Positions 1 to 64,000 of a DNA stretch of 64,000 bases are shown here, piece by piece (positions within the stretch are counted from its first letter, which is position 1; each line of letters begins with the position of its first letter). The position numbers and the translations under genes are program-made. The DNA is taken from contig JADGBZ010000007.1 in assembly GCA_015231175.1 (NCBI GenBank), positions 1,846 through 65,845 on the forward strand. The letters run 5' to 3'. The notes below the pieces were generated by a model that saw only the letters and a list, made by a program, of their open reading frames with translations, did not search any database and had not been told where the DNA came from. This DNA comes from Magnetococcales bacterium. GTDB taxonomy: Bacteria; Pseudomonadota; Magnetococcia; Magnetococcales; DC0425bin3.

Positions 1-1
1 A

Positions 2-1993
2 CCGGGGCGTTTGTTGACAGGGTGCAATTATGAACCGGGAACAAGCGGGGGATATCGGCGCATCGAAGGGTTTGAACGGTTCGATGGTCGAACAAGTCCC
101 AGTGCCGCGACTTATTGGACTTTGCGTTTTGAACTGGGCAGTGCCGAGGTGATTCAGGGGGAAACGGTCATCGGAGCCACATCGGGCGCAACCGGCAAGG
201 CGCTGGTCGATGGGATCCTGGAACAGGGCCTTTATGCGAACGCCGACGCCAGAGGATTTCTTGTCCTGCTTGATACAAGTGGGACTTTCGCCCCCGGGGA
301 GGCGGTCAAAGTGGGAAATGTAACCCGATGTTTTGCATCCAGTCACCAACTGGAGAGAGGCACAGTCGATGAAGAGGCGGACGCACTCTGGCTCCAACAA
401 GTCAGAAATATTCTCCGGGGGCGAATCCAGGCTCTTCCCGGCTCGGGATGTGTGCGCGGCGTCTGGCTCTACAAAGGAATAGCCTACGCTTTTCGGGATG
501 ATGCAGCAGGCGAGCAGTGTGTGATGCATCGCAGCAGCAGCACGGGCTGGCAACCCTGTGACCTGGGCGAGAGACTCGGTTTTCAGGCTGGGGTGTTGCC
601 TTTTGCCGAAAATGAGGCGCTGTTGGGTATGACTTCAGGGGCCAGTGCGACCATCAAACGGATTGTGGTGACAACCGGCCATTGGGAGACCGAAGATGCT
701 GCCGGTCGCTTGATTTTATACAACGTTGTCGGTGATTTTGTGGATGGCGAGGCCATCCATTCCACGCAGGGCGCCGCTACGGCAAGCGGCGTCAATGCGG
801 TGCAAACCCTGTCGGCAGGCGGGCGGTTTGAGTTTGTGAACCACAACTTTTTCGGTCATGTCTCCTCGGTACGCATGTACGGCGTCAACGGGATCGATCC
901 GGGGTTTGAATGGGACGGAGAGGTATTTGTTCCCATCTTGACAGGCATGGCAGAAGATCGCCCAACCCACCTTGCTGCACATACAAAACATCTCTTTTTT
1001 TCGTTTTCCGGTGGTTCATTGCAACACTCGGGAACAGGTGAACCCCTGGAGTGGCAAGTAAGCATCGGGGCAGGAGAGATGGCCCTGGGTGACGAAATGA
1101 CCGGCATGTTACCGGTCGTGGGTGGTGTTTTGACCCTCTTTTGTCGCAATGCGACCTATGCCCTCTATGGGACAAGCTCTGCGGATTGGCGTCTGGATTT
1201 GTTGTCTGGAGAGTCCGGCGCCATTCCCTGGACGCTACAGGATATGGGCCGCCCGGTCTACCTCGATGATCGTGGCGTTCGCCAATTGTCGGCAGTTCAA
1301 GAGTTTGGCGATTTTCACGCGGGCACGCTCAGTCATGTCATCCAGCCTTGGCTTGCCGCCAAAATGGGACAGGCCCTCTCCTCACTTCGGGTGCGCAGCA
1401 AGGATCAATATCGTATTTATTTTTCTGACAACAGCGGGTTGATCTGCACTTTGGTGTCGGGACTCTCACCGACCTTCATGCTTGTCGACTATGGTTTACC
1501 CGTGTCATGCACCTGTTCCCAGGAGGAGGTGAGTGGCTCTGAAAAATTGTTATTTGGGTCGGATAACGGCTTCGTCTACCAGTTGGATTCTGGAAAATCC
1601 TTTGATGGCCAGGAGGTGGTGGCCTTTTTGCGCTTGCCATTCAACCATCTTGGCCTGCCAGCCCATCGCAAACGCTTTCGCAAAGCTTTCCTGGAAATTG
1701 ATGCCGGCCCGGAAACAACGATACAAGTTTTGCCTAACTACTCCTATGGCAATCCAGAGATTCCATCGCCCCTGGTGCAGGTGTTTGATGTGCGCGGTGG
1801 CGGCGGTGTCTGGGATGAAGCGGAGTGGTCAGAGTTTATCTGGGACAGTCAACAGGTTGGAACAGCCGAAGCCAGAATTGACGGAGTGGGAACCAATATC
1901 GGTCTGAGCATTCTTTCGCATGCAACGGAAGAGAGTCCACACCTGATCCATGGCATTACGTACCATTTCAGCCCCAGGGGGATGATTCGATGA
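2..1993 (+). CDS. phage-type virion structural protein (tail/baseplate-associated?), 5' end probably outside window
   Basis: ORF track 11..1993 (660 aa). The frame stays open back to nt 2. ATGA stop/start overlap (1990-1993) with a recognisable tail-fibre gene. Internally duplicated motif (GETVIGATSGATGKALV / EALLGMTSGASATIKRIV). No cellular homologue recognised. Confidence 0.5.
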   Translation, partial: PGRLLTGCNYEPGTSGGYRRIEGFERFDGRTSPSAATYWTLRFELGSAEVIQGETVIGATSGATGKALVDGILEQGLYANADARGFLVLLDTSGTFAPGEAVKVGNVTRCFASSHQLERGTVDEEADALWLQQVRNILRGRIQALPGSGCVRGVWLYKGIAYAFRDDAAGEQCVMHRSSSTGWQPCDLGERLGFQAGVLPFAENEALLGMTSGASATIKRIVVTTGHWETEDAAGRLILYNVVGDFVDGEAIHSTQGAATASGVNAVQTLSAGGRFEFVNHNFFGHVSSVRMYGVNGIDPGFEWDGEVFVPILTGMAEDRPTHLAAHTKHLFFSFSGGSLQHSGTGEPLEWQVSIGAGEMALGDEMTGMLPVVGGVLTLFCRNATYALYGTSSADWRLDLLSGESGAIPWTLQDMGRPVYLDDRGVRQLSAVQEFGDFHAGTLSHVIQPWLAAKMGQALSSLRVRSKDQYRIYFSDNSGLICTLVSGLSPTFMLVDYGLPVSCTCSQEEVSGSEKLLFGSDNGFVYQLDSGKSFDGQEVVAFLRLPFNHLGLPAHRKRFRKAFLEIDAGPETTIQVLPNYSYGNPEIPSPLVQVFDVRGGGGVWDEAEWSEFIWDSQQVGTAEARIDGVGTNIGLSILSHATEESPHLIHGITYHFSPRGMIR

Positions 1994-3585
1994 GTAATGA
2001 CTATTTTAATTTCACCAACCGCATGGTGGAACATACGACAGCACGCTGCACGGCATTGAACGAATTGTTCGACCAGATCGAAACTGGACTGGCCAAGTTG
2101 CCCGATGTCGATCTCTTGAAAAAAGGTGGTGTCTGTTTTGGCCAGGATACCGGCGAGGCCAACGCCTATGTCGTGACCATTCCGTCGGCGCCTGCCAGCT
2201 ACGAGGCGGGACAGGAAGTGCAGTTTCAGGCGACCCATGCCAATACCGGAGCCTGCACCATCGATGTCAATGGGTTGGGTGTCAAATCCATTCGGCGCAT
2301 TGACGGATCGCACCCCCTGGCCCAAGACATTGTGGCCAACAGTCTCATCACCCTGCGCTATGATGCCCTCCAGGGGTGGTTCCAGATCATGAACAATCTG
2401 ATGGGTGATGTCGTCTCGGCCAACATCTTGATGAATGCGTGCAGCAATTCCGCTGCCGAGGCTGCGGTTTCGGCGAGCCAGGCAGTAAACTCGGCGGTGA
2501 ACGCTGCCGCATCCGCCTCCGACTCCGCCGATTCAGCCGCCCTGGCCGCCGGTTATGCTTCCCAACTGCATCTACCGCCCTTTCAGGCTGGAGATGCCGG
2601 CAAGGCGTTGGTGGTCAATGCTGCCGAAAATGCCTATGTTCACACCTTTCCGGAGTATGGCACCTGGAAAAACAATATCATCAACGGCGGGTTTCGTATC
2701 TGGCAAAGAGGAACGTCGTGGAGCGGGTTGATCGCCAGCGGATTTACCGCTGATCGCCACAAGCTCTACATCAGTGGAACATTCAATGCCTCTGCGTCGC
2801 AGCAGTCATTTGCCGTTGGCCAAAGTGAAGTGCCGGGGTACCCGATCTACTATCTTCGTATCACCGGCAACTCTGGTTCAGGCACATGTGGCTGGGAGTA
2901 TAAAATTGAAGATGTACGAACGCTGGCCGAAAAAAGCGTGACGTTTTCCATGTATGTCAAGGGAACGGCAGGTGGAACCTTTACCCTGAGCATGTACCAG
3001 GATTTTGGATCGGGGGGTTCCGCCGCTGTCACGGTTGCAACGACGACATCCACGATTTCTTCCAACTGGGTGCGATTGGTTTTGACTGCGGTCTTGCCAT
3101 CCCTGAGTGGCAAGAGCATCGGAGACGACTCATGTGTTCAATTTCGCTTCGAACAAGCTGGGTGGACGGGAAACCTGGATATCGCCCATACCCAACTTGA
3201 GGTCGGCGATGTAGCGACCGAGTTTGCCGCAGGCCCGGTCGATATGGAGCTTGCGCGGTGCAGAAGATATTTCTTCAAATATTTTGGCAACCTGTGGGGT
3301 TATGTCAGGGCGACTGGTCCGGGCAATCCGGATTGGGTTCTCAGAAGTTGCTTGAGCATCACCATGCGCGTTCGCAGCCCGGCTGTTTACCTCCCGTCGT
3401 CCATCTCATCCTGGGTTCTGGAAAGCGCCGGGGAGGCGTCGGGATATACCATCCGATGGATCGCCCATGATTACACGGATTTGACCATCACCCTCGATGG
3501 CGGTCTGGAAGGGCGCACCAGGGGCATGGGAGCATGGCTTGGGGTGACGGAAGATCAACCACTTCTTATCGATGCGGAACTGTGA
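1990..3585 (+). CDS. phage tail fibre protein
   Basis: 531 aa. N-terminal region looks like tail-fibre attachment domains (GEANAYVVTIPSAPASYEAGQEVQFQATHANTGACTIDVNGLGVKSI). Ala/Ser-rich coiled stretch (SNSAAEAAVSASQAVNSAVNAAASASDSADSAALAAGYA). The C-terminal part is unrecognisable and may bind the receptor. Confidence 0.7.
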   Translation: MSNDYFNFTNRMVEHTTARCTALNELFDQIETGLAKLPDVDLLKKGGVCFGQDTGEANAYVVTIPSAPASYEAGQEVQFQATHANTGACTIDVNGLGVKSIRRIDGSHPLAQDIVANSLITLRYDALQGWFQIMNNLMGDVVSANILMNACSNSAAEAAVSASQAVNSAVNAAASASDSADSAALAAGYASQLHLPPFQAGDAGKALVVNAAENAYVHTFPEYGTWKNNIINGGFRIWQRGTSWSGLIASGFTADRHKLYISGTFNASASQQSFAVGQSEVPGYPIYYLRITGNSGSGTCGWEYKIEDVRTLAEKSVTFSMYVKGTAGGTFTLSMYQDFGSGGSAAVTVATTTSTISSNWVRLVLTAVLPSLSGKSIGDDSCVQFRFEQAGWTGNLDIAHTQLEVGDVATEFAAGPVDMELARCRRYFFKYFGNLWGYVRATGPGNPDWVLRSCLSITMRVRSPAVYLPSSISSWVLESAGEASGYTIRWIAHDYTDLTITLDGGLEGRTRGMGAWLGVTEDQPLLIDAEL

Positions 3586-3593
3586 GGCCATCC

Positions 3594-3791
3594 ATGGACA
3601 TTGTCTCGATCAAATATGCCGATGCATCGAATGATCGCATCATGATCTCGTGCGCATCCGGCCAGGACTTCTTCACGGCCTGGCCATGCCAGACCTGGCA
3701 TCGTGCGGCCATCGAGGCTTGGCTTGCCGTGCTGGATGAGCAGGGGCAACCGGTCAACCACATTGCGGCTTATATGCCCGGCAACCCGTGA
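3594..3791 (+). CDS. small hypothetical protein downstream of tail fibre (possible fibre assembly factor)
   Basis: ORF track 3534..3791 trimmed to ATG 3594 (MDIVSIKYADASN..., 65 aa), which has GAGG 6 nt upstream. Starts 8 nt after the fibre stop. Confidence 0.4.
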   Translation: MDIVSIKYADASNDRIMISCASGQDFFTAWPCQTWHRAAIEAWLAVLDEQGQPVNHIAAYMPGNP

Positions 3792-3875
3792 CAGGGTCAT
3801 TCCCATACCAGATCAAGCGTTTGCTTCGTTGACTGCCTCACTCGCTCCGCAACCATTCACCATCCGGCCACGCAT

Positions 3876-3965
3876 CGGGGTCCAGGGGGCTGTCTCCCTG
3901 GCTTTGTCCAGGGCAGCGTCCTGGTGGGGCTCGGGGCGAAGCCCTGACAAAGGCCTCCATATCCG
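3876..3965 (+). repeat. REP-like ~90-bp GC-rich dispersed element, copy 1
   Basis: Near-identical to 28032-28120 and related, in inverted orientation, to 16517-16604. Conserved ends CGGGRTCCAGGGGG ... TCGGGGCRAAGCCCTGA. Internal hairpin CCCTGG-CTTTGT-CCAGGG. Lies in the spacer between convergent genes. Confidence 0.75.
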
Positions 3966-4017
3966 GGCTTTTCTTGCAAGGGTGATGAATCGTTGCCAGC
4001 GAGGAAATCCCGTGGCA

Positions 4018-4413
4018 TCACTTGATGGGTTTGATGGCAAACACGCTGGGTTTGCGGCGTTTGTTGGCGCTTTTTAAATCATCCAGATAGGTTTGCCACA
4101 GGGCTTCCTTGTTGACTCCGGAATCCCAGAGCATTTCCCAGGAGTAGACGCCAGTATCGTGGTTGTCACTGAAGGCTATTTTGACGGCATAGCGCCCAAC
4201 AGGGGTGATGGAGGTTATGGTGACATCCTGTTTGCCATCGATGAGCTTCGCCTGGTCCGGGGTATGACCCCGGCAATCCGCGCAAGGACAGACGACGCGC
4301 AGATACTCCATGCTCAATTCCATCTGTTCGCCGGTATTCCAGGTGATGCGGACCACGCGATCCTTGGTGATCTGGCGGAGTTCCGTGGGGGTGTGGCGGC
4401 TGCCGTAGGTCAT
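4018..4413 (-). CDS. DUF971 (gamma-butyrobetaine hydroxylase-like N-terminal) domain protein
   Basis: ORF track 4018..4638 trimmed to ATG at 4413 (MTYGSRHTPTELRQ..., 131 aa). Typical DUF971 features: ITWNTGEQMELSMEYLRVVCPCADCRGH and RYAVKIAFSDNHDTGVYSW. Confidence 0.75.
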   Translation of the reverse strand: MTYGSRHTPTELRQITKDRVVRITWNTGEQMELSMEYLRVVCPCADCRGHTPDQAKLIDGKQDVTITSITPVGRYAVKIAFSDNHDTGVYSWEMLWDSGVNKEALWQTYLDDLKSANKRRKPSVFAIKPIK

Positions 4414-4438
4414 GAGAAGGCTCCTGAAGAAAATAAGG

Positions 4439-5563
4439 TCAGGTCGTTGGCGCGGTGGGGTCGGGTGCGGAGGGGGTCGAGGCCAGATATTCCAGAGTTT
4501 GACGCCATTGCCGATACTCTCCGTGAGCCAACAGGGCCGCCATGTCACCCGGCTCGACGCGGCCCGGGGCGAGGATGCGATCGATCCTTTGACTGATCTC
4601 CTCCCAGCCGGAAACCGCTTCCCTTTCCTGCAAAACACGTTCGATCCCGGCTGTCACCAGGGTGGCATCTTCCAGACGACCCGTGCAGCACAACACGAGG
4701 TCACACCCGGCTCGCAGGGACAACTCCGCACGCCTGTCCAACGATCCCGTCAAAGCGCCCATCTCCAGGGCGTCGGTGACCACCAGACCATGATAGCGCC
4801 ACTGCCGGCGCAATAAATCCCGCAACAAGGGTGCAGACCAGGTGGCGGGTTGCTCCGGGTCGACTCCCGTGGCCACCAGATGGGCGGTCATGATCAGGGG
4901 CAGTTGCGCCAGCAGCGCTTGAAAGGGGCGGAGTTCCCATCGTTCCAGGAGATCTCGCTCCTTGACAACGCAGGGCAGCGACTTGTGAGAATCGGCTCGG
5001 GCGGCGCCATGCCCGGGGAAATGTTTGCCCACGGCCAGACCGCCGGCTGCCGTAAAGCCCTTGAGCCAGGCCCCGGCGAGACGTACAACTTGCTGGGGAT
5101 CCCAGCCAAAGGCGCGTTCGGCAATCACCGGGTTGGCTTGTGCTTCGCGAATATCCAAGACTGGAGCGCAATTGATGCCGATACCCAGGGTGATCATTTC
5201 CCGACCGCTCAACCAGCCAGCCTGGCGGGACAACAGCTCCGCCTGAACTGGATCCGATTGTTCCAATTCGGCAAAACGACCAGGGCTCGGATAGGGCGTC
5301 AACGGGCGCCTTATCCTCTGGACTCGTCCTCCCTCCTGATCCAACCAAAGGGTTGGTGGTGGTGTAGCCGTTTTGCGGATGGCGCGAATAAGGTTTTGGA
5401 TCTGGAGAATGTCAACCAGGTTGCGGGCAAATAAAATCACCCCGGACGGGCGGACTGTACGAAGGAACTTTTCCTCTTCCGCATTCAGCTCTGGACCGGA
5501 AAGGCTGGTGATGAGAAATTTTCCAGGATGGAGGATGCCGCCTGATGGAAATGTCATGGTCAT
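4439..5563 (-). CDS. nagZ: beta-N-acetylhexosaminidase (GH3, peptidoglycan recycling)
   Basis: 374 aa. GH3 motifs WLDQEGGRVQR, GINCAPVLD, KHFPGHG, VVTDALEMGAL. Start overlaps the stop of the upstream oxidoreductase gene (5560-5563). Confidence 0.85.
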   Translation of the reverse strand: MTMTFPSGGILHPGKFLITSLSGPELNAEEEKFLRTVRPSGVILFARNLVDILQIQNLIRAIRKTATPPPTLWLDQEGGRVQRIRRPLTPYPSPGRFAELEQSDPVQAELLSRQAGWLSGREMITLGIGINCAPVLDIREAQANPVIAERAFGWDPQQVVRLAGAWLKGFTAAGGLAVGKHFPGHGAARADSHKSLPCVVKERDLLERWELRPFQALLAQLPLIMTAHLVATGVDPEQPATWSAPLLRDLLRRQWRYHGLVVTDALEMGALTGSLDRRAELSLRAGCDLVLCCTGRLEDATLVTAGIERVLQEREAVSGWEEISQRIDRILAPGRVEPGDMAALLAHGEYRQWRQTLEYLASTPSAPDPTAPTT

Positions 5564-7641
5564 TGCGTCAAGATGTCAGAGAGTGAGTGCTTTTTGCCTC
5601 CCCGATCCAGGGCGCGCACCTCCACACGGTTGTCATGAAAAGCCGCACCGCCATCCGGGGCGACGCGATCACCATGGGTGAGCACATTCAGAGAGATGCC
5701 TTCCGGGAATTCCGTTCCATGATAGTTCGATTCGCACAGGCAGAGACCGGGACGGACATCGGTGGTGACTTTGGCGGTCATCGTCAATCCGCCAAGGTCA
5801 TTGAAGACGGAGATCGGGGCGCCATCCTTGATGGAACGTGGTGTGGCGTCGTCAGGATGAATCCAAAGGAGCGGATGACCGCGCCGCCGTCGCGCTCCTT
5901 CGGCTACGGTGAAAGTGGTGTTGAGGACATCGTGTGCCGGTGGTGTCATAAAGTCCAGCGGATAACGTTCGGCCTGATGGGTGCGATCCCGGCTGTTGAC
6001 GGGCCAGTGGTCCGGGAAGAGGGGCATGGCAGGATCCCGCCACCCTGGGCGAAAATGAAAGCGTTGGTCGGGTTGGGCAAAGCCGTTTCGGAAATGGGCA
6101 GCGTCGGGATCCGGGGTAAAATCCAGCCAGGTTTTCACTCCCCAGGTAGCGACGGGCGGAAGTTTCGACTCTTTCAGGAGGGTATCCACGGTTTCGGCAA
6201 CGGATTGGGTAAAAGGTTGCTCCTGATAGCCGAGACGGATGGCCAGGGCATTGACCAGATCATGGTTGCACCAGGCCTCCTTGAAGGGGGGAAGTATGGG
6301 TTTGGCGTGTTGCAGGGTACATTGCCCATAGGATTTATAGAGATCCGCGTGTTCGAGAAAGGTGGTGGCGGGGAGCACGACATCGGCCCAGAGAGCGGTA
6401 TCGCTCATGACCTGTTCATGGACGACCGTGAAGAGATTTTCCCGGGCCAATCCGGCACGGACACGACGCAAATCCGGGCAGGAGGATGCCGGGTTGGCAT
6501 TGGCGACGATCAGCACCGCAACGGGCGGGGCCAAAGTGGCGTCGGTGAGAACGGCGCCCAGGCGGCTCATGTCCAGGAGGCGGGCAGGCGTATCACCCAT
6601 CCAGGCGGTTTGGCGGACGGGTTCGTCATGGATGCGCAGGGATTCGCCGGTGCTGAGCAGAATGCCTCCGCCAGGATGTGCCCAGGCGCCGGTGATGGCG
6701 GGCAGACAGGTGATGGCATGGACGTTGACGGCTCCATTGTTGTGGCGGGTCATGCCGTATCCCAGGCGTATGAAGGGGGCTTTGGCGCGACCAAAACGGC
6801 GGGCAAAAGAGCGGATCTCTTCGGGAGAGAGGCCGGTTATGGGGGCAGCCCACTTCGGTGTGCGGCTGAGAAAGTGGGCGCGCAGTTCATCATCGAAGTC
6901 CGTGAATGTGGCGAGATAGTCCGGGTTGCCGTACCCCTCGTTGAGAAGAACATGGATCATGGCCAGGGCCAGGGCGGCGTCGGTTCCCGGACGTGGGGCG
7001 ATGTGGAGATCGGCAAGACGTGCGGTGCGGTTGCGGTAGGGGTCGACGACGGCAAGAGTCGCCCCTTTTTGGCGGGCCTCCTTGATGAAGGGCATCAGGT
7101 TGATATGGGTAGATACGGCATTGATGCCCCAAAGAATGATGAGATCACTCGCTGCCATTTCATGGGGGTCCGGGCCGATACTTTTGCCGATGCCGGCCAT
7201 CCATCCTGCCTGTCCAATGGAGGAGCAAATATTTTTTTCCAGCCGGGACCAACCGGCCCGATGGGTCAGCCGATCCCAGGCTGGTCTTTGCACCAGGCCC
7301 ATGGTGCCGCCATAATAATAGGGAAAGACGCTTTCCGGTCCATATTGGGTCGTTGCCTGCCGCAGTTTTTGCACCACGAGATCCAGGGCCTCATCCCATG
7401 TGGCTTTGCGGAACTGGCCAGCTCCTTTGACACCGGTGCGGATCATGGGGTGGCCAATACGGGGGCCCTCCTGGATTTCCCGGTAGCGGCTGACCTTGCC
7501 GCAGATCACGCCTCGGGTGAATGGGTGGTCCGGGTTGCCACGAATCGACAGCAGGCGCCCTTTGGCGTCGATTTGGACGCGCAGGGCGCAGGCGCCAGGG
7601 CAATCGAGGGGACACGTGCTGGAATGTTTGGTCGAGGGCAT
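5560..7641 (-). CDS. molybdopterin (bis-MGD) oxidoreductase family protein
   Basis: ORF track 5560..7881 trimmed to ATG 7641 (MPSTKHSSTCPLDCPGACAL..., 693 aa). N-terminal Cys cluster C-x3-C-x3-C. MopB-like core (ATWDEALD, ILWGINA, ATLAVVDPY) and a C-terminal molybdopterin dinucleotide-binding-type region. Confidence 0.8.
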   Translation of the reverse strand: MPSTKHSSTCPLDCPGACALRVQIDAKGRLLSIRGNPDHPFTRGVICGKVSRYREIQEGPRIGHPMIRTGVKGAGQFRKATWDEALDLVVQKLRQATTQYGPESVFPYYYGGTMGLVQRPAWDRLTHRAGWSRLEKNICSSIGQAGWMAGIGKSIGPDPHEMAASDLIILWGINAVSTHINLMPFIKEARQKGATLAVVDPYRNRTARLADLHIAPRPGTDAALALAMIHVLLNEGYGNPDYLATFTDFDDELRAHFLSRTPKWAAPITGLSPEEIRSFARRFGRAKAPFIRLGYGMTRHNNGAVNVHAITCLPAITGAWAHPGGGILLSTGESLRIHDEPVRQTAWMGDTPARLLDMSRLGAVLTDATLAPPVAVLIVANANPASSCPDLRRVRAGLARENLFTVVHEQVMSDTALWADVVLPATTFLEHADLYKSYGQCTLQHAKPILPPFKEAWCNHDLVNALAIRLGYQEQPFTQSVAETVDTLLKESKLPPVATWGVKTWLDFTPDPDAAHFRNGFAQPDQRFHFRPGWRDPAMPLFPDHWPVNSRDRTHQAERYPLDFMTPPAHDVLNTTFTVAEGARRRRGHPLLWIHPDDATPRSIKDGAPISVFNDLGGLTMTAKVTTDVRPGLCLCESNYHGTEFPEGISLNVLTHGDRVAPDGGAAFHDNRVEVRALDRGGKKHSLSDILTQ

Positions 7642-7690
7642 GACATTTTCTCTCTCAGGGTCGATGCTTTCCGGGGCAGGCTGACAGCAT

Positions 7691-8317
7691 ATGAAAAAAT
7701 CCGACGTGATGGCAGTTTTTTCCGCATTTCGGGATGCCAATCCTGAACCGCGTGGGGATTTGCTCTTTCGCAACCCCTTTGAACTCCTGGTTGCCGTGGT
7801 GCTGTCCGCCCAGGCGACCGATCGGGTGGTAAACCAGGTGACGCCGGCCCTTTTTGCGGCGGCGCCCGATCCGCACGCCATGGTGGTTTTGGGGGAGGAG
7901 GGGATTCGGTCTTACATTCACACGGTCGGTTTGTACAACACCAAGGCGAGACATATCCACCTCCTGAGTGGAGAGTTGTTGCGCAGGCATGGGGGAGAGG
8001 TTCCGGACCGGCGTGAAGCCTTGGAGGCCTTGCCGGGGGTGGGACGCAAATCGGCCAATGTCGTGCTCAACGTCGTTTTTGGACAGCCGACCCTGGCGGT
8101 GGATACGCACGTTTTTCGGGTGGCCAACCGGACAGGTCTGGCGGCAGGCAAGACGCCGTTGCAGGTGGAAGAGTTGTTGCTCGCCAGGGTTCCGCCGCCA
8201 TTTTTGTTGCATGCGCACCATTGGTTGATTTTGCATGGCCGGCATGTTTGTCAGGCGCGGCGGCCACGTTGTGAGGGGTGTCTGATTCGGCGTTGGTGCG
8301 CGCTGGGGAAGGAGTGA
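7691..8317 (+). CDS. nth: endonuclease III
   Basis: 208 aa. FELLVAVVLSAQATD, HhH-GPD motif LPGVGRKSANVVL, and C-terminal Fe-S cluster C-x6-C-x2-C-x5-C (CQARRPRCEGCLIRRWC). Confidence 0.95.
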   Translation: MKKSDVMAVFSAFRDANPEPRGDLLFRNPFELLVAVVLSAQATDRVVNQVTPALFAAAPDPHAMVVLGEEGIRSYIHTVGLYNTKARHIHLLSGELLRRHGGEVPDRREALEALPGVGRKSANVVLNVVFGQPTLAVDTHVFRVANRTGLAAGKTPLQVEELLLARVPPPFLLHAHHWLILHGRHVCQARRPRCEGCLIRRWCALGKE

Positions 8318-8445
8318 TCATGGCGGAGCGGGTAGACGATCCATTTCAATAAAAACATCCTTGGATATTTTTTGAAGGGGTGATCGTTGCGGAGCAGGTA
8401 GGAGATCTATTTTTATAAAAACATCCTTAGACATTTTTTTGGTTG
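8314..8445. repeat. 66-bp tandem duplication (2 units, about 80% identical) starting at the nth stop codon
   Basis: 8314-8379 and 8380-8445 align without gaps (15 mismatches by eye). Each unit carries an AT-rich hairpin plus T-run (AAAAACATCC-TT-GGATATTTTTT). Confidence 0.85.
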
Positions 8446-8539
8446 TTGAAAGCAGCAACCGGAACGGGATCACTCCGTTCCTCATCTGGTACCGGGTCAT
8501 GTCGACCCGGTCCGAACCATTCAAATGGGAGAAAAAAAC

Positions 8540-9310
8540 ATGAAAAGTCGTTATCCTGGTTATGGCGCATCCGGTATGGAGCCGGAACAAACTGTGGACG
8601 ATCAGACCAAAACCATGGTAGAAGGTGCGTTGGGAAGGATTGCCAATGAGACAACGGATTATCATCGCTACCTCGCGGCGGAGGTGGCGTCCAGGAGATT
8701 GCGCCAACAGACCGGGTGGAGGGTCAGCCCGGAATTGCTGGTGGCCCACGCTTTTGGTGAACAACAGCATATTGACCAGCTCCAGGAAGATTTGTACGCT
8801 GCCGAACAAAATGGGGAGTGGCGAAGATATGACCGGTTGCAGGACAGAAGGCGGGATGATTCTGTCATCAATCAGAATCTTGGGGGAACCACCCGCGAGG
8901 TGTTCGGGGCAGATCCGGATTTTGTTCGGTCTGACCAGCAGTCAGGTGGGGATGCAGCCGAGGGCAACGGTGAGAAGCCCATGGTTATGGCATGGGGTTG
9001 GTTGCCAAGAGTTATCGGTGCCGCTGCTGCCGGGGCGGCCTGGTACCTGAGAAAGACCCCGAATCATGCCATTGAAGGGGAAGCGTTGAAAGCCGGGAAA
9101 GGTCTTTACGAGGAACTGGAAGATGTCAAGAAAAATCAAGATGATGACGATAGTCTTTTTCTTGGCATGCTGAAAGGACGCCATCCTGGGGATAAGGATG
9201 TTCAGAAGGGGGCTGCCGCCCAACAGGAGCTCGTCGACTGTCATAAAAAAAATCATGGTTCTGATGTCGAGGAATGTCTGAGAACAAGTAAGATATGGAA
9301 CGGAAATTGA
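8540..9310 (+). CDS. hypothetical protein (acidic, one predicted TM helix)
   Basis: ORF track 8525..9310. ATG 8540 has GGGAGA 6 nt upstream. One hydrophobic segment (MVMAWGWLPRVIGAAAAGAAWYL). No recognisable domain. Confidence 0.5.
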   Translation: MKSRYPGYGASGMEPEQTVDDQTKTMVEGALGRIANETTDYHRYLAAEVASRRLRQQTGWRVSPELLVAHAFGEQQHIDQLQEDLYAAEQNGEWRRYDRLQDRRRDDSVINQNLGGTTREVFGADPDFVRSDQQSGGDAAEGNGEKPMVMAWGWLPRVIGAAAAGAAWYLRKTPNHAIEGEALKAGKGLYEELEDVKKNQDDDDSLFLGMLKGRHPGDKDVQKGAAAQQELVDCHKKNHGSDVEECLRTSKIWNGN

Positions 9311-9379
9311 GTGTGTGTTTCAGGTTAACAGAGATGTTTCCTGGATACTTGTGATAATCAGAGGTTTATCCTAAAATTA

Positions 9380-9406
9380 CCCAGGAAGGGCGCAACCCTT
9401 CCTGGG
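9380..9406 (+). terminator. stem-loop (11-bp stem, 5-nt loop) downstream of the hypothetical gene
   Basis: CCCAGGAAGGG-CGCAA-CCCTTCCTGGG, 70 nt after the stop at 9310. No U-tract follows. Confidence 0.4.
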
Positions 9407-9456
9407 CATTCCATCCTTGACTTGCGCTTCTTTTGTCCGAGAGGTGGCTGTTGTTC

Positions 9457-11103
9457 ATGTGTCGAACATTGATGAAAATAATCACAGGATTCATGGTTTT
9501 ATTCATGATGGTGGCGCCTGCCCTGGTTCAGGGACAAGAGCCTGATTCGGTTTATCTGAGAGGAAAGCATGTTCCTTTTGATCAGGCTTTGTTACAGGCG
9601 CATAGAGGAGATGCGGAAGCAAAATACAGTGTAGGTTGGTTTTATATAGATAAAAACGATAAAAAAAATGGTATATATTGGATCAGAAGTGCCGCCATGG
9701 CTGGTTATGTACCTGCCATGGAGGATCTGCCATTTCAGTTGTTGCATTCGATTTATCCCCGCCACGATACTCTTGTGGAGGTTGAATCTGTTGGATGGGC
9801 TCTGAAATCACTTAAGATTAACCCGGATTGCTGGGGTGCCATGGTGGTTATGGCTGGCTATTACCGTTTGGGGTGGGGATTTTCCAGCAACATCAAATTG
9901 GCGAAAGAGTGGGAAGATAAAGCGATACGACTGGGGGGTGCGAAAGCTGCCATTCATTTGGCGTTTTTTAATTGGCCAAAAAATGAGGTGGTATATGATC
10001 CCCATAGGACATTATATTTTCTGAAAAAAGCGTCGGAAGATAACGATTCGTTAGCTCAGGCGCTTCTTGGCCAGTATTATGCGGGCTCTGATTTATTTAA
10101 ATTTAATCCCATTCCACTCAATCCTGACCAATCCCGTTATTGGTTGGAAAAGGCGTTTCAAGCGGGTGAAGGAGGGGGAGCGTTTTGGTTGGGTAAGCTC
10201 TATTATCATGGGAGCGGGGGGTATCCCCGGGATCTGGTCGAGGCCAAGTCCTGGTTTGAGCGTATACCCCGTCTTTATGCAAGAGCAAAATTTCTCTTGG
10301 CAACGCTCTACTGGTCTGGCGTTCCCGGCGCCCCTCCCGATCAGGCAAAAGCCATGGCTTTGTTCCAGCAGGCGGCGGAAGAGAAGAGTGCGCGCGCTCA
10401 GTTTGCCATGGGGCAACTGCATCGTGGGGGATATCTGGGCGGCAAGCCTGATATGACCCAGGCTTATCTCTGGTATCGCAAGGCTGCCAGGAACGCATAT
10501 CCACCAGCAATGACCATGCAGGGTCTCATGAGCCTGAAGGGTGATGGTATTCTGGCCGATCCAAAAGGGGCTGTGTCGCTTTTGCAGGCAGCCGCTGCCG
10601 AAGGAGAGGAAAATGCCCTGTATTGGCTTGGCGTCATGTCCCAGGTTGGCTTGGGTGTTGACAAGAGTTTGTCCCGGGCGCGCACCTGGTTTTTGCGTGG
10701 CGCCGAGGCTGGGGAGGCGCGATCCATGGTCAAACTATCCCTCGACCTGTTTGCGGGCAAAGGGGGGGCGCAGGAGCTTCCTCTTGCCTACCATTGGGCC
10801 AAAAAGGCGGCGCAGAGTGGTTTGCCTCAGGGGCTCTGCTGGGCGGGAACCTTGTTGTATTTTGGTGTTGGCACGCCGCCCGATCCGGAGCAGGCCAGGG
10901 TTTGGTTGCGGCAAGGTTCGGCTGCCGGCATGGAGCCGTGTACGCGCGTTTTGACGGCAGCCTCCCCCAAAACGCCAGGAGACACCGGTATTCGGCCACC
11001 CCTGGTGGAGGCCGTGGCTGCGGATTTATCTAAGGCCATGGATGGGGAGATGGATCACCCCTATCTCCCCATATCGTCCCATTTGGAGGTGTTGCCAAAA
11101 TGA
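9457..11103 (+). CDS. secreted Sel1-like repeat (SLR/TPR-like) protein, paralogue 1
   Basis: ORF track 9433..11103 trimmed to ATG 9457 (GAGGTGG upstream), 548 aa. Signal peptide MKIITGFMVLFMMVAPALVQG. Multiple Sel1 units (A-x-W-x-x-KAA-x-x-G pattern, e.g. AYLWYRKAARNAYPPAM, ARTWFLRGAEAGEARSM). Confidence 0.85.
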   Translation: MCRTLMKIITGFMVLFMMVAPALVQGQEPDSVYLRGKHVPFDQALLQAHRGDAEAKYSVGWFYIDKNDKKNGIYWIRSAAMAGYVPAMEDLPFQLLHSIYPRHDTLVEVESVGWALKSLKINPDCWGAMVVMAGYYRLGWGFSSNIKLAKEWEDKAIRLGGAKAAIHLAFFNWPKNEVVYDPHRTLYFLKKASEDNDSLAQALLGQYYAGSDLFKFNPIPLNPDQSRYWLEKAFQAGEGGGAFWLGKLYYHGSGGYPRDLVEAKSWFERIPRLYARAKFLLATLYWSGVPGAPPDQAKAMALFQQAAEEKSARAQFAMGQLHRGGYLGGKPDMTQAYLWYRKAARNAYPPAMTMQGLMSLKGDGILADPKGAVSLLQAAAAEGEENALYWLGVMSQVGLGVDKSLSRARTWFLRGAEAGEARSMVKLSLDLFAGKGGAQELPLAYHWAKKAAQSGLPQGLCWAGTLLYFGVGTPPDPEQARVWLRQGSAAGMEPCTRVLTAASPKTPGDTGIRPPLVEAVAADLSKAMDGEMDHPYLPISSHLEVLPK

Positions 11104-11124
11104 CCCGAAAGGATGCAAACTTCG
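10107..11124 (+). repeat. 1018-bp segmental duplication, copy 1 (3' two-thirds of SLR gene 1 plus 21 nt past the stop)
   Basis: Aligns without gaps to 11791-12808 (offset 1684 nt). I count 3 mismatches by eye (10266, 11031, 11072). Confidence 0.9.
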
Positions 11125-11140
11125 AGGTGGGCTGTTGTTT

Positions 11141-12787
11141 ATGTATCGAACATTGATGAAAGTAATCACAGGATTTATGGTTTTGTTTATGATGGTGGCG
11201 CCCGCCTTGGTCCAGGGGAGAGAACCTGATTTTGTCATTCTTGGCGAGAAACATGTTCCTTTTGATCAGGCTTTATTGTTGGCGCACGGGGGAGATGTGG
11301 AGGCCCAATATCGTATTAGTCTTCTATATTCTACAAATAAAAACAATAACAAAATAAGTTTATATTGGATGAGAAGGGCTGCTATGGCTGGATATGTGCC
11401 TGCTATGGAATATCTTGTGTTTTATTTGTTCAGCACGATCTATCCCAATCATGATTTTCTCTTGGAGGTGGAGGTTATAGGTTGGGCACAGAAAACCCTG
11501 GCCGTGAAAGCGGATAGTTGGGAGATCATGATGGACATGGCAGTCTTTCATCATCATGGATGGGGTGTGTCAAGAAACGAAAGGTTGGCCAAAATGTGGG
11601 AAGAGTCGGCGTTACGGGTTGGCGGTGCTCAAGCTGCGTTCTTTCTGTCAACCTCCCATGCCCGGGATGGTGTCCTGGATCACGATCCTGATAAACTTCT
11701 GCATTTACTGACCTATGCGGCAGAAGGTAATTACCTTGTTGCACAGGTGTTTCTCGGAAAATATTTTGCAGGGAAGTTATTCAAGAAGGATCCCATTCCA
11801 CTCAATCCTGACCAATCCCGTTATTGGTTGGAAAAGGCGTTTCAAGCGGGTGAAGGAGGGGGAGCGTTTTGGTTGGGTAAGCTCTATTATCATGGGAGCG
11901 GGGGGTATCCCCGGGATCTGGTCGAGGCCAAGTCCTGGTTTGAGCGTATGCCCCGTCTTTATGCAAGAGCAAAATTTCTCTTGGCAACGCTCTACTGGTC
12001 TGGCGTTCCCGGCGCCCCTCCCGATCAGGCAAAAGCCATGGCTTTGTTCCAGCAGGCGGCGGAAGAGAAGAGTGCGCGCGCTCAGTTTGCCATGGGGCAA
12101 CTGCATCGTGGGGGATATCTGGGCGGCAAGCCTGATATGACCCAGGCTTATCTCTGGTATCGCAAGGCTGCCAGGAACGCATATCCACCAGCAATGACCA
12201 TGCAGGGTCTCATGAGCCTGAAGGGTGATGGTATTCTGGCCGATCCAAAAGGGGCTGTGTCGCTTTTGCAGGCAGCCGCTGCCGAAGGAGAGGAAAATGC
12301 CCTGTATTGGCTTGGCGTCATGTCCCAGGTTGGCTTGGGTGTTGACAAGAGTTTGTCCCGGGCGCGCACCTGGTTTTTGCGTGGCGCCGAGGCTGGGGAG
12401 GCGCGATCCATGGTCAAACTATCCCTCGACCTGTTTGCGGGCAAAGGGGGGGCGCAGGAGCTTCCTCTTGCCTACCATTGGGCCAAAAAGGCGGCGCAGA
12501 GTGGTTTGCCTCAGGGGCTCTGCTGGGCGGGAACCTTGTTGTATTTTGGTGTTGGCACGCCGCCCGATCCGGAGCAGGCCAGGGTTTGGTTGCGGCAAGG
12601 TTCGGCTGCCGGCATGGAGCCGTGTACGCGCGTTTTGACGGCAGCCTCCCCCAAAACGCCAGGAGACACCGGTATTCGGCCACCCCTGGTGGAGGCCGTG
12701 GCTGCGGATTTATCCAAGGCCATGGATGGGGAGATGGATCACCCCTATCTCCCCACATCGTCCCATTTGGAGGTGTTGCCAAAATGA
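11141..12787 (+). CDS. secreted Sel1-like repeat (SLR/TPR-like) protein, paralogue 2
   Basis: ORF track 11042..12787 trimmed to ATG 11141 (GAGGTGG upstream), also 548 aa. Signal peptide MKVITGFMVLFMMVAPALVQG. C-terminal 331 aa differ from paralogue 1 at 2 residues. Confidence 0.85.
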   Translation: MYRTLMKVITGFMVLFMMVAPALVQGREPDFVILGEKHVPFDQALLLAHGGDVEAQYRISLLYSTNKNNNKISLYWMRRAAMAGYVPAMEYLVFYLFSTIYPNHDFLLEVEVIGWAQKTLAVKADSWEIMMDMAVFHHHGWGVSRNERLAKMWEESALRVGGAQAAFFLSTSHARDGVLDHDPDKLLHLLTYAAEGNYLVAQVFLGKYFAGKLFKKDPIPLNPDQSRYWLEKAFQAGEGGGAFWLGKLYYHGSGGYPRDLVEAKSWFERMPRLYARAKFLLATLYWSGVPGAPPDQAKAMALFQQAAEEKSARAQFAMGQLHRGGYLGGKPDMTQAYLWYRKAARNAYPPAMTMQGLMSLKGDGILADPKGAVSLLQAAAAEGEENALYWLGVMSQVGLGVDKSLSRARTWFLRGAEAGEARSMVKLSLDLFAGKGGAQELPLAYHWAKKAAQSGLPQGLCWAGTLLYFGVGTPPDPEQARVWLRQGSAAGMEPCTRVLTAASPKTPGDTGIRPPLVEAVAADLSKAMDGEMDHPYLPTSSHLEVLPK

Positions 12788-12808
12788 CCCGAAAGGATGC
12801 AAACTTCG
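11791..12808 (+). repeat. 1018-bp segmental duplication, copy 2
   Basis: See copy 1 (10107-11124). Confidence 0.9.
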
Positions 12809-12887
12809 GTGATGAATGGTTACATCAAAATGGCCATGCAGGTCAAAGGCGGGCACCACCAGACAACCTGCCTGGCCCGGGAAAACG

Positions 12888-13871
12888 TCACTTTACCATG
12901 CGCAACCGCTCCAACAGGCGTTGCAGGCCCGCATCCAGGGGGGCTTCCACTGTGATGGGTTGGCCGGTGCGAGGATGGGTCAGGGAGATGCGGGAAGAGT
13001 GCAAAAACATGCGCTTCAACCCTGTCGAGCGCATGTGCCGGTTGAACTCCCGCTCGCCATACTTGGGATCTCCGGCGATGGGATGGCCCAGCAACTGGAA
13101 ATGGACACGCAACTGATGAGTCCGTCCGGTATTGGGCTTGGCTTCTACCAGGGAGGCCACACCATAATTGGCCAATGTACGGTACCAGGTATGAGCCGGT
13201 TTGCCGTCGGCGCCTCCGGCCACCATCCGCTCTCCCGAACGCACCATGCCCCGTACCAGGGGAATGGCAATTTCTCCCTCGCGGGGTGAGGGGGTTCCCC
13301 GTACCAGCAGCAGATAGCGTTTATCCACCTCGCCATCGCGAAAAACCCGGGCCATCTCCCGCACTGTGCAGGCATCCAGGCCAAAGACCAGGCACCCTGA
13401 TGTGTCCTTGTCGAGACGATGGCAAAGCTCTGGCATGACATCGTGGCGCATCTCCATCATGCGCCGCACCCCATCCACCAGACCATATGGTTGTCCACTT
13501 CCCCCATGGACGGGAATTCCCTCCGGCTTGTCCAGCACCAGCAAATGGTCGTCCCGATAACAAATGCGTTCCGCCAGGGTGGCCGACCAGCCATCGCCAG
13601 GTTTGCTGCGTTCGCCAACCCCTTCTGGATCATCGACCGCAGCTCGCACCGGCGGAATACGAATTTTTTGCCCCAGGAGCAACCGTTCACCCCCCTTGGC
13701 CCGTTTCCCGTCGACACGCACCTGGCCTGTTCGCAACAGGCGCTGCCAGGCCGACATGGGTAACGCCGGAACTTCCCTTTGCAGGAGTCGATCCAACCGC
13801 ATGCCCACATCGTCCGCCCCCACCACCCGGTGGCGAACCGGGAAACGTATCAGGCCATCGAGATCAGTCAA
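12888..13871 (-). CDS. rluC: 23S rRNA pseudouridine synthase, RluA family (RluC-like)
   Basis: 327 aa. N-terminal S4-like region, catalytic motif HRLDKDTSGCLVF. Divergent from rne, as in E. coli. Confidence 0.8.
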   Translation of the reverse strand: MTDLDGLIRFPVRHRVVGADDVGMRLDRLLQREVPALPMSAWQRLLRTGQVRVDGKRAKGGERLLLGQKIRIPPVRAAVDDPEGVGERSKPGDGWSATLAERICYRDDHLLVLDKPEGIPVHGGSGQPYGLVDGVRRMMEMRHDVMPELCHRLDKDTSGCLVFGLDACTVREMARVFRDGEVDKRYLLLVRGTPSPREGEIAIPLVRGMVRSGERMVAGGADGKPAHTWYRTLANYGVASLVEAKPNTGRTHQLRVHFQLLGHPIAGDPKYGEREFNRHMRSTGLKRMFLHSSRISLTHPRTGQPITVEAPLDAGLQRLLERLRMVK

Positions 13872-14102
13872 ATTTGCTTCCTTGGCAAAAAGGTCGTAAG
13901 ATGGGCGCCGTCGTGAGAAGTGACCGGGGGACCGGTGGTCTCTGGGACCGAAGGCGCCGGGCGTTTGAAATTTTGTCGGACATTTTTTTAGTCATGGGAA
14001 TCAATAACATGCATTTTTGTCTCACCGTCCTGGAGAACCCATGGTATCTCAAGTGGGCGGCGGAGACGCCAAGCAGATTGCACTCGGGAGCAGAATACTT
14101 CA
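13872..14102 (+). promoter_or_regulatory. divergent rluC/rne promoter region and probable rne 5' leader
   Basis: 231-nt non-coding spacer upstream of rne. In enterobacteria rne carries a long autoregulatory 5' UTR. No specific motif verified here. Confidence 0.3.
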
Positions 14103-16475
14103 ATGAACAAGCGCATGCTGGTGGATGCAACCCACCCGGAAGAGATCCGTGTGGGCATCGTCCAGGATCAGCGACTCATCGACCTGGATATCGAAACCTC
14201 AACCAAGGAACAAATCAAGGGGAACATCTACCTGGGGCGGGTGACCCGTGTGGAACCCGCCCTCCAGGCCGCCTTTGTCGATTTCAACGGCGGACGTCAG
14301 GGATTTCTCTCCGTCAACGACATTCATCCGAAATATTATCCGCCTCCGGAAGGCAAGGAAAAATCGAACAAGGAAAAGGAAATCGATCCGGCGGAGTCCG
14401 CCGAAGAGGGTGACGAGCCCGAAAATGGTGAAGAGACCGACGAAGATGTGCCCGTTCGTGTACGACGGGCTGCCAATCGTCGCCGTATCCTGCCTATCCA
14501 AAAAATTCTCACCCGAGGTCAATCCCTGTTGCTTCAGGTGGTCAAGGAGGCGCGTGGCAACAAAGGTGCCTCCCTCACGACCAATCTCTCTCTTGCCGGT
14601 CGTTACACGGTCCTGTTGCCGGACAACTCCGGGGGAGGTGGGGGCATCTCCCGCAAGATTGTCGACCCGCAGGAGAGGAAACACCTCAAGGAGTTGATGG
14701 GCAGCCTGGAAATTCCCTCCGATGTCAGCCTGATCATCCGTACAGCGGGATTGGGTCGCACCAAACGGGAAATCACCCGGGACATGAATTATCTGCTCCG
14801 GCTCTGGAAACGCATCCAGGAGAAATCCGCCCAAACCAAACCCCCCTGCGTCATCCACGAGGAGGGGGATCTGATTCTACGCACCATCCGTGATCTCTAT
14901 ACCACCGACATGACCGAAATTTTGATCCACGGTCAGGAGGCCTATCGTCGCGGCAAAGACTTCATGCGTCTGCTCATGCCCCGCTATGTCAAGGTGGTGC
15001 AACCCTATCGGGAAAATAAGCCCATTTTTGCCCAATTCCAGGTGGAAAATCAGATCGAGATGATGCACGAGCGCGTCATCCCCCTGAAGGCCGGAGGCTA
15101 CCTGGTCATCGAATCGACCGAAGCCCTGGTCTCCATCGACATCAACTCTGGGCGGGCCACCCGCGAAAAGGATGTTGAGTCGACCGCCTTCAAAACCAAT
15201 CTTCAAGCCGCCGATGAAATTGCCCGCCAGCTTCGTCTGCGCGACCTGGGTGGATTGATCGTCATCGATTTCATTGATATGGAGGATAAAAAGCACAACA
15301 CGGAGGTCGAGAAGCGCATCAAGGATGCCTTCAAACTGGATCGGGCCAAAAGCCAGATCGGGCGGATTTCCCAGTTCGGTTTGCTGGAACTCTCCCGCCA
15401 GCGCTTGAAACCGGCCTTCAGTGAATCAAACCGGACTCCGTGTCCACGTTGCCAGGGTTTGGGCACCATCCGTTCCGTCGAATCCATGGCCATCCATGTG
15501 ATGCGCATGATCGTGGAAGAGGCTGCCACCAACCGCTACGCCAAGCTGACCTATAACGTCCCTCCGGATGTTGCCAACTATCTGTTCAACCACAAACGGG
15601 CCCAGATCACCTCCCTGGAAGAGGCCCACCATCTCGCCATTGTCATCCTTTCAGATCAGAATCTGCAAACCCCCAATTTTCGCCGGGAAGTGGTCGAACG
15701 CCAAGGGGGAGAACTTGATAACCTGCCACCGTCTGTAAAGGAAAAGGATGTCAAACCGGATGACGAGGACGACATCCTCCAGGATGACGATGACGATGAC
15801 GATGACGATTTCGACGATGACGACGATGATGATGAAAGGCCTGAAGGTCGCCATACCCAACGTGGTGGTGCCAGCGCCGCTGAAACCGATCCGGGCGAAT
15901 CACGACCAGAGGAAGCCACACTCTCCGGGTCCAGGCAGGGGGAAAAGAATGGTGACAGAAAAAAACGTCGCCGTCGCAGGCGCCGCAAGACCTCCCCTGT
16001 AATGCACGATCCCTCTTCCTCCGCTTCGACCTCCGATGTGGTGGAGGGTTCCTCGCTGGCAAACGCGCCCCCCCCCGAGGGCGCGGAAGAGATGGGTGTT
16101 CCAGGTCTCTACCGTTTGACCCAGGAGGGTGCTGCAACAAAGCCCAATGACATCTCCCAGGATTCTCCGACCGACGATGGTGTCTCCTCCGCACCACAGA
16201 AACCACGGCGCCGCCGGCGCCGGCGTCGTTCCCCTCCACGCAGTCTCGGAGAGAAACTGTTTCCGCCACGCCACGGGGCGGATGAGACCCCAGACGATGA
16301 TGTTATCGATGACCGTGACGGCGATCATGATCATCAGAGCCGGATGTCCGAACCGCCTGAGCTGCGCCCGAACAGTATGGATGCAGAGCCAAACCCAGCC
16401 TCTGACTCGGCATCTGCGCGTATGAACCAGGAAGATGCGCCCCCCTCGTCCTCTCCCAGTCAGGAGAATAAGTGA
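14103..16475 (+). CDS. rne: ribonuclease E
   Basis: 790 aa. N-terminal catalytic half typical of RNase E/G (MLVDATHPEEIRVGIV, GNIYLGRVTRVEPALQAAFVDFNGGRQGFLS, IVIDFIDM). C-terminal low-complexity scaffold with Asp-rich and Arg-rich tracts. Confidence 0.95.
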   Translation: MNKRMLVDATHPEEIRVGIVQDQRLIDLDIETSTKEQIKGNIYLGRVTRVEPALQAAFVDFNGGRQGFLSVNDIHPKYYPPPEGKEKSNKEKEIDPAESAEEGDEPENGEETDEDVPVRVRRAANRRRILPIQKILTRGQSLLLQVVKEARGNKGASLTTNLSLAGRYTVLLPDNSGGGGGISRKIVDPQERKHLKELMGSLEIPSDVSLIIRTAGLGRTKREITRDMNYLLRLWKRIQEKSAQTKPPCVIHEEGDLILRTIRDLYTTDMTEILIHGQEAYRRGKDFMRLLMPRYVKVVQPYRENKPIFAQFQVENQIEMMHERVIPLKAGGYLVIESTEALVSIDINSGRATREKDVESTAFKTNLQAADEIARQLRLRDLGGLIVIDFIDMEDKKHNTEVEKRIKDAFKLDRAKSQIGRISQFGLLELSRQRLKPAFSESNRTPCPRCQGLGTIRSVESMAIHVMRMIVEEAATNRYAKLTYNVPPDVANYLFNHKRAQITSLEEAHHLAIVILSDQNLQTPNFRREVVERQGGELDNLPPSVKEKDVKPDDEDDILQDDDDDDDDDFDDDDDDDERPEGRHTQRGGASAAETDPGESRPEEATLSGSRQGEKNGDRKKRRRRRRRKTSPVMHDPSSSASTSDVVEGSSLANAPPPEGAEEMGVPGLYRLTQEGAATKPNDISQDSPTDDGVSSAPQKPRRRRRRRRSPPRSLGEKLFPPRHGADETPDDDVIDDRDGDHDHQSRMSEPPELRPNSMDAEPNPASDSASARMNQEDAPPSSSPSQENK

Positions 16476-16516
16476 ACCCAATTCGTCACTATTCAGTACC
16501 CTTTTAAGAAAAGCCT

Positions 16517-16604
16517 GGATATGAAAGTTTTTGTCAGGGCTTTGCCCCGAACCGTGCCAGGACTCCGTCCTGGATCTGTCCGGTCGCCAACCCCCTGGAT
16601 CCCG
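16517..16604 (-). repeat. REP-like ~90-bp element, copy 2 (inverted, diverged core)
   Basis: The reverse complement shares both termini with copies 1 and 3. The core differs but still forms a hairpin (CCAGGA-CGGAG-TCCTGG). Lies between the rne stop and the cheC-like start. Confidence 0.65.
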
Positions 16605-16732
16605 ATTCGTTACCGGGTGGTGAATGGTGACCCAAATTCTGACAACGGACGGCCATGGTTCGTGGGCAGGGTGTGTCTGTTGTGGCCCGGCCCCATGGGT
16701 CGTGCTGGGCCGTCTGCACAGTACGGGGTGTT

Positions 16733-17392
16733 ATGACCATGGAATTGACCGAGTTGGAACAAGATGCCCTGAAAGAGTTTTTGAACATCGGGCTCGGTAT
16801 GGCAGCCGACTCCCTGAGCCAAATGGTTCATAACGAGATCCTCCTCTCCCTGCCGCAGCTGTCCGTGGTCTCCAAGGAGAGTGCCATCCAGCTGATTGAA
16901 CATCGCAGGGGGGATCGCCTGGTCGCTATTCGACAAAGTTTTTACGGGGAGTTGTCCGGTACGGCACTGCTGGTCTTTCCGGGAGCAAGAAGTCTGGAGT
17001 TGGTTCGTACCCTCCTGGGTGAAAATACTCCGTTGGAGTCCTTGACCGTTTTGGAACAGGAAACGCTCCTCGATATTGGCAATGTGATTCTTAACTCATT
17101 TTTGTCCAGCTTTACCCAAATGATCAATCTGGATTTTGAATTTGATCCTGCTGAACTGATCCATGCCGAGTGTGATGCTCTTCTCGATCTTTCGACGCAC
17201 AAAACGGTTTCTGGTGAGGTGAGAGGGAAGGATATCCAGGATGAACAGGTCTTTTTCTTGATGATGGATTTTAAAACTCATGAGGAGGAGGCAGTTAAAA
17301 ATTCCCTGCATGGCTATATTGCCATGCTTTTTACACAAAAAGATATGGAGAGATTAAAAAAAGAGTTGGAGAGGATCCTTTCTCAATATTGA
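16733..17392 (+). CDS. CheC-like CheY-P phosphatase family protein
   Basis: ORF track 16655..17392 trimmed to ATG 16733 (219 aa). First CheC active-site motif is intact (DALKEFLN followed by 22 residues then P). The second is degenerate (ETLLDIGN, x21, P). Confidence 0.75.
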   Translation: MTMELTELEQDALKEFLNIGLGMAADSLSQMVHNEILLSLPQLSVVSKESAIQLIEHRRGDRLVAIRQSFYGELSGTALLVFPGARSLELVRTLLGENTPLESLTVLEQETLLDIGNVILNSFLSSFTQMINLDFEFDPAELIHAECDALLDLSTHKTVSGEVRGKDIQDEQVFFLMMDFKTHEEEAVKNSLHGYIAMLFTQKDMERLKKELERILSQY

Positions 17393-17440
17393 TCTTCCGT
17401 GAATTTTGAACGCATGTGCTGACAACACAAGAACTGTGCC

Positions 17441-20302
17441 ATGGATACTGACCTGGATCTTGATATTTTTCGGCAAATTCTTGAAAAGAGCTCCTATGGT
17501 ATCATTGTTCTTGATCAGGTCTCCAAAGTTGTATTCTGGAATCGCTGGATGGAAAAAGCGTCACGCATTCCCGCCGCTGGTGTTGTCGGGCAGGTATTTA
17601 CAGACGTTTTTCCAGATTTGCTCGGTACCCGTATTGCGCGTGGCATTGAAAACGCCCTCTCCCAGGGATTGCCCACCACCCTCTCCCACAAGTTGACCCA
17701 TCGGCCCTTTCCTCTCTTTCCTCCTGCTGCCGGGCGGGAAGCGGACGAACGCATGAGCCAACACGTTCTGATCAGTGGCATACGCGCCCGGGACCGGACT
17801 TTTTATTGTACCATCCAGATCCAGGACATTACCGACACCGTCTCCCGTGAACACATATTGCGTGAACAGACCGGGGAGTTGCGTTTGGCCAAGGAGATGG
17901 CACAGAGTGCCAGCCAAGCAAAGGGGGACTTTCTGGCCAATATGAGTCATGAGATTCGCACCCCGATGAACGCCATCATTGGCATGACGCACCTGGCCAT
18001 GCAAACCGATCTGAATCCCAGGCAACTCGATTACCTGACCAAGATTCAATACTCCTCCCAGTCCCTGCTTGGCATCATCAACGATATTCTCGATTTTTCC
18101 AAAATCGAGGCGGGCAAACTGAAGATGGAGTCCGTCGCTTTCCACCTGGATGAGGTTTTGCACAACGTCTCCAACCTGATGACGATCAAAACCGATGAAC
18201 AGGGGCTGGAATTTTGTTTCCACGTTGCCAAGGATCTTCCTCTGGGTCTGGTGGGCGATCCGCTGCGCCTGGGGCAGGTTTTGGTCAATTTGACCAGCAA
18301 TGCCGTCAAGTTTACCCGTGCGGGAGAGATCATTCTGTCCGTCGAATTGGAGGCGTTGACCGAGGAGACGGTGACGATTCATTTCAGTGTCAAGGACAGC
18401 GGCATTGGCATGACTCCAGAACAGATCGCCGGGTTGTTCCGACCCTTTACCCAGGCTGACAGCTCAACGACCCGAAAATTTGGCGGTACGGGTCTTGGTC
18501 TTTCCATCTGCCGGCGCTTGGTTCAGATGATGGGAGGAAACATCTGGGTCGAGAGTCAATCTGGGCTTGGCAGCACCTTCCATTTCAACGCAACGTTTGG
18601 ACGCGCCAACAAGGATCGCCGCCGGTTTCGTTTGCCCGACGATCGATATGTGGGTTTGCGCGTTTTATTGGCGGATGACAATGCTGCGTCGCGCGAAATT
18701 CTGCAACATGCCTTGGAGTCTTTTTCCTTCAAGGTTACCCCTGTGGCTTCTGGTGCCGAGGCCATTGCCGAGTTGGAAAAAGCCCGACATGCCCGGCCCT
18801 TTGACATGGTGTTCGTGGATTGGAAAATGCCGGAGATGGATGGCATTCGCACCACGGAGGAGATCTCCAGACTTTTTCCCACCCAACGCATGCCCAAGGT
18901 GATCATGGTGACCGCCTACGGTCGGGAGGAGGTGCTGCATGCTGCCAAAAGTGTCCATCTCAATTCAATTTTGATCAAACCCGTCAGCCTCTCCCTGTTG
19001 TTCGACACCATTCTGGCCGCTTTGGGGGAAAATGAGCGTGCCATCACCAACCCGCTCCAGACGAGCAGAAATGAGTTGGTACCCCTCCAGTTGTCACCCC
19101 TCCAGCAGAAGATGCACCCCTTGCAGGGCGCCAAAATATTGCTGGTTGAGGATAACGAGATCAATCAGCAGGTGGCGGGGGAACTTCTCGACATGGTGGG
19201 GTTGCAGGTGCGTATCGCCTCCAACGGGCGGCAAAGCCTCATCGCCCTGGCAGAGGAGTCGTTTGATGCCGTGCTGATGGATATTCAAATGCCGGAGATG
19301 GATGGTTATGAAGCCACCCGCAAAATTCGGGAAAATCCAGCCTGGACAACTCTGCCCATCATCGCCATGACGGCCAATGCCCTGGCCGGGGATCGGGAAA
19401 AATGCCTGGCCGTGGGTATGAATGAACATATCGCCAAACCCATTGATCCCCGTGTTCTTTACAGTACCCTTACCCGTTGGATCAAGCCTCCGTTGCCAAC
19501 CGTTGAGCAACCGGTGGTGGCGCAGGCGCCGCGACCTGAACGAACCCAACCGGAACCTGTTGATCACCTGGTATCGCAAGCGACTGAATATAAAGGCATG
19601 GAACCGGATGTCACCCTTCAAGCAACTGAATATAAAAATATGGAGCCGGATGTCACTCTTTTGCCGGAATCCATTCCCGGTTTTGATCTTTCTGTTGGGC
19701 TGAAATATGTGGGTGGCAACAAGAAACTTTACCGGAAACTATTGCTGGATTTTCGGCGCACCCAATGGGATGCAGCCGAGAAGGTTCATCAGGGCATGAC
19801 ATCGGGAGAGATCCATGAGACGCAGCGCCGGGTCCACACCATCAAAGGTATTGCCGGCACACTGGGGGCTTTGGAGTTGCAGGATGTGGCAAAACATTTG
19901 GAAGTTTCCCTGAAGAACCATGACCGCGAACAATCCGCATCCTTGCTCAAGCCTTTCCAAAGTTCCTTGCAAGGTGTCATGCACGCTCTTGCCGTTTTGG
20001 ACTCTCAGGAAACTCCCGTCGATCCGCCCCATGTTGTGAAAGGATCCAAGGAAGGCCATCATGATGGGCCTCTTGATCGAAATGCTTTGGAGTCTGTCAC
20101 AACCCTTTGTCAACAATTGGCCGCATGGCTCGATGAGGGTGACGTTCGCGCCAAAAGCACTCTGGAACAACTCAACAAATGCCTTCCCCCGGCCCATAGG
20201 CAGGTGGTCGGCCTGGTGGCTGAAAAAATGGGCGATTATGATTTTGACGGTGCCAGGGACGCCTTGGTGCAATGGGCCTCATTCATGAAAATATCCCTCT
20301 GA
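17441..20302 (+). CDS. hybrid sensor histidine kinase (PAS-HisKA-HATPase-REC-REC-HPt)
   Basis: 953 aa. H-box [15 protein letters not shown]. ATPase boxes DSGIGM and GGTGLGLSI. Two receivers ([21 protein letters not shown]). C-terminal HPt [11 protein letters not shown]. Confidence 0.9.
19577..19660 (+). repeat. in-frame 42-bp tandem duplication (2 x 14 aa) in the REC2-HPt linker of the hybrid kinase
   Basis: [14 protein letters not shown] / [14 protein letters not shown]. 6 nt differences, three of them synonymous. Confidence 0.85.
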
Positions 20303-20351
20303 ATTGGATGGAATTCATGCATGTTTCTTTTCAGAAGCAGGGGAACTGTCT

Positions 20352-21275
20352 ATGAGTGAAAAACCCGTCATTCTGGTCGTTGACGATGAGAGCTTCAATA
20401 TTGATGTGTTGTTGAACCTCCTGGGGCAGGAATATACGATAACAATTGCCAAGAATGGCGAACAGGCACTCAAGAGGCTGACAGGCAAAACCATGCCGGA
20501 CCTGGTTCTTCTTGATATCATGATGCCGGGCATGGATGGTTACGAGGTGTGCCGGTGCATCAAGGAGGGGTTTCGCACCCGGCATGTGCCGGTCATTTTC
20601 ATCACCGCCTTGAGTGATGTCAGCGAAGAGACCGCAGGGTTCCAGGCCGGGGCTGTGGACTATATTACCAAGCCGTTTTGTCCAGCCGTGGTGACGGCCC
20701 GGGTGCGTACACACATCGAGTTGAAACGAAGCCGCGATCTCCTGGAAATCCTGGCCAAGGAAGATGGTTTGACCGGTATTGCCAATCGCAGGCGGTTCAA
20801 TGAGTTTCTTGAATTTGAATGGAGCCGGGCACAACGTAAACAGACATCCATCTCCCTGACCCTGATGGATGTCGATTTTTTTAAATTGTTCAACGATCAT
20901 TATGGCCATGCTGTTGGGGATGCCTGCCTGCGGCAGGTGGGGCATGCCCTGCGGCGCTCCATGCATCGGACGGTGGACTTGGTGGCGCGTTATGGCGGAG
21001 AAGAGTTTTGCTGTGTTTTGCCCGATACGGAAAGTCCGGGCGCCATGGGCGTGGCCAATCGACTGTTATGTGCCGTTCACGAACTGGCCATCCCGCACCA
21101 TCACTCCAAGGTCGCTGACCACGTCACCATGAGTCTGGGCGTTGCTTCGCTCGTTCCAGCGGCAGGCCAAGGTTCGGAAATACTCATTCATATGGCCGAT
21201 CAGGCGCTTTACAAGGCGAAAAATGGGGGAAGAAACCGGGTTGAGCTGGCGCGAACGGAAGATGCAGCTGACTAG
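20352..21275 (+). CDS. response regulator-diguanylate cyclase (REC-GGDEF)
   Basis: ORF track 20304..21275 trimmed to ATG 20352 (MSEKPVILVVDDE, 307 aa). Receiver LLDIMMPGMDG. GGDEF domain with GGEEF and an RTVD I-site 5 residues upstream. Confidence 0.9.
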   Translation: MSEKPVILVVDDESFNIDVLLNLLGQEYTITIAKNGEQALKRLTGKTMPDLVLLDIMMPGMDGYEVCRCIKEGFRTRHVPVIFITALSDVSEETAGFQAGAVDYITKPFCPAVVTARVRTHIELKRSRDLLEILAKEDGLTGIANRRRFNEFLEFEWSRAQRKQTSISLTLMDVDFFKLFNDHYGHAVGDACLRQVGHALRRSMHRTVDLVARYGGEEFCCVLPDTESPGAMGVANRLLCAVHELAIPHHHSKVADHVTMSLGVASLVPAAGQGSEILIHMADQALYKAKNGGRNRVELARTEDAAD

Positions 21276-21302
21276 AATGGCAAGAAGAGGTGTGTTCTGT
21301 CC

Positions 21303-23042
21303 ATGTTTGACGAAGAGACATTAAAAGTCCTGTTGGCGGAATTTCTTGCCGAAAATCGGGAATCCCTGGACCAGATCGAACGCGGCATCCTGGCCCTGGA
21401 AATGGATCCGGAAAACATGGAACTCCTGAACACCGTGTTTCGCCATATGCATACAGTCAAAGGCAATTGCCGGATGATGGAGTTTTCCCGGCTGGAAGAG
21501 TTGACCCATGCTGCGGAAAATCTTCTTGATCTGTTGCGCGAAAGGAAAATCACTGCGCATCAGGGGAATTGCGGTGTTCTCCTTGGTATCCTCGACACTG
21601 TTCGCCATACGTTGGATGGTATTGAAAGGAGCGGCAGTGAGGGCAATCCGGATTTTTCCCGCCCCATTCAAGCCCTGGAACGACTGACCCGGGGAGGTGA
21701 TTCCGGAAGTACCTCTCTCCTGGTTCCGGATTGTGGGCCGGGCGATTCGAGCGAACCCGCCGACTCTGCCTTGCCTTGTCGGGATGCCGAGCCCGAGCGG
21801 GAAAGATCGGGTGGGTCTGGCCTCCAAACCGTTCGGCTCCCCATTGAGAAACTGGATGCCCTGATGAACATGGTGGGGGAGTTGGGGTCTGCATTCAATC
21901 AGTTGCGATATGCCCTGCACCACGGGACAACAGCAGGTGACACGGTATTGGAAGGAATGGAAACCAGGATTCACCAGCTTCAGGACGAAGTTCTCAAATA
22001 CCGTTTGCAACCGATCGATACCATATGGGAACCCTTGCACCGCCTGGTTCGCGACTTGGCCATGGAGACAGGCAAGAAGGCCATCCTCGATATCCAGGGG
22101 GGAGAGACGGAAATGGACAGAAATGTCCTTTTGACTCTCAAGGAGTGCATGGGGCATTTGCTGCGCAACGCGATAGACCATGGCATCGAACCTCCCCATG
22201 AACGGGAAGTGGCGGGCAAGTCGATTTTGGGACATGTCAGGCTGCATGCGGAACAGAGGCATGGCCAAATTTTTATTGAGGTCTCTGACGATGGCCGGGG
22301 TCTTGATGTGGAGAAAATTCGGACCAAAGCCATCGAGTTGGGATTGCTCGATGCAGAGCAGGCCCGACACCACGCCGAGGAAGAGGTGTTCCGCGTCATT
22401 TTTGAACCAGGTTTTTCCACGGTCGGGCAGGTGAGCAAAATATCTGGACGTGGCACAGGCATGGATGTCGTCAAAAATGCCATGACCAGGCTGAACGGGA
22501 CCATTGCCATTTCCAGTCAACTGGGTCGGGGCACGCAGTTTCGTTTCCGGATACCGCAGACCATGGCCATCGTTCCCTCCCTGCTGCTTGGGAGTGGGGA
22601 TGGACAATATGCTGTTCCTCAAGCCAACATTGTCGAGTTGATCTCCTATTTTGGCGCGGACGTACAACGACACGTCGAGAAGAGATTGCACGGTTTCATG
22701 GTCCGGATACGTGATCGTTTGTTTCCCTTGCTTCCTCTTGACCAGATTCTGCATGCTCCTCTCCACGGTAACCACAGCCCACAAACTCCCGCTTTGCAAA
22801 CCCGGAGCGCATGTCATGTCGTTCTTTTGCGTGCCGAGGGAGGGGAGTTTGCCCTGGCTGTCGAGAAGATTGCCGATCCGATTGCCCTGGTGGTCAAGCC
22901 CATGCTGCGCCTGTTTTCCCACCTGACCATTTTATCTGGAACGGCTCTTCTGCCGGATGGTTCGGTGGCGTTTCTGTTGAATGTTGGAGAGTTGTGTCAG
23001 CTTCAGTCACACGTCCCACCCCCTGTCACCAGCCGGGGTTGA
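21303..23042 (+). CDS. cheA: chemotaxis-type histidine kinase CheA (short form)
   Basis: 579 aa. HPt HTVKGNCRMMEF. ATPase motifs HLLRNAIDHG, DDGRGLD, GRGTGMDVV. C-terminal CheW-like domain. Confidence 0.85.
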   Translation: MFDEETLKVLLAEFLAENRESLDQIERGILALEMDPENMELLNTVFRHMHTVKGNCRMMEFSRLEELTHAAENLLDLLRERKITAHQGNCGVLLGILDTVRHTLDGIERSGSEGNPDFSRPIQALERLTRGGDSGSTSLLVPDCGPGDSSEPADSALPCRDAEPERERSGGSGLQTVRLPIEKLDALMNMVGELGSAFNQLRYALHHGTTAGDTVLEGMETRIHQLQDEVLKYRLQPIDTIWEPLHRLVRDLAMETGKKAILDIQGGETEMDRNVLLTLKECMGHLLRNAIDHGIEPPHEREVAGKSILGHVRLHAEQRHGQIFIEVSDDGRGLDVEKIRTKAIELGLLDAEQARHHAEEEVFRVIFEPGFSTVGQVSKISGRGTGMDVVKNAMTRLNGTIAISSQLGRGTQFRFRIPQTMAIVPSLLLGSGDGQYAVPQANIVELISYFGADVQRHVEKRLHGFMVRIRDRLFPLLPLDQILHAPLHGNHSPQTPALQTRSACHVVLLRAEGGEFALAVEKIADPIALVVKPMLRLFSHLTILSGTALLPDGSVAFLLNVGELCQLQSHVPPPVTSRG

Positions 23043-23112
23043 CCCCTTTGCCTGGGTGAAGATCCGGTGGCGTTGAATATCCGAAATATTGTAAGCGGTT
23101 TGATGAGCGACG

Positions 23113-24696
23113 ATGCAAAACCAGCCCAACCTCTTGCTGGCAGAGTGTGACCCATCGTTGACACAGTGGTTTGATGAAACCCTGCGCACCGACGGGTATG
23201 CGGTGACCCATGCTTGTCATGGTGAGCAGGCTTGGTCACTGTTTTGTACCTCTTCTCCGGATTTACTCCTCCTGGGTGCCGGTATTTCCTTTAAGGAGGG
23301 TATGACACTCTGTTCCCGGATCAAGGCGACCGCGCCAAGTCGTTCCATGCCAATCCTTATGATTGTGGATCCCTCTCCGGAGGAGGGGTGGATTGAGCAG
23401 GCGATTCAGGCCGGGGTGACGGATTTTATCGCCAAGCCGGTCCATGGGGCCATTTTGCGCCACCGTTTACGCCAGTTGCTTGGCAGATCCCTGGCCATCG
23501 AGGAGGCGGTACGGCAGGCCAGGGATATGGCAGACGCAACCATGCGTGCCAAAACCGAATTTTTGGCCACCATGAGCCACGAGATCCGTATCCCCATGAA
23601 TGGCATTTTGGGTATGACGGAACTCCTCCAGGGGGGAACATTGCACCAGGAGGAGCGGCAACGGGTCGATTTTATAAGACAATCAGCACTGAATCTTCTG
23701 ACGATCGTCAATGACATGCTGGATTTTACCAGCATGGATGCCGGTAAGTTAACCTTGCAAAACAATCGGTTCGACTTACACAGACTGTTGGGGGATTTGC
23801 AGGCGACTTTCCAGGATTCTGCTCGTCAAAAAGGGTTGGAGTTGGGTGCCCGCCTCGGTCCGAACCTTCCTGCCACGCTGGTCCAGGATGCTGACCGGTT
23901 GCGACAGATTTTAACCAACCTCCTTTCCAATGCGATCAAATTTACACCGCCGGGAGGAAAAGTTGTTTTGGGAGCAGAACCGACGCGCCGGGAGAAGGAG
24001 TCCTTCTGGATCCGGTTCTTGGTGCAGGATACCGGCATTGGTATTCATCCTGACCAATTTTCGAGACTTTTCAAATTGTTCTCTCCGGGAGACGGCCCCA
24101 CGACAAGCAAATTAGGCGGTGCCGGGCTTGGCTTGATGATTACCAAGCGTCTGATCAAACTGATGGGAGGGTATATTCACGTTGACAGTTCCGTCAACAA
24201 GGGCACGCTTTTTACAGTTGATCTGCCCTTCCTGCACCCCGTGTTTTTGGAAGAGCCCGTCGCATGTGCTGCTCAGGGTGAAGGGCACTCCTTTCCACCG
24301 CATGTGCGGCTGTTGCTGGTCGACGATGACTCCGTCAATCGTGTCGTTGTGCGTGGCATTTTGAGACGGCACGGTTTTGCGATCGAAGAAGCCGTGAACG
24401 GCATGGAGGCCCTGGAAAAGCTGGTTTCCCACACCTATGACCTGGTGCTCATGGATTGTCAAATGCCCCACATGGATGGTTATACGGCCTGTCAGATGTT
24501 CAGAGAAAAAGAAAGCGGGCAACAACACAAGCGCCGCACGCCCATCATTGCTCTGACCGCCAACGCCATGCAGGGAGATCGGGAAAAATGCCTGGAAGCC
24601 GGCATGGATGACTATCTGGCAAAACCCATCCGGGGTGAGGATTTGAAAAGGCTGCTCAGTCATTGGCTTTTCGGCAATTCTTGCCGAAATTGTTGA
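23113..24696 (+). CDS. hybrid histidine kinase with N-terminal pseudo-receiver (REC*-HisKA-HATPase-REC)
   Basis: 527 aa. The N-terminal receiver-like fold lacks the acceptor Asp (DLLLLGAGIS) and the acidic pocket (LLLAECDPS) but keeps the conserved Lys (FIAKPV). H-box MSHEIRIPMNGILGM. DTGIGI and GGAGLGLMI. Canonical C-terminal receiver LMDCQMPHMDG. Confidence 0.85.
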   Translation: MQNQPNLLLAECDPSLTQWFDETLRTDGYAVTHACHGEQAWSLFCTSSPDLLLLGAGISFKEGMTLCSRIKATAPSRSMPILMIVDPSPEEGWIEQAIQAGVTDFIAKPVHGAILRHRLRQLLGRSLAIEEAVRQARDMADATMRAKTEFLATMSHEIRIPMNGILGMTELLQGGTLHQEERQRVDFIRQSALNLLTIVNDMLDFTSMDAGKLTLQNNRFDLHRLLGDLQATFQDSARQKGLELGARLGPNLPATLVQDADRLRQILTNLLSNAIKFTPPGGKVVLGAEPTRREKESFWIRFLVQDTGIGIHPDQFSRLFKLFSPGDGPTTSKLGGAGLGLMITKRLIKLMGGYIHVDSSVNKGTLFTVDLPFLHPVFLEEPVACAAQGEGHSFPPHVRLLLVDDDSVNRVVVRGILRRHGFAIEEAVNGMEALEKLVSHTYDLVLMDCQMPHMDGYTACQMFREKESGQQHKRRTPIIALTANAMQGDREKCLEAGMDDYLAKPIRGEDLKRLLSHWLFGNSCRNC

Positions 24697-26509
24697 TTAA
24701 AAGCAACGTGTCGGGGTCTGGGGGGCCGGCTCCGTCAAAAACCAATTCAAGCATGGTCAGGTCATCCGTCTGTGGGCCGTTTCTGTGCCGTTTTATTTTT
24801 TCCATGACTCCCTGAAAGGGTTGGTCTTCCAGAAGGAGTTCGCCCAGGGCCTGTTGCAGGTTGGCGCTGCCGAACATCTCGCCCTGGGCGTCTTGTGCCT
24901 CGCAGAACCCATCAGAAAAAGCATAGACCCTATCCATCGTATTTGTTGTGGTGCTCTGCTCAATCTTGGCCAGTTCATGTTCGGCGAGAATACCCAGAGG
25001 AAGATGGTTGGAAGGGTAGGAACGGTAGAACTCTTTCTGGTGGAAATGCAATATCTCGGGAATGCCACAGTTCCAGATCAGGAGGCGCCCTTGATTTGGA
25101 TCATGGGCCAGGAAAGCGGCAGCCAGGTACAACTGCCTGGGTAGTTTAAGGTGCAACTTGGCGTTGATCTCATTCAGAATGGCAGGTGGAGCGAAATTTT
25201 TTCGGGTCATGGTGTAAAAAATATCCGCGACCATGGGCCCTCCCAGGGCTGAGGGGAGGCCATGGCCTGTAAAGTCCCCCAGAAGGTAGTGTCGTGTTCC
25301 ATCTGGACGGGCGGCATACAGCAAAAAATCCCCGGCAATCCTCTCCAGGGGGACGGACAAAAGCGTTGCACCCGCATGGCTCATTTTGACGGACCGGTTG
25401 ATTTTTTCCAGCGTATGTTCGACGATTTCCCGTTCATAGGCCAGCTTGTCGCGCTGGTCGCGAACGACTTCCAGAATTTGGACCACTTTTTCCCGACTTT
25501 CCGTCAATGCGAGCATGGCCCGGCGGTTGCGCCGATAAAAATCAGTCATGAATCCAAGCATGAACAGGATTGCCACGCCAGAGACGCTCATGGTCAAAAG
25601 ACGCTGGGAACGGGCCTCTCCTTCTCGGGTCTTGAGGATTGTATGCAGTTTGTCGTGCAGTTGTCTATGACATACAATATTGTTTTCAATTACATAGGTA
25701 ACTGCCAGAAAAAAATACAGGGGATCTGTCTTGACGGTCTTCTCGGACATCAATGTATTGCTGAAGTCAAGAACAGCCAGTAAGTTGGGCTCCAACTCCC
25801 GGTCAAAGCATCCCGACACCGATTGCAGAAAAGGAACCTCTTCCCGGATAAAGCGATGAATCCCTCTTGTTCTTTCCAGATCGCGGTTGACATGCCCCAT
25901 GACTTCGCCAAACCGAATCTGGTCAGTCGGACCGAACTCCCCGGAAGCAAGTATGATACTCACCACAGCGCGCAGACGGCCCATGGATTCACCCAAATTT
26001 GGGTAGTACCTCAGAAAGATTTCCTTTAAATTATAGACCGTCACGTCCACGTCGGTTGACAGCCGAGAACGAAAAGCCAAATTTCTGATGATATCATTGA
26101 CACGGTTGATCATCTGGGTATGGATATCGAAAAGAAGTTTCGGATCGGATGTGCCATGGTCCGGGCTAAAATCGCGCCGAATGGTCTGTTTCGTATCTTG
26201 AAATTCATCTGGAAGAAGAGGGGTGTTGCTGTCCAGTTTATCTTCGAGTTCTTTCCAGTAATGTTTTAAATTATCGCTTGATTCTTTTGTAGATTCCTGT
26301 AAATTGATTTGAGAAAGACCACGCACTCTCTGCATAACGACGACAATGTTGTATAACTCATTGATGCTCATGAGCCCGGAAATTTCTTCTGTCGCTAAGA
26401 TTATTTTCCGACTCTCTTCAGAGATGATGTGGTGAAGCGTGACGATAACCAAAAGTGTTGGTATAAACAAAGCGGTCAAATACCGAACAAGAGATATTTT
26501 CTGATTCAT
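24656..26509 (-). CDS. membrane sensor PP2C-type (SpoIIE/RsbU-like) serine phosphatase
   Basis: ORF track 24656..26635. ATG 26509 (MNQKISLVRYL...) gives 617 aa. An upstream ATG at 26569 is possible. Two hydrophobic segments flank a ~300-aa region. C-terminal SpoIIE-type motifs GDFTGHGLPSAL, VYAFSDGF, TDDLTMLELVF. The 3' end overlaps the convergent kinase gene by 41 nt. Confidence 0.8.
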   Translation of the reverse strand: MNQKISLVRYLTALFIPTLLVIVTLHHIISEESRKIILATEEISGLMSINELYNIVVVMQRVRGLSQINLQESTKESSDNLKHYWKELEDKLDSNTPLLPDEFQDTKQTIRRDFSPDHGTSDPKLLFDIHTQMINRVNDIIRNLAFRSRLSTDVDVTVYNLKEIFLRYYPNLGESMGRLRAVVSIILASGEFGPTDQIRFGEVMGHVNRDLERTRGIHRFIREEVPFLQSVSGCFDRELEPNLLAVLDFSNTLMSEKTVKTDPLYFFLAVTYVIENNIVCHRQLHDKLHTILKTREGEARSQRLLTMSVSGVAILFMLGFMTDFYRRNRRAMLALTESREKVVQILEVVRDQRDKLAYEREIVEHTLEKINRSVKMSHAGATLLSVPLERIAGDFLLYAARPDGTRHYLLGDFTGHGLPSALGGPMVADIFYTMTRKNFAPPAILNEINAKLHLKLPRQLYLAAAFLAHDPNQGRLLIWNCGIPEILHFHQKEFYRSYPSNHLPLGILAEHELAKIEQSTTTNTMDRVYAFSDGFCEAQDAQGEMFGSANLQQALGELLLEDQPFQGVMEKIKRHRNGPQTDDLTMLELVFDGAGPPDPDTLLLINNFGKNCRKAND

Positions 26510-26591
26510 TTCTATCTTTATTTTCTGTGCCCGACGTGCTCGAAAAGGTATCCCTGCACCGCCCCCCATTACAGAACCCTGTACACCCACT

Positions 26592-26604
26592 CCCCCCCCC
26601 CCCC
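26592..26604. repeat. C13 (G13 on minus strand) homopolymer in a divergent intergenic region
   Basis: Direct count: 13 consecutive C at 26592-26604, between the phosphatase gene (minus) and the HAMP-REC-HPt gene (plus). Confidence 0.95.
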
Positions 26605-26686
26605 GGACTATATTTTTTCCTGAATTCACTGTCAACGAACTGAGTGTCCAGTCAACTCCTGACCCGTAAGATGGATCGGAATCATC

Positions 26687-27922
26687 ATGTTTTTACGATC
26701 GAAAGTGATCTTTGGCATGACTGCTTTGCAAGGGGTCGTTCTGGTGGCCTTGTTGTTTGGCCGTGAGGGGTTTCATACATCGGGTGGAGTTTTGAGCATT
26801 CTTGTTTTTGCAGGTTTGTTCCCCTTATTCAGTGTGTTCGAGGCATGGCATCTGAGTCAACGCCTGCACCAAAGCCTCCAGAGCATCCATGCGGGATTCC
26901 AGGCTTTGGGAGAGGGGCGTCTGGGCTACGAAATATCTTTGCACCAGCATACCCTTTGCAGGGAAACCGTGCAGGCTTTCAATCGGATGAGTCGGCAGTT
27001 GCAGGAAAACATCGCCAAGCGGGATGTGGCGGAAGGAGATGCCCTGGCAGGAGAAACCTCTGTCGCCGTCACAACCGTTGATCAGGCCACACCAAAAGGT
27101 TCTTCCCTGCCAGCCTCCCTGGAACTGGCGCCCGATCTTTCGTCGGACATGCGGATCCTGTTGGTGGAAGACTCCCCGGAAATGCAGATCTTCACGAGGG
27201 AAATATTGACCTCGGCGGGTTTTGTGGTGGGTGTGGCCAACAATGGTCGTGAGGCCTTGGAAGCCTTGGCATGTGCTCCATTTGACCTCGTTCTCATGGA
27301 TTTGGGCATGCCCGAAATGGATGGCTGGACCGCCGTGCGGCAAATTCGTCAACTCACTTCACGGATGCGGGATGTGCCCATCATCATTTTGACGGGTAAC
27401 ACCTTTCCGGGTGTACGTGAAGCGTGCATGGCCATTGGCGCCCAGGGATATCTCACCAAACCTGTGCAACATGATCTCCTTTTGGGCAGCATCCGGGCCT
27501 TATTGGCCAACCCGGGCCGGGTTGTTGGGTCTTACGGCCCGGTTGCTCTTCCTGAGGCAGATTCGGTGATCACCGCTCTGCCTTTGTTGGACGCTGCCGT
27601 TCTGCAACAAATGGCACGGGATACGGCGCCAGAGTTGGTGCCGCGCATGGTCAGGATTTTCATCCAGGAGGCGGAAAAACGTCGGGAACGTATCTTGCTC
27701 GATGCAACAGGCGGTGACGTGCAGGCTATGCGTTTGGAGATACACGCCTTGAAAAGCAGTGCGGGTACCTTTGGCGCCAAAGCCCTCTACCACGCTTCAA
27801 CGGAGGCCGACCTCGCCGGCAAGAGTGGCGACATGCCGACACTTTTGCGCTGGGGCCAGGCGTTGCCGAATCTCATCCAACGCACCATCCGTGCCTACCA
27901 GATCCATTTTTCGGAGTCGTGA
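26687..27922 (+). CDS. membrane-anchored HAMP-REC-HPt phosphorelay protein
   Basis: 411 aa. Two N-terminal TM helices joined by a loop of only ~8 residues. HAMP-like segment, receiver (ILLVEDSPE, LVLMDLGMPEMDG, YLTKPV), C-terminal HPt (HALKSSAGTFGA). Confidence 0.8.
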   Translation: MFLRSKVIFGMTALQGVVLVALLFGREGFHTSGGVLSILVFAGLFPLFSVFEAWHLSQRLHQSLQSIHAGFQALGEGRLGYEISLHQHTLCRETVQAFNRMSRQLQENIAKRDVAEGDALAGETSVAVTTVDQATPKGSSLPASLELAPDLSSDMRILLVEDSPEMQIFTREILTSAGFVVGVANNGREALEALACAPFDLVLMDLGMPEMDGWTAVRQIRQLTSRMRDVPIIILTGNTFPGVREACMAIGAQGYLTKPVQHDLLLGSIRALLANPGRVVGSYGPVALPEADSVITALPLLDAAVLQQMARDTAPELVPRMVRIFIQEAEKRRERILLDATGGDVQAMRLEIHALKSSAGTFGAKALYHASTEADLAGKSGDMPTLLRWGQALPNLIQRTIRAYQIHFSES

Positions 27923-28031
27923 TGCCAACGCTGCGTTGCAGATAAAGTCAAGGGTGCTGAATAGTGGCTCAACCGTGTCGATTTGATGTGCAGAAATGTT
28001 CCAATGCTCCGGGGACAGCTCAACCATGAAA

Positions 28032-28120
28032 CGGGGTCCAGGGGGCTGGCTCCCTGGCTTTGTCCAGGGCAGCGCCCTGGTGGGGTTCGGGGCGAAGCCC
28101 TGATGAAGGCCTTCATCTCC
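28032..28120 (+). repeat. REP-like ~90-bp element, copy 3
   Basis: About 90% identical to 3876-3965. Lies in the spacer between convergent genes (stops at 27922 and 28162). Confidence 0.75.
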
Positions 28121-28161
28121 CAGCCTTTCTCAAAAGGGTGCCGAATAGATACGGTCAGCCA

Positions 28162-30753
28162 TCAAACTGAAGAGTCGCTCTGCTCGAAGCGAACGGTGTT
28201 GAGCAATTTGGGCTTTGCTGCCACCCTGCTTTCGGAGACCGGATGAAATTTGGGGAAACTGGTGGAATCGTCAACGGAATCCTCTTTTTTGACGCCCATA
28301 CCCAAATCAGCGGATATGATACGCAGATCCAGGGCATCGTCATCCTCCTTCTCAAGCGAATCTTCATCCGCATTTTGAGGAGAATCCCCTTCCGGGCCGG
28401 GTTTATCCATCTGGTAGTGCCCCAGGCCAGCCTCTTCAGACAAGGAACTCAGATCCAGGTCACCATCGTCATCAGACTCTTCGTTCCCTTCACCGTTGGA
28501 TGCAGGGGTGACTTTGGGTGAGTCAATATCCTCCTTTTCCTGGCCCACCCGAGATTTATTGGATGGTGTGGACCTCAGAGAGCTGAACACGAAAGGGATG
28601 CTCTCCAGCGCATTGCCAGAGCCTTCTCCCAATCCCGATTTGAGCACAACCGATTCATCCAGGGATTCGGAGGTCGAAAAGGCGATCGAACCATAGGATG
28701 CTGTAACAGAGACGCCAGTTTTATGAGTCCCTAATTCTGTCGTCTCTTGATCAGGGGTCTCTATATCGGAGATCTCTGATTTACCTTTATGTTGAAATTC
28801 CGCTGTGGAGACCGTGTCGGCTCCGTCCAGCCTGGGCATGATTGCAAGTATCGTGGCATCTTCACTGTGTCCCGCGACCGACTCATCAATTTGTATGTTC
28901 GGCTGATCATCTCCCATGTCCGCTGGTGACACCTCTTGCTGATCCTCTGGCTTGTCGGCCTCTTCCAGATTTCCCATGCGGCGCAGGGCTTCCAGGGCCT
29001 GCCGGCCTTCCAGGGTCAAACGGGCAGAGAGAGGGTCAGTCGGCACATCGGGTCCAGAGAGAGATTCCTCGTGCGCTGCGTGGGGAGCAGAGTCCGCGCC
29101 ATCCGGCTCCATGCGAGGGACGCCCGTGTCCGGGCGGATAGGAGAATCAACATGTTGCGAGGCTGATGTGGCCAAACTCCCGGCAGCCACCGTAGCCACA
29201 ATCGCTGCGACCGGGGCAGCCGGAACCTCTGAGCCGTCCACGACCGGCTCCTGGCGTTCCTTGTTGCCCCTGGACTCTGCTGACTTACCCTTGGTGTCGT
29301 TCTTCCTTTCTGCGGGAACAACAATCTCAAGTATGCTGTCAGGCTCTTCCTGGCTTTTGCGACGTTGGCGAATCCGCCAACCGAGATAGGCCACCATGGC
29401 GATGGCCACACCACCCAGACCAGCATCCTTGACCCAATCAGCCAACTCTTCCACGGAGGAGGCTTGTTCCAGAAACCGCTTGGAAAGGGACTGGGACTGA
29501 TTTTTCAGCACGGCAAGTTGGGTTTCCAAAACTTTGCGTTGCTTTTCGCTCTCCTTGACGCGCTGGTTTGCCTTGGCAAGCTCTGCCTGGATGTTCTCCA
29601 GGGCGACGCTCTTTGGCGCACCGCCTGCTGGAGGTGAGCCACCGGTTGACGGCTCCGCAGCAACATCTCCCCGGTTGGCTGATGCGTTGCTGTCCTGTGA
29701 AGATCCAGCGGTTTGCAGCTGTTCCATACTTTTCGGTTGGGTGGATGAAACCTTCTTGGGAAGCGAAGCCTTCCTCTGGCTCTCGCGCAACCCGGTCCTC
29801 TCTCCGACTGAATGGGGTTGGCCACCTGCCAGATCAGCCTGCTGACTGCTGTGGGATCTGCCCCTGTCACCCCAGGAACCCTTCGTGGCATCCTTTCCTG
29901 AAACTAAGTCGGAAGGTCCATCCCGGCCCATCGCTCCAGAGTTGGTGACACCCTCAGGGGTGGATTTCCAGCTGTTCCGGTGGGACTGGACGATCCGCCA
30001 GGCCTCGGATGGAGAGACGCGGCTCATGTCGCCCACGGAGGGGAGAGAGAGGGTGACGCCAGTGACCAGGCCGAGGATGTTGTCCTTGTAAAATTTGTCG
30101 CGATTGGAGTGCCACAACCCGACCATCACCTGACTTGGGGTCAGGCCACTCCCCTCCCCAACGATCTTGGCGACATCGGCCAAACTTTTTCCTTTGGGTA
30201 CGGGCCCAAAGGTGGTTTCGCGCGGCAGGGTATGATGCTGGAAAGCGGCCTGGGTCGTGGATGCCGGACCATGCGCAGCCGGGGGCAACTTGACAAAGCG
30301 ATGGCTGTCGAACTCCCGGGCGCCCTGCTGGAAATCTTTCTGGGTGGGAGATTCGTGTGAAGAGGAGAGCAAAATCGGGTAGTTGCGAACCAAGGCTCCC
30401 GTGCCTCGCGAGGCCTTGATCAGGACATTGAAAAAAGGCTCCTGAACGGGGCCATCGCTCTCCAGTAACACAGCGGAATCCGTTGCATCTTTTTGCACCT
30501 TGATCCGCAAATTTCCCACCATGCTGGAGCGGAAGAGGTGGACGCGACGATAATCGTTGATCCCCCCCAGGGTGATGTCGCCATCGTCAAAGGTTTCCAG
30601 TGGATGCAAAGTCAGTGGGATGCGAGCCAGGAAGGGTTCCCCGATATGGCTCTTGACTTGGATCTCACCCAGGGAGAAAGCGTTGGCTGTCTGTGGCATC
30701 CCGAGCAGCAAAGCCAACCCAAGCCACGACTTTCCGAGTAACCGGTACTTCAT
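28162..30753 (-). CDS. FimV/HubP-like polar hub protein (FimV N-terminal domain, LysM-like, TM, acidic C-terminal half)
   Basis: ORF track 28162..30855 trimmed to ATG 30753 (signal peptide MKYRLLGKSWLGLALLLGMPQTANA, 863 aa). FimV-type N-terminal motif SLGEIQVKSHIGEPFLARIPL. LysM-like stretch (SLADVAKIVGEGSGLTPSQVMVGLWHSNRDKF). TM VAIAMVAYLGWRIRQRR. Long Asp/Glu/Ser-rich tail. Confidence 0.7.
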   Translation of the reverse strand: MKYRLLGKSWLGLALLLGMPQTANAFSLGEIQVKSHIGEPFLARIPLTLHPLETFDDGDITLGGINDYRRVHLFRSSMVGNLRIKVQKDATDSAVLLESDGPVQEPFFNVLIKASRGTGALVRNYPILLSSSHESPTQKDFQQGAREFDSHRFVKLPPAAHGPASTTQAAFQHHTLPRETTFGPVPKGKSLADVAKIVGEGSGLTPSQVMVGLWHSNRDKFYKDNILGLVTGVTLSLPSVGDMSRVSPSEAWRIVQSHRNSWKSTPEGVTNSGAMGRDGPSDLVSGKDATKGSWGDRGRSHSSQQADLAGGQPHSVGERTGLRESQRKASLPKKVSSTQPKSMEQLQTAGSSQDSNASANRGDVAAEPSTGGSPPAGGAPKSVALENIQAELAKANQRVKESEKQRKVLETQLAVLKNQSQSLSKRFLEQASSVEELADWVKDAGLGGVAIAMVAYLGWRIRQRRKSQEEPDSILEIVVPAERKNDTKGKSAESRGNKERQEPVVDGSEVPAAPVAAIVATVAAGSLATSASQHVDSPIRPDTGVPRMEPDGADSAPHAAHEESLSGPDVPTDPLSARLTLEGRQALEALRRMGNLEEADKPEDQQEVSPADMGDDQPNIQIDESVAGHSEDATILAIMPRLDGADTVSTAEFQHKGKSEISDIETPDQETTELGTHKTGVSVTASYGSIAFSTSESLDESVVLKSGLGEGSGNALESIPFVFSSLRSTPSNKSRVGQEKEDIDSPKVTPASNGEGNEESDDDGDLDLSSLSEEAGLGHYQMDKPGPEGDSPQNADEDSLEKEDDDALDLRIISADLGMGVKKEDSVDDSTSFPKFHPVSESRVAAKPKLLNTVRFEQSDSSV

Positions 30754-30851
30754 GATCACCATCCCGCATGCGATTCCCCCGCTCTCACAACGAGAGACAA
30801 GGCAGAAATCAGGATAAGCAATTTTTGTACCAATAAAATTTCGTGACTCCG

Positions 30852-31790
30852 TCAACCATCCTGAGTGATCCGCTCGACCAACTCCCGGAGGGCCTTTTCA
30901 GCGTGACTGTTCTCCACCTGGCAGGTACCGGCGTTGCGATGGCCGCCGCCGCCATATTGGAGAGCCAACTCACCGACGTTGGTGTTGGACGTCCGGTTCA
31001 GAATGGACTTGCCTATGGCAAAAACCGTATTTTGCTTCTTGACACCCCACAGCACATGGATGGAGATGTTGGTTTCGGGGTACAGGGCATAAATCATGAA
31101 CCGGTTGCCGGCATAAATGGGATCCTGGTCACGCAGATCCAGGACCACCAGATTTTTATGGACGGTCGAACAGGCCCTCAACTGGGCCTTGAATGTCTCT
31201 TCCTGTTGAAAATAGAGATCCACCCGTTCCTTGATGTCGGGCAACTCCATGATCTCGGAGATATCCATGGTACGGCAGTTGTCGATCAACTGCATCATGA
31301 GCTGGTAGTTGGAGATGCGGAATTCCCGAAACCGGCCCAGACCCGTCCGGGCGTCCATGAGAAAGTTCATCAAAACCCACCCGGTGGGGTGAAGTATCTC
31401 TTCTTTGCTGAACAGGGCAGCGTCGCCTTTGTCCACAGCGGCCATCATTTCTGGAGAGACATTGGGCAGAGCATCCGGGCCTCCATAATACTTGTAGACC
31501 ACCCGGGCGGCTGAAGGGGCGTGTGGATCGATGACATGATTCTCCGGTTTTTTGTCACCTCGGCGAATGGTCTCGCTGGCGTGGTGATCGAAGGCGATAT
31601 GCACCCCCTCCACGTAGGGAAGGTTGGTGGTGATATCGTTGCCTGTGATTTCGATCTTGCCGTCTTGCATGTCTTTTGGATGGACAAATTTGATCTCTTC
31701 GATCATGTCCAACTCTTTAAGGATGACGGCACACACCAGGCCATCGAAATCGCTACGGGTTACCAGTCGAAATTTTCTTTTCTCGGCCAC
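30852..31790 (-). CDS. DHH/DHHA1 family phosphoesterase (NrnA/exopolyphosphatase-like)
   Basis: ORF track 30852..31838 (TTG). GTG 31790 has GGGAGA upstream. Motifs DFDGLV, AFDHH, C-terminal GGGGH. Confidence 0.75.
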   Translation of the reverse strand: MAEKRKFRLVTRSDFDGLVCAVILKELDMIEEIKFVHPKDMQDGKIEITGNDITTNLPYVEGVHIAFDHHASETIRRGDKKPENHVIDPHAPSAARVVYKYYGGPDALPNVSPEMMAAVDKGDAALFSKEEILHPTGWVLMNFLMDARTGLGRFREFRISNYQLMMQLIDNCRTMDISEIMELPDIKERVDLYFQQEETFKAQLRACSTVHKNLVVLDLRDQDPIYAGNRFMIYALYPETNISIHVLWGVKKQNTVFAIGKSILNRTSNTNVGELALQYGGGGHRNAGTCQVENSHAEKALRELVERITQDG

Positions 31791-31920
31791 AGCGGAATCT
31801 CCCAGTCGAAAAAACAGGCGCGTTTTCGGTCTTGCCAAGCGATGCCATTCGGGTCAAGAACCCCCAAACACCCCATCCGCCACGCAGGATATCTGGAAAG
31901 TCTCCGTGGGAAAAGGGAAT

Positions 31921-33111
31921 TCATTGAACGCCCCCTCCCAGAAAGGGCAGGAGTTTGTCATAGGCCTCGGCCACGGACCACTCCTGGAGGCGGGCAATGT
32001 TGGCCAGATCGTCGTACTCAACCCGGCGCACTCCTCCTGCCTCGACCAGACCCAAGGGCCCCCAAGGGGTGGAGACCAGGCGTTTGTTGCGACGCCAAAC
32101 CCACCTTTGCATGGTTTGTATCCGAACACCAAGGGTGGTGGATTGCTGCAACATCAAGTGCGCCAACGCATCGGCAGCCGCAGGCTGCACCACAACTTCA
32201 ATGCGTACCGCTGGCCGCCCCTTCTTCATGGTCATGGGAATGAGTCCCACATCCAAGGCGCCGGCTTCAAACAATTTTTCCCACAACATGCCGTACCACT
32301 CCGGATTCATGTCATCCACATGGGCCGACAAAACCGCCACCTGTTCCTGAAAGGGATCCATATCCGTTTTGCCGGGTATGGCAGCCGCTGCCGGTACTTC
32401 GGCCAAAATGCGCAGGGCATTGGCCCGTTCGGGGAGTTCGCGTTGTCCCAACCCGGTGCCTGTTCGGTCGATTCGGGTCAATCCACCCGCTGCTGCAAGG
32501 CTGTGAACCAGGTGGGCCAGAATGGCTGTTCCCGTTGGCGTGGCCGTTTCACCGGTGACATGCTCCGGCTGGAGGGGGATCCGATATTTTTGCACGATCG
32601 CCACCACCGCCGGGGCAGGCACCGGCATTACGCCGTGTTGGCAGCGGACACTGCCCGAACCACACTGCAATGGACCGGTGCTCACCCCGGTCACGCCCAG
32701 ATGTTCAATGGCCCAGGCTGCGCCGCAGATATCCAGAAGGGCATCCATGCCTCCGACTTCGTGAAAATGCACCTCTTCCGGGGGGAGACCGTGAACCGCT
32801 CCCTCCGCTTCGGCCAGGATGGTAAAGATGGCCTCGGCCCGTTGCGCTACGGCTGTCGTGAAACCTGCCCCCCGGATCAATGTCAGAATTTCCGCCAAGT
32901 GGCGGTGATGATGTTCATCCGGCACCTGAACATCGACCCGTATCCCACGCATTCCCCCGCGTCGCGCCACTTCCGCCGCGAGGGTCCAGGCCGGCAACGC
33001 AAGCCCCCGGAGCGCGTGGATCATCGCTTCCCGGTCCACCCCCAGATCCAAACAGGCGCCCAAAAACATGTCGCCGGAGATTCCGGCATCCAATTGCACA
33101 TGCCATTTCAT
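31921..33111 (-). CDS. larC: LarC family nickel insertion protein (DUF111)
   Basis: ORF track 31921..33273 trimmed to ATG 33111 (MKWHVQLDAGISGDMFLGACLDLG, 396 aa). Conserved HFHEVGGMDALLDI and the MKKGRP motif. Confidence 0.8.
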   Translation of the reverse strand: MKWHVQLDAGISGDMFLGACLDLGVDREAMIHALRGLALPAWTLAAEVARRGGMRGIRVDVQVPDEHHHRHLAEILTLIRGAGFTTAVAQRAEAIFTILAEAEGAVHGLPPEEVHFHEVGGMDALLDICGAAWAIEHLGVTGVSTGPLQCGSGSVRCQHGVMPVPAPAVVAIVQKYRIPLQPEHVTGETATPTGTAILAHLVHSLAAAGGLTRIDRTGTGLGQRELPERANALRILAEVPAAAAIPGKTDMDPFQEQVAVLSAHVDDMNPEWYGMLWEKLFEAGALDVGLIPMTMKKGRPAVRIEVVVQPAAADALAHLMLQQSTTLGVRIQTMQRWVWRRNKRLVSTPWGPLGLVEAGGVRRVEYDDLANIARLQEWSVAEAYDKLLPFLGGGVQ

Positions 33112-33119
33112 GGTTTGAC

Positions 33120-33518
33120 TCACTCTTTTTGTTCTTCCCCGATGTGGCGAATGGTCACATCCGGCCAGACCGGGTGGATGGCGGCCAGAATCTCTCGCAC
33201 GGCGCGGGAAATGTCGTTGTGTTCGGAGAACTCGGCCAAGGCGAGTTCGGCGCGTATGCCGAAGAGGGGCCATTCACCTACATCGTCGAGATAAGCTTTG
33301 GCCAGGGCGTAAGCCCAATGGGGGAGATCCTGGGGGTCGTTCAGGTAGGCCGCATAGGGGCGCCGGTCGTTATCTGGACCATCTTCCAGGCTGACCACCC
33401 AGCGTGCAGCAGGAGATTCAACGTAGGCGGCGAGCCATTCGGGAGGGTGATCGCGCCCGATGGCCAGCCAGCGCTGATGGCGTTCCTCCCAGGGGGGGAA
33501 TGTGTGTTCGGTCTCCAT
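33120..33518 (-). CDS. hypothetical protein
   Basis: 132 aa, AAGAGG upstream. Stop lies 8 nt before the larC start (same operon). No recognisable domain. Confidence 0.5.
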   Translation of the reverse strand: METEHTFPPWEERHQRWLAIGRDHPPEWLAAYVESPAARWVVSLEDGPDNDRRPYAAYLNDPQDLPHWAYALAKAYLDDVGEWPLFGIRAELALAEFSEHNDISRAVREILAAIHPVWPDVTIRHIGEEQKE

Positions 33519-33967
33519 GGGGATGGACCTCTTGTCTGTACCGTTCGGTGAGGTGTTTCATCATCATTGTTTTTTGCCGCCCGATGCAGCCCATGTTAAC
33601 AAAGATCAATTTGTGCTCAAAAGGTATTTCTGACAGCGCTTCCGTCATTGTTGTCCAGCCAAAAATGGCAACATAGGCCATATATGTCCAGATATCCGTA
33701 GGGAAGGGTTGGGATCCGTCGGGTTGTATTTTTACTTAAGATATTGAAATTTTTAATTTTTATGTTGCATGTTAACTTTGGCACAATTTGTGGGATAGGG
33801 GTGGTACCGGGATGCGCCATGACTGAGGAGACGGGAACAGGCCATGGCGCGACATTCGGGCGGATCAAATGAGTCGAAAAGGGTGACAGAGGAGACTGCC
33901 TTGCCAGAGTGGTTGGCCGTCTTGGGGATGCCTGTTTGTGACTGTGCGGTACATTGGAGCATTTGAC

Positions 33968-34177
33968 ATGAACTTTCCAGCGATCAATTCGGCTGCGTCA
34001 TCCGGCGCCGCCAAAGCGGCGACAGGATCCTCCAGTCTGTTGAAGTTTGCCGTACAATCCCATTTGATCAAGGGATTGGGCATGGGAGCCGGGATGAGCC
34101 TTGGCGTGGGTGTGTGGGTACTCGGGATTGCCGGGATGGGATACTGGCTCTACCGGAAATATGTACGTCTTTACTGA
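33968..34177 (+). CDS. small membrane protein with Gly-Leu/Gly-Met repeat helix (Mms6/MamG/MamD-like LG motif), paralogue 1
   Basis: ORF track 33938..34177 trimmed to ATG 33968 (GGAG 8 nt upstream), 69 aa. Ala/Ser-rich N-terminus, then KGLGMGAGMSLGVGVWVLGIAGMGYWLYRKYVRLY. GC3 about 64% by hand count. Confidence 0.65.
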   Translation: MNFPAINSAASSGAAKAATGSSSLLKFAVQSHLIKGLGMGAGMSLGVGVWVLGIAGMGYWLYRKYVRLY

Positions 34178-34188
34178 GGGTGACATTC

Positions 34189-34389
34189 ATGATCGCGCAA
34201 AATTCAATGATGGCGGCGAGCAAAGGGGCTGCCGCAAATTCGTCGCTCTCCTTGTCAACCGTTGCGACGGCCCAGTTTATCAAGGAGGCAGGCCTTGGCC
34301 TGGGCATGGGGTTGGGGATCGGAGCTTTTCTGGCGGTTGGTTCCGCCATCGTGGGATGGATGATTTGGCGAAAATACTTGCGGGAGTGA
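34189..34389 (+). CDS. small membrane protein with LG-repeat helix, paralogue 2
   Basis: ORF track 34114..34389 trimmed to ATG 34189 (GAGGG upstream), 66 aa. EAGLGLGMGLGIGAFLAVGSAIVGWMIWRKYLRE. Aligns along its length with paralogue 1. Confidence 0.65.
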   Translation: MIAQNSMMAASKGAAANSSLSLSTVATAQFIKEAGLGLGMGLGIGAFLAVGSAIVGWMIWRKYLRE

Positions 34390-34470
34390 AACTTGACAGG
34401 TGGGGGCCATCGACTGTCGAGCATCATCGATCATTGCGGAAATGGCCATACGCCGTTTTGGAGAGGTCCA

Positions 34471-34761
34471 ATGAATTCTAGAACTTTAGTTATCGCATAT
34501 GATGAAGCAGGCTTGTTTGGCGCACTCGGGCGGGGTGTAACATCTCGGCAAGGAGCGGTTGCAGTCGATGCCGCACGAAGAGCCGAAAAAGGAAGAATGA
34601 CCTTGGCCGGGTTCCATCAGGGGAGAGCTGTCATCATGGTCATGGCCCTCCTCCTGGCGCCATTGGTTATCCTCGGGATCGCAGGTATCCTGGTCTGCGG
34701 CGGATGCAGAGCGATTGGCAAGATGGGTGCGTGTCGTCATGAAAACGTCCGTAAACGGTGA
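34471..34761 (+). CDS. small hypothetical membrane protein with Cys-rich C-terminal tail
   Basis: ORF track 34393..34761 trimmed to ATG 34471 (GGAGAGG 5 nt upstream), 96 aa. C-terminal TM AVIMVMALLLAPLVILGIAGILV followed by CGGCRAIGKMGACRH. Confidence 0.45.
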   Translation: MNSRTLVIAYDEAGLFGALGRGVTSRQGAVAVDAARRAEKGRMTLAGFHQGRAVIMVMALLLAPLVILGIAGILVCGGCRAIGKMGACRHENVRKR

Positions 34762-35299
34762 TGTTAAAAGTTCTTTGGGTACATGCCGATCGGTCACGGT
34801 CACATCCATTTCGGAGATCGGTTGGCACGATACGGATATCATTCTGCCGGACATCGAGGCCGCAGGCGGACCGGGGGCCGATCAGTGGGAGGCGTCGTGG
34901 CATGCCGACAATGCCGCCGGAAGTGCCAGTCTGATCGAGGTCGGGTCGTTGGATGGTCGGAAGCATAGATTCCTCCTCGATTGTGGCTGGCATGAGGGAT
35001 ACATGCGTTCCCGCTTTGCGGCAGCCGGCGTCGATGGCATGCTGGAACTCTCTATCTATGGCCTGTACGGCGGTCTGCATATCGCCCCCTTTGGCCCGTT
35101 GACCCCGCAGCAGGAGGAGGCGATCGTGGATCTGCAACGCTTTGGTTTCCTCAGGATTGTCCCCAACCACTGCACCGGCCTGCCGGCAGTCCGCAAAATG
35201 ATCGAACTGGGGTATCCTGTCCTGAGGGGCTCGGGCCAGGTCGGTTCTGTTCCCCCTTTGATGGCAGGCCATGGAGACCGGGTAGTTTTTGGGTCATGA
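34739..35299 (+). CDS. degenerate MBL-fold-like protein (C-terminal region resembles COG1237 hydrolases, HxHxDH motif absent)
   Basis: ORF track 34715..35299. 186 aa from ATG 34739, overlapping the previous ORF by 23 nt. GGLHI...IVPNHCTG resembles the C-terminal GGFHL...P-x-HCTG region of that family. No metal-binding His cluster seen. Confidence 0.4.
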   Translation: MKTSVNGDVKSSLGTCRSVTVTSISEIGWHDTDIILPDIEAAGGPGADQWEASWHADNAAGSASLIEVGSLDGRKHRFLLDCGWHEGYMRSRFAAAGVDGMLELSIYGLYGGLHIAPFGPLTPQQEEAIVDLQRFGFLRIVPNHCTGLPAVRKMIELGYPVLRGSGQVGSVPPLMAGHGDRVVFGS

Positions 35300-35383
35300 T
35301 CCTGCCAGGAAAAAGTCCAGTACCCTTATGTTTCAATATCTTCTTTACACATGTCATTCATTGCATACAGCAGAGGTGTGTTC

Positions 35384-35815
35384 ATGCGTATCGCCGTTAC
35401 CAGTCAAAACAAATACTCCATCACCGAACATGCTGGGCAGTGTCGCCGCTTTTGGCTGTTTGATGTGGAAAACAACGTTGTGTCCGGAGAACGCCTGGTG
35501 GAGCTGGCCCCCGAGGAGAGTTTTCATAACAATGGAATCATGGGGCCGGACCATCCGCTCTTTGGCATGCACGTCCTGATCACCAGAAGCATGGGGCAAG
35601 GTTTGAAGAATCGGTTGGCAGGAATGGGTGTGCAAGGTGTCGTCACGTCCCTGGAAGATCCAAAGTGCGCTGCCATCCTGTTTCTGGAGGGAAAGTTGCC
35701 TTCAATATCCGCACCGGACACCCGGTGCAACGGCCATGGTCACGGCCATGGTAACGGGTGTGGACCCGGACCCGGTCTCATGAACAAGCATATTGTTATC
35801 GAGCCAAAATCCTGA
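35384..35815 (+). CDS. NifX/NifB-type (dinitrogenase FeMo-cofactor-binding fold) domain protein with His-Gly tail
   Basis: ORF track 35351..35815 trimmed to ATG 35384 (GAGGTG upstream), 143 aa. MRIAVTSQN...ITEHAGQCRRFWLFDV...VLITRSMGQGLKNRLAGMGVQGV fits the fold pattern. Tail is CNGHGHGHGNGCGPGPG. Confidence 0.65.
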   Translation: MRIAVTSQNKYSITEHAGQCRRFWLFDVENNVVSGERLVELAPEESFHNNGIMGPDHPLFGMHVLITRSMGQGLKNRLAGMGVQGVVTSLEDPKCAAILFLEGKLPSISAPDTRCNGHGHGHGNGCGPGPGLMNKHIVIEPKS

Positions 35816-35949
35816 TATGTCCGTTTTTCGGTACCCCCACCGCGCAAGAGCGTGCATGGCCTTCGGTGTGGTGGGGGTCCGGAAAATCGCCCATGGTCCA
35901 GATTTTGATGGGTTCGTTGTCGGAAGAGGGTTGGTTGGAGAGAGGCCGC

Positions 35950-37542
35950 ATGATTGATCTCCGGTTAAAGGCTACCTGGGGCCATTGGATGGGTTCGTCA
36001 CGAGGAGATGGTATTGTTCAAACATTAAAAGTCATCGTCATTGTTGCGTGTATTATCTCTCTCTTTTTTTCATGGCAATATGATCAGGGACTCAACCTGG
36101 CGGATGAAGGATTTCTTTGGTACGGCGCCCAACGTGTCCTGCTGGGGGAGGTGCCGCTGCGTGATTTCATGGCCTATGATCCCGGACGCTACTACGGATT
36201 GTCCATCCTGATGGGATGGTGGGGGGACAATGGCATCGTGGCCATGCGGGGTGGCGTGGAAATGTTTCGTGCCATGGGGTTGCTGATAGGTTTGCAGGTG
36301 CTGGTTGGCACCATCAGGGTACGGAGCACCCGTTTCCTCATCCTCTCCGCCATGACGTTGCTGACGTGGATGTCCATCCACAACTTCAAGGCATTTGATA
36401 CGACGACATCCCTGGCGCTGGTCGCTGCGTTGACGTTTTTGGTGCGGAAACCGGTGGCGCAACGTTACTTTGTGACCGGCTTGTGTGTGGGCGTGGCGGC
36501 TATTTTTGGCCGCAATCACGGTGTGTACGGCGTGGTTGGCGCCATGGTCGCCATGGTCTGGTTGCACCACGGGAAGGAAAATATAGGTTGTTTTGGCAAA
36601 GGGGTTATGTATTTTATAACGGGTGTGGTTGTTGGGTGCCTGCCCATGCTGTTCATGGTGTTCTGGGTTCCCGGCTTTGCCAAGGCGCTTTGGGACAGTA
36701 TATTGTTCATGTTGTCATTCGGGGCCACCAACATTCCTCTTCCCGTTCCATGGCCATGGCTGGTCGATTTTGCCTCGATCTCCACGCTGCAATCCATTCA
36801 TGGGGTCTTGGTGGGGTTGTTCTTTGTTGGCATGATTCTTTTTAGCATGTTCTCCATCATGTGGGTGTTTTGGCAGAAGAGGAGGGGAGAACGTGTCTCT
36901 CCTCTGGTGGCTGCTGCGGCATTTTTGTCACTGCCCTATGCCCACTATGCGTTTTCTCGTGCCGATGTGGTTCATCTCTCCATGGGCATCTTTCCCATGT
37001 TGATCGGGTGTCTCGCTTTTTTGGCCCGGAGGCCGGGCCGGGCCAGGTGGCCTCTGATGCTGGTGTTGTGTGTCACCAGCATCGGGACGACCCTTCCCTA
37101 CTACCAGGGTTGGGGGTGCCTTCTCAACAGCAAGTGCGTGGTTGTGGAGGTTTCCGGCTCCAGACTCAAGGTCTCTGCCCATACGGCATCCACGATTCAG
37201 CGGCTTCGCCATCTCGTGGTGCAACAGGCCACGGGGAATCGTTCCTTCGTTGTCGCCCCCTATTGGCCCGGCGCCTACGCCTTGTTCGATCGCCAATCTC
37301 CCATGTGGGAGATCTACGCCCTGTTCAAGCGTGATCGGGCGTTCGAGGAGGCCGAAATCAAGCGAATCATGGCAGCCCAACCGGCCTTTATCCTGCTGTC
37401 CGAGATGGCCATCGATGGCCAGGAGGCGCTGCGCTTCATGTATACCCACCCTCTGACCTACCAATACATTCAGGAGAATTATGTCTTGGGCGCTTCGTAT
37501 GGGCAGCTCAGGGTGTATGACCCGAAGGTTGATGGGGGGTAA
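35950..37542 (+). CDS. polytopic membrane protein, GT-C-type glycosyltransferase-like (ArnT/PMT-like)
   Basis: ORF track 35758..37542. ATG 35950 has GGAGAGAGG upstream (530 aa). First-loop motif DEGFLWYGAQRVLLGEVPLRDF is typical of GT39/83-like enzymes. More than 10 hydrophobic segments. Confidence 0.5.
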   Translation: MIDLRLKATWGHWMGSSRGDGIVQTLKVIVIVACIISLFFSWQYDQGLNLADEGFLWYGAQRVLLGEVPLRDFMAYDPGRYYGLSILMGWWGDNGIVAMRGGVEMFRAMGLLIGLQVLVGTIRVRSTRFLILSAMTLLTWMSIHNFKAFDTTTSLALVAALTFLVRKPVAQRYFVTGLCVGVAAIFGRNHGVYGVVGAMVAMVWLHHGKENIGCFGKGVMYFITGVVVGCLPMLFMVFWVPGFAKALWDSILFMLSFGATNIPLPVPWPWLVDFASISTLQSIHGVLVGLFFVGMILFSMFSIMWVFWQKRRGERVSPLVAAAAFLSLPYAHYAFSRADVVHLSMGIFPMLIGCLAFLARRPGRARWPLMLVLCVTSIGTTLPYYQGWGCLLNSKCVVVEVSGSRLKVSAHTASTIQRLRHLVVQQATGNRSFVVAPYWPGAYALFDRQSPMWEIYALFKRDRAFEEAEIKRIMAAQPAFILLSEMAIDGQEALRFMYTHPLTYQYIQENYVLGASYGQLRVYDPKVDGG

Positions 37543-38403
37543 TCAGGATTTATCCACAATCAAAACCCGTCGCTTGTTGTCAATATGCCAGGTTCCCAAC
37601 TTTTCCAGCACAGCCATACCCAGAAGGGCAGGGGAGTTGGGAGCGGAGATGATGGCGTTGATCTCCCTGACCACCACCAGGCCGATTTGCACCGAATCAA
37701 GTTTAAGGGACTTCTCCTGTACCTTGTTGCCATTGGCATGCATGACGGTTACAGTTGGAAGTTTGGCGATGGCTTCGGCATCCATCAGGGTGAGGGCAAC
37801 CCCTTCAGGGATGGAGAGAGAGGTGGCGCCCGTATCCAGCAAAAATTCGACGGTCTGTTTCCCATTCAGGGTGGCGGAGATGTAATAGGCTTGTCCCCGC
37901 TTGGAAAGGGCGATCTCACGCGCCTCGGCGCTGTCAGGCGAACACTTGCTGGAGAGAATGAGGCTGCGCCGTCCATCGGTGGTTTGGTTCCCAAAGCAGG
38001 TGTGACGTTTGAGGGTTCGTATTTCGCCCTGCAACGCCACGATCACCGAGTCATCCGTGATTTTTTCGACGCGGGGACCGGAATCCAAAATATCCCCCTC
38101 CTGAAAACGGCGACCATTGATCACCGCCACCTTGCGCCCATCCGAAGTCAAAAGAAGCTCCAGGTTCAGACGTTTCCAATCAACGGCGCGTACCGGTGCC
38201 ACTTGTTCTTCGGTGTTTTCGGTCGCAGGAGGTGCCTCCAGGGGGGGGGGAGAAACGGCAAACGTATCAGGGCGCGTCGGATCAATCAGGCCGACATCGT
38301 CAGCCATGCCACTTGGGATGACAAGAAAACCGGACAACAAAAGGGCCATCCAGATTGCGGGAAAAGTCCGGTCGCTCACAGAATCACCAGATTGCCTCAA
38401 CAA
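37543..38403 (-). CDS. membrane-anchored retropepsin-like (clan AA, TIGR02281-type) aspartic protease
   Basis: 286 aa. N-terminal TM. C-terminal domain with LLDTGATSLSI active-site motif. Its stop codon directly abuts the stop of the convergent gene (37540-37545). Confidence 0.7.
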   Translation of the reverse strand: MLRQSGDSVSDRTFPAIWMALLLSGFLVIPSGMADDVGLIDPTRPDTFAVSPPPLEAPPATENTEEQVAPVRAVDWKRLNLELLLTSDGRKVAVINGRRFQEGDILDSGPRVEKITDDSVIVALQGEIRTLKRHTCFGNQTTDGRRSLILSSKCSPDSAEAREIALSKRGQAYYISATLNGKQTVEFLLDTGATSLSIPEGVALTLMDAEAIAKLPTVTVMHANGNKVQEKSLKLDSVQIGLVVVREINAIISAPNSPALLGMAVLEKLGTWHIDNKRRVLIVDKS

Positions 38404-38421
38404 AGGGTACAGGTCAAAAGT

Positions 38422-40680
38422 TCAGGCACTGAAGTCAAACTCAAGTTTGTTGTCCCCTGCCGTGATTTGTACAGTTCCCCCTTGCCGCAAATGGCCAAAA
38501 AGCAGTTCATCGGAGAGGGGCTTGCGGATATGATTTTTGATCAGACGCTCCATGGGACGGGCGCCATGGCTGCGATCAAAACCGTTCTTGGCAAGCCATT
38601 GGCGGGCAGCATCGTCCACATGCAAAGTGACGGTACGCTCGGCCAACTGTGCCTCCAATACCAGGAGAAATTTGTCCACCACGCGGAGAATGGCAACCGG
38701 TTCCAAATGGGAAAACGGGATGATGGCGTCCAGGCGATTGCGAAACTCCGGTGAAAACATCCTTTTGATCTCCTTGAGATCGTCTCCCTGAGGGCTCTGG
38801 GACACAAAGCCCAGGGAAGGCCGGTCGAAGGCCTGGGCGCCGGCATTGGTGGTCATGATCAGGATCACGTTGCGAAAATCGGTCCGACGGCCATTGTTGT
38901 CGGTCAGTTTGCCATGATCCATCACCTGCAACAGCAGGTTGAACACGTCGGGATGGGCCTTTTCAATCTCGTCCAGAAGCAGAATGGCGTGCGGATTCTT
39001 GTGAACGGCATCGGTCAACAATCCCCCTTGATCGAATCCTACATAGCCGGGAGGAGCGCCGATCAGACGCGAAACGGTGTGCCGCTCCATGTATTCGCTC
39101 ATGTCGAAGCGGATCAGTTCAACGCCCAACTCCCGTCCCAGGAGACGGGCCAGCTCGGTCTTGCCCACCCCGGTGGGACCGGAAAAGAGGTAGGAGCCGA
39201 CCGGTTTTTCCGGGTTGCCAAGCCCGGAACGCGCCAGTTTGATGGCTGAACTGACCTGCTCGATCGCCTTCTCCTGGCCAAACAGGGCCAGACCCAGACT
39301 CTTCTCCAGGTTGCGCAACACTTCCCGATCATCCCGGCTGACCGAACGTGGCGGAATACGCGCCATGCGCGCAACCACCCCCTCGACCTCCCTGACTCCG
39401 ACGCTGCGTTTGCGGCGTGCCGCAGGCAGCAATCGGCAGGCTGCACCAGCCTCATCCAGAACATCGATGGCCGAGTCGGGGTGCTTGCGGTCCGTGATGT
39501 GTCTTGCCGCAAGTTCGGCAGCCATCTGCAACGCCGGGGTTGTGTAACGAATATTGTGGTGCTCCTCGTAACGAGCCTTCAAACCTTGCAGGATCTGGAC
39601 TGTTTCGTCCAGGGAGGGCTCGGGTATATCGACCTTTTGAAACCGGCGCGCCAATGCCCGATCCTTTTCAAAGATGGCGCGAAACTCCTCATGGGTGGTC
39701 GACCCGATGCAACGCAACTCCCCCGCAGCCAACAGGGGCTTCAACAGGCTGGAGGCATCGACATGGCTGCCGCTTGTGGACCCGGCCCCAATGACGGTAT
39801 GGATTTCGTCTATGAACAAAATGGAACCGGGGCGCTTTTTCAGACTGTTGATCACCCCTTTCATGCGGCCTTCAAAGTCACCACGAAATTTGGTTCCGGC
39901 CAGAAGGGCGCCCATGTCCAGGGAGTAAATGACGCTCTCTTTCAGCATATCCGGTACGCAGCCCTCGACAAGGCGGCTGGCCAACCCTTCGGCCAGATGG
40001 GTCTTGCCTACCCCGGCATCGCCGACAAAAAGGGGGTTGTTCTTGCGGCGGCGGCAGAGAATCTGCAACGTGCGGGTGATTTCGGCATCACGACCTATGA
40101 GAGGATCCGTCTCACCCCGGCGGGATTTTTCATTGAGGTCGACCGTATAAAGCTCCAGAGGATCGGGCCGGCTGAAGCCACCACGCTGGGGCTCTTGAGG
40201 AGAAGGCTCCTCGCCGGCTTCGCCATCACCTGATTGGGGATGGGACTCTTCCGGGGGGATACTCGACATGGCCGTCTGGATATCAAGGCGTGAAATGTTC
40301 TGTTTTTTGAGAAAATAAACGGCGTGAGACTCTTTTTCCGCATACATCGCCACCAGGACGTAGGATCCCGTGACCATACTCTTGCCCGCCGATTGCACCT
40401 GGTGCAGGGCGCGTTGCAAAACCCGCTGCAAACCGAGGGTAGGCTGGATATCGCCGACGCTCTTTTCATCGGAAAACACAGGGACATGTTTGGACAGATG
40501 CTCCTCGGTCTCCTGGGTCAGCCGGTGCAGATCGCAGCCGCAGGCGTTCAGGATGGGAAGGACTTCCGGATTCTCCAGCAACGCCAGCAACAGGTGCTCC
40601 AGGGTGGCATAGGCGTGCCGGCGCTTGTGAGCCATGACCAGCGCCATGTTCAGGGAATTTTCGAGATGTTTGCTGATCAT
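38422..40680 (-). CDS. clpA: ATP-dependent Clp protease ATP-binding subunit ClpA
   Basis: 752 aa. Clp N-domain and two AAA modules (GDAGVGKT, GPTGVGKT). Downstream of clpS. Confidence 0.95.
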   Translation of the reverse strand: MISKHLENSLNMALVMAHKRRHAYATLEHLLLALLENPEVLPILNACGCDLHRLTQETEEHLSKHVPVFSDEKSVGDIQPTLGLQRVLQRALHQVQSAGKSMVTGSYVLVAMYAEKESHAVYFLKKQNISRLDIQTAMSSIPPEESHPQSGDGEAGEEPSPQEPQRGGFSRPDPLELYTVDLNEKSRRGETDPLIGRDAEITRTLQILCRRRKNNPLFVGDAGVGKTHLAEGLASRLVEGCVPDMLKESVIYSLDMGALLAGTKFRGDFEGRMKGVINSLKKRPGSILFIDEIHTVIGAGSTSGSHVDASSLLKPLLAAGELRCIGSTTHEEFRAIFEKDRALARRFQKVDIPEPSLDETVQILQGLKARYEEHHNIRYTTPALQMAAELAARHITDRKHPDSAIDVLDEAGAACRLLPAARRKRSVGVREVEGVVARMARIPPRSVSRDDREVLRNLEKSLGLALFGQEKAIEQVSSAIKLARSGLGNPEKPVGSYLFSGPTGVGKTELARLLGRELGVELIRFDMSEYMERHTVSRLIGAPPGYVGFDQGGLLTDAVHKNPHAILLLDEIEKAHPDVFNLLLQVMDHGKLTDNNGRRTDFRNVILIMTTNAGAQAFDRPSLGFVSQSPQGDDLKEIKRMFSPEFRNRLDAIIPFSHLEPVAILRVVDKFLLVLEAQLAERTVTLHVDDAARQWLAKNGFDRSHGARPMERLIKNHIRKPLSDELLFGHLRQGGTVQITAGDNKLEFDFSA

Positions 40681-40717
40681 CGCAACTCTCTGGCGAAATG
40701 TGGAAGAGGGGTCAGGT

Positions 40718-41032
40718 TCACTCTTTCTCCAGGGTACACTTCAGGGGGTGGCCCTGCTCGCGGGCATATTGGTTGACGATGGCCACCTTCGTTTCCGCGA
40801 TTTCGTAGGGAAAGAGACCACAAACACCCCGTCCATGTTCATGGACGTTGAGCATGATGCGTGTCGCCTCCGACATGGATTTCTGGAAAAAGACCATGAG
40901 GAGTTTTACCACGAAATCCATCGGGGTAAAATCGTCGTTCAACAGGATCACTTTGTAGAGGTGGGGCTCACGGACATCGACATCGCTGTCCGTGAGCAGG
41001 TCAGATTCCGGTATTTGTGCATGACCACTCAT
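40718..41032 (-). CDS. clpS: ClpS adaptor protein
   Basis: ORF track 40718..41197 trimmed to ATG 41032 (104 aa). YKVILLNDDFTPMDFVVKLLMVFF, GVCGLFPYEIAETK. Confidence 0.9.
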   Translation of the reverse strand: MSGHAQIPESDLLTDSDVDVREPHLYKVILLNDDFTPMDFVVKLLMVFFQKSMSEATRIMLNVHEHGRGVCGLFPYEIAETKVAIVNQYAREQGHPLKCTLEKE

Positions 41033-41054
41033 GATGCGGATATCCTGTGCTGCT

Positions 41055-42767
41055 TCAGATGTTTTCTGCGTTTGGTTCGGGATGTGGCGATGGTCGCCGG
41101 GCCGTCTCCAGCAACTCCCGGGCGTTATGGCGGGCCGGGGCGGTGACCAGGTCGCCGGCAAGCATGCGGGCGAGTTCCTCCACCCGGCCAGCTTCATCCA
41201 GGGTGTGGATATGGACCTGGGTACGCTCGTCGAGCGTGGATTTCTCCACTTTCAGGTGATTGTCTCCCCAAGCCGCCACCTGAGGCAAGTGGGTGATGGC
41301 AAGAAGCTGGCGGCTACTTTTTGAGACTTCGGCCAATTTGCTCCCGATACGGGCAGCAACCCGTCCACCGACGCCGACATCCACCTCATCGAAGATCAGG
41401 GTTTGTACAGTGACGGCATCGGCAAGAACTGTCTTCAGGGCCAACATGATGCGGGAGAGTTCGCCACCTGAGGCGACCTGCCTGAGAGGCTTGAGGGGCT
41501 CCCCTGCATTCGCGCTCACTTCGAATTCCGCCTCCTCATGGCCCTTGGGTCGTGGATCCCCGTTGGACGGGCGCAACGATATGGCCACACGGGTGCGGCC
41601 CATGTACAAATCCTTGAGTTGGCGTTCCACCTCCCGGGTCAGGCGCCCCGCAGCCTGTTGCCGACGTTGAGTCAAGATGGATGCCTTCTCCCGGTAGGCC
41701 TGGAGCGCCTGTTGGAGTTGTCGGGTCAGAGTCTCCTCCGAGCTCTCCACGTTGTCCAGGGTGGATAACTCTTCGCGCCAGGCGCGGGCCAGTTCGGGAA
41801 GATGATCGGCCTCCCGGCGATGCTTGCGGCATATGTCCTGGATCAGGTTGATGCGTTCGTCCAACATGGCCAACTGCTCCGGATCCGCTGCCAAACCATT
41901 TTGATAATGGCGGATGGTGTCGACGGCGGCGTCGATTTCATACTGGATGGAGCGCACGGATGCGGCCATGGTGTTCAGGGCTGCGTCCAGCTCCTGCACA
42001 TGCTCCAGCTCCGTCGCGGCCATGGAGGTGAGATCGCTGGCGGCATTGCTGCCTTCGGAGAGGAGTTCAAGGGCCTTGCGGGCGGCTTGTTGGAGGCGGG
42101 CGGCATGCGCCATGCGGGTCCGTTGATTCTTCAACTCCTCCATTTCTCCCACCACAACCCCGGCGCGTTCCAACTCCTCAAGCTGAAACGCCAAAAAATG
42201 GCGCCGGTCCCCCGATTCCCTGGCCTTGCGGCGGAGAGTCTCCAACTGTTCACGGGTGTCTTGCCAGACCTTGTGTTGGGCGCTGGTGGCTGCCACCAAC
42301 TCTCCGTGCCCCCCGAAAGCGTCCAGGAGTTCAAGGTGGGTTTCGGTACGCAGGAGCGACTGATGATCATGCTGGCCGTGCAGATCCACCAGGAGAGAAG
42401 CCAGTGAAGCCAGAGCGGTTACGGAGACAGGGTGATCGTTGATGTAGGCGCGGCTGCGACCTCCGGTTCCCAGGGTGCGGCGCAGAAAAAGATCCTCGCC
42501 GGGGAGGTCGAGTTCCTGATCGGCCAGCCATTGACGGGCAGGGTGGGGTGGAGGAGGAAGCAAAAAATGGGCGGTCACCCGCCCCTGATCCGAGCCGGTA
42601 CGCAGCAGAGAGGCATCGGCGCGCTCTCCCAGCGTCAGGCCAAGCGCATCGATCAGGATGGATTTTCCGGCTCCGGTCTCACCTGTGATGATGGTCAGAC
42701 CGGGCTCCAGGGTGATCTCCAGATGGTCGATCAGGGCAATGTTGTCGATGCGCAACTGGCGCAGCAT
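41055..42767 (-). CDS. recN: DNA repair protein RecN
   Basis: 570 aa. MLRQLRIDNIALI, Walker A GETGAGKS, long coiled coil, C-terminal SGGELSRIMLAL signature. Confidence 0.95.
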   Translation of the reverse strand: MLRQLRIDNIALIDHLEITLEPGLTIITGETGAGKSILIDALGLTLGERADASLLRTGSDQGRVTAHFLLPPPPHPARQWLADQELDLPGEDLFLRRTLGTGGRSRAYINDHPVSVTALASLASLLVDLHGQHDHQSLLRTETHLELLDAFGGHGELVAATSAQHKVWQDTREQLETLRRKARESGDRRHFLAFQLEELERAGVVVGEMEELKNQRTRMAHAARLQQAARKALELLSEGSNAASDLTSMAATELEHVQELDAALNTMAASVRSIQYEIDAAVDTIRHYQNGLAADPEQLAMLDERINLIQDICRKHRREADHLPELARAWREELSTLDNVESSEETLTRQLQQALQAYREKASILTQRRQQAAGRLTREVERQLKDLYMGRTRVAISLRPSNGDPRPKGHEEAEFEVSANAGEPLKPLRQVASGGELSRIMLALKTVLADAVTVQTLIFDEVDVGVGGRVAARIGSKLAEVSKSSRQLLAITHLPQVAAWGDNHLKVEKSTLDERTQVHIHTLDEAGRVEELARMLAGDLVTAPARHNARELLETARRPSPHPEPNAENI

Positions 42768-42771
42768 GGGT

Positions 42772-43680
42772 TTAACTCCCCAGTTTCCCCCCCCAAAGCA
42801 GCTTGGAACGCAAAATTTCGTAATAGCTGCGATTAGGAGTGTGCATCAACTTGAGACGGTGTCGGGCGCGACGAATCAGCACCCGGTCCCCGTTTTCCAG
42901 GGGGCAGACTGTTTGTCCATCCAGGGTGGCCATGCGGTCGGAGTCGTTGGGAGCCAGAGTCACGGCCACGACGCCCTCCGCCGGCAGAACGATAGGGCGA
43001 TTGGTCAATGTGTGCGGGGAGATGGGCACCAGAAGAATCGCTTCCAGGGCCGGGTGGATGATCGGTCCTCCGGCAGCCAGGGCATAACCCGTGGAACCCG
43101 TGGGGGTGGAGACGATCAAGCCATCGGCGCGGCTCGTACAGACGAACTGGTCATCCACCTCCACCGCAAATTCGATCATGCGGGCAATCTCCCCCTTGTG
43201 AATCACCACATCATTCAGGGTGAAGGCGGAAAAAACCTGCTCGCCGGCCCGCACGACCGTGGTTTCAAGGAGCATGCGCTCTTCAATGCTGTGGTGACCT
43301 GCCAGGACGTTCTCCAGGGTTTCGGCCATCTCGGCGTGGGGAATTTCGGTGAGAAAGCCCAACCGCCCCATGTTGATGCCCAACAGGGGCACATCGGCAC
43401 CACCCATATGCCGCGATGCTGCGATAAAAGTTCCGTCCCCGCCCAGAACCACCATAAGATCCTGATTTTCGTGCAGGTGACTTTGTTTCTGGCGCTTTGC
43501 CCAGGTTTTGGGAATATCGATGGCCACGGCGGCATCTTCCGTGACAGTCACCTGGTATCCTCGGTCGAACAACCAACCGGCAAGCCATTTGGTCGATTCC
43601 AGGGCGCGCTGATCGGAACGTTTGGTGACAAGGGCAATATGAACGATCGGGGCGGAGGCTGAATGGGGCAGGGAGGTCAT
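42772..43680 (-). CDS. nadK: NAD kinase
   Basis: 302 aa. GGDGT motif (VVLGGDGTFI). Conserved nadK-recN pairing. Confidence 0.9.
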   Translation of the reverse strand: MTSLPHSASAPIVHIALVTKRSDQRALESTKWLAGWLFDRGYQVTVTEDAAVAIDIPKTWAKRQKQSHLHENQDLMVVLGGDGTFIAASRHMGGADVPLLGINMGRLGFLTEIPHAEMAETLENVLAGHHSIEERMLLETTVVRAGEQVFSAFTLNDVVIHKGEIARMIEFAVEVDDQFVCTSRADGLIVSTPTGSTGYALAAGGPIIHPALEAILLVPISPHTLTNRPIVLPAEGVVAVTLAPNDSDRMATLDGQTVCPLENGDRVLIRRARHRLKLMHTPNRSYYEILRSKLLWGGKLGS

Positions 43681-44567
43681 GGGGCGGCGAGCCTTCCAGT
43701 AAGGTCAATGATGAATTGATGAGCCACGCGGCCACTGCGCGCACCACGGGTTTGCGCCCATGCCAGGGCCTCGGCGCATAACTGCTCCTGTGGTATGGCC
43801 AGGGCCAGATGGCGGGCGCTGTTTTCCACAATTCGCAGATAGGTCTCCTGGTCAAAGGGGTGAAACCCAAGCCAGAGCCCAAACCGATCAGAGAGGCTGA
43901 TCTGTTCTTCGGCGCTCTCCATGGGGTGATACTCTTCGCTTTCCGCAGCTGCGTCGCGTGCCATGAGGTGCCGCCGGTTGGAGGTGGCGTACAATAAAAT
44001 ATTGCCGGGCCGCCCGGCCACACCCCCCTCCAGAATCGATTTCAGGGCCTTGTAGGAACCATCCCGACGATCAAAAGAGAGGTCGTCGCAAAAAAGCAGA
44101 AAGGGCATGGTCAATATTTGCAAATGCTGGACAATCTCCGGCAGGGCAGACAGATCATCCTTGTGAACTTCCACAAGCTTGAGACGGGGAAAAAAGGGGG
44201 CGGCTACCGCTTTGACCAGCGAGGATTTGCCCGTGCCACGGCTACCCCACAACAGGGCATTGTTGGCGGGCAGGCCAGCGGCAAATTGGCGGGTATTGCG
44301 GAGAAGAATCTCCTTGGCCCGGTCGATGCCCAGCAAGGCGTCCAAAGGGAGGGGGTGAAAGGTCTCGACCGGAACCAACCCGCCACCACCCCAGGAGTTG
44401 GGGCGCCAACGAAAGACATGCCATCGCTGTAACATGGCGGGAGACGGTGGTGTGATGCTTCTTTCCCAATGCTCCAAAAGACGTTGCAGGCGTCCCAAAA
44501 GCGTTCGCGCACGACGCGGCGTCAACAGGGATTGGAGAAGGGAGGAACCTCCCCCTTCCATGAACAT
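43677..44567 (-). CDS. DUF815 family AAA-type ATPase
   Basis: ORF track 43677..44666. ATG 44567 overlaps the upstream stop (TGATG), and the 3' end overlaps nadK (ATGA). Walker A WGSRGTGKSS, then LFCDDLSF. Confidence 0.75.
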   Translation of the reverse strand: MFMEGGGSSLLQSLLTPRRARTLLGRLQRLLEHWERSITPPSPAMLQRWHVFRWRPNSWGGGGLVPVETFHPLPLDALLGIDRAKEILLRNTRQFAAGLPANNALLWGSRGTGKSSLVKAVAAPFFPRLKLVEVHKDDLSALPEIVQHLQILTMPFLLFCDDLSFDRRDGSYKALKSILEGGVAGRPGNILLYATSNRRHLMARDAAAESEEYHPMESAEEQISLSDRFGLWLGFHPFDQETYLRIVENSARHLALAIPQEQLCAEALAWAQTRGARSGRVAHQFIIDLTGRLAAP

Positions 44568-46585
44568 CAGGCGGATATCTCCTCTTCGATGGTGCGAATC
44601 AGGCGCACACCCATGGCGTCGCTCAGTGTCGTGACGGACACCCGGTTGCGGTGCGCCACACGGCAAGCTCCAACCTGGCTGCGCCAGCTACCCCCACGGC
44701 GTACCCGGCCATCGCCAAATGGGGCGCCATGGGGATTTTTTTTTGGGCTGCGGGCATAAAAATCTTCGCTGTACCAGTCGGCTGTCCACTCCCAAACGTT
44801 GCCGATCATGTCATACAGGCCCCAGGCATTGGGCAGCTTTTTGCCGACCGGCTGGGTGCCGCCACGGGAGTTTTTGGCAAACCAGCTGTACTGATCCAGC
44901 AGGTTCGGGTCATCGCCGAAGGGAAAAATGGCATCGGATCCAGCGCGGGCAGCGTACTCCCACTCCGCTTCGGTGGGAATGCGGACATGAACCCCGCCCT
45001 GACATAACCTGGAGAAACTTCGCACCAGTTCCTGAATGTCGTCCCATAGGATTCTTTCCACCGGACAATCCTTTTTTTCCGGTACATACAGACTTTTCGG
45101 GTCACCCATGATCTGTTTCCACTCTCCCCAGGTGACCGGATGCTGGCCCATCCAAAATCCATCCAGCTCGACCAGGTGTTGGGGGACTTCATCGGAGCGG
45201 CGACCGGGCGCACCCTTGGCGCTTCCCATCAGGAAAGATCCGCCCGGAATCCAGACAAACTTCATGCCTGTTACCTGCTCTTTCCAGAGATCACCTGGTT
45301 TGCGCTCTTCGATGGGTTTGGGGGGCAGATTGTTGGCTGGGGAGACGGAAGGGGATGGGGGCGCAGGGGCCAAACCGGCAGAGACCTTGGCAACCGGCGC
45401 CGAATGGGCCGCAGCAGGCTTGGTTGCAGCCCGATTATTGAGCGATGTCGCGGGGGAAAGACGCTTGGTGTCCGTTCTCTTGGTGTTGGTGCCAAAATCG
45501 TTCATGGAAGCGATAAAGCTGCGCCATGAGTTTTTCTTGATGTTGGATCCGAAGATGGTCCTGGGTGAGTCCCCTGTTGGGGGCGGCGATTTTCCGGCAG
45601 GTGCGGAAACGGTCGAGGGAGAGGAAACGCCGGCCTTGGCAACCGGTGCTGGAGTGGCCCGAACGGAATCTTTGGTGGCGCTGAAACAACCCAACAAAAG
45701 CGGACGCCAATCCGCGATGGATTGTGGACGTTCGGTCTCAATGACCATGAGCGCTTTGTCAATGGCGGCAAGGAATGCAGGGTGGTATTGGCCCTCTCCT
45801 GCTTCCGAGGCGGATTTCATGGGGTCGGGTTCGTTGCGCAGCCGTGCGTTGATGCGAATGGCAGCATCGGGCGGTTTGGCGCCGGTGATGGCCCGGTACA
45901 ACACACCACCCATGGCGTAGATGTCAGACCATGGCCCTTGGCGATTGCCGGTGGAGTCGTATTGCTCAAAGGGTGAGTAGCCCATGCTCAACAGGCTGGT
46001 CATCTGTTCGCCGCCATGGCCGGCAATGGCTTGTCGGGCGGAGCCGAAATCCAGAATGACCGGAGAGCCATTGGCGCGAACCAGAATGTTGGCTGGTTTG
46101 ATATCGCGATGGATGAAATCCTTGTTATGGAGCACTTCCAGACCATCCAGGAGCGGGGAAATCAGACGGACGATCTCACCTTCGGACAGAACCTTTTTGG
46201 CCTTCAGGACAGCGTCCAGACTCTCCCCCTCCTCGTACTCCATCACCATGTAGGCGGTGTTGCTGTCGCGGAAGAAACTCATCACCCGGACAATGTTCGG
46301 GTGTTTGAAGCGGGCCAGAATCTGGGCTTCCTTCAGAAAGCGATCCAAACCCCACTCGAAGGTTTTGGTGTCCGTAGGGGAGTTCGGCAGGACATTGCGC
46401 CCCTTTTCGCGAACGGCGAAACCTTTGGGGAGATACTCTTTGATGGCCACCTTCTGATCCAGGTTGGTATCCTTGGCCAGGTAGGTGATGCCGAAGCCAC
46501 CTTTCCCGAGAACCTTGACGATCTCGTACCACAACAGCGTGGAACCGGGGGGGAGGGAATCGACGAATTTTGTTGAACTCATCAT
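44567..46585 (-). CDS. Ser/Thr protein kinase fused to a formylglycine-generating-enzyme (FGE-sulfatase/SUMF1) domain
   Basis: 672 aa. Kinase motifs GKGGFG, AIKEY, HRDIKPANIL, DFG. Pro/Ala/Ser-rich linker. C-terminal FGE-type domain (FWMGQHPVTWGEW, EAEWEYAARAG, WGLYDMIGNVWEW, RGGSW). Confidence 0.85.
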   Translation of the reverse strand: MMSSTKFVDSLPPGSTLLWYEIVKVLGKGGFGITYLAKDTNLDQKVAIKEYLPKGFAVREKGRNVLPNSPTDTKTFEWGLDRFLKEAQILARFKHPNIVRVMSFFRDSNTAYMVMEYEEGESLDAVLKAKKVLSEGEIVRLISPLLDGLEVLHNKDFIHRDIKPANILVRANGSPVILDFGSARQAIAGHGGEQMTSLLSMGYSPFEQYDSTGNRQGPWSDIYAMGGVLYRAITGAKPPDAAIRINARLRNEPDPMKSASEAGEGQYHPAFLAAIDKALMVIETERPQSIADWRPLLLGCFSATKDSVRATPAPVAKAGVSSPSTVSAPAGKSPPPTGDSPRTIFGSNIKKNSWRSFIASMNDFGTNTKRTDTKRLSPATSLNNRAATKPAAAHSAPVAKVSAGLAPAPPSPSVSPANNLPPKPIEERKPGDLWKEQVTGMKFVWIPGGSFLMGSAKGAPGRRSDEVPQHLVELDGFWMGQHPVTWGEWKQIMGDPKSLYVPEKKDCPVERILWDDIQELVRSFSRLCQGGVHVRIPTEAEWEYAARAGSDAIFPFGDDPNLLDQYSWFAKNSRGGTQPVGKKLPNAWGLYDMIGNVWEWTADWYSEDFYARSPKKNPHGAPFGDGRVRRGGSWRSQVGACRVAHRNRVSVTTLSDAMGVRLIRTIEEEISA

Positions 46586-46705
46586 GTAGACCGACAGCTG
46601 CCTCCGTGATCAACCGTCTCGGGGACATCCCTTTCCCTGAATCGGCCAAAACCGCCTTGCCTCCCCACCCGCTTCCGTACCATTGTGGAGAATGATCGAA
46701 AAAGA

Positions 46706-47713
46706 TCAAGGGTGATACGGATCCGTCGAAAGCCGCATCCGCAAAGCGCCGGCCTGATCTTCGAGCGCCTCTTGGGGAATGGCGCGCTCTTCGCTGTCCA
46801 ACGAGTCCATCTTGGCGAACTCGAAATGGGCGCCCTCCCACTCTTTTTTTCCCTTGACGAGGAGGGGCTGATCCAGATCCAGCTCGGGCTCAACCCGGAC
46901 TTCGCCCAGGAGACCCTGAGGGTTTGCGTCTGTATCTTCGACGTACTCGACCCCTTCTTCCTGGTCAGGTTCGGATGTCGAAAAGGTGACGGCGCCGCGT
47001 ATCCAGTCGGAGAGGGTCCAGACGATTTGTTGTACAATGTCCGCCAGAAAAAAGAAACCCTGTTGGATCACATCCGTTACAAACCAGGCGATCTGTTTGG
47101 TGGCCTCCATCAGATGCCAGACCCCCTTTTTCAGCAGGGTCATCAGCTCGGAGAGGAGATACAGCCCCCATTCCGTGAGAAAATGCAGCCACTCCAGAAA
47201 AATGCCGACACCCTGTCGCAGCAGCAACGCTGCGCTGACCAGGGCAAAAGTGGTCCATTGCCAGGAAAAACGCAGGAAGTGAAAGGTCCACTCCAACGTG
47301 CGCCGTGTGGCAAAAAAACTCCATTGCAGAGTGCATCCGGTAGCGAAAATCAACCACTGGATAGTGCGAAAGAGGGTGATGAAACTCCACTGGATGGAGC
47401 GGGCGACCATGAAAAACAGGGTCGCCAGGATGCCGCCCGACGCCGACATGACAGTTGTGGCGCCACGCAGTGAAGTGCCCCCGACGCGGCGGATGGTCGC
47501 GGAAACCGGTGCGGACATGGACCTGGACGGGCCTCGCTCCGGAGCCCGGCGCAAACTGGGAAGCTTGGGCAGTCGAATGAAAATCCTCTCCGAGGTGGAT
47601 TTCATGACAGGCCGTGAGCGGTTGCGTTTTTCCACACGTTGATTGGACAACAAAGAAGGTTTGGCGGGCACCCGGCTCCTTTTGTTACCCAATGTTCTCT
47701 TCGCGGTGATCAT
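46706..47713 (-). CDS. hypothetical protein with ~13 tandem 11-residue Trp/Phe-rich repeats and an acidic C-terminus
   Basis: 335 aa. Strong SD (GAGAGGGA) 5 nt upstream of ATG 47713. GC3 in a 29-codon sample is about 62% in this frame against about 34% for the antisense ORF. Repeats such as RSIQWSFITLF / RTIQWLIFATG / CTLQWSFFATR / RTLEWTFHFLR. Confidence 0.6.
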   Translation of the reverse strand: MITAKRTLGNKRSRVPAKPSLLSNQRVEKRNRSRPVMKSTSERIFIRLPKLPSLRRAPERGPSRSMSAPVSATIRRVGGTSLRGATTVMSASGGILATLFFMVARSIQWSFITLFRTIQWLIFATGCTLQWSFFATRRTLEWTFHFLRFSWQWTTFALVSAALLLRQGVGIFLEWLHFLTEWGLYLLSELMTLLKKGVWHLMEATKQIAWFVTDVIQQGFFFLADIVQQIVWTLSDWIRGAVTFSTSEPDQEEGVEYVEDTDANPQGLLGEVRVEPELDLDQPLLVKGKKEWEGAHFEFAKMDSLDSEERAIPQEALEDQAGALRMRLSTDPYHP

Positions 47714-47996
47714 TTGGTTCCCTCTCTCGTGGCAGTGATCCCGACACCCTGACAGGATGCCCAGACCGACTGGGGCGTATCCTTATCCCCCGCAGCGACC
47801 AACGCAATTTCCAAGCCAAATAGACAAAAATCGTACCCGACACACCAGATTCCCCTCGCGACCATGGCCGGGGATGATACAAGATCCCTCGTTGTCGCGC
47901 CATCCCAATTGGTGAAATATTCCCCCTTGATTTTCTGCTCCAGGGGAATGAAGAAACGGTTGACCTGGACCCGGGTGAAGCACCAGAATCCCCGCG

Positions 47997-48449
47997 ATGG
48001 AGGCTTTTTTGTCGACTCATCCCCTTGACCTGGTTGCAGGGATCTCTTTCCGTCAGGCGCCAGGAGAGGAGGGGTTCAGGGGGGCGTGGGGTCCGCAACA
48101 GCGGCCTGCGGCGCACTCCTTTTCCGGAAACTGGGTTCTTTGTTCCCGGTGTGCGCACCGGATCACCCGGTTTGACATGGGGTCGCGGGAGCAAGGGCGC
48201 CATGAACACGTTTTTTTCAACCCCCAGGGGATGCTCTTCCTGATCCGCTGTTATGTGGCGGCCCCGGGGTGTTTGGTCATGGGTCATCCGACCAGGGAGT
48301 TTTCCTGGTTCAAGGCCTGCGCGTGGCAGTACGCCTTGTGTGGTGGTTGCCATCACCATCTGGGGTGGCATTACATGAATGGCTCCGATGTTGCATTTTT
48401 TGGCCTGATCGTCAACAGGTTGACGTATCCACCCTCCAATCCACCCTGA
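47997..48449 (+). CDS. CULT-domain protein (bacterial cereblon thalidomide-binding-domain homologue)
   Basis: 150 aa (start uncertain). Two CxxC pairs (CSRC, CGGC) and the aromatic-cage context HEHVFFNPQGMLF...EFSWFKACAWQYALCGGCHHHLGWHY, closely resembling the Magnetospirillum single-domain cereblon homologue. Confidence 0.8.
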   Translation: MEAFLSTHPLDLVAGISFRQAPGEEGFRGAWGPQQRPAAHSFSGNWVLCSRCAHRITRFDMGSREQGRHEHVFFNPQGMLFLIRCYVAAPGCLVMGHPTREFSWFKACAWQYALCGGCHHHLGWHYMNGSDVAFFGLIVNRLTYPPSNPP

Positions 48450-48479
48450 AATTTGCCCCGGTCAAGGATCATACACGCC

Positions 48480-48902
48480 ATGATGCCATCAGCCCCCCAC
48501 AGCCCCAGTCATCCACGTTTGGGACACCTGACCCCCCACGAAGCCCATGCCATGGTGCAAAATAAAGATGTTGTCTTCGTGGATATTCGTTCGGAGATCG
48601 AACACTTTTTCGTTGGTAATCCCCCTGGAATCATCAACATTCCCTGGCAAGACGCCCCGGATTTTGAACTCAATCCCAACTTTGTCGCCGAGGTTGGCCA
48701 GGTGGCCCGCAAAGATCAGACCCTGGTTCTCATCTGCCGCTCGGGGCATCGCTCCATCGATGCGGGCAACACCCTGCTCGAAAATGGTTTCACCTCGGTC
48801 TACAACGTTCTGGAGGGGTTTGAAGGGGACCGGGACGAACATCACCATCGCTCCAGCGTCAACGGTTGGCGGTTTCGGGGCCTGCCCTGGGTGCAGTGCT
48901 GA
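48480..48902 (+). CDS. rhodanese-domain sulfurtransferase
   Basis: ORF track 48453..48902. ATG 48480 has AAGGA upstream (140 aa). Active-site loop CRSGHRS. Confidence 0.8.
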   Translation: MMPSAPHSPSHPRLGHLTPHEAHAMVQNKDVVFVDIRSEIEHFFVGNPPGIINIPWQDAPDFELNPNFVAEVGQVARKDQTLVLICRSGHRSIDAGNTLLENGFTSVYNVLEGFEGDRDEHHHRSSVNGWRFRGLPWVQC

Positions 48903-49642
48903 TGCGCGATCATCCTGTCACAGGTTTCCTCTACGCCCAACGGGGTATCAGGATTTTGACCAAACCGGGTTTGCGACGTTTTGTGGCGGTGCCGCTGCTG
49001 GTCAATTGTGTGGTTTTTGGCCTGGGAACATGGTACATCTATCAGACGTATCGCAGCACCATCGGCTGGCTGCTGGACTGGATCCCTTCCTGGCTCCATT
49101 GGCTGGAGTGGGTCATCGCCCCCATGTTTGTGGTGTCGCTGGTGCTGGTTCTCTTTTTTGCCTTCACTCTGGTGGCCAATCTCCTGGGGGCTCCCTTCAA
49201 CGGTCTCTTGGCGGATCGTGTGGAACAACTGCTCTCCGAACAGGCAACAACAGTTCCGCAACATGGGGATGTGAAACGGATTTTGAAGGAGATGCTGCCG
49301 GCCATCCTGGATGAGTTGGGCAAGGTGCTGCATGTGGTCAAATGGATGATCCCCATCTTTTTCATCACCGCCATTCCCGGGATCAACCTGTTGGCACCCC
49401 TCATCTGGACCCTGTTTACCGCCTGGTTTTTGGCTGTGGGTTACCTTGACTTTCCCATGTCGAACAATCGGCTGAAGGGAAGGGAAATCCGGGAGAGGAT
49501 CCGGGAAAAACGTTTGACAGTCATGGGTTTTGGCGTGGGGGTTCTGTTCATGAGCAGCATTCCCGTGTTGAACCTCCTCGCCATGCCGGCTGCGGTGGCC
49601 GGGGCGACGGCGCTGTGGGTGGAGCATTTCAAGGAGGCCTGA
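48902..49642 (+). CDS. cysZ: CysZ-like (EI24/DUF540 family) sulfate transporter
   Basis: ORF track 48866..49642 trimmed to ATG 48902, which overlaps the rhodanese stop (TGATG). 246 aa. GFLYAQRGIRILTKPGLRRFVAVPLLVN and APFNGLLADRVE are typical of CysZ. Confidence 0.75.
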   Translation: MRDHPVTGFLYAQRGIRILTKPGLRRFVAVPLLVNCVVFGLGTWYIYQTYRSTIGWLLDWIPSWLHWLEWVIAPMFVVSLVLVLFFAFTLVANLLGAPFNGLLADRVEQLLSEQATTVPQHGDVKRILKEMLPAILDELGKVLHVVKWMIPIFFITAIPGINLLAPLIWTLFTAWFLAVGYLDFPMSNNRLKGREIRERIREKRLTVMGFGVGVLFMSSIPVLNLLAMPAAVAGATALWVEHFKEA

Positions 49643-49734
49643 GTGGAGTCGCCCCTGGGAGATTGCCCCAGGAGCTTGCTCGCCCGGGTCGGTTTGTCTG
49701 GACGTGTTTCGAGCCTGAATAACTGGAAAACGAT

Positions 49735-51261
49735 ATGGTGACTCTGATCAATCCACCCGGAATCAAATCCCTTTCCAGTATTCAAATGCAGACCCCAAAT
49801 CTCCCCGTGGGGCTGGCCTATATTGCCGGAATTCTCAGGGAGAACAATGTTCCTTGCACGGTCATCGATGCGGTGGGGCTGGCGCTGGACAGCATCTCTC
49901 CATATCCGGATCGCAGCGATTTTCTTATCCAGGGATTGACCGAGGAGGAGATTGTCCGGCGGATCCCTATCGCGACGGACATTGTCGGTTTTGGATGCAT
50001 GTTCAGTACCTTATGGCCTGTCACACGCAGGCTTGTCGCCCGTGTCAGGCGGGCGTTTCCCCATGCCCTTCTGGTGTTGGGTGGAGAGCACGGCACCGCA
50101 GTGCCGGAGCACTCTCTGACGCACTCCGCGCTGGATGTCGTCGTTCTCGGCGAAGGCGAAAGAACGTTTCTGGCGTTGCTCAGGGCGCGTCGTCTGGGAA
50201 CTCCCTTTCACGATACCAAGGGTATTGCCTTCAAAGAGGGTGACCGGATCGTGTACACCGGTTTGTCTGAACGTCTGATCGAAATCGATGCCATCCCCTG
50301 GCCGGATTGGGAGTCCTTCCCGGTTGAGGCGTATATCGGGAAGAGTCAAAGCAGCGGCATGAACCTGGGGCGATTCATGCCGATCTTGGCCACCAGAGGT
50401 TGTCCTTATCGCTGTACATTCTGTTCCAGTCCAACCATGTGGACCACGCGCTACCTCACCCGGGATCCCGTGCGGGTCGTGGACGAAATGGTTCATTACC
50501 AGAAAAGATATGGCGCGGCCAATTTTGACTTCCAGGATTTGACAGCGATCGTCAAGCGTAGCTGGGTGATTGCCTTCTGCCAGGAGATCATCCGTCGCAG
50601 ACTTGAGATCACCTGGCAGCTTCCCATAGGCACACGCTCCGAGATCTTTGATGCGGAGGTCGTTGAGCTGATCTACCGCTCCGGGTGCCGATCCCTGAGT
50701 TTTGCACCGGAGAGCGGGGCGGAAGAGATTCGGCGATCTGTTGGCAAAAAGCTTGATCTGGATCGATTTCTCAAGGCGGTCGACATTGTCGTGGCGCGGG
50801 GAATCGCCTTGTCCTGCTTTATTGTCATCGGGTTTCCCAACGACAACAAGGAAACCCTGCGGGCCTCCCTGCGTCTGATACGCAAGCTTGCCATCATGGG
50901 GGTCCACGACGTTGCCGTTACCAAATTCGTTCCCTACCCCGGTTCGGCATTGTTTCTTGAACTCCAGCAATCAGGCGTTCTCAAACTTGACGACGAATTT
51001 TTTGTATCCCCCATGGATTTTTATACCAAAAAGGGGGCATCCTTCTGTCGGGAAGTCCCGCAAAGAGATTTGTATGCATGGATGATTTGGATGTTCCTTA
51101 ATTTCTACATCATCTCCTTCACACGCCGTCCATGGCGGGTCATATCCATTTTGTGGGAGGCGGTCACCACTGGCCGGGAAAGAGCCCGTTTTGCCAAATG
51201 GTTTGTCGACATGTTTTTGCGCAGGCGCGGATGGCGGCGGCAATTGCGCAAGGCTTCCTGA
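49735..51261 (+). CDS. B12-binding-domain radical SAM protein (class B)
   Basis: 508 aa. N-terminal cobalamin-binding-type domain (VGFGCMFS...LVLGGEH). Radical SAM cluster motif CPYRCTFC. Confidence 0.8.
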   Translation: MVTLINPPGIKSLSSIQMQTPNLPVGLAYIAGILRENNVPCTVIDAVGLALDSISPYPDRSDFLIQGLTEEEIVRRIPIATDIVGFGCMFSTLWPVTRRLVARVRRAFPHALLVLGGEHGTAVPEHSLTHSALDVVVLGEGERTFLALLRARRLGTPFHDTKGIAFKEGDRIVYTGLSERLIEIDAIPWPDWESFPVEAYIGKSQSSGMNLGRFMPILATRGCPYRCTFCSSPTMWTTRYLTRDPVRVVDEMVHYQKRYGAANFDFQDLTAIVKRSWVIAFCQEIIRRRLEITWQLPIGTRSEIFDAEVVELIYRSGCRSLSFAPESGAEEIRRSVGKKLDLDRFLKAVDIVVARGIALSCFIVIGFPNDNKETLRASLRLIRKLAIMGVHDVAVTKFVPYPGSALFLELQQSGVLKLDDEFFVSPMDFYTKKGASFCREVPQRDLYAWMIWMFLNFYIISFTRRPWRVISILWEAVTTGRERARFAKWFVDMFLRRRGWRRQLRKAS

Positions 51262-51296
51262 ATTGTACCCATTCACCATCCGCTAACGCATCGGGA

Positions 51297-51318
51297 GCCA
51301 GGAAGCCGGCTTCCTGGC
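51297..51318. terminator. perfect 22-bp palindrome between convergent genes (possible bidirectional terminator)
   Basis: GCCAGGAAGCC|GGCTTCCTGGC, between the stops at 51261 (+) and 51367 (-). No flanking U-tract. Confidence 0.45.
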
Positions 51319-51366
51319 AGGGCCTAAGACAACGTCCCGGAAGCAAACCCTCCCCAGACCCCTGAC

Positions 51367-53094
51367 TTAAAAGAGTTCGATATCATCCCCACCGTCGTCA
51401 GTCGTGGTGGCCTGACCGTCGAGTTCCGATTCGTGAATTTTTCTCTCTGAATTCATGGTGTAAAGCTTGGAGAGATCTGCAAATTCACCGGAGAGGTCGT
51501 GCAGATCTCCGTCCAGGTATTTTGTCTGATCGCCTGCCACATCCCGCATCAGCTTGCGCAGGCCGGCCAGGACGTTTGTTATGATGTCATTGATTTCACG
51601 ATGGAAATCCATCTCGGCCATCAGCAGTGTGACCTGGGTGGAGGTGGCGCGTGCATCGACCAGGGATTCGTGAAACAGGCGGATCAGGTCGTTGTTGGAG
51701 GTGTCCATCTGTTGTGTGGTCAGAGGGATCCGCCGCAACAGGGTGTTGGTGCGCATGAGCCTGGGCGTGGTGTTTTCGGAGTAACTGAGGCTGATCTTTT
51801 GGATCCGGTCCACGGCCTTGTTCAACTCTTCGCTGAGGAGAGGGTTCTCCTCGATGATGGATTTGACCAGGGAGCGGATGCTGGCGACCAGGGAGTCCAG
51901 CCGGTTGTTGCCGCCTGTTTTCATGGAAGCAGAAATGCTTTCGAGGCGCTGTGAAGTCATGATCAGCATGTCCATGGCTCGTCTGGCCTGGAAGACGCCA
52001 CTGTCAGCCTTGGAAAGGGTTTTGAGAACCTCATTGGAGAGGGTGTCGTCAAAGATTCCCAAGCGCTGCGAACCGGCCATCAGATAGGTGATATCGGTGG
52101 CGTGCTGGTGAAATCGCCGCGTGATGGAGCGGGCCTGGGCAAGTTGAGTCACCTGCTCTTCGGCGATGGTGCCGATGCTGGCCAGGTGCTCCTGCATGGT
52201 CTTGATGGCCCCGACCAGATCGTTGCAGGTGTCCTCCAATTGCCGGATGGTGATGCGGATGGCGATCAGGGACCACTGCACGGCTTTCTCGTTGGTTGCG
52301 GGGTCGTCTGCCGTGGCGGCAAGTTGCAGCTTTTCCTTGGCCTGACGCAACCCCTCCAAGGCGTGATGAACCCTCTGCGAAGCGATGTCGTCGAACTGCA
52401 TGGCCTGAACCATTTCAAAGACCACGCTGCCGACCTGGTCAGACCGTTTTTCCATGCCGGTACAAATGCCCTGGACCTTGGCAACCTCCTTGAACATGCT
52501 CTGAATGGTCTCTTCGGCGCTTTTCTGGAGACCATCCAGGGAACTTTTGGAGATTTCCATATCGGTTCCCAAACGTTTCATCAGGTGTTCGAGAACGTCA
52601 CGGGTTTCCTGGCTGGATGAGACAATTTCATTGATCAAAGGGCTGGTCTGTTCCATCAGGTTGTCGATCATGGAGCCCAGGGTATGGCGTTCCATGCGTT
52701 CGCTGTTCTGGGATTTGATCTGGTCGACCACACGGGGGAGAAAGGCCCTCTGCTCGATCTGCAAACCCCAGTCGGTGATCTTTTCCAGACGCTTGACCAG
52801 GGGGGATTTTTGGACGATCAGTTTGTCGAGGACAACGAAGAGTTTCTCCACCTCATCGTGGATCTGCTCCATGTCCTTGCGCAGCGGGTGCAACCCCATG
52901 TCGCCGCTGGAGTCGATGCGCTCTTTGATCAAGACGGCACGGCTGGCGCTGGCGGCAAAACTGCCGGAAAAATGACCCATATGATCAGCGATATTGGAAA
53001 AGCCGCCCTTGCTGGTCTCCGGGACTTTCTCCAGTATGGACATCAAACGATCCATCTTGGTGGCTATGCTCGTTCCCCCTGCTGAATCTTCCAC
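51367..53094 (-). CDS. long alpha-helical hypothetical protein with a CheZ-like F-D-D-x3-Q motif
   Basis: 575 aa. GTG start with GGGGGA 6 nt upstream. Heptad-like Leu/Ile/Glu/Lys-rich sequence throughout. MQFDDIASQRVHH at residues 232-244. No MCP signalling hairpin. Confidence 0.55.
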   Translation of the reverse strand: MEDSAGGTSIATKMDRLMSILEKVPETSKGGFSNIADHMGHFSGSFAASASRAVLIKERIDSSGDMGLHPLRKDMEQIHDEVEKLFVVLDKLIVQKSPLVKRLEKITDWGLQIEQRAFLPRVVDQIKSQNSERMERHTLGSMIDNLMEQTSPLINEIVSSSQETRDVLEHLMKRLGTDMEISKSSLDGLQKSAEETIQSMFKEVAKVQGICTGMEKRSDQVGSVVFEMVQAMQFDDIASQRVHHALEGLRQAKEKLQLAATADDPATNEKAVQWSLIAIRITIRQLEDTCNDLVGAIKTMQEHLASIGTIAEEQVTQLAQARSITRRFHQHATDITYLMAGSQRLGIFDDTLSNEVLKTLSKADSGVFQARRAMDMLIMTSQRLESISASMKTGGNNRLDSLVASIRSLVKSIIEENPLLSEELNKAVDRIQKISLSYSENTTPRLMRTNTLLRRIPLTTQQMDTSNNDLIRLFHESLVDARATSTQVTLLMAEMDFHREINDIITNVLAGLRKLMRDVAGDQTKYLDGDLHDLSGEFADLSKLYTMNSERKIHESELDGQATTTDDGGDDIELF

Positions 53095-53328
53095 TTGGAT
53101 CCCCCTTCATCGATTGTTTTTTTCCAAGCCGTTGCTGCTGCAATCCGGCCTTCCCAGAACGACAAACCGCATGTTAGAGTACCATGTATGTCGGGCTGGT
53201 GGGTAGTTCGGAATGTCCGGCAGGCGATTTTCCGGTGGGACAAGGGTTTTTGGATGGATTCCGCCGGTGTCCCGGGCAAGGGAAAGCCTACGGGATTGGA
53301 GAAACGATCAGGGAGGAGGTTGGGGACC

Positions 53329-53577
53329 ATGACAGGGGATATCGGCGGCGTATCCAGCGAGCATCTTCAGCAGACTGTCGAAAAGTTGGAGCGCCTGGAA
53401 GAAGAGAAGGGGGCTATCGCCGAACAGATTCGCGAGGCCTATGCTGAAGCCAAGGGTGTCGGTTTTGATACCAAGGTGCTGCGGATGATCATCCGCATGC
53501 GCAAAATGGATCAGCGCGAGATTGACGAGCAGGAGGCCTTGCTCGACCTCTACAAGCAAGCCCTGGGCATGCGCTGA
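53329..53577 (+). CDS. gapR: GapR-like DNA-binding protein (DUF2312/UPF0335)
   Basis: ORF track 53095..53577 trimmed to ATG 53329 (GGAGGAGG upstream), 82 aa. LERLEEEKGAIAEQIREAYAEAKGVGFDTKVLRMIIRMRKMDQREIDEQEALLDLY aligns with Caulobacter GapR. Confidence 0.85.
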   Translation: MTGDIGGVSSEHLQQTVEKLERLEEEKGAIAEQIREAYAEAKGVGFDTKVLRMIIRMRKMDQREIDEQEALLDLYKQALGMR

Positions 53578-53609
53578 TTTTCGCTTGCGGGTTAAACTGA
53601 CTATGATGA

Positions 53610-55790
53610 TTGGATGCGGATCTGCCTGACACCTCTTCACCGTCACACCTGGTTTTTTTTGTCAGCGTTCCCTCGGGTTTGGAATCCCTGTTGGCGGGGG
53701 AGCTGCGCCAATTAGGACTCGCCCGTCTGCGACCGGGCCAAAGCGGCGTCTCCTTTTCAGGAACCCTGGAGGATGCGCTGCGGGTCGTTCTCTGGTCGCG
53801 GGTGGGCAGCCGGGTTACCCTTCCCCTGCAAAAGGTGCCGGCTGCCACTCCAGAAGCCTTGTACGCCGGTGTGCATGCCATCCCCTGGGAAGAGCACATC
53901 CCGCCACAAGGAACGTTGGATATTGAGTTCAAAGGGGTCAACGACACCATCCGACACACCCGTTTCGGTGCGCAAAAGGTCAAGGATGCGGTGGTGGACC
54001 GGTTGCGGGAGAAGCGGGGAAGCCGTCCAACGGTCACCCATGCCCACCCGGATGTCCACATCCATGTTCGGTTGCGGGAGGAGAGCGCCCAGGTCGCCCT
54101 GGATCTTGCCGGGGGTTCACTGCACCGGCGCGGCTATCGCGTGGACTCGACGGTGGCCCCGTTGCGGGAGAATCTTGCCGCAGCCATCCTGATGCTCTGC
54201 AATTGGCCCGAGCTGGCCCAACAGGGGGCGGGCTTGTTCGACCCCTTGTGTGGCTCCGGGACGTTTCTCATCGAGGGGGCCTGGATGGCCGGGGATGTGG
54301 CTCCCGGTCTTCTGCGGCCCGCTTCTGGTGGGCGAGGGTGGCTCGGCTGGGATGCACCACTCTGGCGCCGTCTGCTCTCGGAGGCCGAGGCGCGGCGGGA
54401 AGTGGGCATGCAGCGGTTGCCCCCCTTGTTGGGTGGCGACCTCTCCGCCACGGCCCTGCAGGCTACGCGGCGCAATGCCATGCAGGCTGGCGTGGTCGAG
54501 TCGATCCTTTTGCAGCAAAAGTCCGTTGCGCAACTGCGCCCTGGCTTCGGCTCCGGTTTGTTGGTGACCAACCCGCCCTACGGGCAACGACTGGGGCACG
54601 GCGGGGAGTGGACCACCCTCTACCGGGATCTGGGACATCTGTTGCAATCCGGTTGCCGCAACTGGCCAGCCGGAGTGTTGGCCATGGATAACCTTCTGCC
54701 CCAAGCGCTTGGCCTGAAACCAGAACGGTCGCATCCGCTGCGCAATGGCCCGCTCCATTGCAACCTCCTGATTTTTTCCCCATCCCGGTCGGCGCCCAAG
54801 GAGGCTCCCACCCCTGATCCGGCAGCGACACCAGACAGCCCCATCTCTCCCGGGCAGGAGATGTTTGCCAACCGGTTGCGCAAAAACATGCGCGAAATGG
54901 GAAAATGGGCGCGCCGGGAGGGGGTCCACTGCTACCGGGTCTATGATGCGGATATGCCCGAATACGCCTTGGCCATCGACCTCTATGATGGCTATGTCCA
55001 CGCCCAGGAGTATCATGCCCCGGTTTCCGTCGAACCGGAGAAAGCCCGAATGCGGTTGCAGGAAGCGTTGGCAGCCTTGCCCGGCGTTTTTGGTCTCCAG
55101 CCGGAAAAAATTTTTTTCAAGGTTCGGCGGCGGCAAAAAGGGGACGAACAGTACCAAAAATTGGAGAGCAAGGGGATCCGTTTTCCGGTGCGGGAGGGTC
55201 CATTCCGCTTTCTGGTCAATTTGAGCGATTACCTGGATGTTGGTCTCTTCCTGGACCACCGGCGTATCCGGGCCATGCTGGGGGAGATGGCTTCGGGACG
55301 CAGGTTTCTGAATCTGTTCGGCTATACAGGAACGGCAACGGTGTACGCAGCAGCCGGAGGCGCTGTTTCCACCACGACTGTAGACATGTCGGCCACCTAT
55401 CTCCATTGGGCCCGGGCCAACCTGGATCTGAACGGCCTGATGTCGGCCCGACACCAGTTTGTCGAAGGGGATTGCCTGGCGTGGATCGATCAACACCCGA
55501 GACGTTACGACCTGATCTTTCTGGATCCCCCAACCTTTTCCAACTCGAAACGGATGTCTGGCGTGTTTGATGTCCAGCGGGATCACGTGGATCTGGTGAT
55601 CCGGACCGCCCGTTTGCTCGCTGCGGGGGGTGTGATGATTTTCTCAAACAATTTCAAGAAATTTCGTCCACAATGGACCGATCTTCCCCCTTATCTTGAG
55701 GTGGTGGATCTGACGACTAAAACCATTCCGGAAGATTTTCGCCGGCATGCAAACGTTCACCATTGTTGGCGCATGCAGATGCGGGCTTGA
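53610..55790 (+). CDS. rlmL: bifunctional 23S rRNA (guanine-N2/N7) methyltransferase RlmKL
   Basis: 726 aa, TTG start. THUMP-type N-terminus (GLESLLAGELRQLG, VLWSRVGSRV). First methyltransferase NPPYG motif, second C-terminal SAM methyltransferase domain. Confidence 0.85.
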   Translation: MDADLPDTSSPSHLVFFVSVPSGLESLLAGELRQLGLARLRPGQSGVSFSGTLEDALRVVLWSRVGSRVTLPLQKVPAATPEALYAGVHAIPWEEHIPPQGTLDIEFKGVNDTIRHTRFGAQKVKDAVVDRLREKRGSRPTVTHAHPDVHIHVRLREESAQVALDLAGGSLHRRGYRVDSTVAPLRENLAAAILMLCNWPELAQQGAGLFDPLCGSGTFLIEGAWMAGDVAPGLLRPASGGRGWLGWDAPLWRRLLSEAEARREVGMQRLPPLLGGDLSATALQATRRNAMQAGVVESILLQQKSVAQLRPGFGSGLLVTNPPYGQRLGHGGEWTTLYRDLGHLLQSGCRNWPAGVLAMDNLLPQALGLKPERSHPLRNGPLHCNLLIFSPSRSAPKEAPTPDPAATPDSPISPGQEMFANRLRKNMREMGKWARREGVHCYRVYDADMPEYALAIDLYDGYVHAQEYHAPVSVEPEKARMRLQEALAALPGVFGLQPEKIFFKVRRRQKGDEQYQKLESKGIRFPVREGPFRFLVNLSDYLDVGLFLDHRRIRAMLGEMASGRRFLNLFGYTGTATVYAAAGGAVSTTTVDMSATYLHWARANLDLNGLMSARHQFVEGDCLAWIDQHPRRYDLIFLDPPTFSNSKRMSGVFDVQRDHVDLVIRTARLLAAGGVMIFSNNFKKFRPQWTDLPPYLEVVDLTTKTIPEDFRRHANVHHCWRMQMRA

Positions 55791-55908
55791 CGGCGCGGGT
55801 GTTTTGCCGATCCCATGGAAATGATTGCGCTTTTCCCGGAAGAAGCGGGCCTGACGGCGCGGGTGTTTTGCCGCTTCCCTAGAAATGATTGCGCTTTTCC
55901 CGGAGGTG
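55781..55908. repeat. 64-bp tandem duplication (2 units, about 87% identical) spanning the rlmL and gloB stop codons
   Basis: 55781-55844 and 55845-55908 align without gaps (8 mismatches). Unit 1 contains the rlmL stop (55788-55790). Unit 2 contains the gloB stop (55879-55881). Confidence 0.85.
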
Positions 55909-56646
55909 GGCAAAGAGAGCGACCGGAGTCAGGTGGCCCTTGTCGACTTTGGCGGCAAATCGGGGATCGTCACAGCGCAGGAAGGGATTGAACTGTTTCT
56001 CCCAGTGCAGGTCAACCGGCAGGGTTGGGGCGCCATCGTCCGTCTGACGGCAGACGGTCTCGAATTGCTGTTGCAGATCCGGATTGTCCGGTTCCAGGGC
56101 CTGGGCAAAACGCAGGTTGCCGAGGGTATACTCGTGGGCGGGAAAGAGACGGGTGTGGTCCGGGAGTGAACGGATTTTCAGCAGGCTGTGCCACATGTGC
56201 GCAGGCGTTCCCTCGAAGAGACGGCCACAACCGTAACGGAACAGGGTGTCACCGACGAAGAGGGCATCGGCAACGTGATAGACGACGTGACCCGTTGTGT
56301 GACCAGGGGTGGTCATGACCCGAAGTTGCAGATGGCCAAGGGGAAGAGAGGGTTCATCGCCGACGGGAAGACTCAATGCTGGCAGCCGGGGTGCATCGGC
56401 GCGGGCCCCGATCACCACCGGGGCGTGCCGGGCGCAAAGCCCTTTGACGCCGCCGATATGATCGAGATGATGGTGCGTCAAGAGAATGTGGGAGAGACGC
56501 AGAGATCGCTCGGTCAAAAAACGGTTGACTGGTTCATCCTCGCCAGGATCAACGACGGCGACGCTGTCTGGTCCTGTGGGAAAAATCCAGATATGGTTAT
56601 CCTTCAGAGCGGGCACAGCGTGAACCGGCAGGCTTATTGCGTTCAT
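55879..56646 (-). CDS. gloB: hydroxyacylglutathione hydrolase (glyoxalase II)
   Basis: ORF track 55879..56670 trimmed to ATG 56646 (255 aa). THHHLDHIGG motif. FVGDTLFRYGCGRLFEG. Confidence 0.9.
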   Translation of the reverse strand: MNAISLPVHAVPALKDNHIWIFPTGPDSVAVVDPGEDEPVNRFLTERSLRLSHILLTHHHLDHIGGVKGLCARHAPVVIGARADAPRLPALSLPVGDEPSLPLGHLQLRVMTTPGHTTGHVVYHVADALFVGDTLFRYGCGRLFEGTPAHMWHSLLKIRSLPDHTRLFPAHEYTLGNLRFAQALEPDNPDLQQQFETVCRQTDDGAPTLPVDLHWEKQFNPFLRCDDPRFAAKVDKGHLTPVALFAHLREKRNHF

Positions 56647-56687
56647 GGCTACTCTCAGGTCAACAAGCAACGGGTCTCCTTCATATC

Positions 56688-57452
56688 ATGAACCTCGAAG
56701 CCATTCGATTGCAAAACTGGTATGCCACGGCCCAGGGTCGTACAGTGGCCCGTGTGATCGGAGGGGGGGTGGAGCGATGGATGCGCCCCCATGCCACGGG
56801 GAACACGTTCGGCTTTGGCTTCGTTCAGCCCTACATGGAGTTCATCATTTCCGGTCGGGGGGGTTCCTTCGGGGCGTCGCCGGCGGAGATGGGCGTTGTT
56901 CCCTGGCCGAACGGGTCGCCCAATCGCATGGCCCTGGTACGCCCCAATGCCTTGCCCTACCCGGATGGTCACTTTGACCGGGTGTTTATGGTACACATCC
57001 TGGAAGGGGCGGATTCGCCGCGTGAGACGCTGCGCGAAGTCTGGCGGGTGATGAAGCCGGGTGGACGCCTCTTCATTGTGGCGCCGAATCGGGGCGGGTT
57101 TTGGGCGCGGCGGGATACCACCCCCTTCGGATGGGGGCGCCCCTTTTCGCCGCGGCAGATCCAGGAGTTGCTGGAAGCCTCTTTTTTTGTGCTGCGCCAA
57201 GCCAGGTTTGCCCTGTTCGTGCCCCCTTTTCCGGGGCGGCGGATTTTGCGCTCGGCAGCAACCTGGGAAAAGGTTGGGGAACGATGGTTTGCCCGGTTTG
57301 GCGGGGTCATTCTGAGCGATGCGGAAAAGGTGGTCCACGCCGTCACCCCTTTGTTGGAAAAACCCTTTTGTCTGCGCCAGCCGAGAAGGGTCGTCCTGCC
57401 TTTGGCTGGCAATCGGGACGCCGTCAATTCAAGGAGAATCGAGCATGACTGA
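56688..57452 (+). CDS. class I SAM-dependent methyltransferase-like protein
   Basis: ORF track 56637..57452 trimmed to ATG 56688 (254 aa). FDRVFMVHILEGADSPRETLREVWRVMKPGGRLFIVAPN is typical of Methyltransf_11-like proteins found divergent from gloB in alphaproteobacteria. Confidence 0.7.
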   Translation: MNLEAIRLQNWYATAQGRTVARVIGGGVERWMRPHATGNTFGFGFVQPYMEFIISGRGGSFGASPAEMGVVPWPNGSPNRMALVRPNALPYPDGHFDRVFMVHILEGADSPRETLREVWRVMKPGGRLFIVAPNRGGFWARRDTTPFGWGRPFSPRQIQELLEASFFVLRQARFALFVPPFPGRRILRSAATWEKVGERWFARFGGVILSDAEKVVHAVTPLLEKPFCLRQPRRVVLPLAGNRDAVNSRRIEHD

Positions 57453-58335
57453 TGCTTTCATGATCAACCGGTTCATGGATGAACTTTTGGTGGAACACGG
57501 GCTCTCGGCCAACACCCTGGAGGCCTATCGCCAGGATTTGGAGGGTTTATCCGCATTTTTAGCCCTCCGTGGCGGTGATCTGTTGCGGGCCGATCGCGAG
57601 ACGCTTCTCTGCTATCTCAGCGCATTGACTGCCCGGGATATGGCGGCCAGTTCCGTGGCCCGCAAGCAGTCGGCGTTTCGGCGCTTTTATCGGCATCTGG
57701 TTTTGCGCGACGAGCGGGAGGATGATCCCACCCATCTGTTGGACTCCCCCCATCTGCAACGCCATTTGCCGCAAATCCTGAATGAAGAGGAGGTCGAATC
57801 CCTGCTGAACGCCCCGGATCGCAGCACCGAGTTGGGTCTGCGGGATGCGGCCATGCTGGAACTGCTCTATGCCACGGGTCTGCGCGTATCCGAGTTGATC
57901 TTTCTGGAAACGGACAGCATCGAACCGGGTTTCGGTTTTGTGCGGGTGGTGGGGAAGGGAGACAAGGAACGCCTGGTGCCGGTCGGAGAGGCGGCCCTGG
58001 ATATTGTGGAAAAGTATCGGCGCTCGGCGCGCCTGCTCCTGTTGGCGGGAAGCCCGACCCGCGCCCTGTTCGTGACAGCCCGGGGCGGTCCCATGACCCG
58101 GCAAAATTTTTGGTATGTCATCCGCCGTCATGCCGTCATGGCAGGCATCACCAAACCTTTGTCACCTCATCTGCTGCGCCACTCGTTTGCCTCACATCTG
58201 CTCAACCATGGCGCCGACCTGCGGGCCGTGCAGATGATGCTTGGCCATGCCGATATCTCGACCACGGAAATCTATACCCACCTGGCCCAGGATCGCCTGA
58301 AACAGATTCATCGGCAACTGCATCCAAGGGCCTGA
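57445..58335 (+). CDS. xerD: site-specific tyrosine recombinase XerD
   Basis: ORF track 57319..58335 trimmed to ATG 57445 (296 aa). Collinear with E. coli XerD, including LYATGLRVSEL, HLLRHSFASHLL, LGHADISTTEIYTH and the LHPRA terminus. Confidence 0.9.
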   Translation: MTDAFMINRFMDELLVEHGLSANTLEAYRQDLEGLSAFLALRGGDLLRADRETLLCYLSALTARDMAASSVARKQSAFRRFYRHLVLRDEREDDPTHLLDSPHLQRHLPQILNEEEVESLLNAPDRSTELGLRDAAMLELLYATGLRVSELIFLETDSIEPGFGFVRVVGKGDKERLVPVGEAALDIVEKYRRSARLLLLAGSPTRALFVTARGGPMTRQNFWYVIRRHAVMAGITKPLSPHLLRHSFASHLLNHGADLRAVQMMLGHADISTTEIYTHLAQDRLKQIHRQLHPRA

Positions 58336-58341
58336 TCGCAC

Positions 58342-59244
58342 GTGAAATTCATCGACCCAAGAATCGACTTTGCCTTCAAGAGGATCTTCGGCAGCGAAGA
58401 TGCGAAGGATATTTTGATCAGTTTTCTTGAGAGCCTCCTGGAACTTGAGGGTGAACGCCGCATTGTTGAACTGACGATCCTGGACCCCTTTTTGGCGCCG
58501 AAGGTCCGTGAACTGAAATACTCGGTACTGGATGTCAAATGCCGGGATCATCGTGGCGTTTCCTATATTGTGGAGATGCAGATTCAGAAGACGGCTGCTT
58601 TCCTGAAACGGATCCAGTACAACGCCGCCAAGGCCTACGTTCACCAGATTGAAAAAGGCGAAGATTATCCCAAGCTCAACCAGGTGATTGCCATCACCAT
58701 CACCGATTTTCCCCTGTTCGATGGTTTCGACCACTGCGTCTCGCGTCATGAGACCCGAGAGGCGGTCACCGGGCAGACTTTTCTTCAGGAAATCCTTCAC
58801 TGTTTTATCGAGTTGCCAAAATTCAACAAATCCATCGGGGAACTGACCGACGTATTGGACCAGTGGATCTGGTTCATCAGGTTTGCCGGTTCCGTGGAGG
58901 CAATTCCGGATCGGATACGAGTTGAGCCAATCCGCCACGCCTTTGCAAGGGCCACCGTGGCCAATATGACAGCAGAGGAGTATGAACTTTACGACAAAGC
59001 CGGCATTGCCATCGCGGATGCCCAGGGAGCGGTTCAGTTGGCACGCCAGGAAGGGCGTCAGGAAGGGCGTCAGGAAGGGCTTCGCGAAGGTGAAAGACGC
59101 ACTCTGTATCGACTGCTTGAGAAGCGGTTTGGCTCGGTTCCGGAGTGGGTGCATGCCAGACTTGCCCAGGCTGATCTTGCAGCCCTGGGGAGGTGGACAG
59201 AGAACGTCCTGGAGGCCAAGGTGATTGACGAAGTTTTTTTGTAG
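58342..59244 (+). CDS. Rpn/YhgA-like PD-(D/E)XK recombination-promoting nuclease (putative transposase family)
   Basis: 300 aa, GTG start. Signature N-terminus MKFIDPRIDFAFKRIFG, nuclease core LDVKC...IVEMQIQK, C-terminal QEGRQEGRQEGLREGE repeat. Confidence 0.8.
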   Translation: MKFIDPRIDFAFKRIFGSEDAKDILISFLESLLELEGERRIVELTILDPFLAPKVRELKYSVLDVKCRDHRGVSYIVEMQIQKTAAFLKRIQYNAAKAYVHQIEKGEDYPKLNQVIAITITDFPLFDGFDHCVSRHETREAVTGQTFLQEILHCFIELPKFNKSIGELTDVLDQWIWFIRFAGSVEAIPDRIRVEPIRHAFARATVANMTAEEYELYDKAGIAIADAQGAVQLARQEGRQEGRQEGLREGERRTLYRLLEKRFGSVPEWVHARLAQADLAALGRWTENVLEAKVIDEVFL

Positions 59245-59366
59245 GTTACATTGGTTTGACAGGGTCAATGGTACCAATTTTTTTTTGCTTTCTGTTTCCT
59301 TTTCAGCCTGGATTCAGCTTGTCTCTCCAGACTCCTCTCCAACGTAAACTTTATTGGAGAAGGAAA

Positions 59367-59996
59367 ATGCGCGAAAAAGAACAAACCGTTTCCGTGTGGG
59401 ATCCTCTTGTACGTATCTGCCATTGGGGTATGGTGTTTGGTGTGAGTTTGGCTTTTCTTGCGGAGGACGATTTCATGTTCCTCCATGTGCTGGCTGGGCA
59501 TTTGATACTTGGACTGGTGGTTTTCCGTCTTGTCTGGGGGGTTGTTGGCCCACGGCATGCCCGATTTTACACATTCGTCCGTGGACCAAGGCGGATCCTG
59601 TCCTGCGTGCGATCCATTCTGAAGGGTAAGCCGGAGCACTATGTTGGCCATAATCCGGCAGGCGGAGGTATGGTGGTTGCGATTCTTCTGGTTCTCCTGT
59701 TGACGGTTTTCCTGGGAATGGCTGCCTACGACACCAAGGAATTTCATGGCATCCTGTGGCCCATGACTGCCGGGTTGGGCATGGGTGTGGTCAAACTTCT
59801 TGGATTCCTGCATGAACTCTTCGCCAATTTGTTGCTGATTCTGGTGGTCCTGCATGTGACGGGGGTGTTGGTGGCGACGTTGCAGCATCGTGAAAACCTG
59901 GTCAAAAGCATGTTCACTGGCCGTAAACGCGCTCCTCTTACCCTGGGCATTGTAATCCTTGGCATGACTCTGATCTCGCGAAGTATGCCACTCTGA
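59367..59996 (+). CDS. cytochrome b561-type (Ni/Fe-hydrogenase b-type cytochrome subunit family) membrane protein
   Basis: ORF track 59256..59996 trimmed to ATG 59367 (GGAGAAGGA upstream), 209 aa. Four TM helices with conserved His (RICHWG, HVLAGH, HNPAGG, LHELF...LHV). Confidence 0.75.
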   Translation: MREKEQTVSVWDPLVRICHWGMVFGVSLAFLAEDDFMFLHVLAGHLILGLVVFRLVWGVVGPRHARFYTFVRGPRRILSCVRSILKGKPEHYVGHNPAGGGMVVAILLVLLLTVFLGMAAYDTKEFHGILWPMTAGLGMGVVKLLGFLHELFANLLLILVVLHVTGVLVATLQHRENLVKSMFTGRKRAPLTLGIVILGMTLISRSMPL

Positions 59997-60043
59997 CGCC
60001 ATCAAGGGTTCCTACAACGAACATGCGGTGAGCATTCCGGGCC

Positions 60044-60385
60044 ATGGCCGCTGGGAAGATTGACCTGCGATCGATGTTTTTCAGGGGATGGAGGCTTCCT
60101 TTCCTTTTGCCGGTGCTCTGCATGTTGCATCCTGTCATCGGTCAGACCGACGACGATCACGAAGATGTCAGACGCCTGGTGCAAGCAGGGATCATCCTTC
60201 CCCTGGAAAAAATTTTAAAAGCCAGTCAAAACTTTCAACGGGGACGTCTGTTGGAGGTCAAGTTGAAGCGTCGTCACGGTGGGTATATCTACGAACTGGA
60301 GTTGGTGACCCAACAAGGTATTGTCTGGGAATTGGAGTTTGATGCAACCAACGGTGTCCTCCTTGAACAGGAAAAGGAGAAGTAA
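60044..60385 (+). CDS. PepSY domain protein (periplasmic)
   Basis: 113 aa. Signal-like N-terminus. GRLLEVKLKRRHGGYIYELELVTQQGIVWELEFDATNG fits the PepSY pattern. Confidence 0.7.
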   Translation: MAAGKIDLRSMFFRGWRLPFLLPVLCMLHPVIGQTDDDHEDVRRLVQAGIILPLEKILKASQNFQRGRLLEVKLKRRHGGYIYELELVTQQGIVWELEFDATNGVLLEQEKEK

Positions 60386-60388
60386 CGT

Positions 60389-61054
60389 TTGCGTTTTTTA
60401 CTGGTAGAAGATGATGGCACCCTCGCTGCCACCATCAAAAAAGATTTAAACCATGCCGGGTATGCCGTGGACATCGTACATGATGGTGTGGAAGCCGAAT
60501 TCATGGGGGAGTCCGAACCCTATGATCTGGTGATTCTGGATCTGGGTTTGCCAGGCAGGCATGGTTTGGAGGTTTTAAAAAATTGGCGTCAGCATGGCCA
60601 TATCATGCCGGTATTGATTCTGACCGCCTGGGACGCCTGGCACGAACGGGTGGATGGCTTCAAGGCCGGGGCAGACGATTATCTCGGTAAGCCATTTCAC
60701 ATTCAGGAGCTTGTTGCCCGTATCAACGCCCTTTTGCGTCGCAGCCATACGACCACCAAGGGAACGTTGACCTTGGCGGGTATCACCTTGAACGAAGAAA
60801 CCCAGGAGGTCCATCTGCCATCGGGAGAAACGAAGTCTCTGACAGGAACCGAGTTTCGTCTGCTCCGTTATTTCATGTTTCATGCCGATGAAGTTCTCTC
60901 AAAAACCAGATTGACCGAACATATCTACGAATACGATGCCGACAAGGACAGTAATGTGATCGAGGTGTACGTCAAACGACTGCGCCGACTTGTTGGACAG
61001 GAACGCATTGAGACCCGCCGTGGTCAGGGCTATGTTTTTCGGGCGGCGCCATGA
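60389..61054 (+). CDS. OmpR-family response regulator
   Basis: 221 aa, TTG start. Receiver (LLVEDD, VILDLGLPG, YLGKPF) plus winged-helix output (LTGTEFRLLRYF, RGQGYVF). Confidence 0.9.
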   Translation: MRFLLVEDDGTLAATIKKDLNHAGYAVDIVHDGVEAEFMGESEPYDLVILDLGLPGRHGLEVLKNWRQHGHIMPVLILTAWDAWHERVDGFKAGADDYLGKPFHIQELVARINALLRRSHTTTKGTLTLAGITLNEETQEVHLPSGETKSLTGTEFRLLRYFMFHADEVLSKTRLTEHIYEYDADKDSNVIEVYVKRLRRLVGQERIETRRGQGYVFRAAP

Positions 61055-62385
61055 ACCCTTCCTTGCAAAAGCGGCTGACTTGGCAGTTGGCCCTGCTGTT
61101 GGTCGTTGCCATGGCCATCCAGTGGGGTGTTGTCGAATGGGTTCTGGACCGGATCATTTACAATCATGTGACCTCCCGGCTTGCGCATGATGCCCATACC
61201 ATTCTGGCCCAGACCCGTGTTCATCCTGGCCATGACACAGTGCTTGTCCAGGCAGACCCCATCTATCAGCAGCCATGGTCTGGACACTATTACGCCCTCA
61301 AGGTGGGAGGGATCCTTTTACGCTCCCGCTCTCTATGGGACAACACCTTGCCTCTCCCTGAAGTAGCTGTTGGCAGCGAGATTTTATCCAATCTGGTTGG
61401 TCCTCGTCAGCAACCGTTGCTGGTTCTGACCCGGAGCTTTGTCAAACTCGGTTCAGTCGTCACGATCAGTGTGGCCGAAGATATGACCAGCATTCACCAA
61501 GGGATTGCTCTTTTGCAATTTTGGCACGCCATGCTCTCTCTTTTGGCCATCGGTGTGCTGTTGATTCTGCAACGTTGGACGCTTCGGCGTGGTTTGCAGC
61601 CATTGAACCGTGCCTGCATGGAGATCCAACGTCTGGAACGCGGTGAGGTGGAGATGCTGCATACGGTTTCCGTTCCTGTGGAAATCCTTCCATTCATTCT
61701 TGAAATCAACCGTTTGGTTGCAACGCTTCTACGGAGGTTGCAACGCGCCCGGCATGCCACGAGCAATCTGGCGCATGCCATCAAGACCCCGTTGACCATC
61801 CTCCTGCAACTTGGAAGCAATCCATGCTTTGCGGTGCAAACCGATTTGCAGGAGACCCTCCGAAGACAGGTTGAAGCCATTCGCCAGTTGACGGATCGGG
61901 AATTGAAGCGGGTTCGCTCAGCTGGTTCTGGCACCCCCACACGCAACGTTGATATTCAGGAAGAGTTGGCAGCACTGGTTGCCGTCCTCAAACTGGCGCA
62001 CCAATCCAAAGAGGTGATTGTCTCCTTGGAGGTTCCCACAGGTCTTGTGCTTCCCATGGACCGGGAGGATTTGCTGGAACTTGCTGGTAACCTGCTGGAC
62101 AATGCCTGCAAATGGGCCAGGAGCAGGGTCGATTGTCGCGTCGCCAGCGATGCCGGAGTGTTCCACCTGACAGTCGAAGATGATGGTCCTGGCTGCCCGG
62201 ATGACCAATTACAACACATTCCGGAACGCGGAGTCCGCACGGACACGACCAAACCAGGTTTTGGCATGGGTCTGGATATCGTTTGCGATATCGTCGAGGA
62301 TTATGACGGGCAGCTGACCCTGGGAAAATCAAAACATCTCAGCGGATTTTCAGCCCAAGTCAAGTTACGATTGGCAACTCCATAG
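61051..62385 (+). CDS. sensor histidine kinase (cognate of the OmpR-family regulator)
   Basis: 444 aa, 4-nt overlap with the regulator gene. Two TM segments. H-box SNLAHAIKTPLT. ATPase motifs NLLDNACKW, DDGPG, GFGMGLDIV. Confidence 0.9.
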   Translation: MNPSLQKRLTWQLALLLVVAMAIQWGVVEWVLDRIIYNHVTSRLAHDAHTILAQTRVHPGHDTVLVQADPIYQQPWSGHYYALKVGGILLRSRSLWDNTLPLPEVAVGSEILSNLVGPRQQPLLVLTRSFVKLGSVVTISVAEDMTSIHQGIALLQFWHAMLSLLAIGVLLILQRWTLRRGLQPLNRACMEIQRLERGEVEMLHTVSVPVEILPFILEINRLVATLLRRLQRARHATSNLAHAIKTPLTILLQLGSNPCFAVQTDLQETLRRQVEAIRQLTDRELKRVRSAGSGTPTRNVDIQEELAALVAVLKLAHQSKEVIVSLEVPTGLVLPMDREDLLELAGNLLDNACKWARSRVDCRVASDAGVFHLTVEDDGPGCPDDQLQHIPERGVRTDTTKPGFGMGLDIVCDIVEDYDGQLTLGKSKHLSGFSAQVKLRLATP

Positions 62386-62427
62386 CGAATTTTCAGCCCA
62401 AGTCAAGTGACGATTGGCAACTCCATT
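62342..62427. repeat. 43-bp tandem duplication (2 units, 3 mismatches) of the 3' end of the kinase gene
   Basis: 62342-62384 and 62385-62427. The junction falls inside the TAG stop codon (62383-62385). Confidence 0.9.
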
Positions 62428-62599
62428 CTGTATTCGTACCCATGGATGCGCCCGCGAATGAAAATGTGGTTGAGACAATCGAACCTGATTGCGGTGGAAA
62501 CAAATGGATGTTATGGATAAACCATCGGGCGAGGGGATCTTGTCGTGCTGCGTCGTGACAAGTGGGTTCCCCCACGGGTGGGTGATCGTTGCGTAAGGG

Positions 62600-63265
62600 A
62601 TGTGCATGGGCGAAAGTTGGCAGTCGGGTCGTCGTGTTTTTGGCGGTATCGTTTTGATTTTATTGTTTCTTTGCCCGACGCTCGCCAGGGCAGAGGAGGA
62701 TCGTGCGCCGCTGGAGCAGTTGCAGGCCTTCCTTGACCGGTTGAAAAGCATCGATGCCGACTTCACCCAGGTGGTTTCCGACCCTGCCAATGGAAAAAAA
62801 ACCGAATACAAGGGCCGGTTTACCGCGCTTCGACCCAACCTGTTCCGCTGGGATTACCAGACCCCCTATGTCCAGCTGATTGTCTCGGATGGCGAATGGA
62901 TCTGGCACTATGAACCGGAGCTTCAACAGGCGACCCGGGTCTCGGTCAAACAGATGGAAAAAACCCCGGCTGGTTTTTTGATTGCCAGCAGGCGGGTCGA
63001 GGAGACCTTCGATTGGAAGGCCGTCACGGATCCGGAATGGAAGACGCCGACTGTCACCCTGCGTCCGCGCCAAGCTGACAGCAACTTCCAGGAGATCGCC
63101 GTCACCCTGGATCCAGACGGGGAGCATATCCGCAACATGGTCGTGGTTGACAACCTGGGCAACCGTTCCCGATTTACTTTTCATGATATGCGCGCCAGCC
63201 GGTCCCTGGATCGGCAAAGTTTTCGTTTCGCACCACCGACAGGCGTGGATGTGGTTACCGAGTAG
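62600..63265 (+). CDS. lolA: outer-membrane lipoprotein carrier protein LolA
   Basis: 221 aa (alternative ATG 62606). Signal peptide. LQAFLDRLKSIDADFTQ, RPNLFRWDY, WIWHYEPELQQ are typical LolA blocks. Confidence 0.85.
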   Translation: MCMGESWQSGRRVFGGIVLILLFLCPTLARAEEDRAPLEQLQAFLDRLKSIDADFTQVVSDPANGKKTEYKGRFTALRPNLFRWDYQTPYVQLIVSDGEWIWHYEPELQQATRVSVKQMEKTPAGFLIASRRVEETFDWKAVTDPEWKTPTVTLRPRQADSNFQEIAVTLDPDGEHIRNMVVVDNLGNRSRFTFHDMRASRSLDRQSFRFAPPTGVDVVTE

Positions 63266-63381
63266 AAGAAGAACGTTTGATGCCATCGGATGGGGTTGCC
63301 GGGTAGAGGAAGATCGTTTGATGCCATCGGATGGGGTCACTGGGTAGAGGGAGATCGTTTTATGCCATCGTTCGATATTGT
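63259..63381 (+). repeat. 41-bp tandem repeat x3 that triplicates the yajQ ribosome-binding site and start codon
   Basis: Units at 63259, 63300 and 63341. Each carries GTAGAGGAAG-like SD plus ATGCCATCG. Units 1 and 2 encode 8-codon mini-ORFs (MPSDGVAG*, MPSDGVTG*). Unit 3 holds the real start. Confidence 0.9.
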
Positions 63382-63847
63382 CTCGAAGGTGGATTTGCAG
63401 GAAGTGGACAACGCCGTCAATCAGGCTGCCAAGGAGATTGGCAACCGGTTTGATTTCAAGGGGTCCAAGAGCAAGCTGGAACGGGAAGAGTCGGTGATCA
63501 AATTAATCTCGGAAGATGAGTATAAACTCGAACAGATCGTCGACATTCTGCGGGGCAAGCTCATTCGCCGCCAGGTAGATCCCCAATCCATGGATTTTGG
63601 CAAAATTGAGCCGGCTTCGGGTGGATTGGTCCGCCAGCATATCACGATTCGCCAGGGTATCGACAAGGATTTGGGCCGGGAGATCGTCAAGAGGGTCAAA
63701 GAGTCCAAAATCAAGGTTCAGGTGGCCATTCAGGGGGAGGAGGTCCGCGTTTCCGGGAAGAAACGAGATGACCTCCAGAGTGCCATTGCCCTCCTGCGCA
63801 AAGAAAATCTTGGCCAGCCACTCCAATTCGAGAATTTCCGGGATTGA
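63362..63847 (+). CDS. yajQ: YajQ family nucleotide (c-di-GMP)-binding protein (UPF0234/DUF520)
   Basis: ORF track 63290..63847 trimmed to ATG 63362. 161 aa, beginning MPSFDIVSKVDLQEV as in E. coli YajQ and ending QFENFRD. Confidence 0.9.
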   Translation: MPSFDIVSKVDLQEVDNAVNQAAKEIGNRFDFKGSKSKLEREESVIKLISEDEYKLEQIVDILRGKLIRRQVDPQSMDFGKIEPASGGLVRQHITIRQGIDKDLGREIVKRVKESKIKVQVAIQGEEVRVSGKKRDDLQSAIALLRKENLGQPLQFENFRD

Positions 63848-63852
63848 AGAAC

Positions 63853-64000
63853 ATGTCGGGCAACAGTGACCGGAAGATCGGCGTGATTTCCTTGGGTTGT
63901 GCCAAGAACCAAGTGGACAGCGAGTTCATGTTGGGGCAGTTTCGCAATCAGGGCTACCAACTGACCAATGACCCCGAGCAGGCTGATATTCTGGTCGTCA
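63853..64000 (+). CDS. rimO: ribosomal protein S12 methylthiotransferase RimO-like (MiaB/RimO family), 3' end outside window
   Basis: Not in the ORF track because there is no stop before the window end. ATG 63853 then MSGNSDRKIGVISLGCAKNQVDSEFMLGQFRNQGYQLTNDPEQADILVV, matching the UPF0004 N-terminal domain (KIGFVSLGCPKNLVDSE in E. coli RimO). Confidence 0.7.
   Translation, partial: MSGNSDRKIGVISLGCAKNQVDSEFMLGQFRNQGYQLTNDPEQADILVV

Follow-up and report, generated by a model that had tools for sequence, protein, structure and literature searches.

Several gene-end spacers in a 64,000-nucleotide stretch of a Magnetococcales genome (the whole of which is referred to here as the window) contain related GC-rich sequences rich in inverted repeats, which raises the question of what kind of repeat this is, whether it moves and whether its hairpins act as RNA or as DNA. 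An initial annotation had described three copies of a dispersed element of about 90 bp, and had likened it to REP/BIME or MITE-type sequences. We took up this question with sequence comparisons between this genome (~67 kb) and three relatives (~80 kb in all), and with scans of genome, metagenome and viral collections.

Copies, structure and gene setting

The three annotated copies were confirmed (starting at 3876 and 28032 on the plus strand and at 16517 in inverted orientation), as were the termini that they share, but alignment including their flanks showed that the element is really ~148 bp long with terminal inverted repeats, and not ~90 bp. A search of the window with a profile built from six family members found exactly four copies (E-values between 1e-22 and 1e-38) and no further match with E below 1, and pairwise BLAST between copies gave E = 5e-36 and 1e-24, so the copies are not chance resemblances:

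3849..3996, plus strand: copy c1, full-length, 148 bp, delimited by alignment (profile match 3850-3998, E=1.4e-38)
16485..16631, minus strand: copy c3, full-length, 147 bp (profile match 16483-16630, E=1.2e-36)
about 28029..28152, plus strand: copy c2, without the 5' terminal arm (profile match 28007-28153, E=1.1e-35)
51265..51366, plus strand: copy c4, decayed (direct-repeat family D5; profile E=7.7e-22)

The decayed copy c4 had been missed in the initial annotation, and a fifth copy, belonging to a second subfamily, lies just outside, ~2.5 kb past the window end (L245:9646-9758; ~window coordinate 66,540). The 3' limit of c4 was placed at the stop of the adjoining gene, after comparison with relatives. 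A candidate further copy at 62885 was dismissed as a chance match. The statement that copies differ at only a handful of positions holds for the 90-bp cores at 3876 and 28032, which are 91% identical (82/90), but not for either of these against the reverse complement of the core at 16517 (73% identical). The fifth copy sits between an MgsA-like AAA gene and crcB, and its subfamily is common to Magnetococcus sp. DMHC-1 (L121:2679-2835).

Each element consists of short terminal inverted repeats around two or three tandem GC-rich hairpins, the hairpin units being 17-20 nt long, and the parts of c1, with the corresponding H2 hairpins of c2 and c3, are as follows:

3849..3865, plus strand: 5' terminal inverted-repeat arm of c1, GCAACCATTCACCATCC, pairing with 3980-3996
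3876..3901, plus strand (hairpin 3882-3901): tag CGGGGT and hairpin H0 of c1, CCAGGGGG-CTGT-CTCCCTGG
3908..3924, plus strand: hairpin H1 of c1, CCAGGGC-AGC-GTCCTGG
3925..3947, plus strand: tag TGGGGC and hairpin H2 of c1, TCGGGGC-GAA-GCCCTGA, with a G.T pair
3980..3996, plus strand: 3' terminal inverted-repeat arm of c1, GGGTGATGAATCGTTGC, pairing with the 5' arm in the fold
28087..28103, plus strand: hairpin H2 of c2, TCGGGGCGAAGCCCTGA
16534..16550, minus strand: hairpin H2 of c3, TCGGGGCAAAGCCCTGA

H0 and H2 are preceded by a GGGGT/C tag and H1, in c1 and c2, by CTTTGT. The hairpin tag of the family as a whole is YGGGGT, and the final unit, made up of the tag and TCGGGGC-GAA-GCCCTGA, is the most conserved part. 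The ends of c1 are GCAACCATTCACCATCC...GGGTGATGAATCGTTGC and those of c3 are GTCACCATTCACCACCC...GGGTACTGAATAGTGAC, such that both start with G(C/T)(A/C)ACCATTCACCAYCC and finish with GGGTRNTGAATMGT(T/G)(G/A)C, and in both the arms, ~17 nt long and mismatched at one or two positions, pair with each other when the whole element is folded. The ends of the element can also be given as the pair CTATTCAG/CATTCACC, and the DMHC-1 copy of the second subfamily (at L121, as above) ends CTATTCAG...CTGAATAG. The hairpins are conserved by structure, as double changes keep their pairing in two places: c4 retains the 5' arm and H0, with most of H2 gone, and its H0 stem is preserved by two compensatory changes (CCAGGAAG/CTTCCTGG), while H2 of the DMHC-1 copy reads TTGGGGC-GGA-GCCCCAA and is fully compensated.

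All four window copies are intergenic, and the three annotated ones are located at gene ends as described. Copy c1 lies within a 432-bp spacer between convergent stops at 3585 and 4018, c2 within a 239-bp spacer between convergent stops at 27922 and 28162 (FimV-like gene), and c4 occupies a 105-bp spacer between convergent stops at 51261 and 51367, while c3 begins 9 nt past the rne stop (16473-16475), upstream of a cheX-like gene whose real start is at 16739. The genes flanking the copies include rne, the cheX-like gene, a response regulator, the FimV-like gene, a radical SAM gene and others. Next to c4, the 575-aa gene (51367-53094, minus strand) finishes with bases, CTTAAAAGAGTTCGATATCATCC on the plus strand, that resemble the 3' end of the element; c4 was ruled out as the source of this gene's stop codon, as the protein also ends in GGDDIELF* in element-free relatives. 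The likeness is therefore a coincidence, with c4 lying right beside the stop codon.

Such a setting could point to action at the RNA level, with a hairpin stack in the 3' UTR that terminates transcription or blocks 3' exonucleases, thereby stabilising the upstream mRNA, and with copies kept for this function. Enterobacterial REPs have been described as stabilising upstream mRNA, the hairpins of the present element are stable, four of the five copies immediately follow a stop codon (three being in convergent spacers) and c1, c2 and c4 are sense to the upstream gene. However, we consider this explanation unlikely. A terminator role, put forward in the initial annotation, was not borne out by an intrinsic terminator scan, which found no GC hairpin followed by a T-run within c1, c2 or c3, and c3 is antisense to both of its neighbours, while a cluster of the family in a sibling genome is in a divergent promoter spacer. 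Nor is there an orientation bias of the kind that such a role might produce, as members of the wider family show no consistent orientation relative to adjacent genes (17 sense and 29 antisense relative to tandem neighbours, by crude ORF calls that are noisy in GC-rich DNA). The z-scores of whole-element RNA folds are modest (~-2.1 on both strands), Rfam gave no match at the gathering threshold for the window or for 17 related loci, with relaxed matches amounting to noise, and the decay of c4 suggests that this copy is not under selection. RNA-level roles are possible as side effects. No sigma-70-like promoter was found within c1, c2 or c3.

The assignment to the REP/BIME or MITE kind stands in the sense that this is a dispersed, non-coding, hairpin-rich repeat in gene-end spacers. 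The annotation could not place it in a known family, and neither could we: besides the Rfam result, literature searches by literal sequence, by Magnetococcus repeats and by R64 inverted repeats returned nothing relevant, and whole-element BLAST against plasmids gave no match. Further copies exist and none matches a described family, contrary to what the annotation had named as grounds for refuting it.

Presence, absence and mobility in related Magnetococcales

Two orthologous spacers are filled in some genomes and empty in others, which indicates that the family is mobile now or was so recently. The spacer from rne to the cheX-like gene is 263 bp with c3 in the window, and likewise in a second assembly of this organism, whereas the same spacer is free of the element in Magnetococcus sp. 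DMHC-1 (75 bp) and in GCA_015229045.1 (91 bp). Conversely, the spacer from gapR to the 575-aa gene is element-free in the window (234 bp) and in DMHC-1 (346 bp), whereas in GCA_015229045.1 it is 488 bp and holds a c3-type cluster of at least 240 bp, the flanking proteins being 97.6% (gapR) and 85% (575-aa gene) identical. At the site that c2 occupies in the window, GCA_015229045.1 carries two units head-to-head after the FimV-like gene (L318:1-190), and a contig of this assembly ends inside a copy, as expected when a repeat breaks assembly. The cluster of GCA_015229045.1 is at L318:6800-7055, in a divergent spacer, and is interrupted by an assembly gap. Gene order across rne, the cheX-like gene, a hybrid histidine kinase, a GGDEF response regulator and a CheA-like gene is conserved between these Magnetococcales (window 14103-27922 against L121, L123 and L247), and the regions upstream of rne are not.

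Within the window, the truncation of c2 and the decay of c4 are as would be expected of dead copies. Together with the polymorphism they form the picture of a non-coding repeat family that is mobile and undergoes turnover, although presence and absence between genomes at 77-85% protein identity could alternatively reflect deletion or recombination. We are firm that this is a non-coding hairpin-stack repeat family which is moving, or has recently moved, in these Magnetococcales.

If the element moves then an enzyme from elsewhere must move it, since it encodes nothing itself. We found no transposase, RAYT or relaxase in the vicinity of the copies or among the flanking ORFs. The mobilising enzyme would be encoded elsewhere in the genome, and may be an HUH-type ssDNA nuclease or a DDE transposase. 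The second of these would be at work in a classical MITE, that is, a deletion derivative of an insertion sequence whose terminal repeats are read by a DDE transposase with duplication of 8 bp of target, the hairpins being passengers, and the flanks of c3 bear upon this:

16477..16484, no strand assigned: left flank of c3, CCCAATTC, possible target-site duplication
16632..16639, no strand assigned: right flank of c3, CCAAATTC, possible target-site duplication

These flanks match at 7 of 8 bases as an 8-bp direct repeat, which, being a single instance, is weak evidence for target duplication; no direct repeat was found at the flanks of any other copy, including c1 (whose flanks are inverted instead), c2 and the L121 copy, and the metagenomic relatives described below have no consistent target duplication, most of them showing none. 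The element does resemble bacterial MITEs in its size (~150 bp, and so below 200 bp), its terminal inverted repeats of ~17 bp, its lack of coding capacity, its intergenic location and its insertion polymorphism, and it shows most of the features by which MITEs are recognised, though it has no known parent element and its target duplication is not consistent. The ends themselves do not behave as a fixed transposase site would, however, as the outermost 5 bases differ between c1 and c3 with matching changes in their partners so that complementarity is kept (GCAAC...GTTGC in c1 and GTCAC...GTGAC in c3), which suggests selection for pairing. Moreover, it is the internal tag and hairpin and not the ends that are conserved across phyla, relatives are often long palindromic doublets resembling REPINs, and no autonomous element or insertion sequence with the same ends was present among the loci collected. 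A classical MITE origin is, on this evidence, improbable.

The tagged hairpin in other phyla, transfer origins and phages

The most conserved unit of the element was found far beyond the Magnetococcales. A scan of a genome collection with the 17-mer of H2 gave at least 120 loci in many phyla, and although about a quarter of the 17-mer matches listed are chance matches in coding DNA, the others share features that the search had not fixed, namely that the hairpin follows a GGGGT tag, which is itself often abutted by another, variable hairpin. Where one extra base follows the tag, it covaries with the base next after the hairpin (a C at one place going with a G at the other, and vice versa). YGGGGT is the tag of the window copies and, among the matches listed, of 96 distinct relatives. 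These collection scans were pattern-based, so that the counts are lower bounds shaped by the patterns used.

A scan of metagenomes, the counts from which are again minima, fixed only a CCAGGGG-type hairpin 1 and the 5' arm of H2. Among the matches listed, 86 of 99 distinct instances, chosen solely on the H2 5' arm, form at least 6 of the 7 pairs around a 3-nt purine-rich loop, and the second pair of H2 covaries (T-A in 50, C-G in 26, T.G in 7 and mismatched in 3), while a shifted control on the same relatives almost never pairs. A perfect hairpin 1 abuts the tag in 123 of 194 tagged hairpin-2 instances among the matches listed; its stems are very diverse (CCAGGGGC, CAAAGGGAC, ACGGCTTAC, CCAACTTTT and others), whereas the tag and H2 are near constant. 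Many instances of this module recur several times in the same genome, placed between ordinary genes, and many form head-to-head doublets 100-300 bp apart or palindromic elements of at least 300 bp. No Rfam family covers the wider module instances, and, judged by their translations, the ORFs that modules bracket appear to be ordinary genes and not transposases. Orientation relative to local GC skew was weakly biased (50:31, p=0.045, for samples that are not independent). In Candidatus Magnetaquiglobus chichijimensis (L061:5950-6400) three modules of unequal preservation, each followed by GGTTTG, lie within 300 bp as a BIME-like cluster.

The same unit is present in plasmid transfer origins, a link which, like that to phages, came from scans in which the hairpin sequence was fixed and only the tag, hairpin 1 and the covariation of the closing pair were free. 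GGGGT-TCGGGGC-GAA-GCCCTGA is an inverted repeat in IncI1/R64 and ColE1-type transfer origins, and H2 of c1 matches the distal inverted repeat of the IncI1/R64-type oriT at all 17 positions. After nikA, an E. coli IncI1 plasmid reads GGGGTGTCGGGGCGAAGCCCTGACC, then a AATTGTAATAGCGTC...GACGGTATTACAATT repeat and then GCACATCCTG, which we take to be the R64 oriT, comprising the repeat bound by NikA and the nick region. Its first hairpin would then be the second, shorter R64 inverted repeat, presumably the one implicated in termination of transfer, and the tag and hairpin are on the strand of the CATCCTG nick region, ~55 nt to its 5' side; we assume this to be the R64 strand that is nicked at nic. 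In Acidobacteria, Cupriavidus and Rubrivivax the module is found just upstream of, and divergent from, a NikA-like gene that is followed by a MobA/VirD2 relaxase gene, and in ColE1-type Mbe/MobC plasmids the tag and hairpin are between rop/mobC and the origin (3,594 plasmid records). The full two-hairpin module is also present ~200 bp upstream of mobV in B. thuringiensis pTX14-2, and a primer places the same sequence inside the 370-bp oriT2 region of pBMB0228 (PMC4902927). A cryptic E. coli plasmid of ~1.56 kb (e.g. NZ_CP029109.1) has two inverted copies of the tag and hairpin, one of them beside an R64-like nick region; this plasmid also appears as a contig in Rhizobium and Paramuribaculum assemblies (L010, L070), probably through contamination.

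The likeness to the IncI1 (R64-type) oriT is thus close at the level of the unit, where GGGGTG-TCGGGGCGAAGCCCTGA-C adjoins nikA on the CATCCTG strand with the G.T pair kept, but it does not extend to the setting. Neither nikA nor a relaxase gene adjoins the window copies, which also lack a 17-bp NikA-type repeat and a YATCCTG nick region; all that weakly recalls the latter is ATATCCRGG, 13 nt downstream. In the origins the hairpin-closing pair is extended (by G-C or C-G, covarying) and hairpin 1 is often absent.

A scan of a viral collection found 65 loci with the module. In Microviridae that carry it (including OM869693.1) it is on the coding, and hence packaged, strand in 5 of 5 genomes, in a non-coding spacer and alongside divergent capsids; one such spacer had no match in known phages. 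In 13 contigs of one phage-like lineage the motif is 46 nt upstream of a rolling-circle replication initiator gene. The phage-like contigs L252, L274 and L278 have two three-hairpin modules ~1.86 kb apart in the same orientation, bracketing an SPP1-type portal gene. When the three cores were folded as DNA, the G-rich strand gave -21.1, -24.4 and -17.3 kcal/mol and the complement -18.0, -19.0 and -11.8 kcal/mol; the G-rich strand folds better because the G.T pair of H2 becomes an A-C mismatch on the complement.

What the repeat may be

Taking these lines together, we lean, with only moderate confidence, towards the view that the element is mobile but non-autonomous, a REP/REPIN- or MITE-like repeat of ~150 bp which has moved recently in this lineage and whose tagged hairpins act in single-stranded DNA. 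The tagged hairpins are likely to be the cis-acting site, and most likely act when the G-rich strand is single-stranded. Action in ssDNA is favoured because the unit is conserved, is strand-asymmetric and is found on strands that pass through an ssDNA stage in conjugation and in phages; this case is circumstantial, coming from associations and a small energy asymmetry. The unit could be recognised by the mobilising enzyme or by a host factor, and copies at gene ends would persist as insertions there do little harm.

Of known repeats, REP/REPIN-RAYT and BIME sequences are similar in being short, extragenic, imperfect palindromes with a tag at the 5' foot of the hairpin and many dispersed copies in gene-end spacers, and the relatives of the window copies (metagenomic and in Magnetaquiglobus) are likewise often clustered or in inverted doublets, in copy sets that are lineage-specific. 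The REP/REPIN tag is GTAG or CGTC, the only tag classes in a survey of tagged palindromes (PMC3733652), whereas it is YGGGGT here, and without a GTAG/CGTC tag membership of the RAYT/REP family cannot be claimed. The window copies also differ in being one oriented stack between short terminal repeats and not a doublet, and while REP sequences are usually species-specific, the core hairpin here is nearly the same across phyla. The resemblance to bacterial MITEs, set out above, differs from the classical case in that conservation is centred on the internal hairpins.

A further alternative is a host-function ssDNA signal, that is, the site of a conserved factor (for ssi/sso-like priming, or a hairpin that ends strand transfer), with the chromosomal copies either providing or parasitising this activity. 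The module would suit this in that it is on ssDNA-stage strands together with unrelated initiators (the MOBP NikB-type oriT, ColE1-type, MOBV, Microviridae and the phages with a rolling-circle Rep), and its IncI1 position just 5' of the nick would be the last-transferred part, a sensible place for a single primer. Known ssi and sso sequences (the G4 origin and the sso of rolling-circle replicons) are likewise stacks of two or three hairpins in a non-coding region of ssDNA replicons, working on one strand only and in the ssDNA form, and stem-loop I of the complementary-strand origin of phage G4 is a mini-hairpin of the same GC-GAA(A)-GC type. The G4 origin was rejected as a relative, since it has only this mini-hairpin type in common and is without the GGGGT tag; beyond the mini-hairpin there is no sequence homology with ssi or sso, and the multi-copy chromosomal spread is unlike that of any known one. 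No annotation ties the motif to priming, and most family members are without CTG, the start triplet used by the E. coli primase. In addition, it is hard to see why a chromosome would need such sites by the hundred, and the decay of c4 argues against selection on each copy, so that we find the host-signal explanation doubtful.

A broader and still speculative proposal, to which we give some small weight, is that the YGGGGT-tagged hairpin pair is a pan-bacterial ssDNA signal, read by one conserved host activity, of which the repeats in the window are the mobile form. If so, the module would flag, at origins with unrelated relaxases, the end at which the transferred strand trails, and would likewise flag the packaged strand of Microviridae and other rolling-circle replicons, and also hundreds of REP/MITE-like chromosomal repeats in many phyla, with complementary-strand priming, hairpin-dependent strand termination or a G-rich structure-binding protein as the candidate activities. 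Taken alone, the element adds one to the many intergenic repeats that are specific to a lineage; it can serve to mark recent genome change in uncultured Magnetococcales, and it is a likely source of contig breaks in their assemblies. Its core, however, is shared by experimentally defined transfer-origin regions, ssDNA phage spacers and chromosomal repeats across phyla, and if one factor reads them all then REP-like repeats would be connected with conjugation and ssDNA replication, giving a testable handle on repeat function.

The window also contains other repeats. A 300-nt direct repeat, 98% identical, at 10093-10392 and 11777-12076 lies in tandem paralogous ORFs (9433-11103 and 11042-12787, both Sel1-like according to the annotation of the second assembly), suggesting a recent gene duplication or conversion. 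Short tandem duplications are found at 8308-8439, 19577-19660, 55777-55904, 62341-62426 and 63247-63369, with units of 41-66 nt in two or three copies that are 80-95% identical, some of them inside ORFs.

Follow-up and report, generated by a model that had tools for sequence, protein, structure and literature searches.

A window of 64 kb from a Magnetococcales bacterium, i.e. the whole stretch of DNA that was analysed, carries five short tandem arrays, all of them recovered by TRF and a repeat search: 66 bp x2 at the end of nth, 42 bp x2 inside a hybrid kinase gene, 64 bp x2 between rlmKL and gloB, 43 bp x2 at the end of a PhoQ-like kinase gene and 41 bp x3 between lolA and yajQ (gene identities by NCBIfam). 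The arrays are gap-free (indels 0%), and the copies follow each other head-to-tail without a spacer, with periods of 41–66 bp at the four gene boundaries. Identity between copies amounts to 83% (nth), 86% (hybrid kinase), 91% (rlmKL/gloB), 95% (kinase) and 80–88% (lolA/yajQ). The arrays thus exist as claimed in the first-pass annotation, and the span of 80–95% agrees with its view that the events are of different age; of the range given there (80–93%) the low end stands and the high end does not. In an independent metagenome-assembled genome (MAG) of the same organism (GCA_015232135.1), which is 99.85–99.96% identical to the window, two to three of the five arrays recur, those of nth, kinase and lolA/yajQ being named. 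Copy numbers are equal in these two assemblies, and inside the 43-bp array one base differs. Beyond the five, an ungapped self-comparison of the window at periods of 24–150 gave no older, more diverged arrays; at low thresholds the self-comparison contained codon-periodic noise only.

All four boundary units (4/4) are copies of their own local gene junction. The first unit had been described as starting at a stop codon or within a few codons of it, which applies to nth, rlmKL and lolA (7, 11 and 16 nt upstream) but not to the kinase, where the distance is 42 nt or 14 codons. Copy 1 of the nth array (8308..8373, forward strand, 66 bp; identical in the MAG contig L089) comprises the last 7 nt of nth with the TGA stop (8315–8317), followed by 3' flank with an SD-like GAAGGAG, a 10-codon mini-ORF and an A/T-rich imperfect palindrome. 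The non-coding copy 2 (8374..8439, forward strand) is 83% identical, and the ATG of its mini-ORF has decayed to GTT. The Nth protein is 4–7 aa shorter than in relatives. The unit of the kinase array (62341..62426, forward strand) is a copy of the dispensable C-terminal tail of the kinase; its two copies are 95% identical, and 97.7% identical in the MAG, which has T at position 62409 where the window has G. The present kinase stop (TAG, 62383–62385) arises at the copy junction, and the protein has probably lost 11 aa.

The rlmKL/gloB unit spans two convergent stops with 24 nt between them. Copy 1 (55777..55840, forward strand, 64 bp) contains the true rlmKL end (..HHCWRMQMRA, TGA 55788–55790), the 24-nt spacer and a remnant of the gloB end, decayed and without its stop, and copy 2 (55841..55904, reverse strand, 91% identical) the true gloB end (..LREKRNHF, stop complementary to 55879–55881) and a relic of the rlmKL end. 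The C-terminus of GloB, read from copy 2, agrees with the relatives L082, L083 and L085; RlmKL and LolA, both via copy 1, likewise have the same ends as in relatives. Remodelling of gene ends, which had been proposed for these loci, therefore concerns at most two of the four, Nth and probably the kinase.

At lolA/yajQ the unit consists of stop, SD and start of the local junction. Copy 1 (63247..63287) holds the true lolA end (..GVDVVTE, TAG 63263–63265), a decayed SD and an ATG starting an 8-codon mini-ORF. Copy 2 (63288..63328) is composed of a lolA-end relic with retained TAG, an SD-like stretch and the ATG of a second 8-codon mini-ORF, and copy 3 (63329..63369) of a lolA-end relic, the ancestral-type SD AGGGAGATCG and the true yajQ start (ATG 63362, MPSFDIVS..). 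All three copies have 41 bp, lie on the forward strand and retain TAG, an SD-like stretch and ATGCCATC. The ancestral lolA end is found in copy 1 and the ancestral SD in copy 3, and the copy in use by each gene has retained the ancestral sequence while unused copies have decayed. Copies 2 and 3 have two derived changes in common within the lolA relic, which implies two successive duplication events. In relatives the junction is single-copy: in DMHC-1 the lolA TAG, 14 nt and the yajQ ATG form one unit, L085 and L086 possess the same 14-nt gap, and L083 is also single-copy. This ancestral state is demonstrated at lolA/yajQ only, because relatives lack synteny at the other three junctions. The relative L082 acquired a 52-bp x2 duplication independently at the lolA/yajQ junction, and its end points differ; the yajQ junction is thus altered in two lineages, and in a third yajQ is frameshifted.

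The fifth array was confirmed as an in-frame duplication in the hybrid kinase (19577..19660, forward strand, 42 bp x2, 86% identical). Its 14-residue copies form residues 713–740 in the linker between the REC (566–676) and Hpt (767–842) domains. A duplication with an offset of 1684 nt, which had been listed with the short arrays, is present as well, but it is a separate, gene-scale pair of tandem SLR/Sel1-like paralogues (9697..12787, forward strand). About 1 kb of the pair is ~99% identical and the 5' parts ~81% (segments 9446–9626/11130–11310 at 81% and 10093–10392/11777–12076 at 98%).

Array density reaches 78 per Mb in the window, which was picked for having these arrays, and this is about 10 times the density of 1.2 Mb of unrelated bacterial loci. 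Clade relatives contain 7 arrays in 171 kb (41 per Mb), a small sample centred on orthologues of the flagged loci, compared with 9 arrays in 1.21 Mb (7.4 per Mb) of non-clade bacteria, a baseline of contigs matched by a scan with YajQ and mostly from distant taxa (best 64% identity); the difference has P=0.0018. Two further clade candidates were discarded, L087 p61 as a scaffolding artefact with identical copies around Ns and L088 p36 as an 18-bp coding repeat next to an N gap. A metagenome scan with a clade-specific 575-aa protein alignment yielded no further relatives, and a scan for a conserved yajQ-start word no matches. The supposed lineage-specificity is upheld in that high density is common to the clade relatives: in this Magnetococcales sub-clade such duplications are made or retained ~5–10 times more often than in typical bacteria, an excess which may point to a changed spectrum of mutation or repair in Magnetococcales. 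Literature searches turned up neither an account of Magnetococcales genomes being rich in tandem repeats nor a paper that treats duplications anchored at stop codons as a class of their own.

Furthermore, the suspected association with gene ends goes beyond chance: under uniform placement in the window, on a gene map curated by hand with MAG gene calls, at least four of five arrays contain a stop with P = 1.9e-4. The periods follow a frame rule. All five intragenic periods (42, 93, 39, 42, 45) are multiples of three, versus one of the ten extragenic ones (66, 64, 43, 41, 52, 56, 70, 29, 34, 34; Fisher P=0.002). The rule extends to unrelated bacteria: their two non-3n arrays (L040, L044) each include a stop codon, and their 3n arrays lie within genes. 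Of the 11 extragenic arrays in all genomes taken together, 8 touch a stop and a further two are located at most 50 nt downstream of one. Placements not wholly inside a gene contain a stop in 25–34% of cases and are purely intergenic in ~45%; against this permissive null, four out of four has P ~0.007.

The arrays are ordinary minisatellite-type duplications, and what is unusual is their density. With bacterial minisatellites (VNTR) they share gap-free head-to-tail units of 40–70 bp in 2–5 copies, a mostly intergenic position and conservation of the frame when intragenic, and the three-copy array corresponds to stepwise growth. They differ in being old and diverged by 5–20% instead of near-identical, in their unusual density for a bacterial genome and in lacking copy-number polymorphism between the two assemblies of the organism. 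Such divergence implies long persistence, which would be unexpected if deletion between tandem copies were as fast as in E. coli. MIRUs are tandem units of 40–100 bp between operon genes (Supply et al. 1997, as summarised in PMC3184786); the ends of their small ORFs overlap or adjoin the stops and starts of neighbouring genes, and they form one dispersed family of ~40–50 related copies, with direct repeats and imperfect inverted ends as signs of transposition. Only the lolA/yajQ array has the same layout, with two 8-codon ORFs that possess an SD and end at the TAG of the next copy; copying a stop-SD-start junction yields this layout automatically. In contrast to MIRUs, the units are unrelated to each other, each being a copy of its own junction: blastn of unit against unit, and of units against the window and all 92 loci, gave no matches outside the units' own arrays, and a MIRU-like dispersed family was rejected. 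REP and MITE elements also prefer 3' flanks, where selection tolerates extra DNA, but the units show neither palindromic structure nor dispersed copies, and this class was set aside too. Unit DNA folds no better than shuffled sequences (z −0.45 to +1.41, not significant), consensus scans detected no terminator-like site inside any array, and no part of the window reached the gathering score of an Rfam family. These results do not support slippage at terminator or convergent structures, suggested in the first-pass annotation, as the units contain no G+C-rich stem-loop followed by a T run. The junctions have a microhomology of 0–1 nt, including the youngest array. A mechanistic analogy is offered by E. 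coli topA R168C mutators, in which de novo tandem duplications of 2–19 bp arise independently of existing repeats (PMC6954433); repair of paired single-strand nicks also gives tandem duplications (Schiml et al. 2016, as cited in PMC6954433). Both resemble the arrays in the head-to-tail arrangement, in the absence of pre-existing repeats or microhomology and in a spectrum shift that could be lineage-wide, but the E. coli events are shorter than the units of 29–93 bp found here.

Local de novo duplications of the minisatellite type, filtered by selection in a lineage with a high rate, are likely to be the best explanation. A segment of 40–70 bp would be duplicated head-to-tail, each time from the sequence at its own site, by a process that is probably not aimed at gene ends and may act independently of microhomology, for instance via staggered-nick repair or a topoisomerase-type lesion. 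Within a gene, a duplication of non-3n length would shift the frame and be lost by purifying selection, and an in-frame one would survive only in a tolerant linker. A duplication over a whole gene end would be harmless, with the upstream gene stopping in the first copy and its downstream or convergent neighbour relying on the last; one limited to a dispensable C-terminal tail would be tolerated as well. Subsequent decay of unused parts would also guard against loss of the array through slippage between its copies. Purifying selection accounts best for the boundary bias, since duplication at a gene end probably leaves both neighbours intact and is therefore kept, and the same rule is seen in unrelated bacteria. 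Filtering in this naive form does not fully predict the stop bias. Contact with a stop in 8 of 11 extragenic arrays needs either a stronger constraint on the promoter side, which is plausible, or a genuine bias of mutation towards 3' ends.

An origin as assembly artefacts, from overlaps left un-merged or reads wrongly joined, is hardly credible. The source is a metagenome-assembled genome, and the relative L087 does contain a true scaffolding artefact (identical 51-nt copies around Ns), but the arrays cannot be explained in this way because their copies differ by 5–20% and the window contains zero Ns; moreover, each array leaves both genes intact, and the nth, kinase and lolA/yajQ arrays are repeated in a second assembly that itself differs by 0.04–0.15%. 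Footprints of mobile elements, either target-site duplications after excision or leftover att copies at gene 3' ends, are very improbable as well. Gene 3' ends are frequent targets of integrative elements, which carry a duplicate of the end, a gene for a tyrosine recombinase is located 1.5 kb from the rlmKL/gloB array, and three arrays lie at synteny breakpoints. However, this recombinase looks like a housekeeping gene of the XerC/D type, as it is conserved beside gloB in all relatives, and the copies are adjacent with nothing intervening, so att-site repeats were discounted; an occupied site with an element between copies was not found in L082–L092. Target duplications of known elements have 2–15 bp and are fixed for each element, but the lengths vary here from 41 to 66 bp in the window and from 29 to 93 bp in the clade. 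The excising element of the first-pass annotation is further opposed by the one three-copy array, built in two steps, by in-frame intragenic arrays of like size (39–93 bp) and by the lack of terminal inverted repeats or any sequence common to the loci.

A hotspot at gene 3' ends, i.e. a lineage-specific process tied to termination of transcription or translation or to local DNA topology with a minor role of selection, is unlikely but deserves more weight. Staggered nicks or topoisomerase cleavage at sites of transcription termination would be examples. The excess over the permissive null and the 8 of 11 contacts with a stop argue for it, as do the lolA/yajQ junction, struck twice in the lineage of the window and a further time, independently, in L082, the position of three of the four boundary arrays at synteny breakpoints and the junctions without microhomology, as in topA-type duplications (PMC6954433). 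However, given the array density seen in the clade, a recurrence at one junction is expected in ~13% of cases, and synteny among these relatives is interrupted every few genes in any case. Genes themselves harbour arrays of similar size, all of them in frame, and one array (L088, 70x2) is situated in a divergent promoter region. The units are devoid of terminators and hairpins, lolA/yajQ being an operon-internal junction without a terminator, and the stop association is not lineage-specific because unrelated bacteria of ordinary density show it equally. Somewhat more doubtful still is a microhomology-independent duplication process, distinctive of a Magnetococcales sub-clade, that prefers gene ends and repeatedly remodels junctions, stops and translational coupling, so that the stop bias would be partly mutational; repair of staggered nicks 30–90 bp apart and an altered topoisomerase or end-joining are candidate sources. 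If the residual stop bias were mutational, a new link between termination sites and duplication would emerge. Adaptive duplications, which would tune expression (decoy SDs or starts, mini-ORFs altering yajQ-lolA coupling) or remodel C-termini (Nth, kinase), are improbable. The elements retained in all lolA/yajQ copies with their two mini-ORFs, the changes of yajQ in three lineages, the shortened Nth, the probable shortening of the kinase and the persistence of diverged copies are in favour. Against this, the ends of LolA, GloB and RlmKL are unaltered, unused parts decay (the SD in copy 1 of lolA/yajQ, the ATG in copy 2 of nth, the gloB stop relic in copy 1), no motif is common to the units, and the genes are functionally unrelated.

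Duplication followed by purifying selection, if correct, makes these arrays a clear case of selection determining where structural mutations are observed: gene-end duplications, invisible to selection, would accumulate at junctions and can mimic a targeted process. In addition, the arrays are candidate VNTR markers for strain typing of uncultured magnetotactic cocci. Gene callers will misplace starts and stops at such arrays, as in the false start of a 185-aa YajQ.

Exactly five tandem arrays with a period of at least 19 bp were found in the 64-kb window by Tandem Repeats Finder, and a second repeat search returned the same gap-free copies, as well as the SLR gene pair at an offset of 1684 nt. 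The arrays and the SLR duplication described in the first-pass annotation are thus upheld, as are its gene names (NCBIfam). The arrays lie at the end of nth (8308-8439; 66 bp x 2, 83% identity), inside a BarA/TorS-like hybrid kinase gene (19577-19660; 42 bp x 2, 86%), between rlmKL and gloB (55777-55904; 64 bp x 2, 91%), at the end of a PhoQ-like sensor kinase gene (62341-62426; 43 bp x 2, 95%) and between lolA and yajQ (63247-63369; 41 bp x 3, 80-88%). The window has no Ns. An independent assembly of the same organism (MAG GCA_015232135.1, annotated as Magnetococcales bacterium) encodes YajQ and LolA proteins identical to those of the window; the contig carrying them, JADGAG010000050, shows 99.96% identity to window positions 56898-62477 and possesses both the 43 bp x 2 and the 41 bp x 3 array. 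A second contig of this MAG (L089) is 99.85% identical to 7873-18317 and matches the 66 bp x 2 array at every base. Neither assembly was copied from the other, as shown by differences at 62409 inside the 43-bp array (G/T), in the length of a homopolymer at 59240 (T6/T7) and at paralogue-distinguishing positions of the SLR genes. Since the copies are 5-20% diverged and three of the arrays are reproduced independently, an assembly artefact as their origin is ruled out. A caution for counting repeats in MAGs comes from a Magnetococcales relative (L087, 9431-9541), where two identical 51-nt copies on either side of nine Ns are a scaffolding artefact imitating a tandem duplication.

Each boundary unit is a copy of the local gene junction. 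The nth unit begins 7 nt upstream of the TGA (8315-8317) and reaches 56 nt into the 3' flank. The 64-bp unit runs from the final 11 nt and the TGA of rlmKL across a spacer of 24 nt into gloB, which is convergent and contributes its final 23 nt and stop codon. Copy 1 supplies the RlmKL end (..HHCWRMQMRA*), at the normal position compared with homologues (..HHCWKIELRKS*, ..HQCWRITQV*), and copy 2 the GloB end (..LREKRNHF*), in agreement with three relatives (..LREQRNHF*, ..LRERRNHF*); in copy 1, what is left of the gloB stop has decayed from CTAG to CATG. The 43-bp unit lies within the last codons of the PhoQ-like kinase, whose current TAG (62383-62385) arises at the copy junction. Because both copies in the MAG have TTA where copy 2 in the window has TGA, the ancestral kinase probably read through to a TGA 11 codons downstream. 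The HATPase_c domain ends at residue 441/444, and the frameshifting duplication would have trimmed the tail beyond it. The 41-bp unit consists of the last 16 nt of lolA with its TAG, a 14-nt spacer with the Shine-Dalgarno (SD) sequence and, from yajQ, ATGCCATC. Translation of LolA stops in copy 1 and that of YajQ (MPSFDIVS..) begins in copy 3; in copies 1 and 2 the ATG opens a mini-ORF of 8 codons ending at the TAG of the following copy. As previously noted, the 42-bp duplication of the hybrid kinase is in frame; it doubles 14 amino acids (713-740) of the linker that joins REC (566-676) to Hpt (767-842).

The history of the arrays was followed in contigs of other Magnetococcales MAGs, whose LolA, RlmKL and Nth are 68-78% identical to those of the window. 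A gap of 14 nt lies between lolA and yajQ in Magnetococcus sp. DMHC-1 (TAG AGGGAGATCGGATC ATG), the arrangement that the window array predicts for a single unit; the junction of another relative, L083, is likewise single-copy. Compared with the relatives, the ancestral lolA end is retained in copy 1 and the ancestral SD (AGGGAGATCG) in copy 3, the SD of copy 1 having decayed to AAGAAGAACG. Copies 2 and 3 have two derived changes in common in their lolA relics, so the array grew in two successive steps. An independent duplication (52 bp x 2.1) with different end points is found at the same junction in L082 (LolA 75% identity), its unit beginning within the lolA stop codon and extending over the SD and 39 nt into yajQ. 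The other three boundary junctions lack synteny in the relatives: rlmKL is followed there by a 312-aa gene and a FimV-like gene, nth has a different downstream gene in each and encodes proteins 4-7 aa longer than that of the window, and the two-component cluster ending in the PhoQ-like kinase is missing between xerC and lolA in L082. In the window, 58342-62385, between the xerC-like gene and lolA, holds a hypothetical gene, cytochrome b, PepSY, an OmpR-type regulator and the PhoQ-like kinase; L082 has only a 166-aa gene on the opposite strand at this position. In L083/L084 (10677-11170), from two separate assemblies of one relative, yajQ starts with GTG and is frameshifted (+1) near codon 87; this may reflect a pseudogene, recoding or a sequencing error common to both. 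Two sister lineages have duplications at this lolA/yajQ junction.

The anchoring of arrays at gene boundaries had been suspected to exceed chance. This was confirmed against random uniform placement of five arrays on a curated 51-gene map of the window (91% coding), where at least four arrays contain a stop codon with P = 1.9e-4. If placements lying entirely within a gene are set aside, 25-34% of the rest include a stop and about 45% fall in purely intergenic DNA; four of four stop-containing arrays (P about 0.007) are still somewhat unexpected among such permissive placements. Overall, 8/11 extragenic arrays touch a stop codon and two more lie at most 50 nt downstream of one (56 bp x 2 in L085 of DMHC-1, about 140 bp x 2 at locus L002); a 70 bp x 2 array in the relative L088 occupies a divergent promoter region. 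The periods follow the reading frame. All five intragenic arrays from inside and outside the clade (42, 93, 39, 42, 45) have periods divisible by three, whereas this holds for 1/10 extragenic periods (66, 64, 43, 41, 52, 56, 70, 29, 34, 34; Fisher P = 0.002). Both arrays from unrelated bacteria with periods not divisible by three (L040, L044) contain a stop codon, and hence the position rule is general and not lineage-specific. Boundary anchoring is thus probably best explained by purifying selection acting on a duplication process blind to position. A real mutational preference for gene 3' ends, to which the residual stop excess might otherwise point, is considered unlikely. Selective constraint is stronger on spacers at the promoter side than on 3' flanks, and REP and IS elements accumulate downstream of genes for this reason; this difference could plausibly explain the stop excess over the naive null.

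Slippage at terminator structures and footprints of an excising element had been proposed as mechanisms. None of the units contains a terminator-like site, and their DNA folds no better than shuffled controls (z -0.45 to +1.41), which speaks against the former. The units are unrelated in sequence and occur nowhere else in the window or any fetched locus, and the junction microhomology is 0-1 nt, the youngest array included; this argues against excision footprints and a dispersed element family, and the lack of Rfam matches against known RNAs. The arrays are minisatellite/VNTR-type local duplications. Tandem duplications that arise independently of repeats have been described in E. coli topA R168C mutators and in the repair of paired nicks (PMC6954433), and the window arrays fit such an origin, but the topA R168C-type events are shorter (2-19 bp) than the units of 41-66 bp. 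With its small ORFs that adjoin the neighbouring genes, the lolA/yajQ array is laid out like a MIRU (PMC3184786) but lacks the dispersed homologous family that defines MIRUs. The copy divergence of 5-20% implies long persistence, suggesting slow between-copy deletion in this lineage or a few survivors stabilised by early mismatches.

What remains noteworthy is array density, roughly 5-10-fold higher in the Magnetococcales sub-clade. In 1.21 Mb from 79 unrelated bacterial yajQ loci, 9 arrays (verified, period 29-150) correspond to 7.4 per Mb, compared with 7 arrays in 171 kb of non-redundant clade sequence (41 per Mb; P = 0.0018). The window reaches 78 per Mb (P = 4e-4 against non-clade loci, the window being selected post hoc) and does not differ from the clade relatives (P = 0.21). 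Of the lineage-specific process proposed initially, the high density therefore stands as a property of the clade, but the position rule does not, as it also occurs in unrelated bacteria. A literature search gave no report of Magnetococcales genomes rich in tandem repeats. The window periods (41, 42, 43, 64, 66) fall into two groups of about 42 and 65 bp, which may be chance; those of the relatives (29, 39, 52, 56, 70, 93) show no such grouping.

The SLR/Sel1-like tandem paralogues (9697-11103 and 11405-12787) share about 1 kb at about 99% identity, their 5' parts only about 81%. Of the mismatches between MAG and window, 15/16 are inside these genes, 13 of them grouped at 10272-10286 and 11950-11970, and six sites are repeated at the +1684 offset, a pattern that points to gene conversion between the copies or to their chimeric assembly. 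At 59234-59240 the window has T7 and the MAG T6, so that the gene starting at 58342 encodes 300 aa in the window (stop at 59244) and 334 aa in the MAG; the difference stems from either an error in sequencing or phase variation at the homopolymer. A 575-aa protein (51367-53094, minus strand) shows 83-85% identity across three Magnetococcales genomes; its L087/L088 orthologues have no recorded Pfam family, and no relatives were found in a JGI metagenome scan. Its gene is always divergent from a gapR-like gene and rlmKL. In DMHC-1 this clade-specific gene is adjoined by a probable anti-phage defence island (L088, 1183-7547) absent from the window, with a retron-type reverse transcriptase, an HTH gene and GmrSD_N and AAA_15/AAA_21 genes. 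An in-frame 39 bp x 4.6 array lies inside an mgsA/rarA-like AAA gene of DMHC-1 (L085, 13215-13395; also L086, 4247-4427) and brings its protein to 496/482 aa, compared with 438-440 aa in relatives. Within the window, a hypothetical gene contains a perfect in-frame 12 bp x 2.8 repeat (CAGGAAGGGCGT; 59047-59080), and the RNase E/G gene a GAT/GAC (Asp) run (15783-15835).

Follow-up and report, generated by a model that had tools for sequence, protein, structure and literature searches.

A tandem pair of genes encoding Sel1-repeat (SLR) proteins, located in a 64-kb stretch of DNA (hereafter the window), has a mosaic structure in which a nearly identical 3' module adjoins a strongly diverged 5' module, with a very large contrast in synonymous divergence between the two. 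This organisation is probably the outcome of an ancient tandem duplication followed by partial concerted evolution of the 3' module. The window belongs to a metagenome-assembled genome (MAG) of an uncultured, magnetotactic member of the Magnetococcales, and the sister assembly with which it was compared (L001) is likewise metagenome-assembled; the two MAGs concerned are the assembly of the window, which carries MBF0175725.1, and GCA_015232135.1. Bacteria of this kind have a free-living lifestyle.

Tandem architecture and the encoded proteins

A unit of 1684 nt, made up of a ribosome-binding site (RBS), an SLR gene and the 21 nt downstream of it, occurs twice in head-to-tail orientation on the forward strand. 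Comparison at an offset of 1684 nt and reading of the junction place unit 1 at approximately 9441-11124 and unit 2 at approximately 11125-12808. An earlier note on this DNA had described two adjacent open reading frames of equal length with signal peptides, and both genes do encode 548 aa, gene A (9457..11103) from the ATG at 9457 and gene B (11141..12787) from the ATG at 11141, the signal peptide remaining putative. The motif GAGGTGG is present 9-10 nt upstream of each ATG. The junction of the two units, where ...AACTTCG is followed by AGGTGG, has a microhomology of merely 1-2 nt, and both the tandem architecture and the junction are identical in L001. The intergenic gap between A and B is 37 nt long; a promoter and terminator scan reported no intrinsic-terminator-like site within it and gave no signal exceeding the shuffled expectation. 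As judged from this arrangement, the two genes are likely to form a co-transcribed two-gene operon in which B would probably depend on read-through transcription from A. A third SLR copy was not found within the 64-kb window, nor were Rfam matches between 7500 and 14500 or inverted repeats within 8000-15000.

Both products carry Sel1 repeats (Pfam PF08238) above the gathering threshold of 30.7 bits (A 135.6 bits, E=3e-40; B 152.7 bits, E=1e-45) and both are modelled as right-handed alpha/alpha solenoids, the two features by which membership of the SLR family was assigned. The AF2 models (pLDDT 87.6 for A and 87.9 for B) have the same helix layout, an all-alpha continuous solenoid of ~13 helix pairs, and predict a single SLR solenoid fold for the two proteins; SLR crystal structures are the top PDB matches to these models. 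Eight Sel1-matched stretches fall in the C-terminal module alone, and the Sel1 matches of the N-terminal modules are weak or degenerate (A 17.9 bits; B 34.8 bits, E=2e-8). The residue at which the two modules meet, 217, is positioned by the AF2 model within an inter-repeat loop (209-222), between helix pairs.

A putative Sec signal peptide (MCRTLMKIITGFMVLFMMVAPALVQG), with n-, h- and c-regions read from the sequence, is encoded at 9457..9534 in A and its equivalent at 11141-11218 in B. All five known members of the family share a hydrophobic helix at the N terminus that leads into LVQG, and A and B are presumably periplasmic. The NCBI gene calls for the family miss the first 80-130 codons, the export signal among them; product P0001 (468 aa), for instance, is the gene A call truncated at its 5' end. 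Because the public annotation starts at internal codons, exact look-ups of the two full 548-aa sequences returned no entry.

Two modules with contrasting divergence

The homogenised C module, which comprises eight Sel1 repeats with the C-terminal helix, plus the stop codon and the next 21 nt, extends over 10106..11124 in A and 11790..12808 in B. Ungapped comparison of the two copies yields 3 mismatches in 1019 nt, at 10266, 11031 and 11072, and the tract of identity stops 21 nt beyond each stop codon; the earlier note had these three positions right and gave the tract as 1018 nt, one base too short. The longest identical run between A and B measures 764 nt; none of 2000 permutations gave one above 86. 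The abrupt switch that had been noticed by eye was recovered as a breakpoint after 10105, with a maximum chi-square of 368 as against 23.5 for the highest of 2000 permutations, and nucleotide identity to the left of the tract is 67.6% (gapped). A third zone was recognised at the 5' end, where identity falls stepwise across the RBS and the signal peptide from 91% through 82% and 73% to 67%; the signal-peptide region itself, with 82-91% nucleotide identity, lies between the levels of the N and C modules.

Between A and B, the C module has a synonymous divergence (dS) of 0.004, as compared with 1.9 for the N module and ~0.65 for the region encoding the signal peptide. At the amino acid level, the C modules of A and B are 99.1% identical as against 58-60% with the orthologues, and the N modules are 51.6% identical, with values of 48-50% for A and 50-51% for B against the orthologues. 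Two signs by which partial concerted evolution is recognised are thus present, namely paralogues that are closer than orthologues in the C module and not in the N module, and a supported breakpoint accompanied by a large contrast in synonymous divergence. The dS contrast, the sharp breakpoint and the strain-specific variants common to both copies (see below) support gene conversion of the 3' module, in agreement with the earlier suggestion that a constant C-terminal module had recently been converted.

The N modules, situated at 9535..10105 in A, where they include about five degenerate Sel1 repeats, and at 11219..11789 in B, where the same analyses were applied, are 64% identical in nucleotide sequence (gapped) over their mature part. 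The description of the first 650 nt as diverged and AT-rich is accurate, the GC content being 0.44 in the N module, as compared with 0.59 for the 3' module and 0.56 for the window as a whole. Third-position GC content (GC3) in the N module is 0.41 in A and 0.44 in B and stays within 0.41-0.44 across every family member; other open reading frames of the window longer than 300 aa have values of 0.59-0.73, bar a few antisense or overlapping frames. In the C module, GC3 is 0.53-0.55 in the Magnetococcus sp. DMHC-1 orthologue (L002) and in the relatives L003 and L008; the homogenised tandem copies reach 0.61-0.62. The AT-richness is shared family-wide, single-copy orthologues included, and therefore provides no evidence for a foreign origin of the N modules; an argument for such an origin from composition was ruled out on this ground. 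Separate acquisition of the N modules, one of the two explanations offered previously, is conceivable but not needed.

The N modules are under purifying selection: dN/dS is 0.18 between A and B, and the more similar pair L008/L003 gives 0.20. Since the N modules of A and B are saturated at synonymous sites (pS 0.69, dS 1.9), the divergence between them is old. The observation named beforehand as speaking against rapid diversification of the N modules was made here, the N halves of orthologues being nearly as conserved as the C halves (67.7% and 71.9% aa identity, respectively; dN/dS 0.18 in both). Neither dN/dS above 1 nor an excess of variation between close strains was detected in the N modules, and the other explanation offered previously, fast diversification, is contradicted.

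L001 is 99.89% identical to the window over 14,915 nt. Fifteen of the 16 differences fall in the two C modules (binomial P=1.5e-12), which amounts to 15 in 2,036 nt of C module and 0 in 1,298 nt of N module, and the two C-module copies of L001 are 100% identical. The differences include a variable patch at 10266..10286 in A and 11950-11970 in B, which corresponds to a surface loop (residues 270-277) in the AF2 model. As seen from a four-way table, each copy in the window differs from its L001 counterpart by six substitutions in 15 nt, so that the patch encodes YARA in the window and HGGK in L001, and three haplotypes occur among the four copies. The six-substitution patch is alike in both copies of an assembly and differs between assemblies, a pattern to which repeat resolution in the MAGs could contribute. 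Neither the window nor L002 or L003 contained a donor for the patch. Comparison of L008 with L003 also revealed 100%-identical 3' blocks adjoining diverged sequence. Scans of genome and metagenome contig collections with the family alignment returned unrelated SLR proteins alone (28-32% identity).

Origin of the mosaic

In the history that we consider probable, a segment of 1684 nt containing the RBS, the SLR gene and the 21-nt flank would have been duplicated in tandem long ago, at about the time of the split from the Magnetococcus sp. DMHC-1/L003 lineage; because the comparison comprises five family members with no outgroup, this age is an estimate from distances alone. Gene conversion of the RecA type between the two loci, or unequal exchange of the neighbouring copies, would keep alike the 3' 1019 nt, within which the eight Sel1 repeats are encoded together with the C-terminal helix, and the N module of ~570 nt would remain outside homogenisation and drift under ordinary purifying selection. 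The diverged N modules may act as a barrier to heteroduplex extension, by which the abrupt breakpoint would become fixed at 10105/10106. Conversion would be rarer in the stretch containing the RBS and the signal peptide, which would result in its graded, intermediate similarity. We infer that conversion has been recurrent and not a single event. The product would be two periplasmic SLR solenoids with a common C-terminal platform and differing N-terminal surfaces.

A similar picture would be given by a foreign allele in one copy, that is, by a recent duplication of the whole unit followed by replacement of one N module with a diverged Magnetococcales allele through homologous recombination, with flanking homology provided by the C module and by the sequence for the signal peptide. 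Such a replacement would explain the sharp 3' breakpoint; neither N module is obviously native, since both are equidistant from the known orthologues, and the L008/L003 mosaic indicates that close sequences of this gene family are able to exchange segments or to homogenise them. It appears unlikely, however, as the 5' boundary is graded and without a sharp edge, and as a donor with an N-module dS of ~1.9 would have needed near-identical flanks, the C modules of the known relatives being only 58-60% identical. The low GC3 of both N modules and of the single-copy orthologues leaves no compositional sign of a foreign segment, and a search with the N module of A among 1.84 billion representative proteins returned generic SLR matches alone, at <=42% identity, with no closer relative among them. 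Still less can be said for a recent full-length duplication after which the N modules would have changed fast under diversifying selection, an idea suggested by the contrast between the C module, which is identical, and the N module, where about half of the residues differ. Saturated synonymous sites, a dN/dS equal to that between orthologues and similarly low in L008/L003, and the lack of any N-module difference between the window and L001 make it extremely improbable. Nor does the locus look like a contingency locus with silent cassettes, phase-variable repeats or invertible segments: the 64-kb window holds neither a third copy nor a donor for the patch, and 8000-15000 is free of inverted repeats.

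As the genomes are MAGs, an assembly artefact was considered, in which the C modules are truly more different than they appear, or alleles of two strains have been joined into a chimeric tandem, the assembler having collapsed or duplicated what they share. The complete identity of the L001 copies, the location of all inter-assembly differences but one within the repeat, and the contigs of related MAGs that break in or beside the SLR gene (that of L008 is 2.2 kb, and that of L009 begins inside the gene) are all compatible with this. A 1-kb repeat crossed twice in the assembly graph would be identical by construction, and in that case the divergence of the C modules may be higher than observed and the seemingly concerted patch could partly mirror variant resolution; if the assemblies are short-read assemblies, repeat collapse may overstate C-module identity. 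Yet the junction of the A 3' flank with the B RBS is unique sequence and is present in two separate assemblies, and a bubble formed by two alleles would have put the upstream flank of A, not a C-module tail, before B. The window retains three inter-copy differences, including one at a distance of 6 nt from the patch, and its repeat is therefore not fully collapsed. Three haplotypes in four copies at 10266-10286 go beyond what a single collapsed two-copy genome can hold, and collapse itself requires near-identity, so that identity would still jump from ~68% to the high 90s or above. An artefact is thus very unlikely to account for the mosaic, and the tandem duplication with partial concerted evolution is retained as the preferred history.

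Comparison with known systems and the neighbourhood of the locus

In the library searched, no paper was devoted to gene conversion among Sel1-repeat genes, the four in which both terms occur dealing with other matters, and the closest parallels come from other families. The mammalian tandem paralogues TLR1 and TLR6, for which independent conversion was shown in nine species (Kruithof et al. 2007, PMC2077338), resemble A and B in being adjacent genes for solenoid repeat proteins with diverged N-terminal parts, and in having a C-terminal block of ~300 aa that gene conversion keeps closer among paralogues than among orthologues, with a reproducible boundary (PMC2077338). They differ in being eukaryotic LRR/TIR receptors and not bacterial SLR proteins, and the evidence for A and B comes from one lineage with a hint from a second (L008/L003). 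It was proposed for TLR1/TLR6 that the homogenised part interacts with a shared partner and the remainder with different ligands (PMC2077338); by analogy, the C modules of A and B may have a partner in common. The babA, babB and babC genes of Helicobacter pylori also combine homologous 3' regions with distinct 5' or middle regions, form chimeras by intragenomic recombination and undergo conversion in short 5' and long 3' segments (PMC4552749). They are, however, dispersed, encode the outer-membrane adhesins of a pathogen, contain phase-variable CT repeats and often form chimeras between strains (PMC4552749), whereas A and B are in tandem in an uncultured member of the Magnetococcales, have no phase-variation repeats and have N modules under purifying selection.

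Prokaryotic duplicates in concerted evolution, in which recurrent conversion keeps paralogues closer than orthologues over long periods, are likewise comparable (Wang & Chen 2018, PMC6053082). The cases as summarised there are key pathway genes for members of the same complexes or pathways; A and B differ from them in that only two-thirds of the gene is homogenised and in that the scaffold is a lineage-restricted SLR protein. SLR proteins with structures, from Oxalobacter formigenes (6OK3) and E. coli (c5321, 4BWR), along with Legionella LceB and LpnE and H. pylori HcpC, share the fold and the repeat family of A and B. Matches to the structured proteins range from E 1e-18 to 1e-9 with Foldseek and from E 6.5e-49 to 1e-12 with phmmer, at an identity of just 22-27%, which does not permit transfer of function.

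The pattern is well known in evolution, and the locus is not a fast-evolving recognition system; nothing in it points to the surface, host-interaction or recognition role proposed in the earlier note, and it indicates neither a new mechanism nor a host-interaction system. It provides a clean bacterial case of one part of a gene in concerted evolution with the remainder diverging, by which repeat-scaffold proteins can preserve one platform for docking and let another surface vary. In practical terms, variants called within the homogenised module cannot be trusted unless long reads are available.

The step in GC3 coincides with the recombination boundary, and might be read as a footprint of GC-biased gene conversion, though we regard this as rather unlikely. 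The part of the gene that still recombines, within and between genomes, would be pushed towards GC, and the N part, being too divergent, would decay to an AT-biased mutational equilibrium. If this were true, the locus would constitute a within-gene natural experiment for the hypothesis of GC-biased gene conversion in bacteria (Lassalle et al. 2015, PMC4450053).

Upstream of A on the forward strand lies an orphan gene of 261 aa, U (8525..9310), which matches no Pfam family and whose sole database relative is its own annotated product, P0216, in two sister assemblies. A U-like gene is absent upstream of the DMHC-1 orthologue (L002). In L003, a U-like gene (31% aa identity) is present immediately upstream of the SLR gene, and in L008 a partial gene upstream of the SLR gene can be aligned with U at the DNA level.

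Tandem architecture, breakpoint and predicted structures

Genes A (9457-11103, + strand) and B (11141-12787, + strand) each encode a 548-residue Sel1-repeat (SLR) protein from an ATG (at 9457 and 11141, respectively) located 9-10 nt 3' of GAGGTGG. They form a head-to-tail tandem of a 1684-nt unit (about 9441-11124 and 11125-12808), with a microhomology of 1-2 nt at the unit junction (...AACTTCG/AGGTGG). The abrupt switch from diverged 5' parts to near-identical 3' parts described in the earlier note is borne out: when the two copies are compared without gaps at offset 1684, just three positions (10266, 11031 and 11072) separate 10106-11124 from 11790-12808, and the near-identical tract ends 21 nt past the stop codon in both genes. 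Gapped identity left of 10106 is 67.6%, and that of the mature N module alone (the diverged part; 9535-10105 in A, 11219-11789 in B) is 64% at the nucleotide level. A maximum chi-square scan with 2000 permutations places the break after 10105 (chi-square 368 vs 23.5 for the best permutation), and A and B share one uninterrupted identical run of 764 nt, where no permutation gave more than 86. The RBS and signal-peptide stretch constitutes a third zone, with nucleotide identity falling from 91 through 82 and 73 to 67% in successive 15-codon windows.

The Pfam Sel1 model is matched at 136 bits by A and 153 bits by B (cut-off 30.7), with eight matched repeats in the homogenised 3' part (the C module) and degenerate Sel1 repeats in the N modules. 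The AlphaFold2 models (pLDDT 87.6 for A and 87.9 for B) have the same layout, comprising a low-confidence hydrophobic N-terminal helix presumed to be the signal peptide, a short beta hairpin, one continuous solenoid of about 13 helix pairs, and a linker leading to a C-terminal helix (residues 515-533). The breakpoint corresponds in the model to residue 217, inside the loop 209-222 separating two helix pairs. Among solved structures, generic SLR proteins of bacteria come closest (Oxalobacter 6OK3, E. coli c5321, Legionella LceB and LpnE), at 22-27% identity, a match that identifies the fold and not the function.

Relatives, composition and age of the N-terminal divergence

The family is very small. 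Beyond the window, members were found only in the sister assembly GCA_015232135.1 (L001, the same A/B pair), in Magnetococcus sp. DMHC-1 (L002, one gene), in GCA_015228935.1 (L003, one gene), in GCA_015229045.1 (L009, the same gene as in L003, truncated by the contig end) and on a contig of 2,194 nt in the DMHC-1 bin (L008); the scan of species-representative genomes and JGI metagenomes yielded no further relative closer than 32% identity. The best database match, P0001, corresponds to gene A called with a truncated 5' end in a Magnetococcales bacterium MAG, and every public call (P0001-P0004, P0214) starts at an internal Met, so that 80-130 conserved codons, among them those for the putative signal peptide, are missing (window 9457-9696 and 11141-11404; L002 9776-10000; L003 630-1010). 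The long form, with its leader ending in LVQG, is in frame and conserved in all five family genes, and gene finders have probably been misled by the AT-rich 5' part.

That the 5' parts are AT-rich was correctly noted earlier (GC 0.44 vs 0.59). Within the gene, GC3 rises from 0.41-0.44 in the N module to 0.53-0.62 in the C module, a step seen in every family member, two single-copy orthologues included (window 9535-10105 and 11219-11789 and the equivalent parts of L002, L003 and L008); GC3 of the window's remaining long ORFs is 0.59-0.73, a few antisense or overlapping frames excepted. Since low GC is common to the N modules of the whole family, composition is no sign of a foreign N module in this genome, and AT-richness does not mark the N modules as separately acquired, one of the two origins proposed for them earlier. 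The low-GC3 stretch of about 200 codons persists across lineages saturated at synonymous sites. GC-biased gene conversion confined to the still-recombining part (PMC4450053) is a speculative and quite unlikely cause of the step.

Nei-Gojobori estimates on codon alignments gave, for A vs B, a dS of 0.004 in the C module, about 0.65 in the signal-peptide codons and 1.9 in the mature N module (pS 0.69, near saturation), where dN is 0.35 and dN/dS 0.18. The N modules of A and B share 51.6% of their amino acids and are no closer to each other than either is to the DMHC-1 and L003 orthologues (48-51%), whereas the C modules are 99% identical between A and B and 58-60% identical to those orthologues. 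Near-saturated dS, low dN/dS and orthologue-level distance thus indicate that the N-module divergence is old and was built up under purifying selection. The DMHC-1 and L003 genes differ only slightly more in their N halves than in their C halves (67.7% and 71.9% amino acid identity, respectively; dN/dS 0.18 in both), and the closer pair L008/L003 has an N-module dN/dS of 0.20.

Probable concerted evolution of the 3' module and rival explanations

The L001 locus aligns with window 7873-22787 without gaps at 99.89% identity. It carries 16 mismatches: the two C modules (2,036 nt) account for 15 and the remaining ~11.6 kb for one, and the two N modules (1,298 nt) are free of them (binomial P = 1.5e-12, or 2.5e-4 with each cluster of changes taken as one event). 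A constant C module and variable N modules had been expected between strains; the opposite is seen. Six substitutions within 15 nt (10272-10286; 11956-11970 in B) change YARA to HGGK in a surface loop, one state being present in both window copies and the other in both L001 copies, and the two C modules of L001 do not differ at any position. Read literally, this pattern would be concerted evolution in progress. Neither the window nor related loci yielded a donor of the patch, which could have arisen by micro-conversion from a copy missing from the assembly, by multi-nucleotide mutation or as a population variant.

Both genomes are metagenome-assembled, and one possible source study worked with Illumina reads and metaSPAdes. 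An assembler that passes twice through one repeat in its graph necessarily outputs two identical copies; therefore the identity of 99.7-100% and the shared patch may partly reflect variant resolution. Such an artefact, which would inflate C-module identity only, is decidedly improbable. The junction of the A tail with the B RBS is unique sequence in two separate assemblies, whereas a two-allele bubble would place A's own upstream flank before B; three A/B differences survive in the window, one just 6 nt from the patch; and at 10266-10286 three haplotypes occur among the four copies, too many for one collapsed two-copy genome. On these grounds the tandem architecture and the abrupt step are most probably real, and the exact residual C-module divergence is uncertain.

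The account with the best support starts from an ancient tandem duplication, after which concerted evolution acted on only part of the gene, and the gene conversion of the 3' module suggested in the earlier note is supported by the sharp break after 10105 and the contrast in dS between the modules (0.004 vs 1.9). Exchange of one N module for a foreign allele, following a recent duplication, would also give a sharp 3' break; it is nevertheless unlikely, being at odds with the graded 5' boundary and the family-wide composition and lacking any donor with similar flanks among the known relatives. Rapid diversification of the N modules, another earlier proposal, is extremely improbable: dS, dN/dS and the absence of N-module mismatches against L001 contradict it, and the N-module divergence is no burst after recent duplication. 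Under ancient duplication with partial conversion, the C modules would have been homogenised repeatedly from the outset and not once recently, since conversion is unlikely to start between sequences at a dS of ~2. The diverged N modules would then act as a self-reinforcing barrier fixing the breakpoint, and the short 5' homology may convert less frequently, in keeping with its graded, intermediate divergence.

Only about 16 nt are duplicated 5' of the ATG, the A-B gap is 37 nt, and a consensus scan, itself weak evidence, reported no intrinsic-terminator-like site in it; from these sequence features B is probably co-transcribed with A. By the shared-platform logic proposed for TLR1/TLR6 (PMC2077338), A and B may be exported SLR scaffolds with a common C-terminal platform and two different N-terminal surfaces; the suggested recognition role found no support in the analysis. 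Partial concerted evolution is well known, as in TLR1/TLR6 and the H. pylori bab genes (PMC4552749), and concerted evolution in prokaryotes has already been described (PMC6053082); A/B constitute a further case, in a group of magnetotactic bacteria that has been little sampled.

Block-wise 3' homogenisation recurs within the family, where it also disturbs assembly. L008 and L003 are 91.5% identical overall in a mosaic that runs, 5' to 3', from an N half at ~82-98% through a ~350-nt block at 100% (L008 1139-1490) and a ~200-nt patch at 56-90% to 506 identical nt (L008 1689-2194), which pass the stop codon by 27 nt to the contig end. The L009 contig (family gene at 1-576) starts 64 nt before this last block. 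L008 holds either a second paralogue from a genome resembling that of L003 or a different strain's allele, and its mosaic and the break of the L009 contig inside the gene suggest an unresolved second copy or strain exchange in this lineage.

Neighbouring sequence

The orphan gene U (8525-9310, + strand; 261 aa, one hydrophobic segment), 5' of A, matches no Pfam family, and in the databases it has no relative other than the annotated U product itself, carried by the two sister assemblies. In L003 a gene resembling U (31% amino acid identity) lies directly 5' of the SLR gene, and in L008 a partial gene in the same position aligns with U at the DNA level; none was found 5' of the DMHC-1 orthologue. 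As a guess, the U product is a candidate common partner of the C-terminal platform.

Two 66-nt tandem units (8308-8439), 83% identical and each terminating in ATAAAAACATCCTTRGAYATTTTTT, lie between U and the endonuclease III gene, which ends at 8317; the unit has no other copy in the window and no Rfam match. Further upstream, a 719-aa ORF (5560-7881, + strand) lies wholly antisense to a 773-aa molybdopterin-oxidoreductase-like ORF and is most likely a stop-poor shadow frame of GC-rich coding DNA, not a gene.
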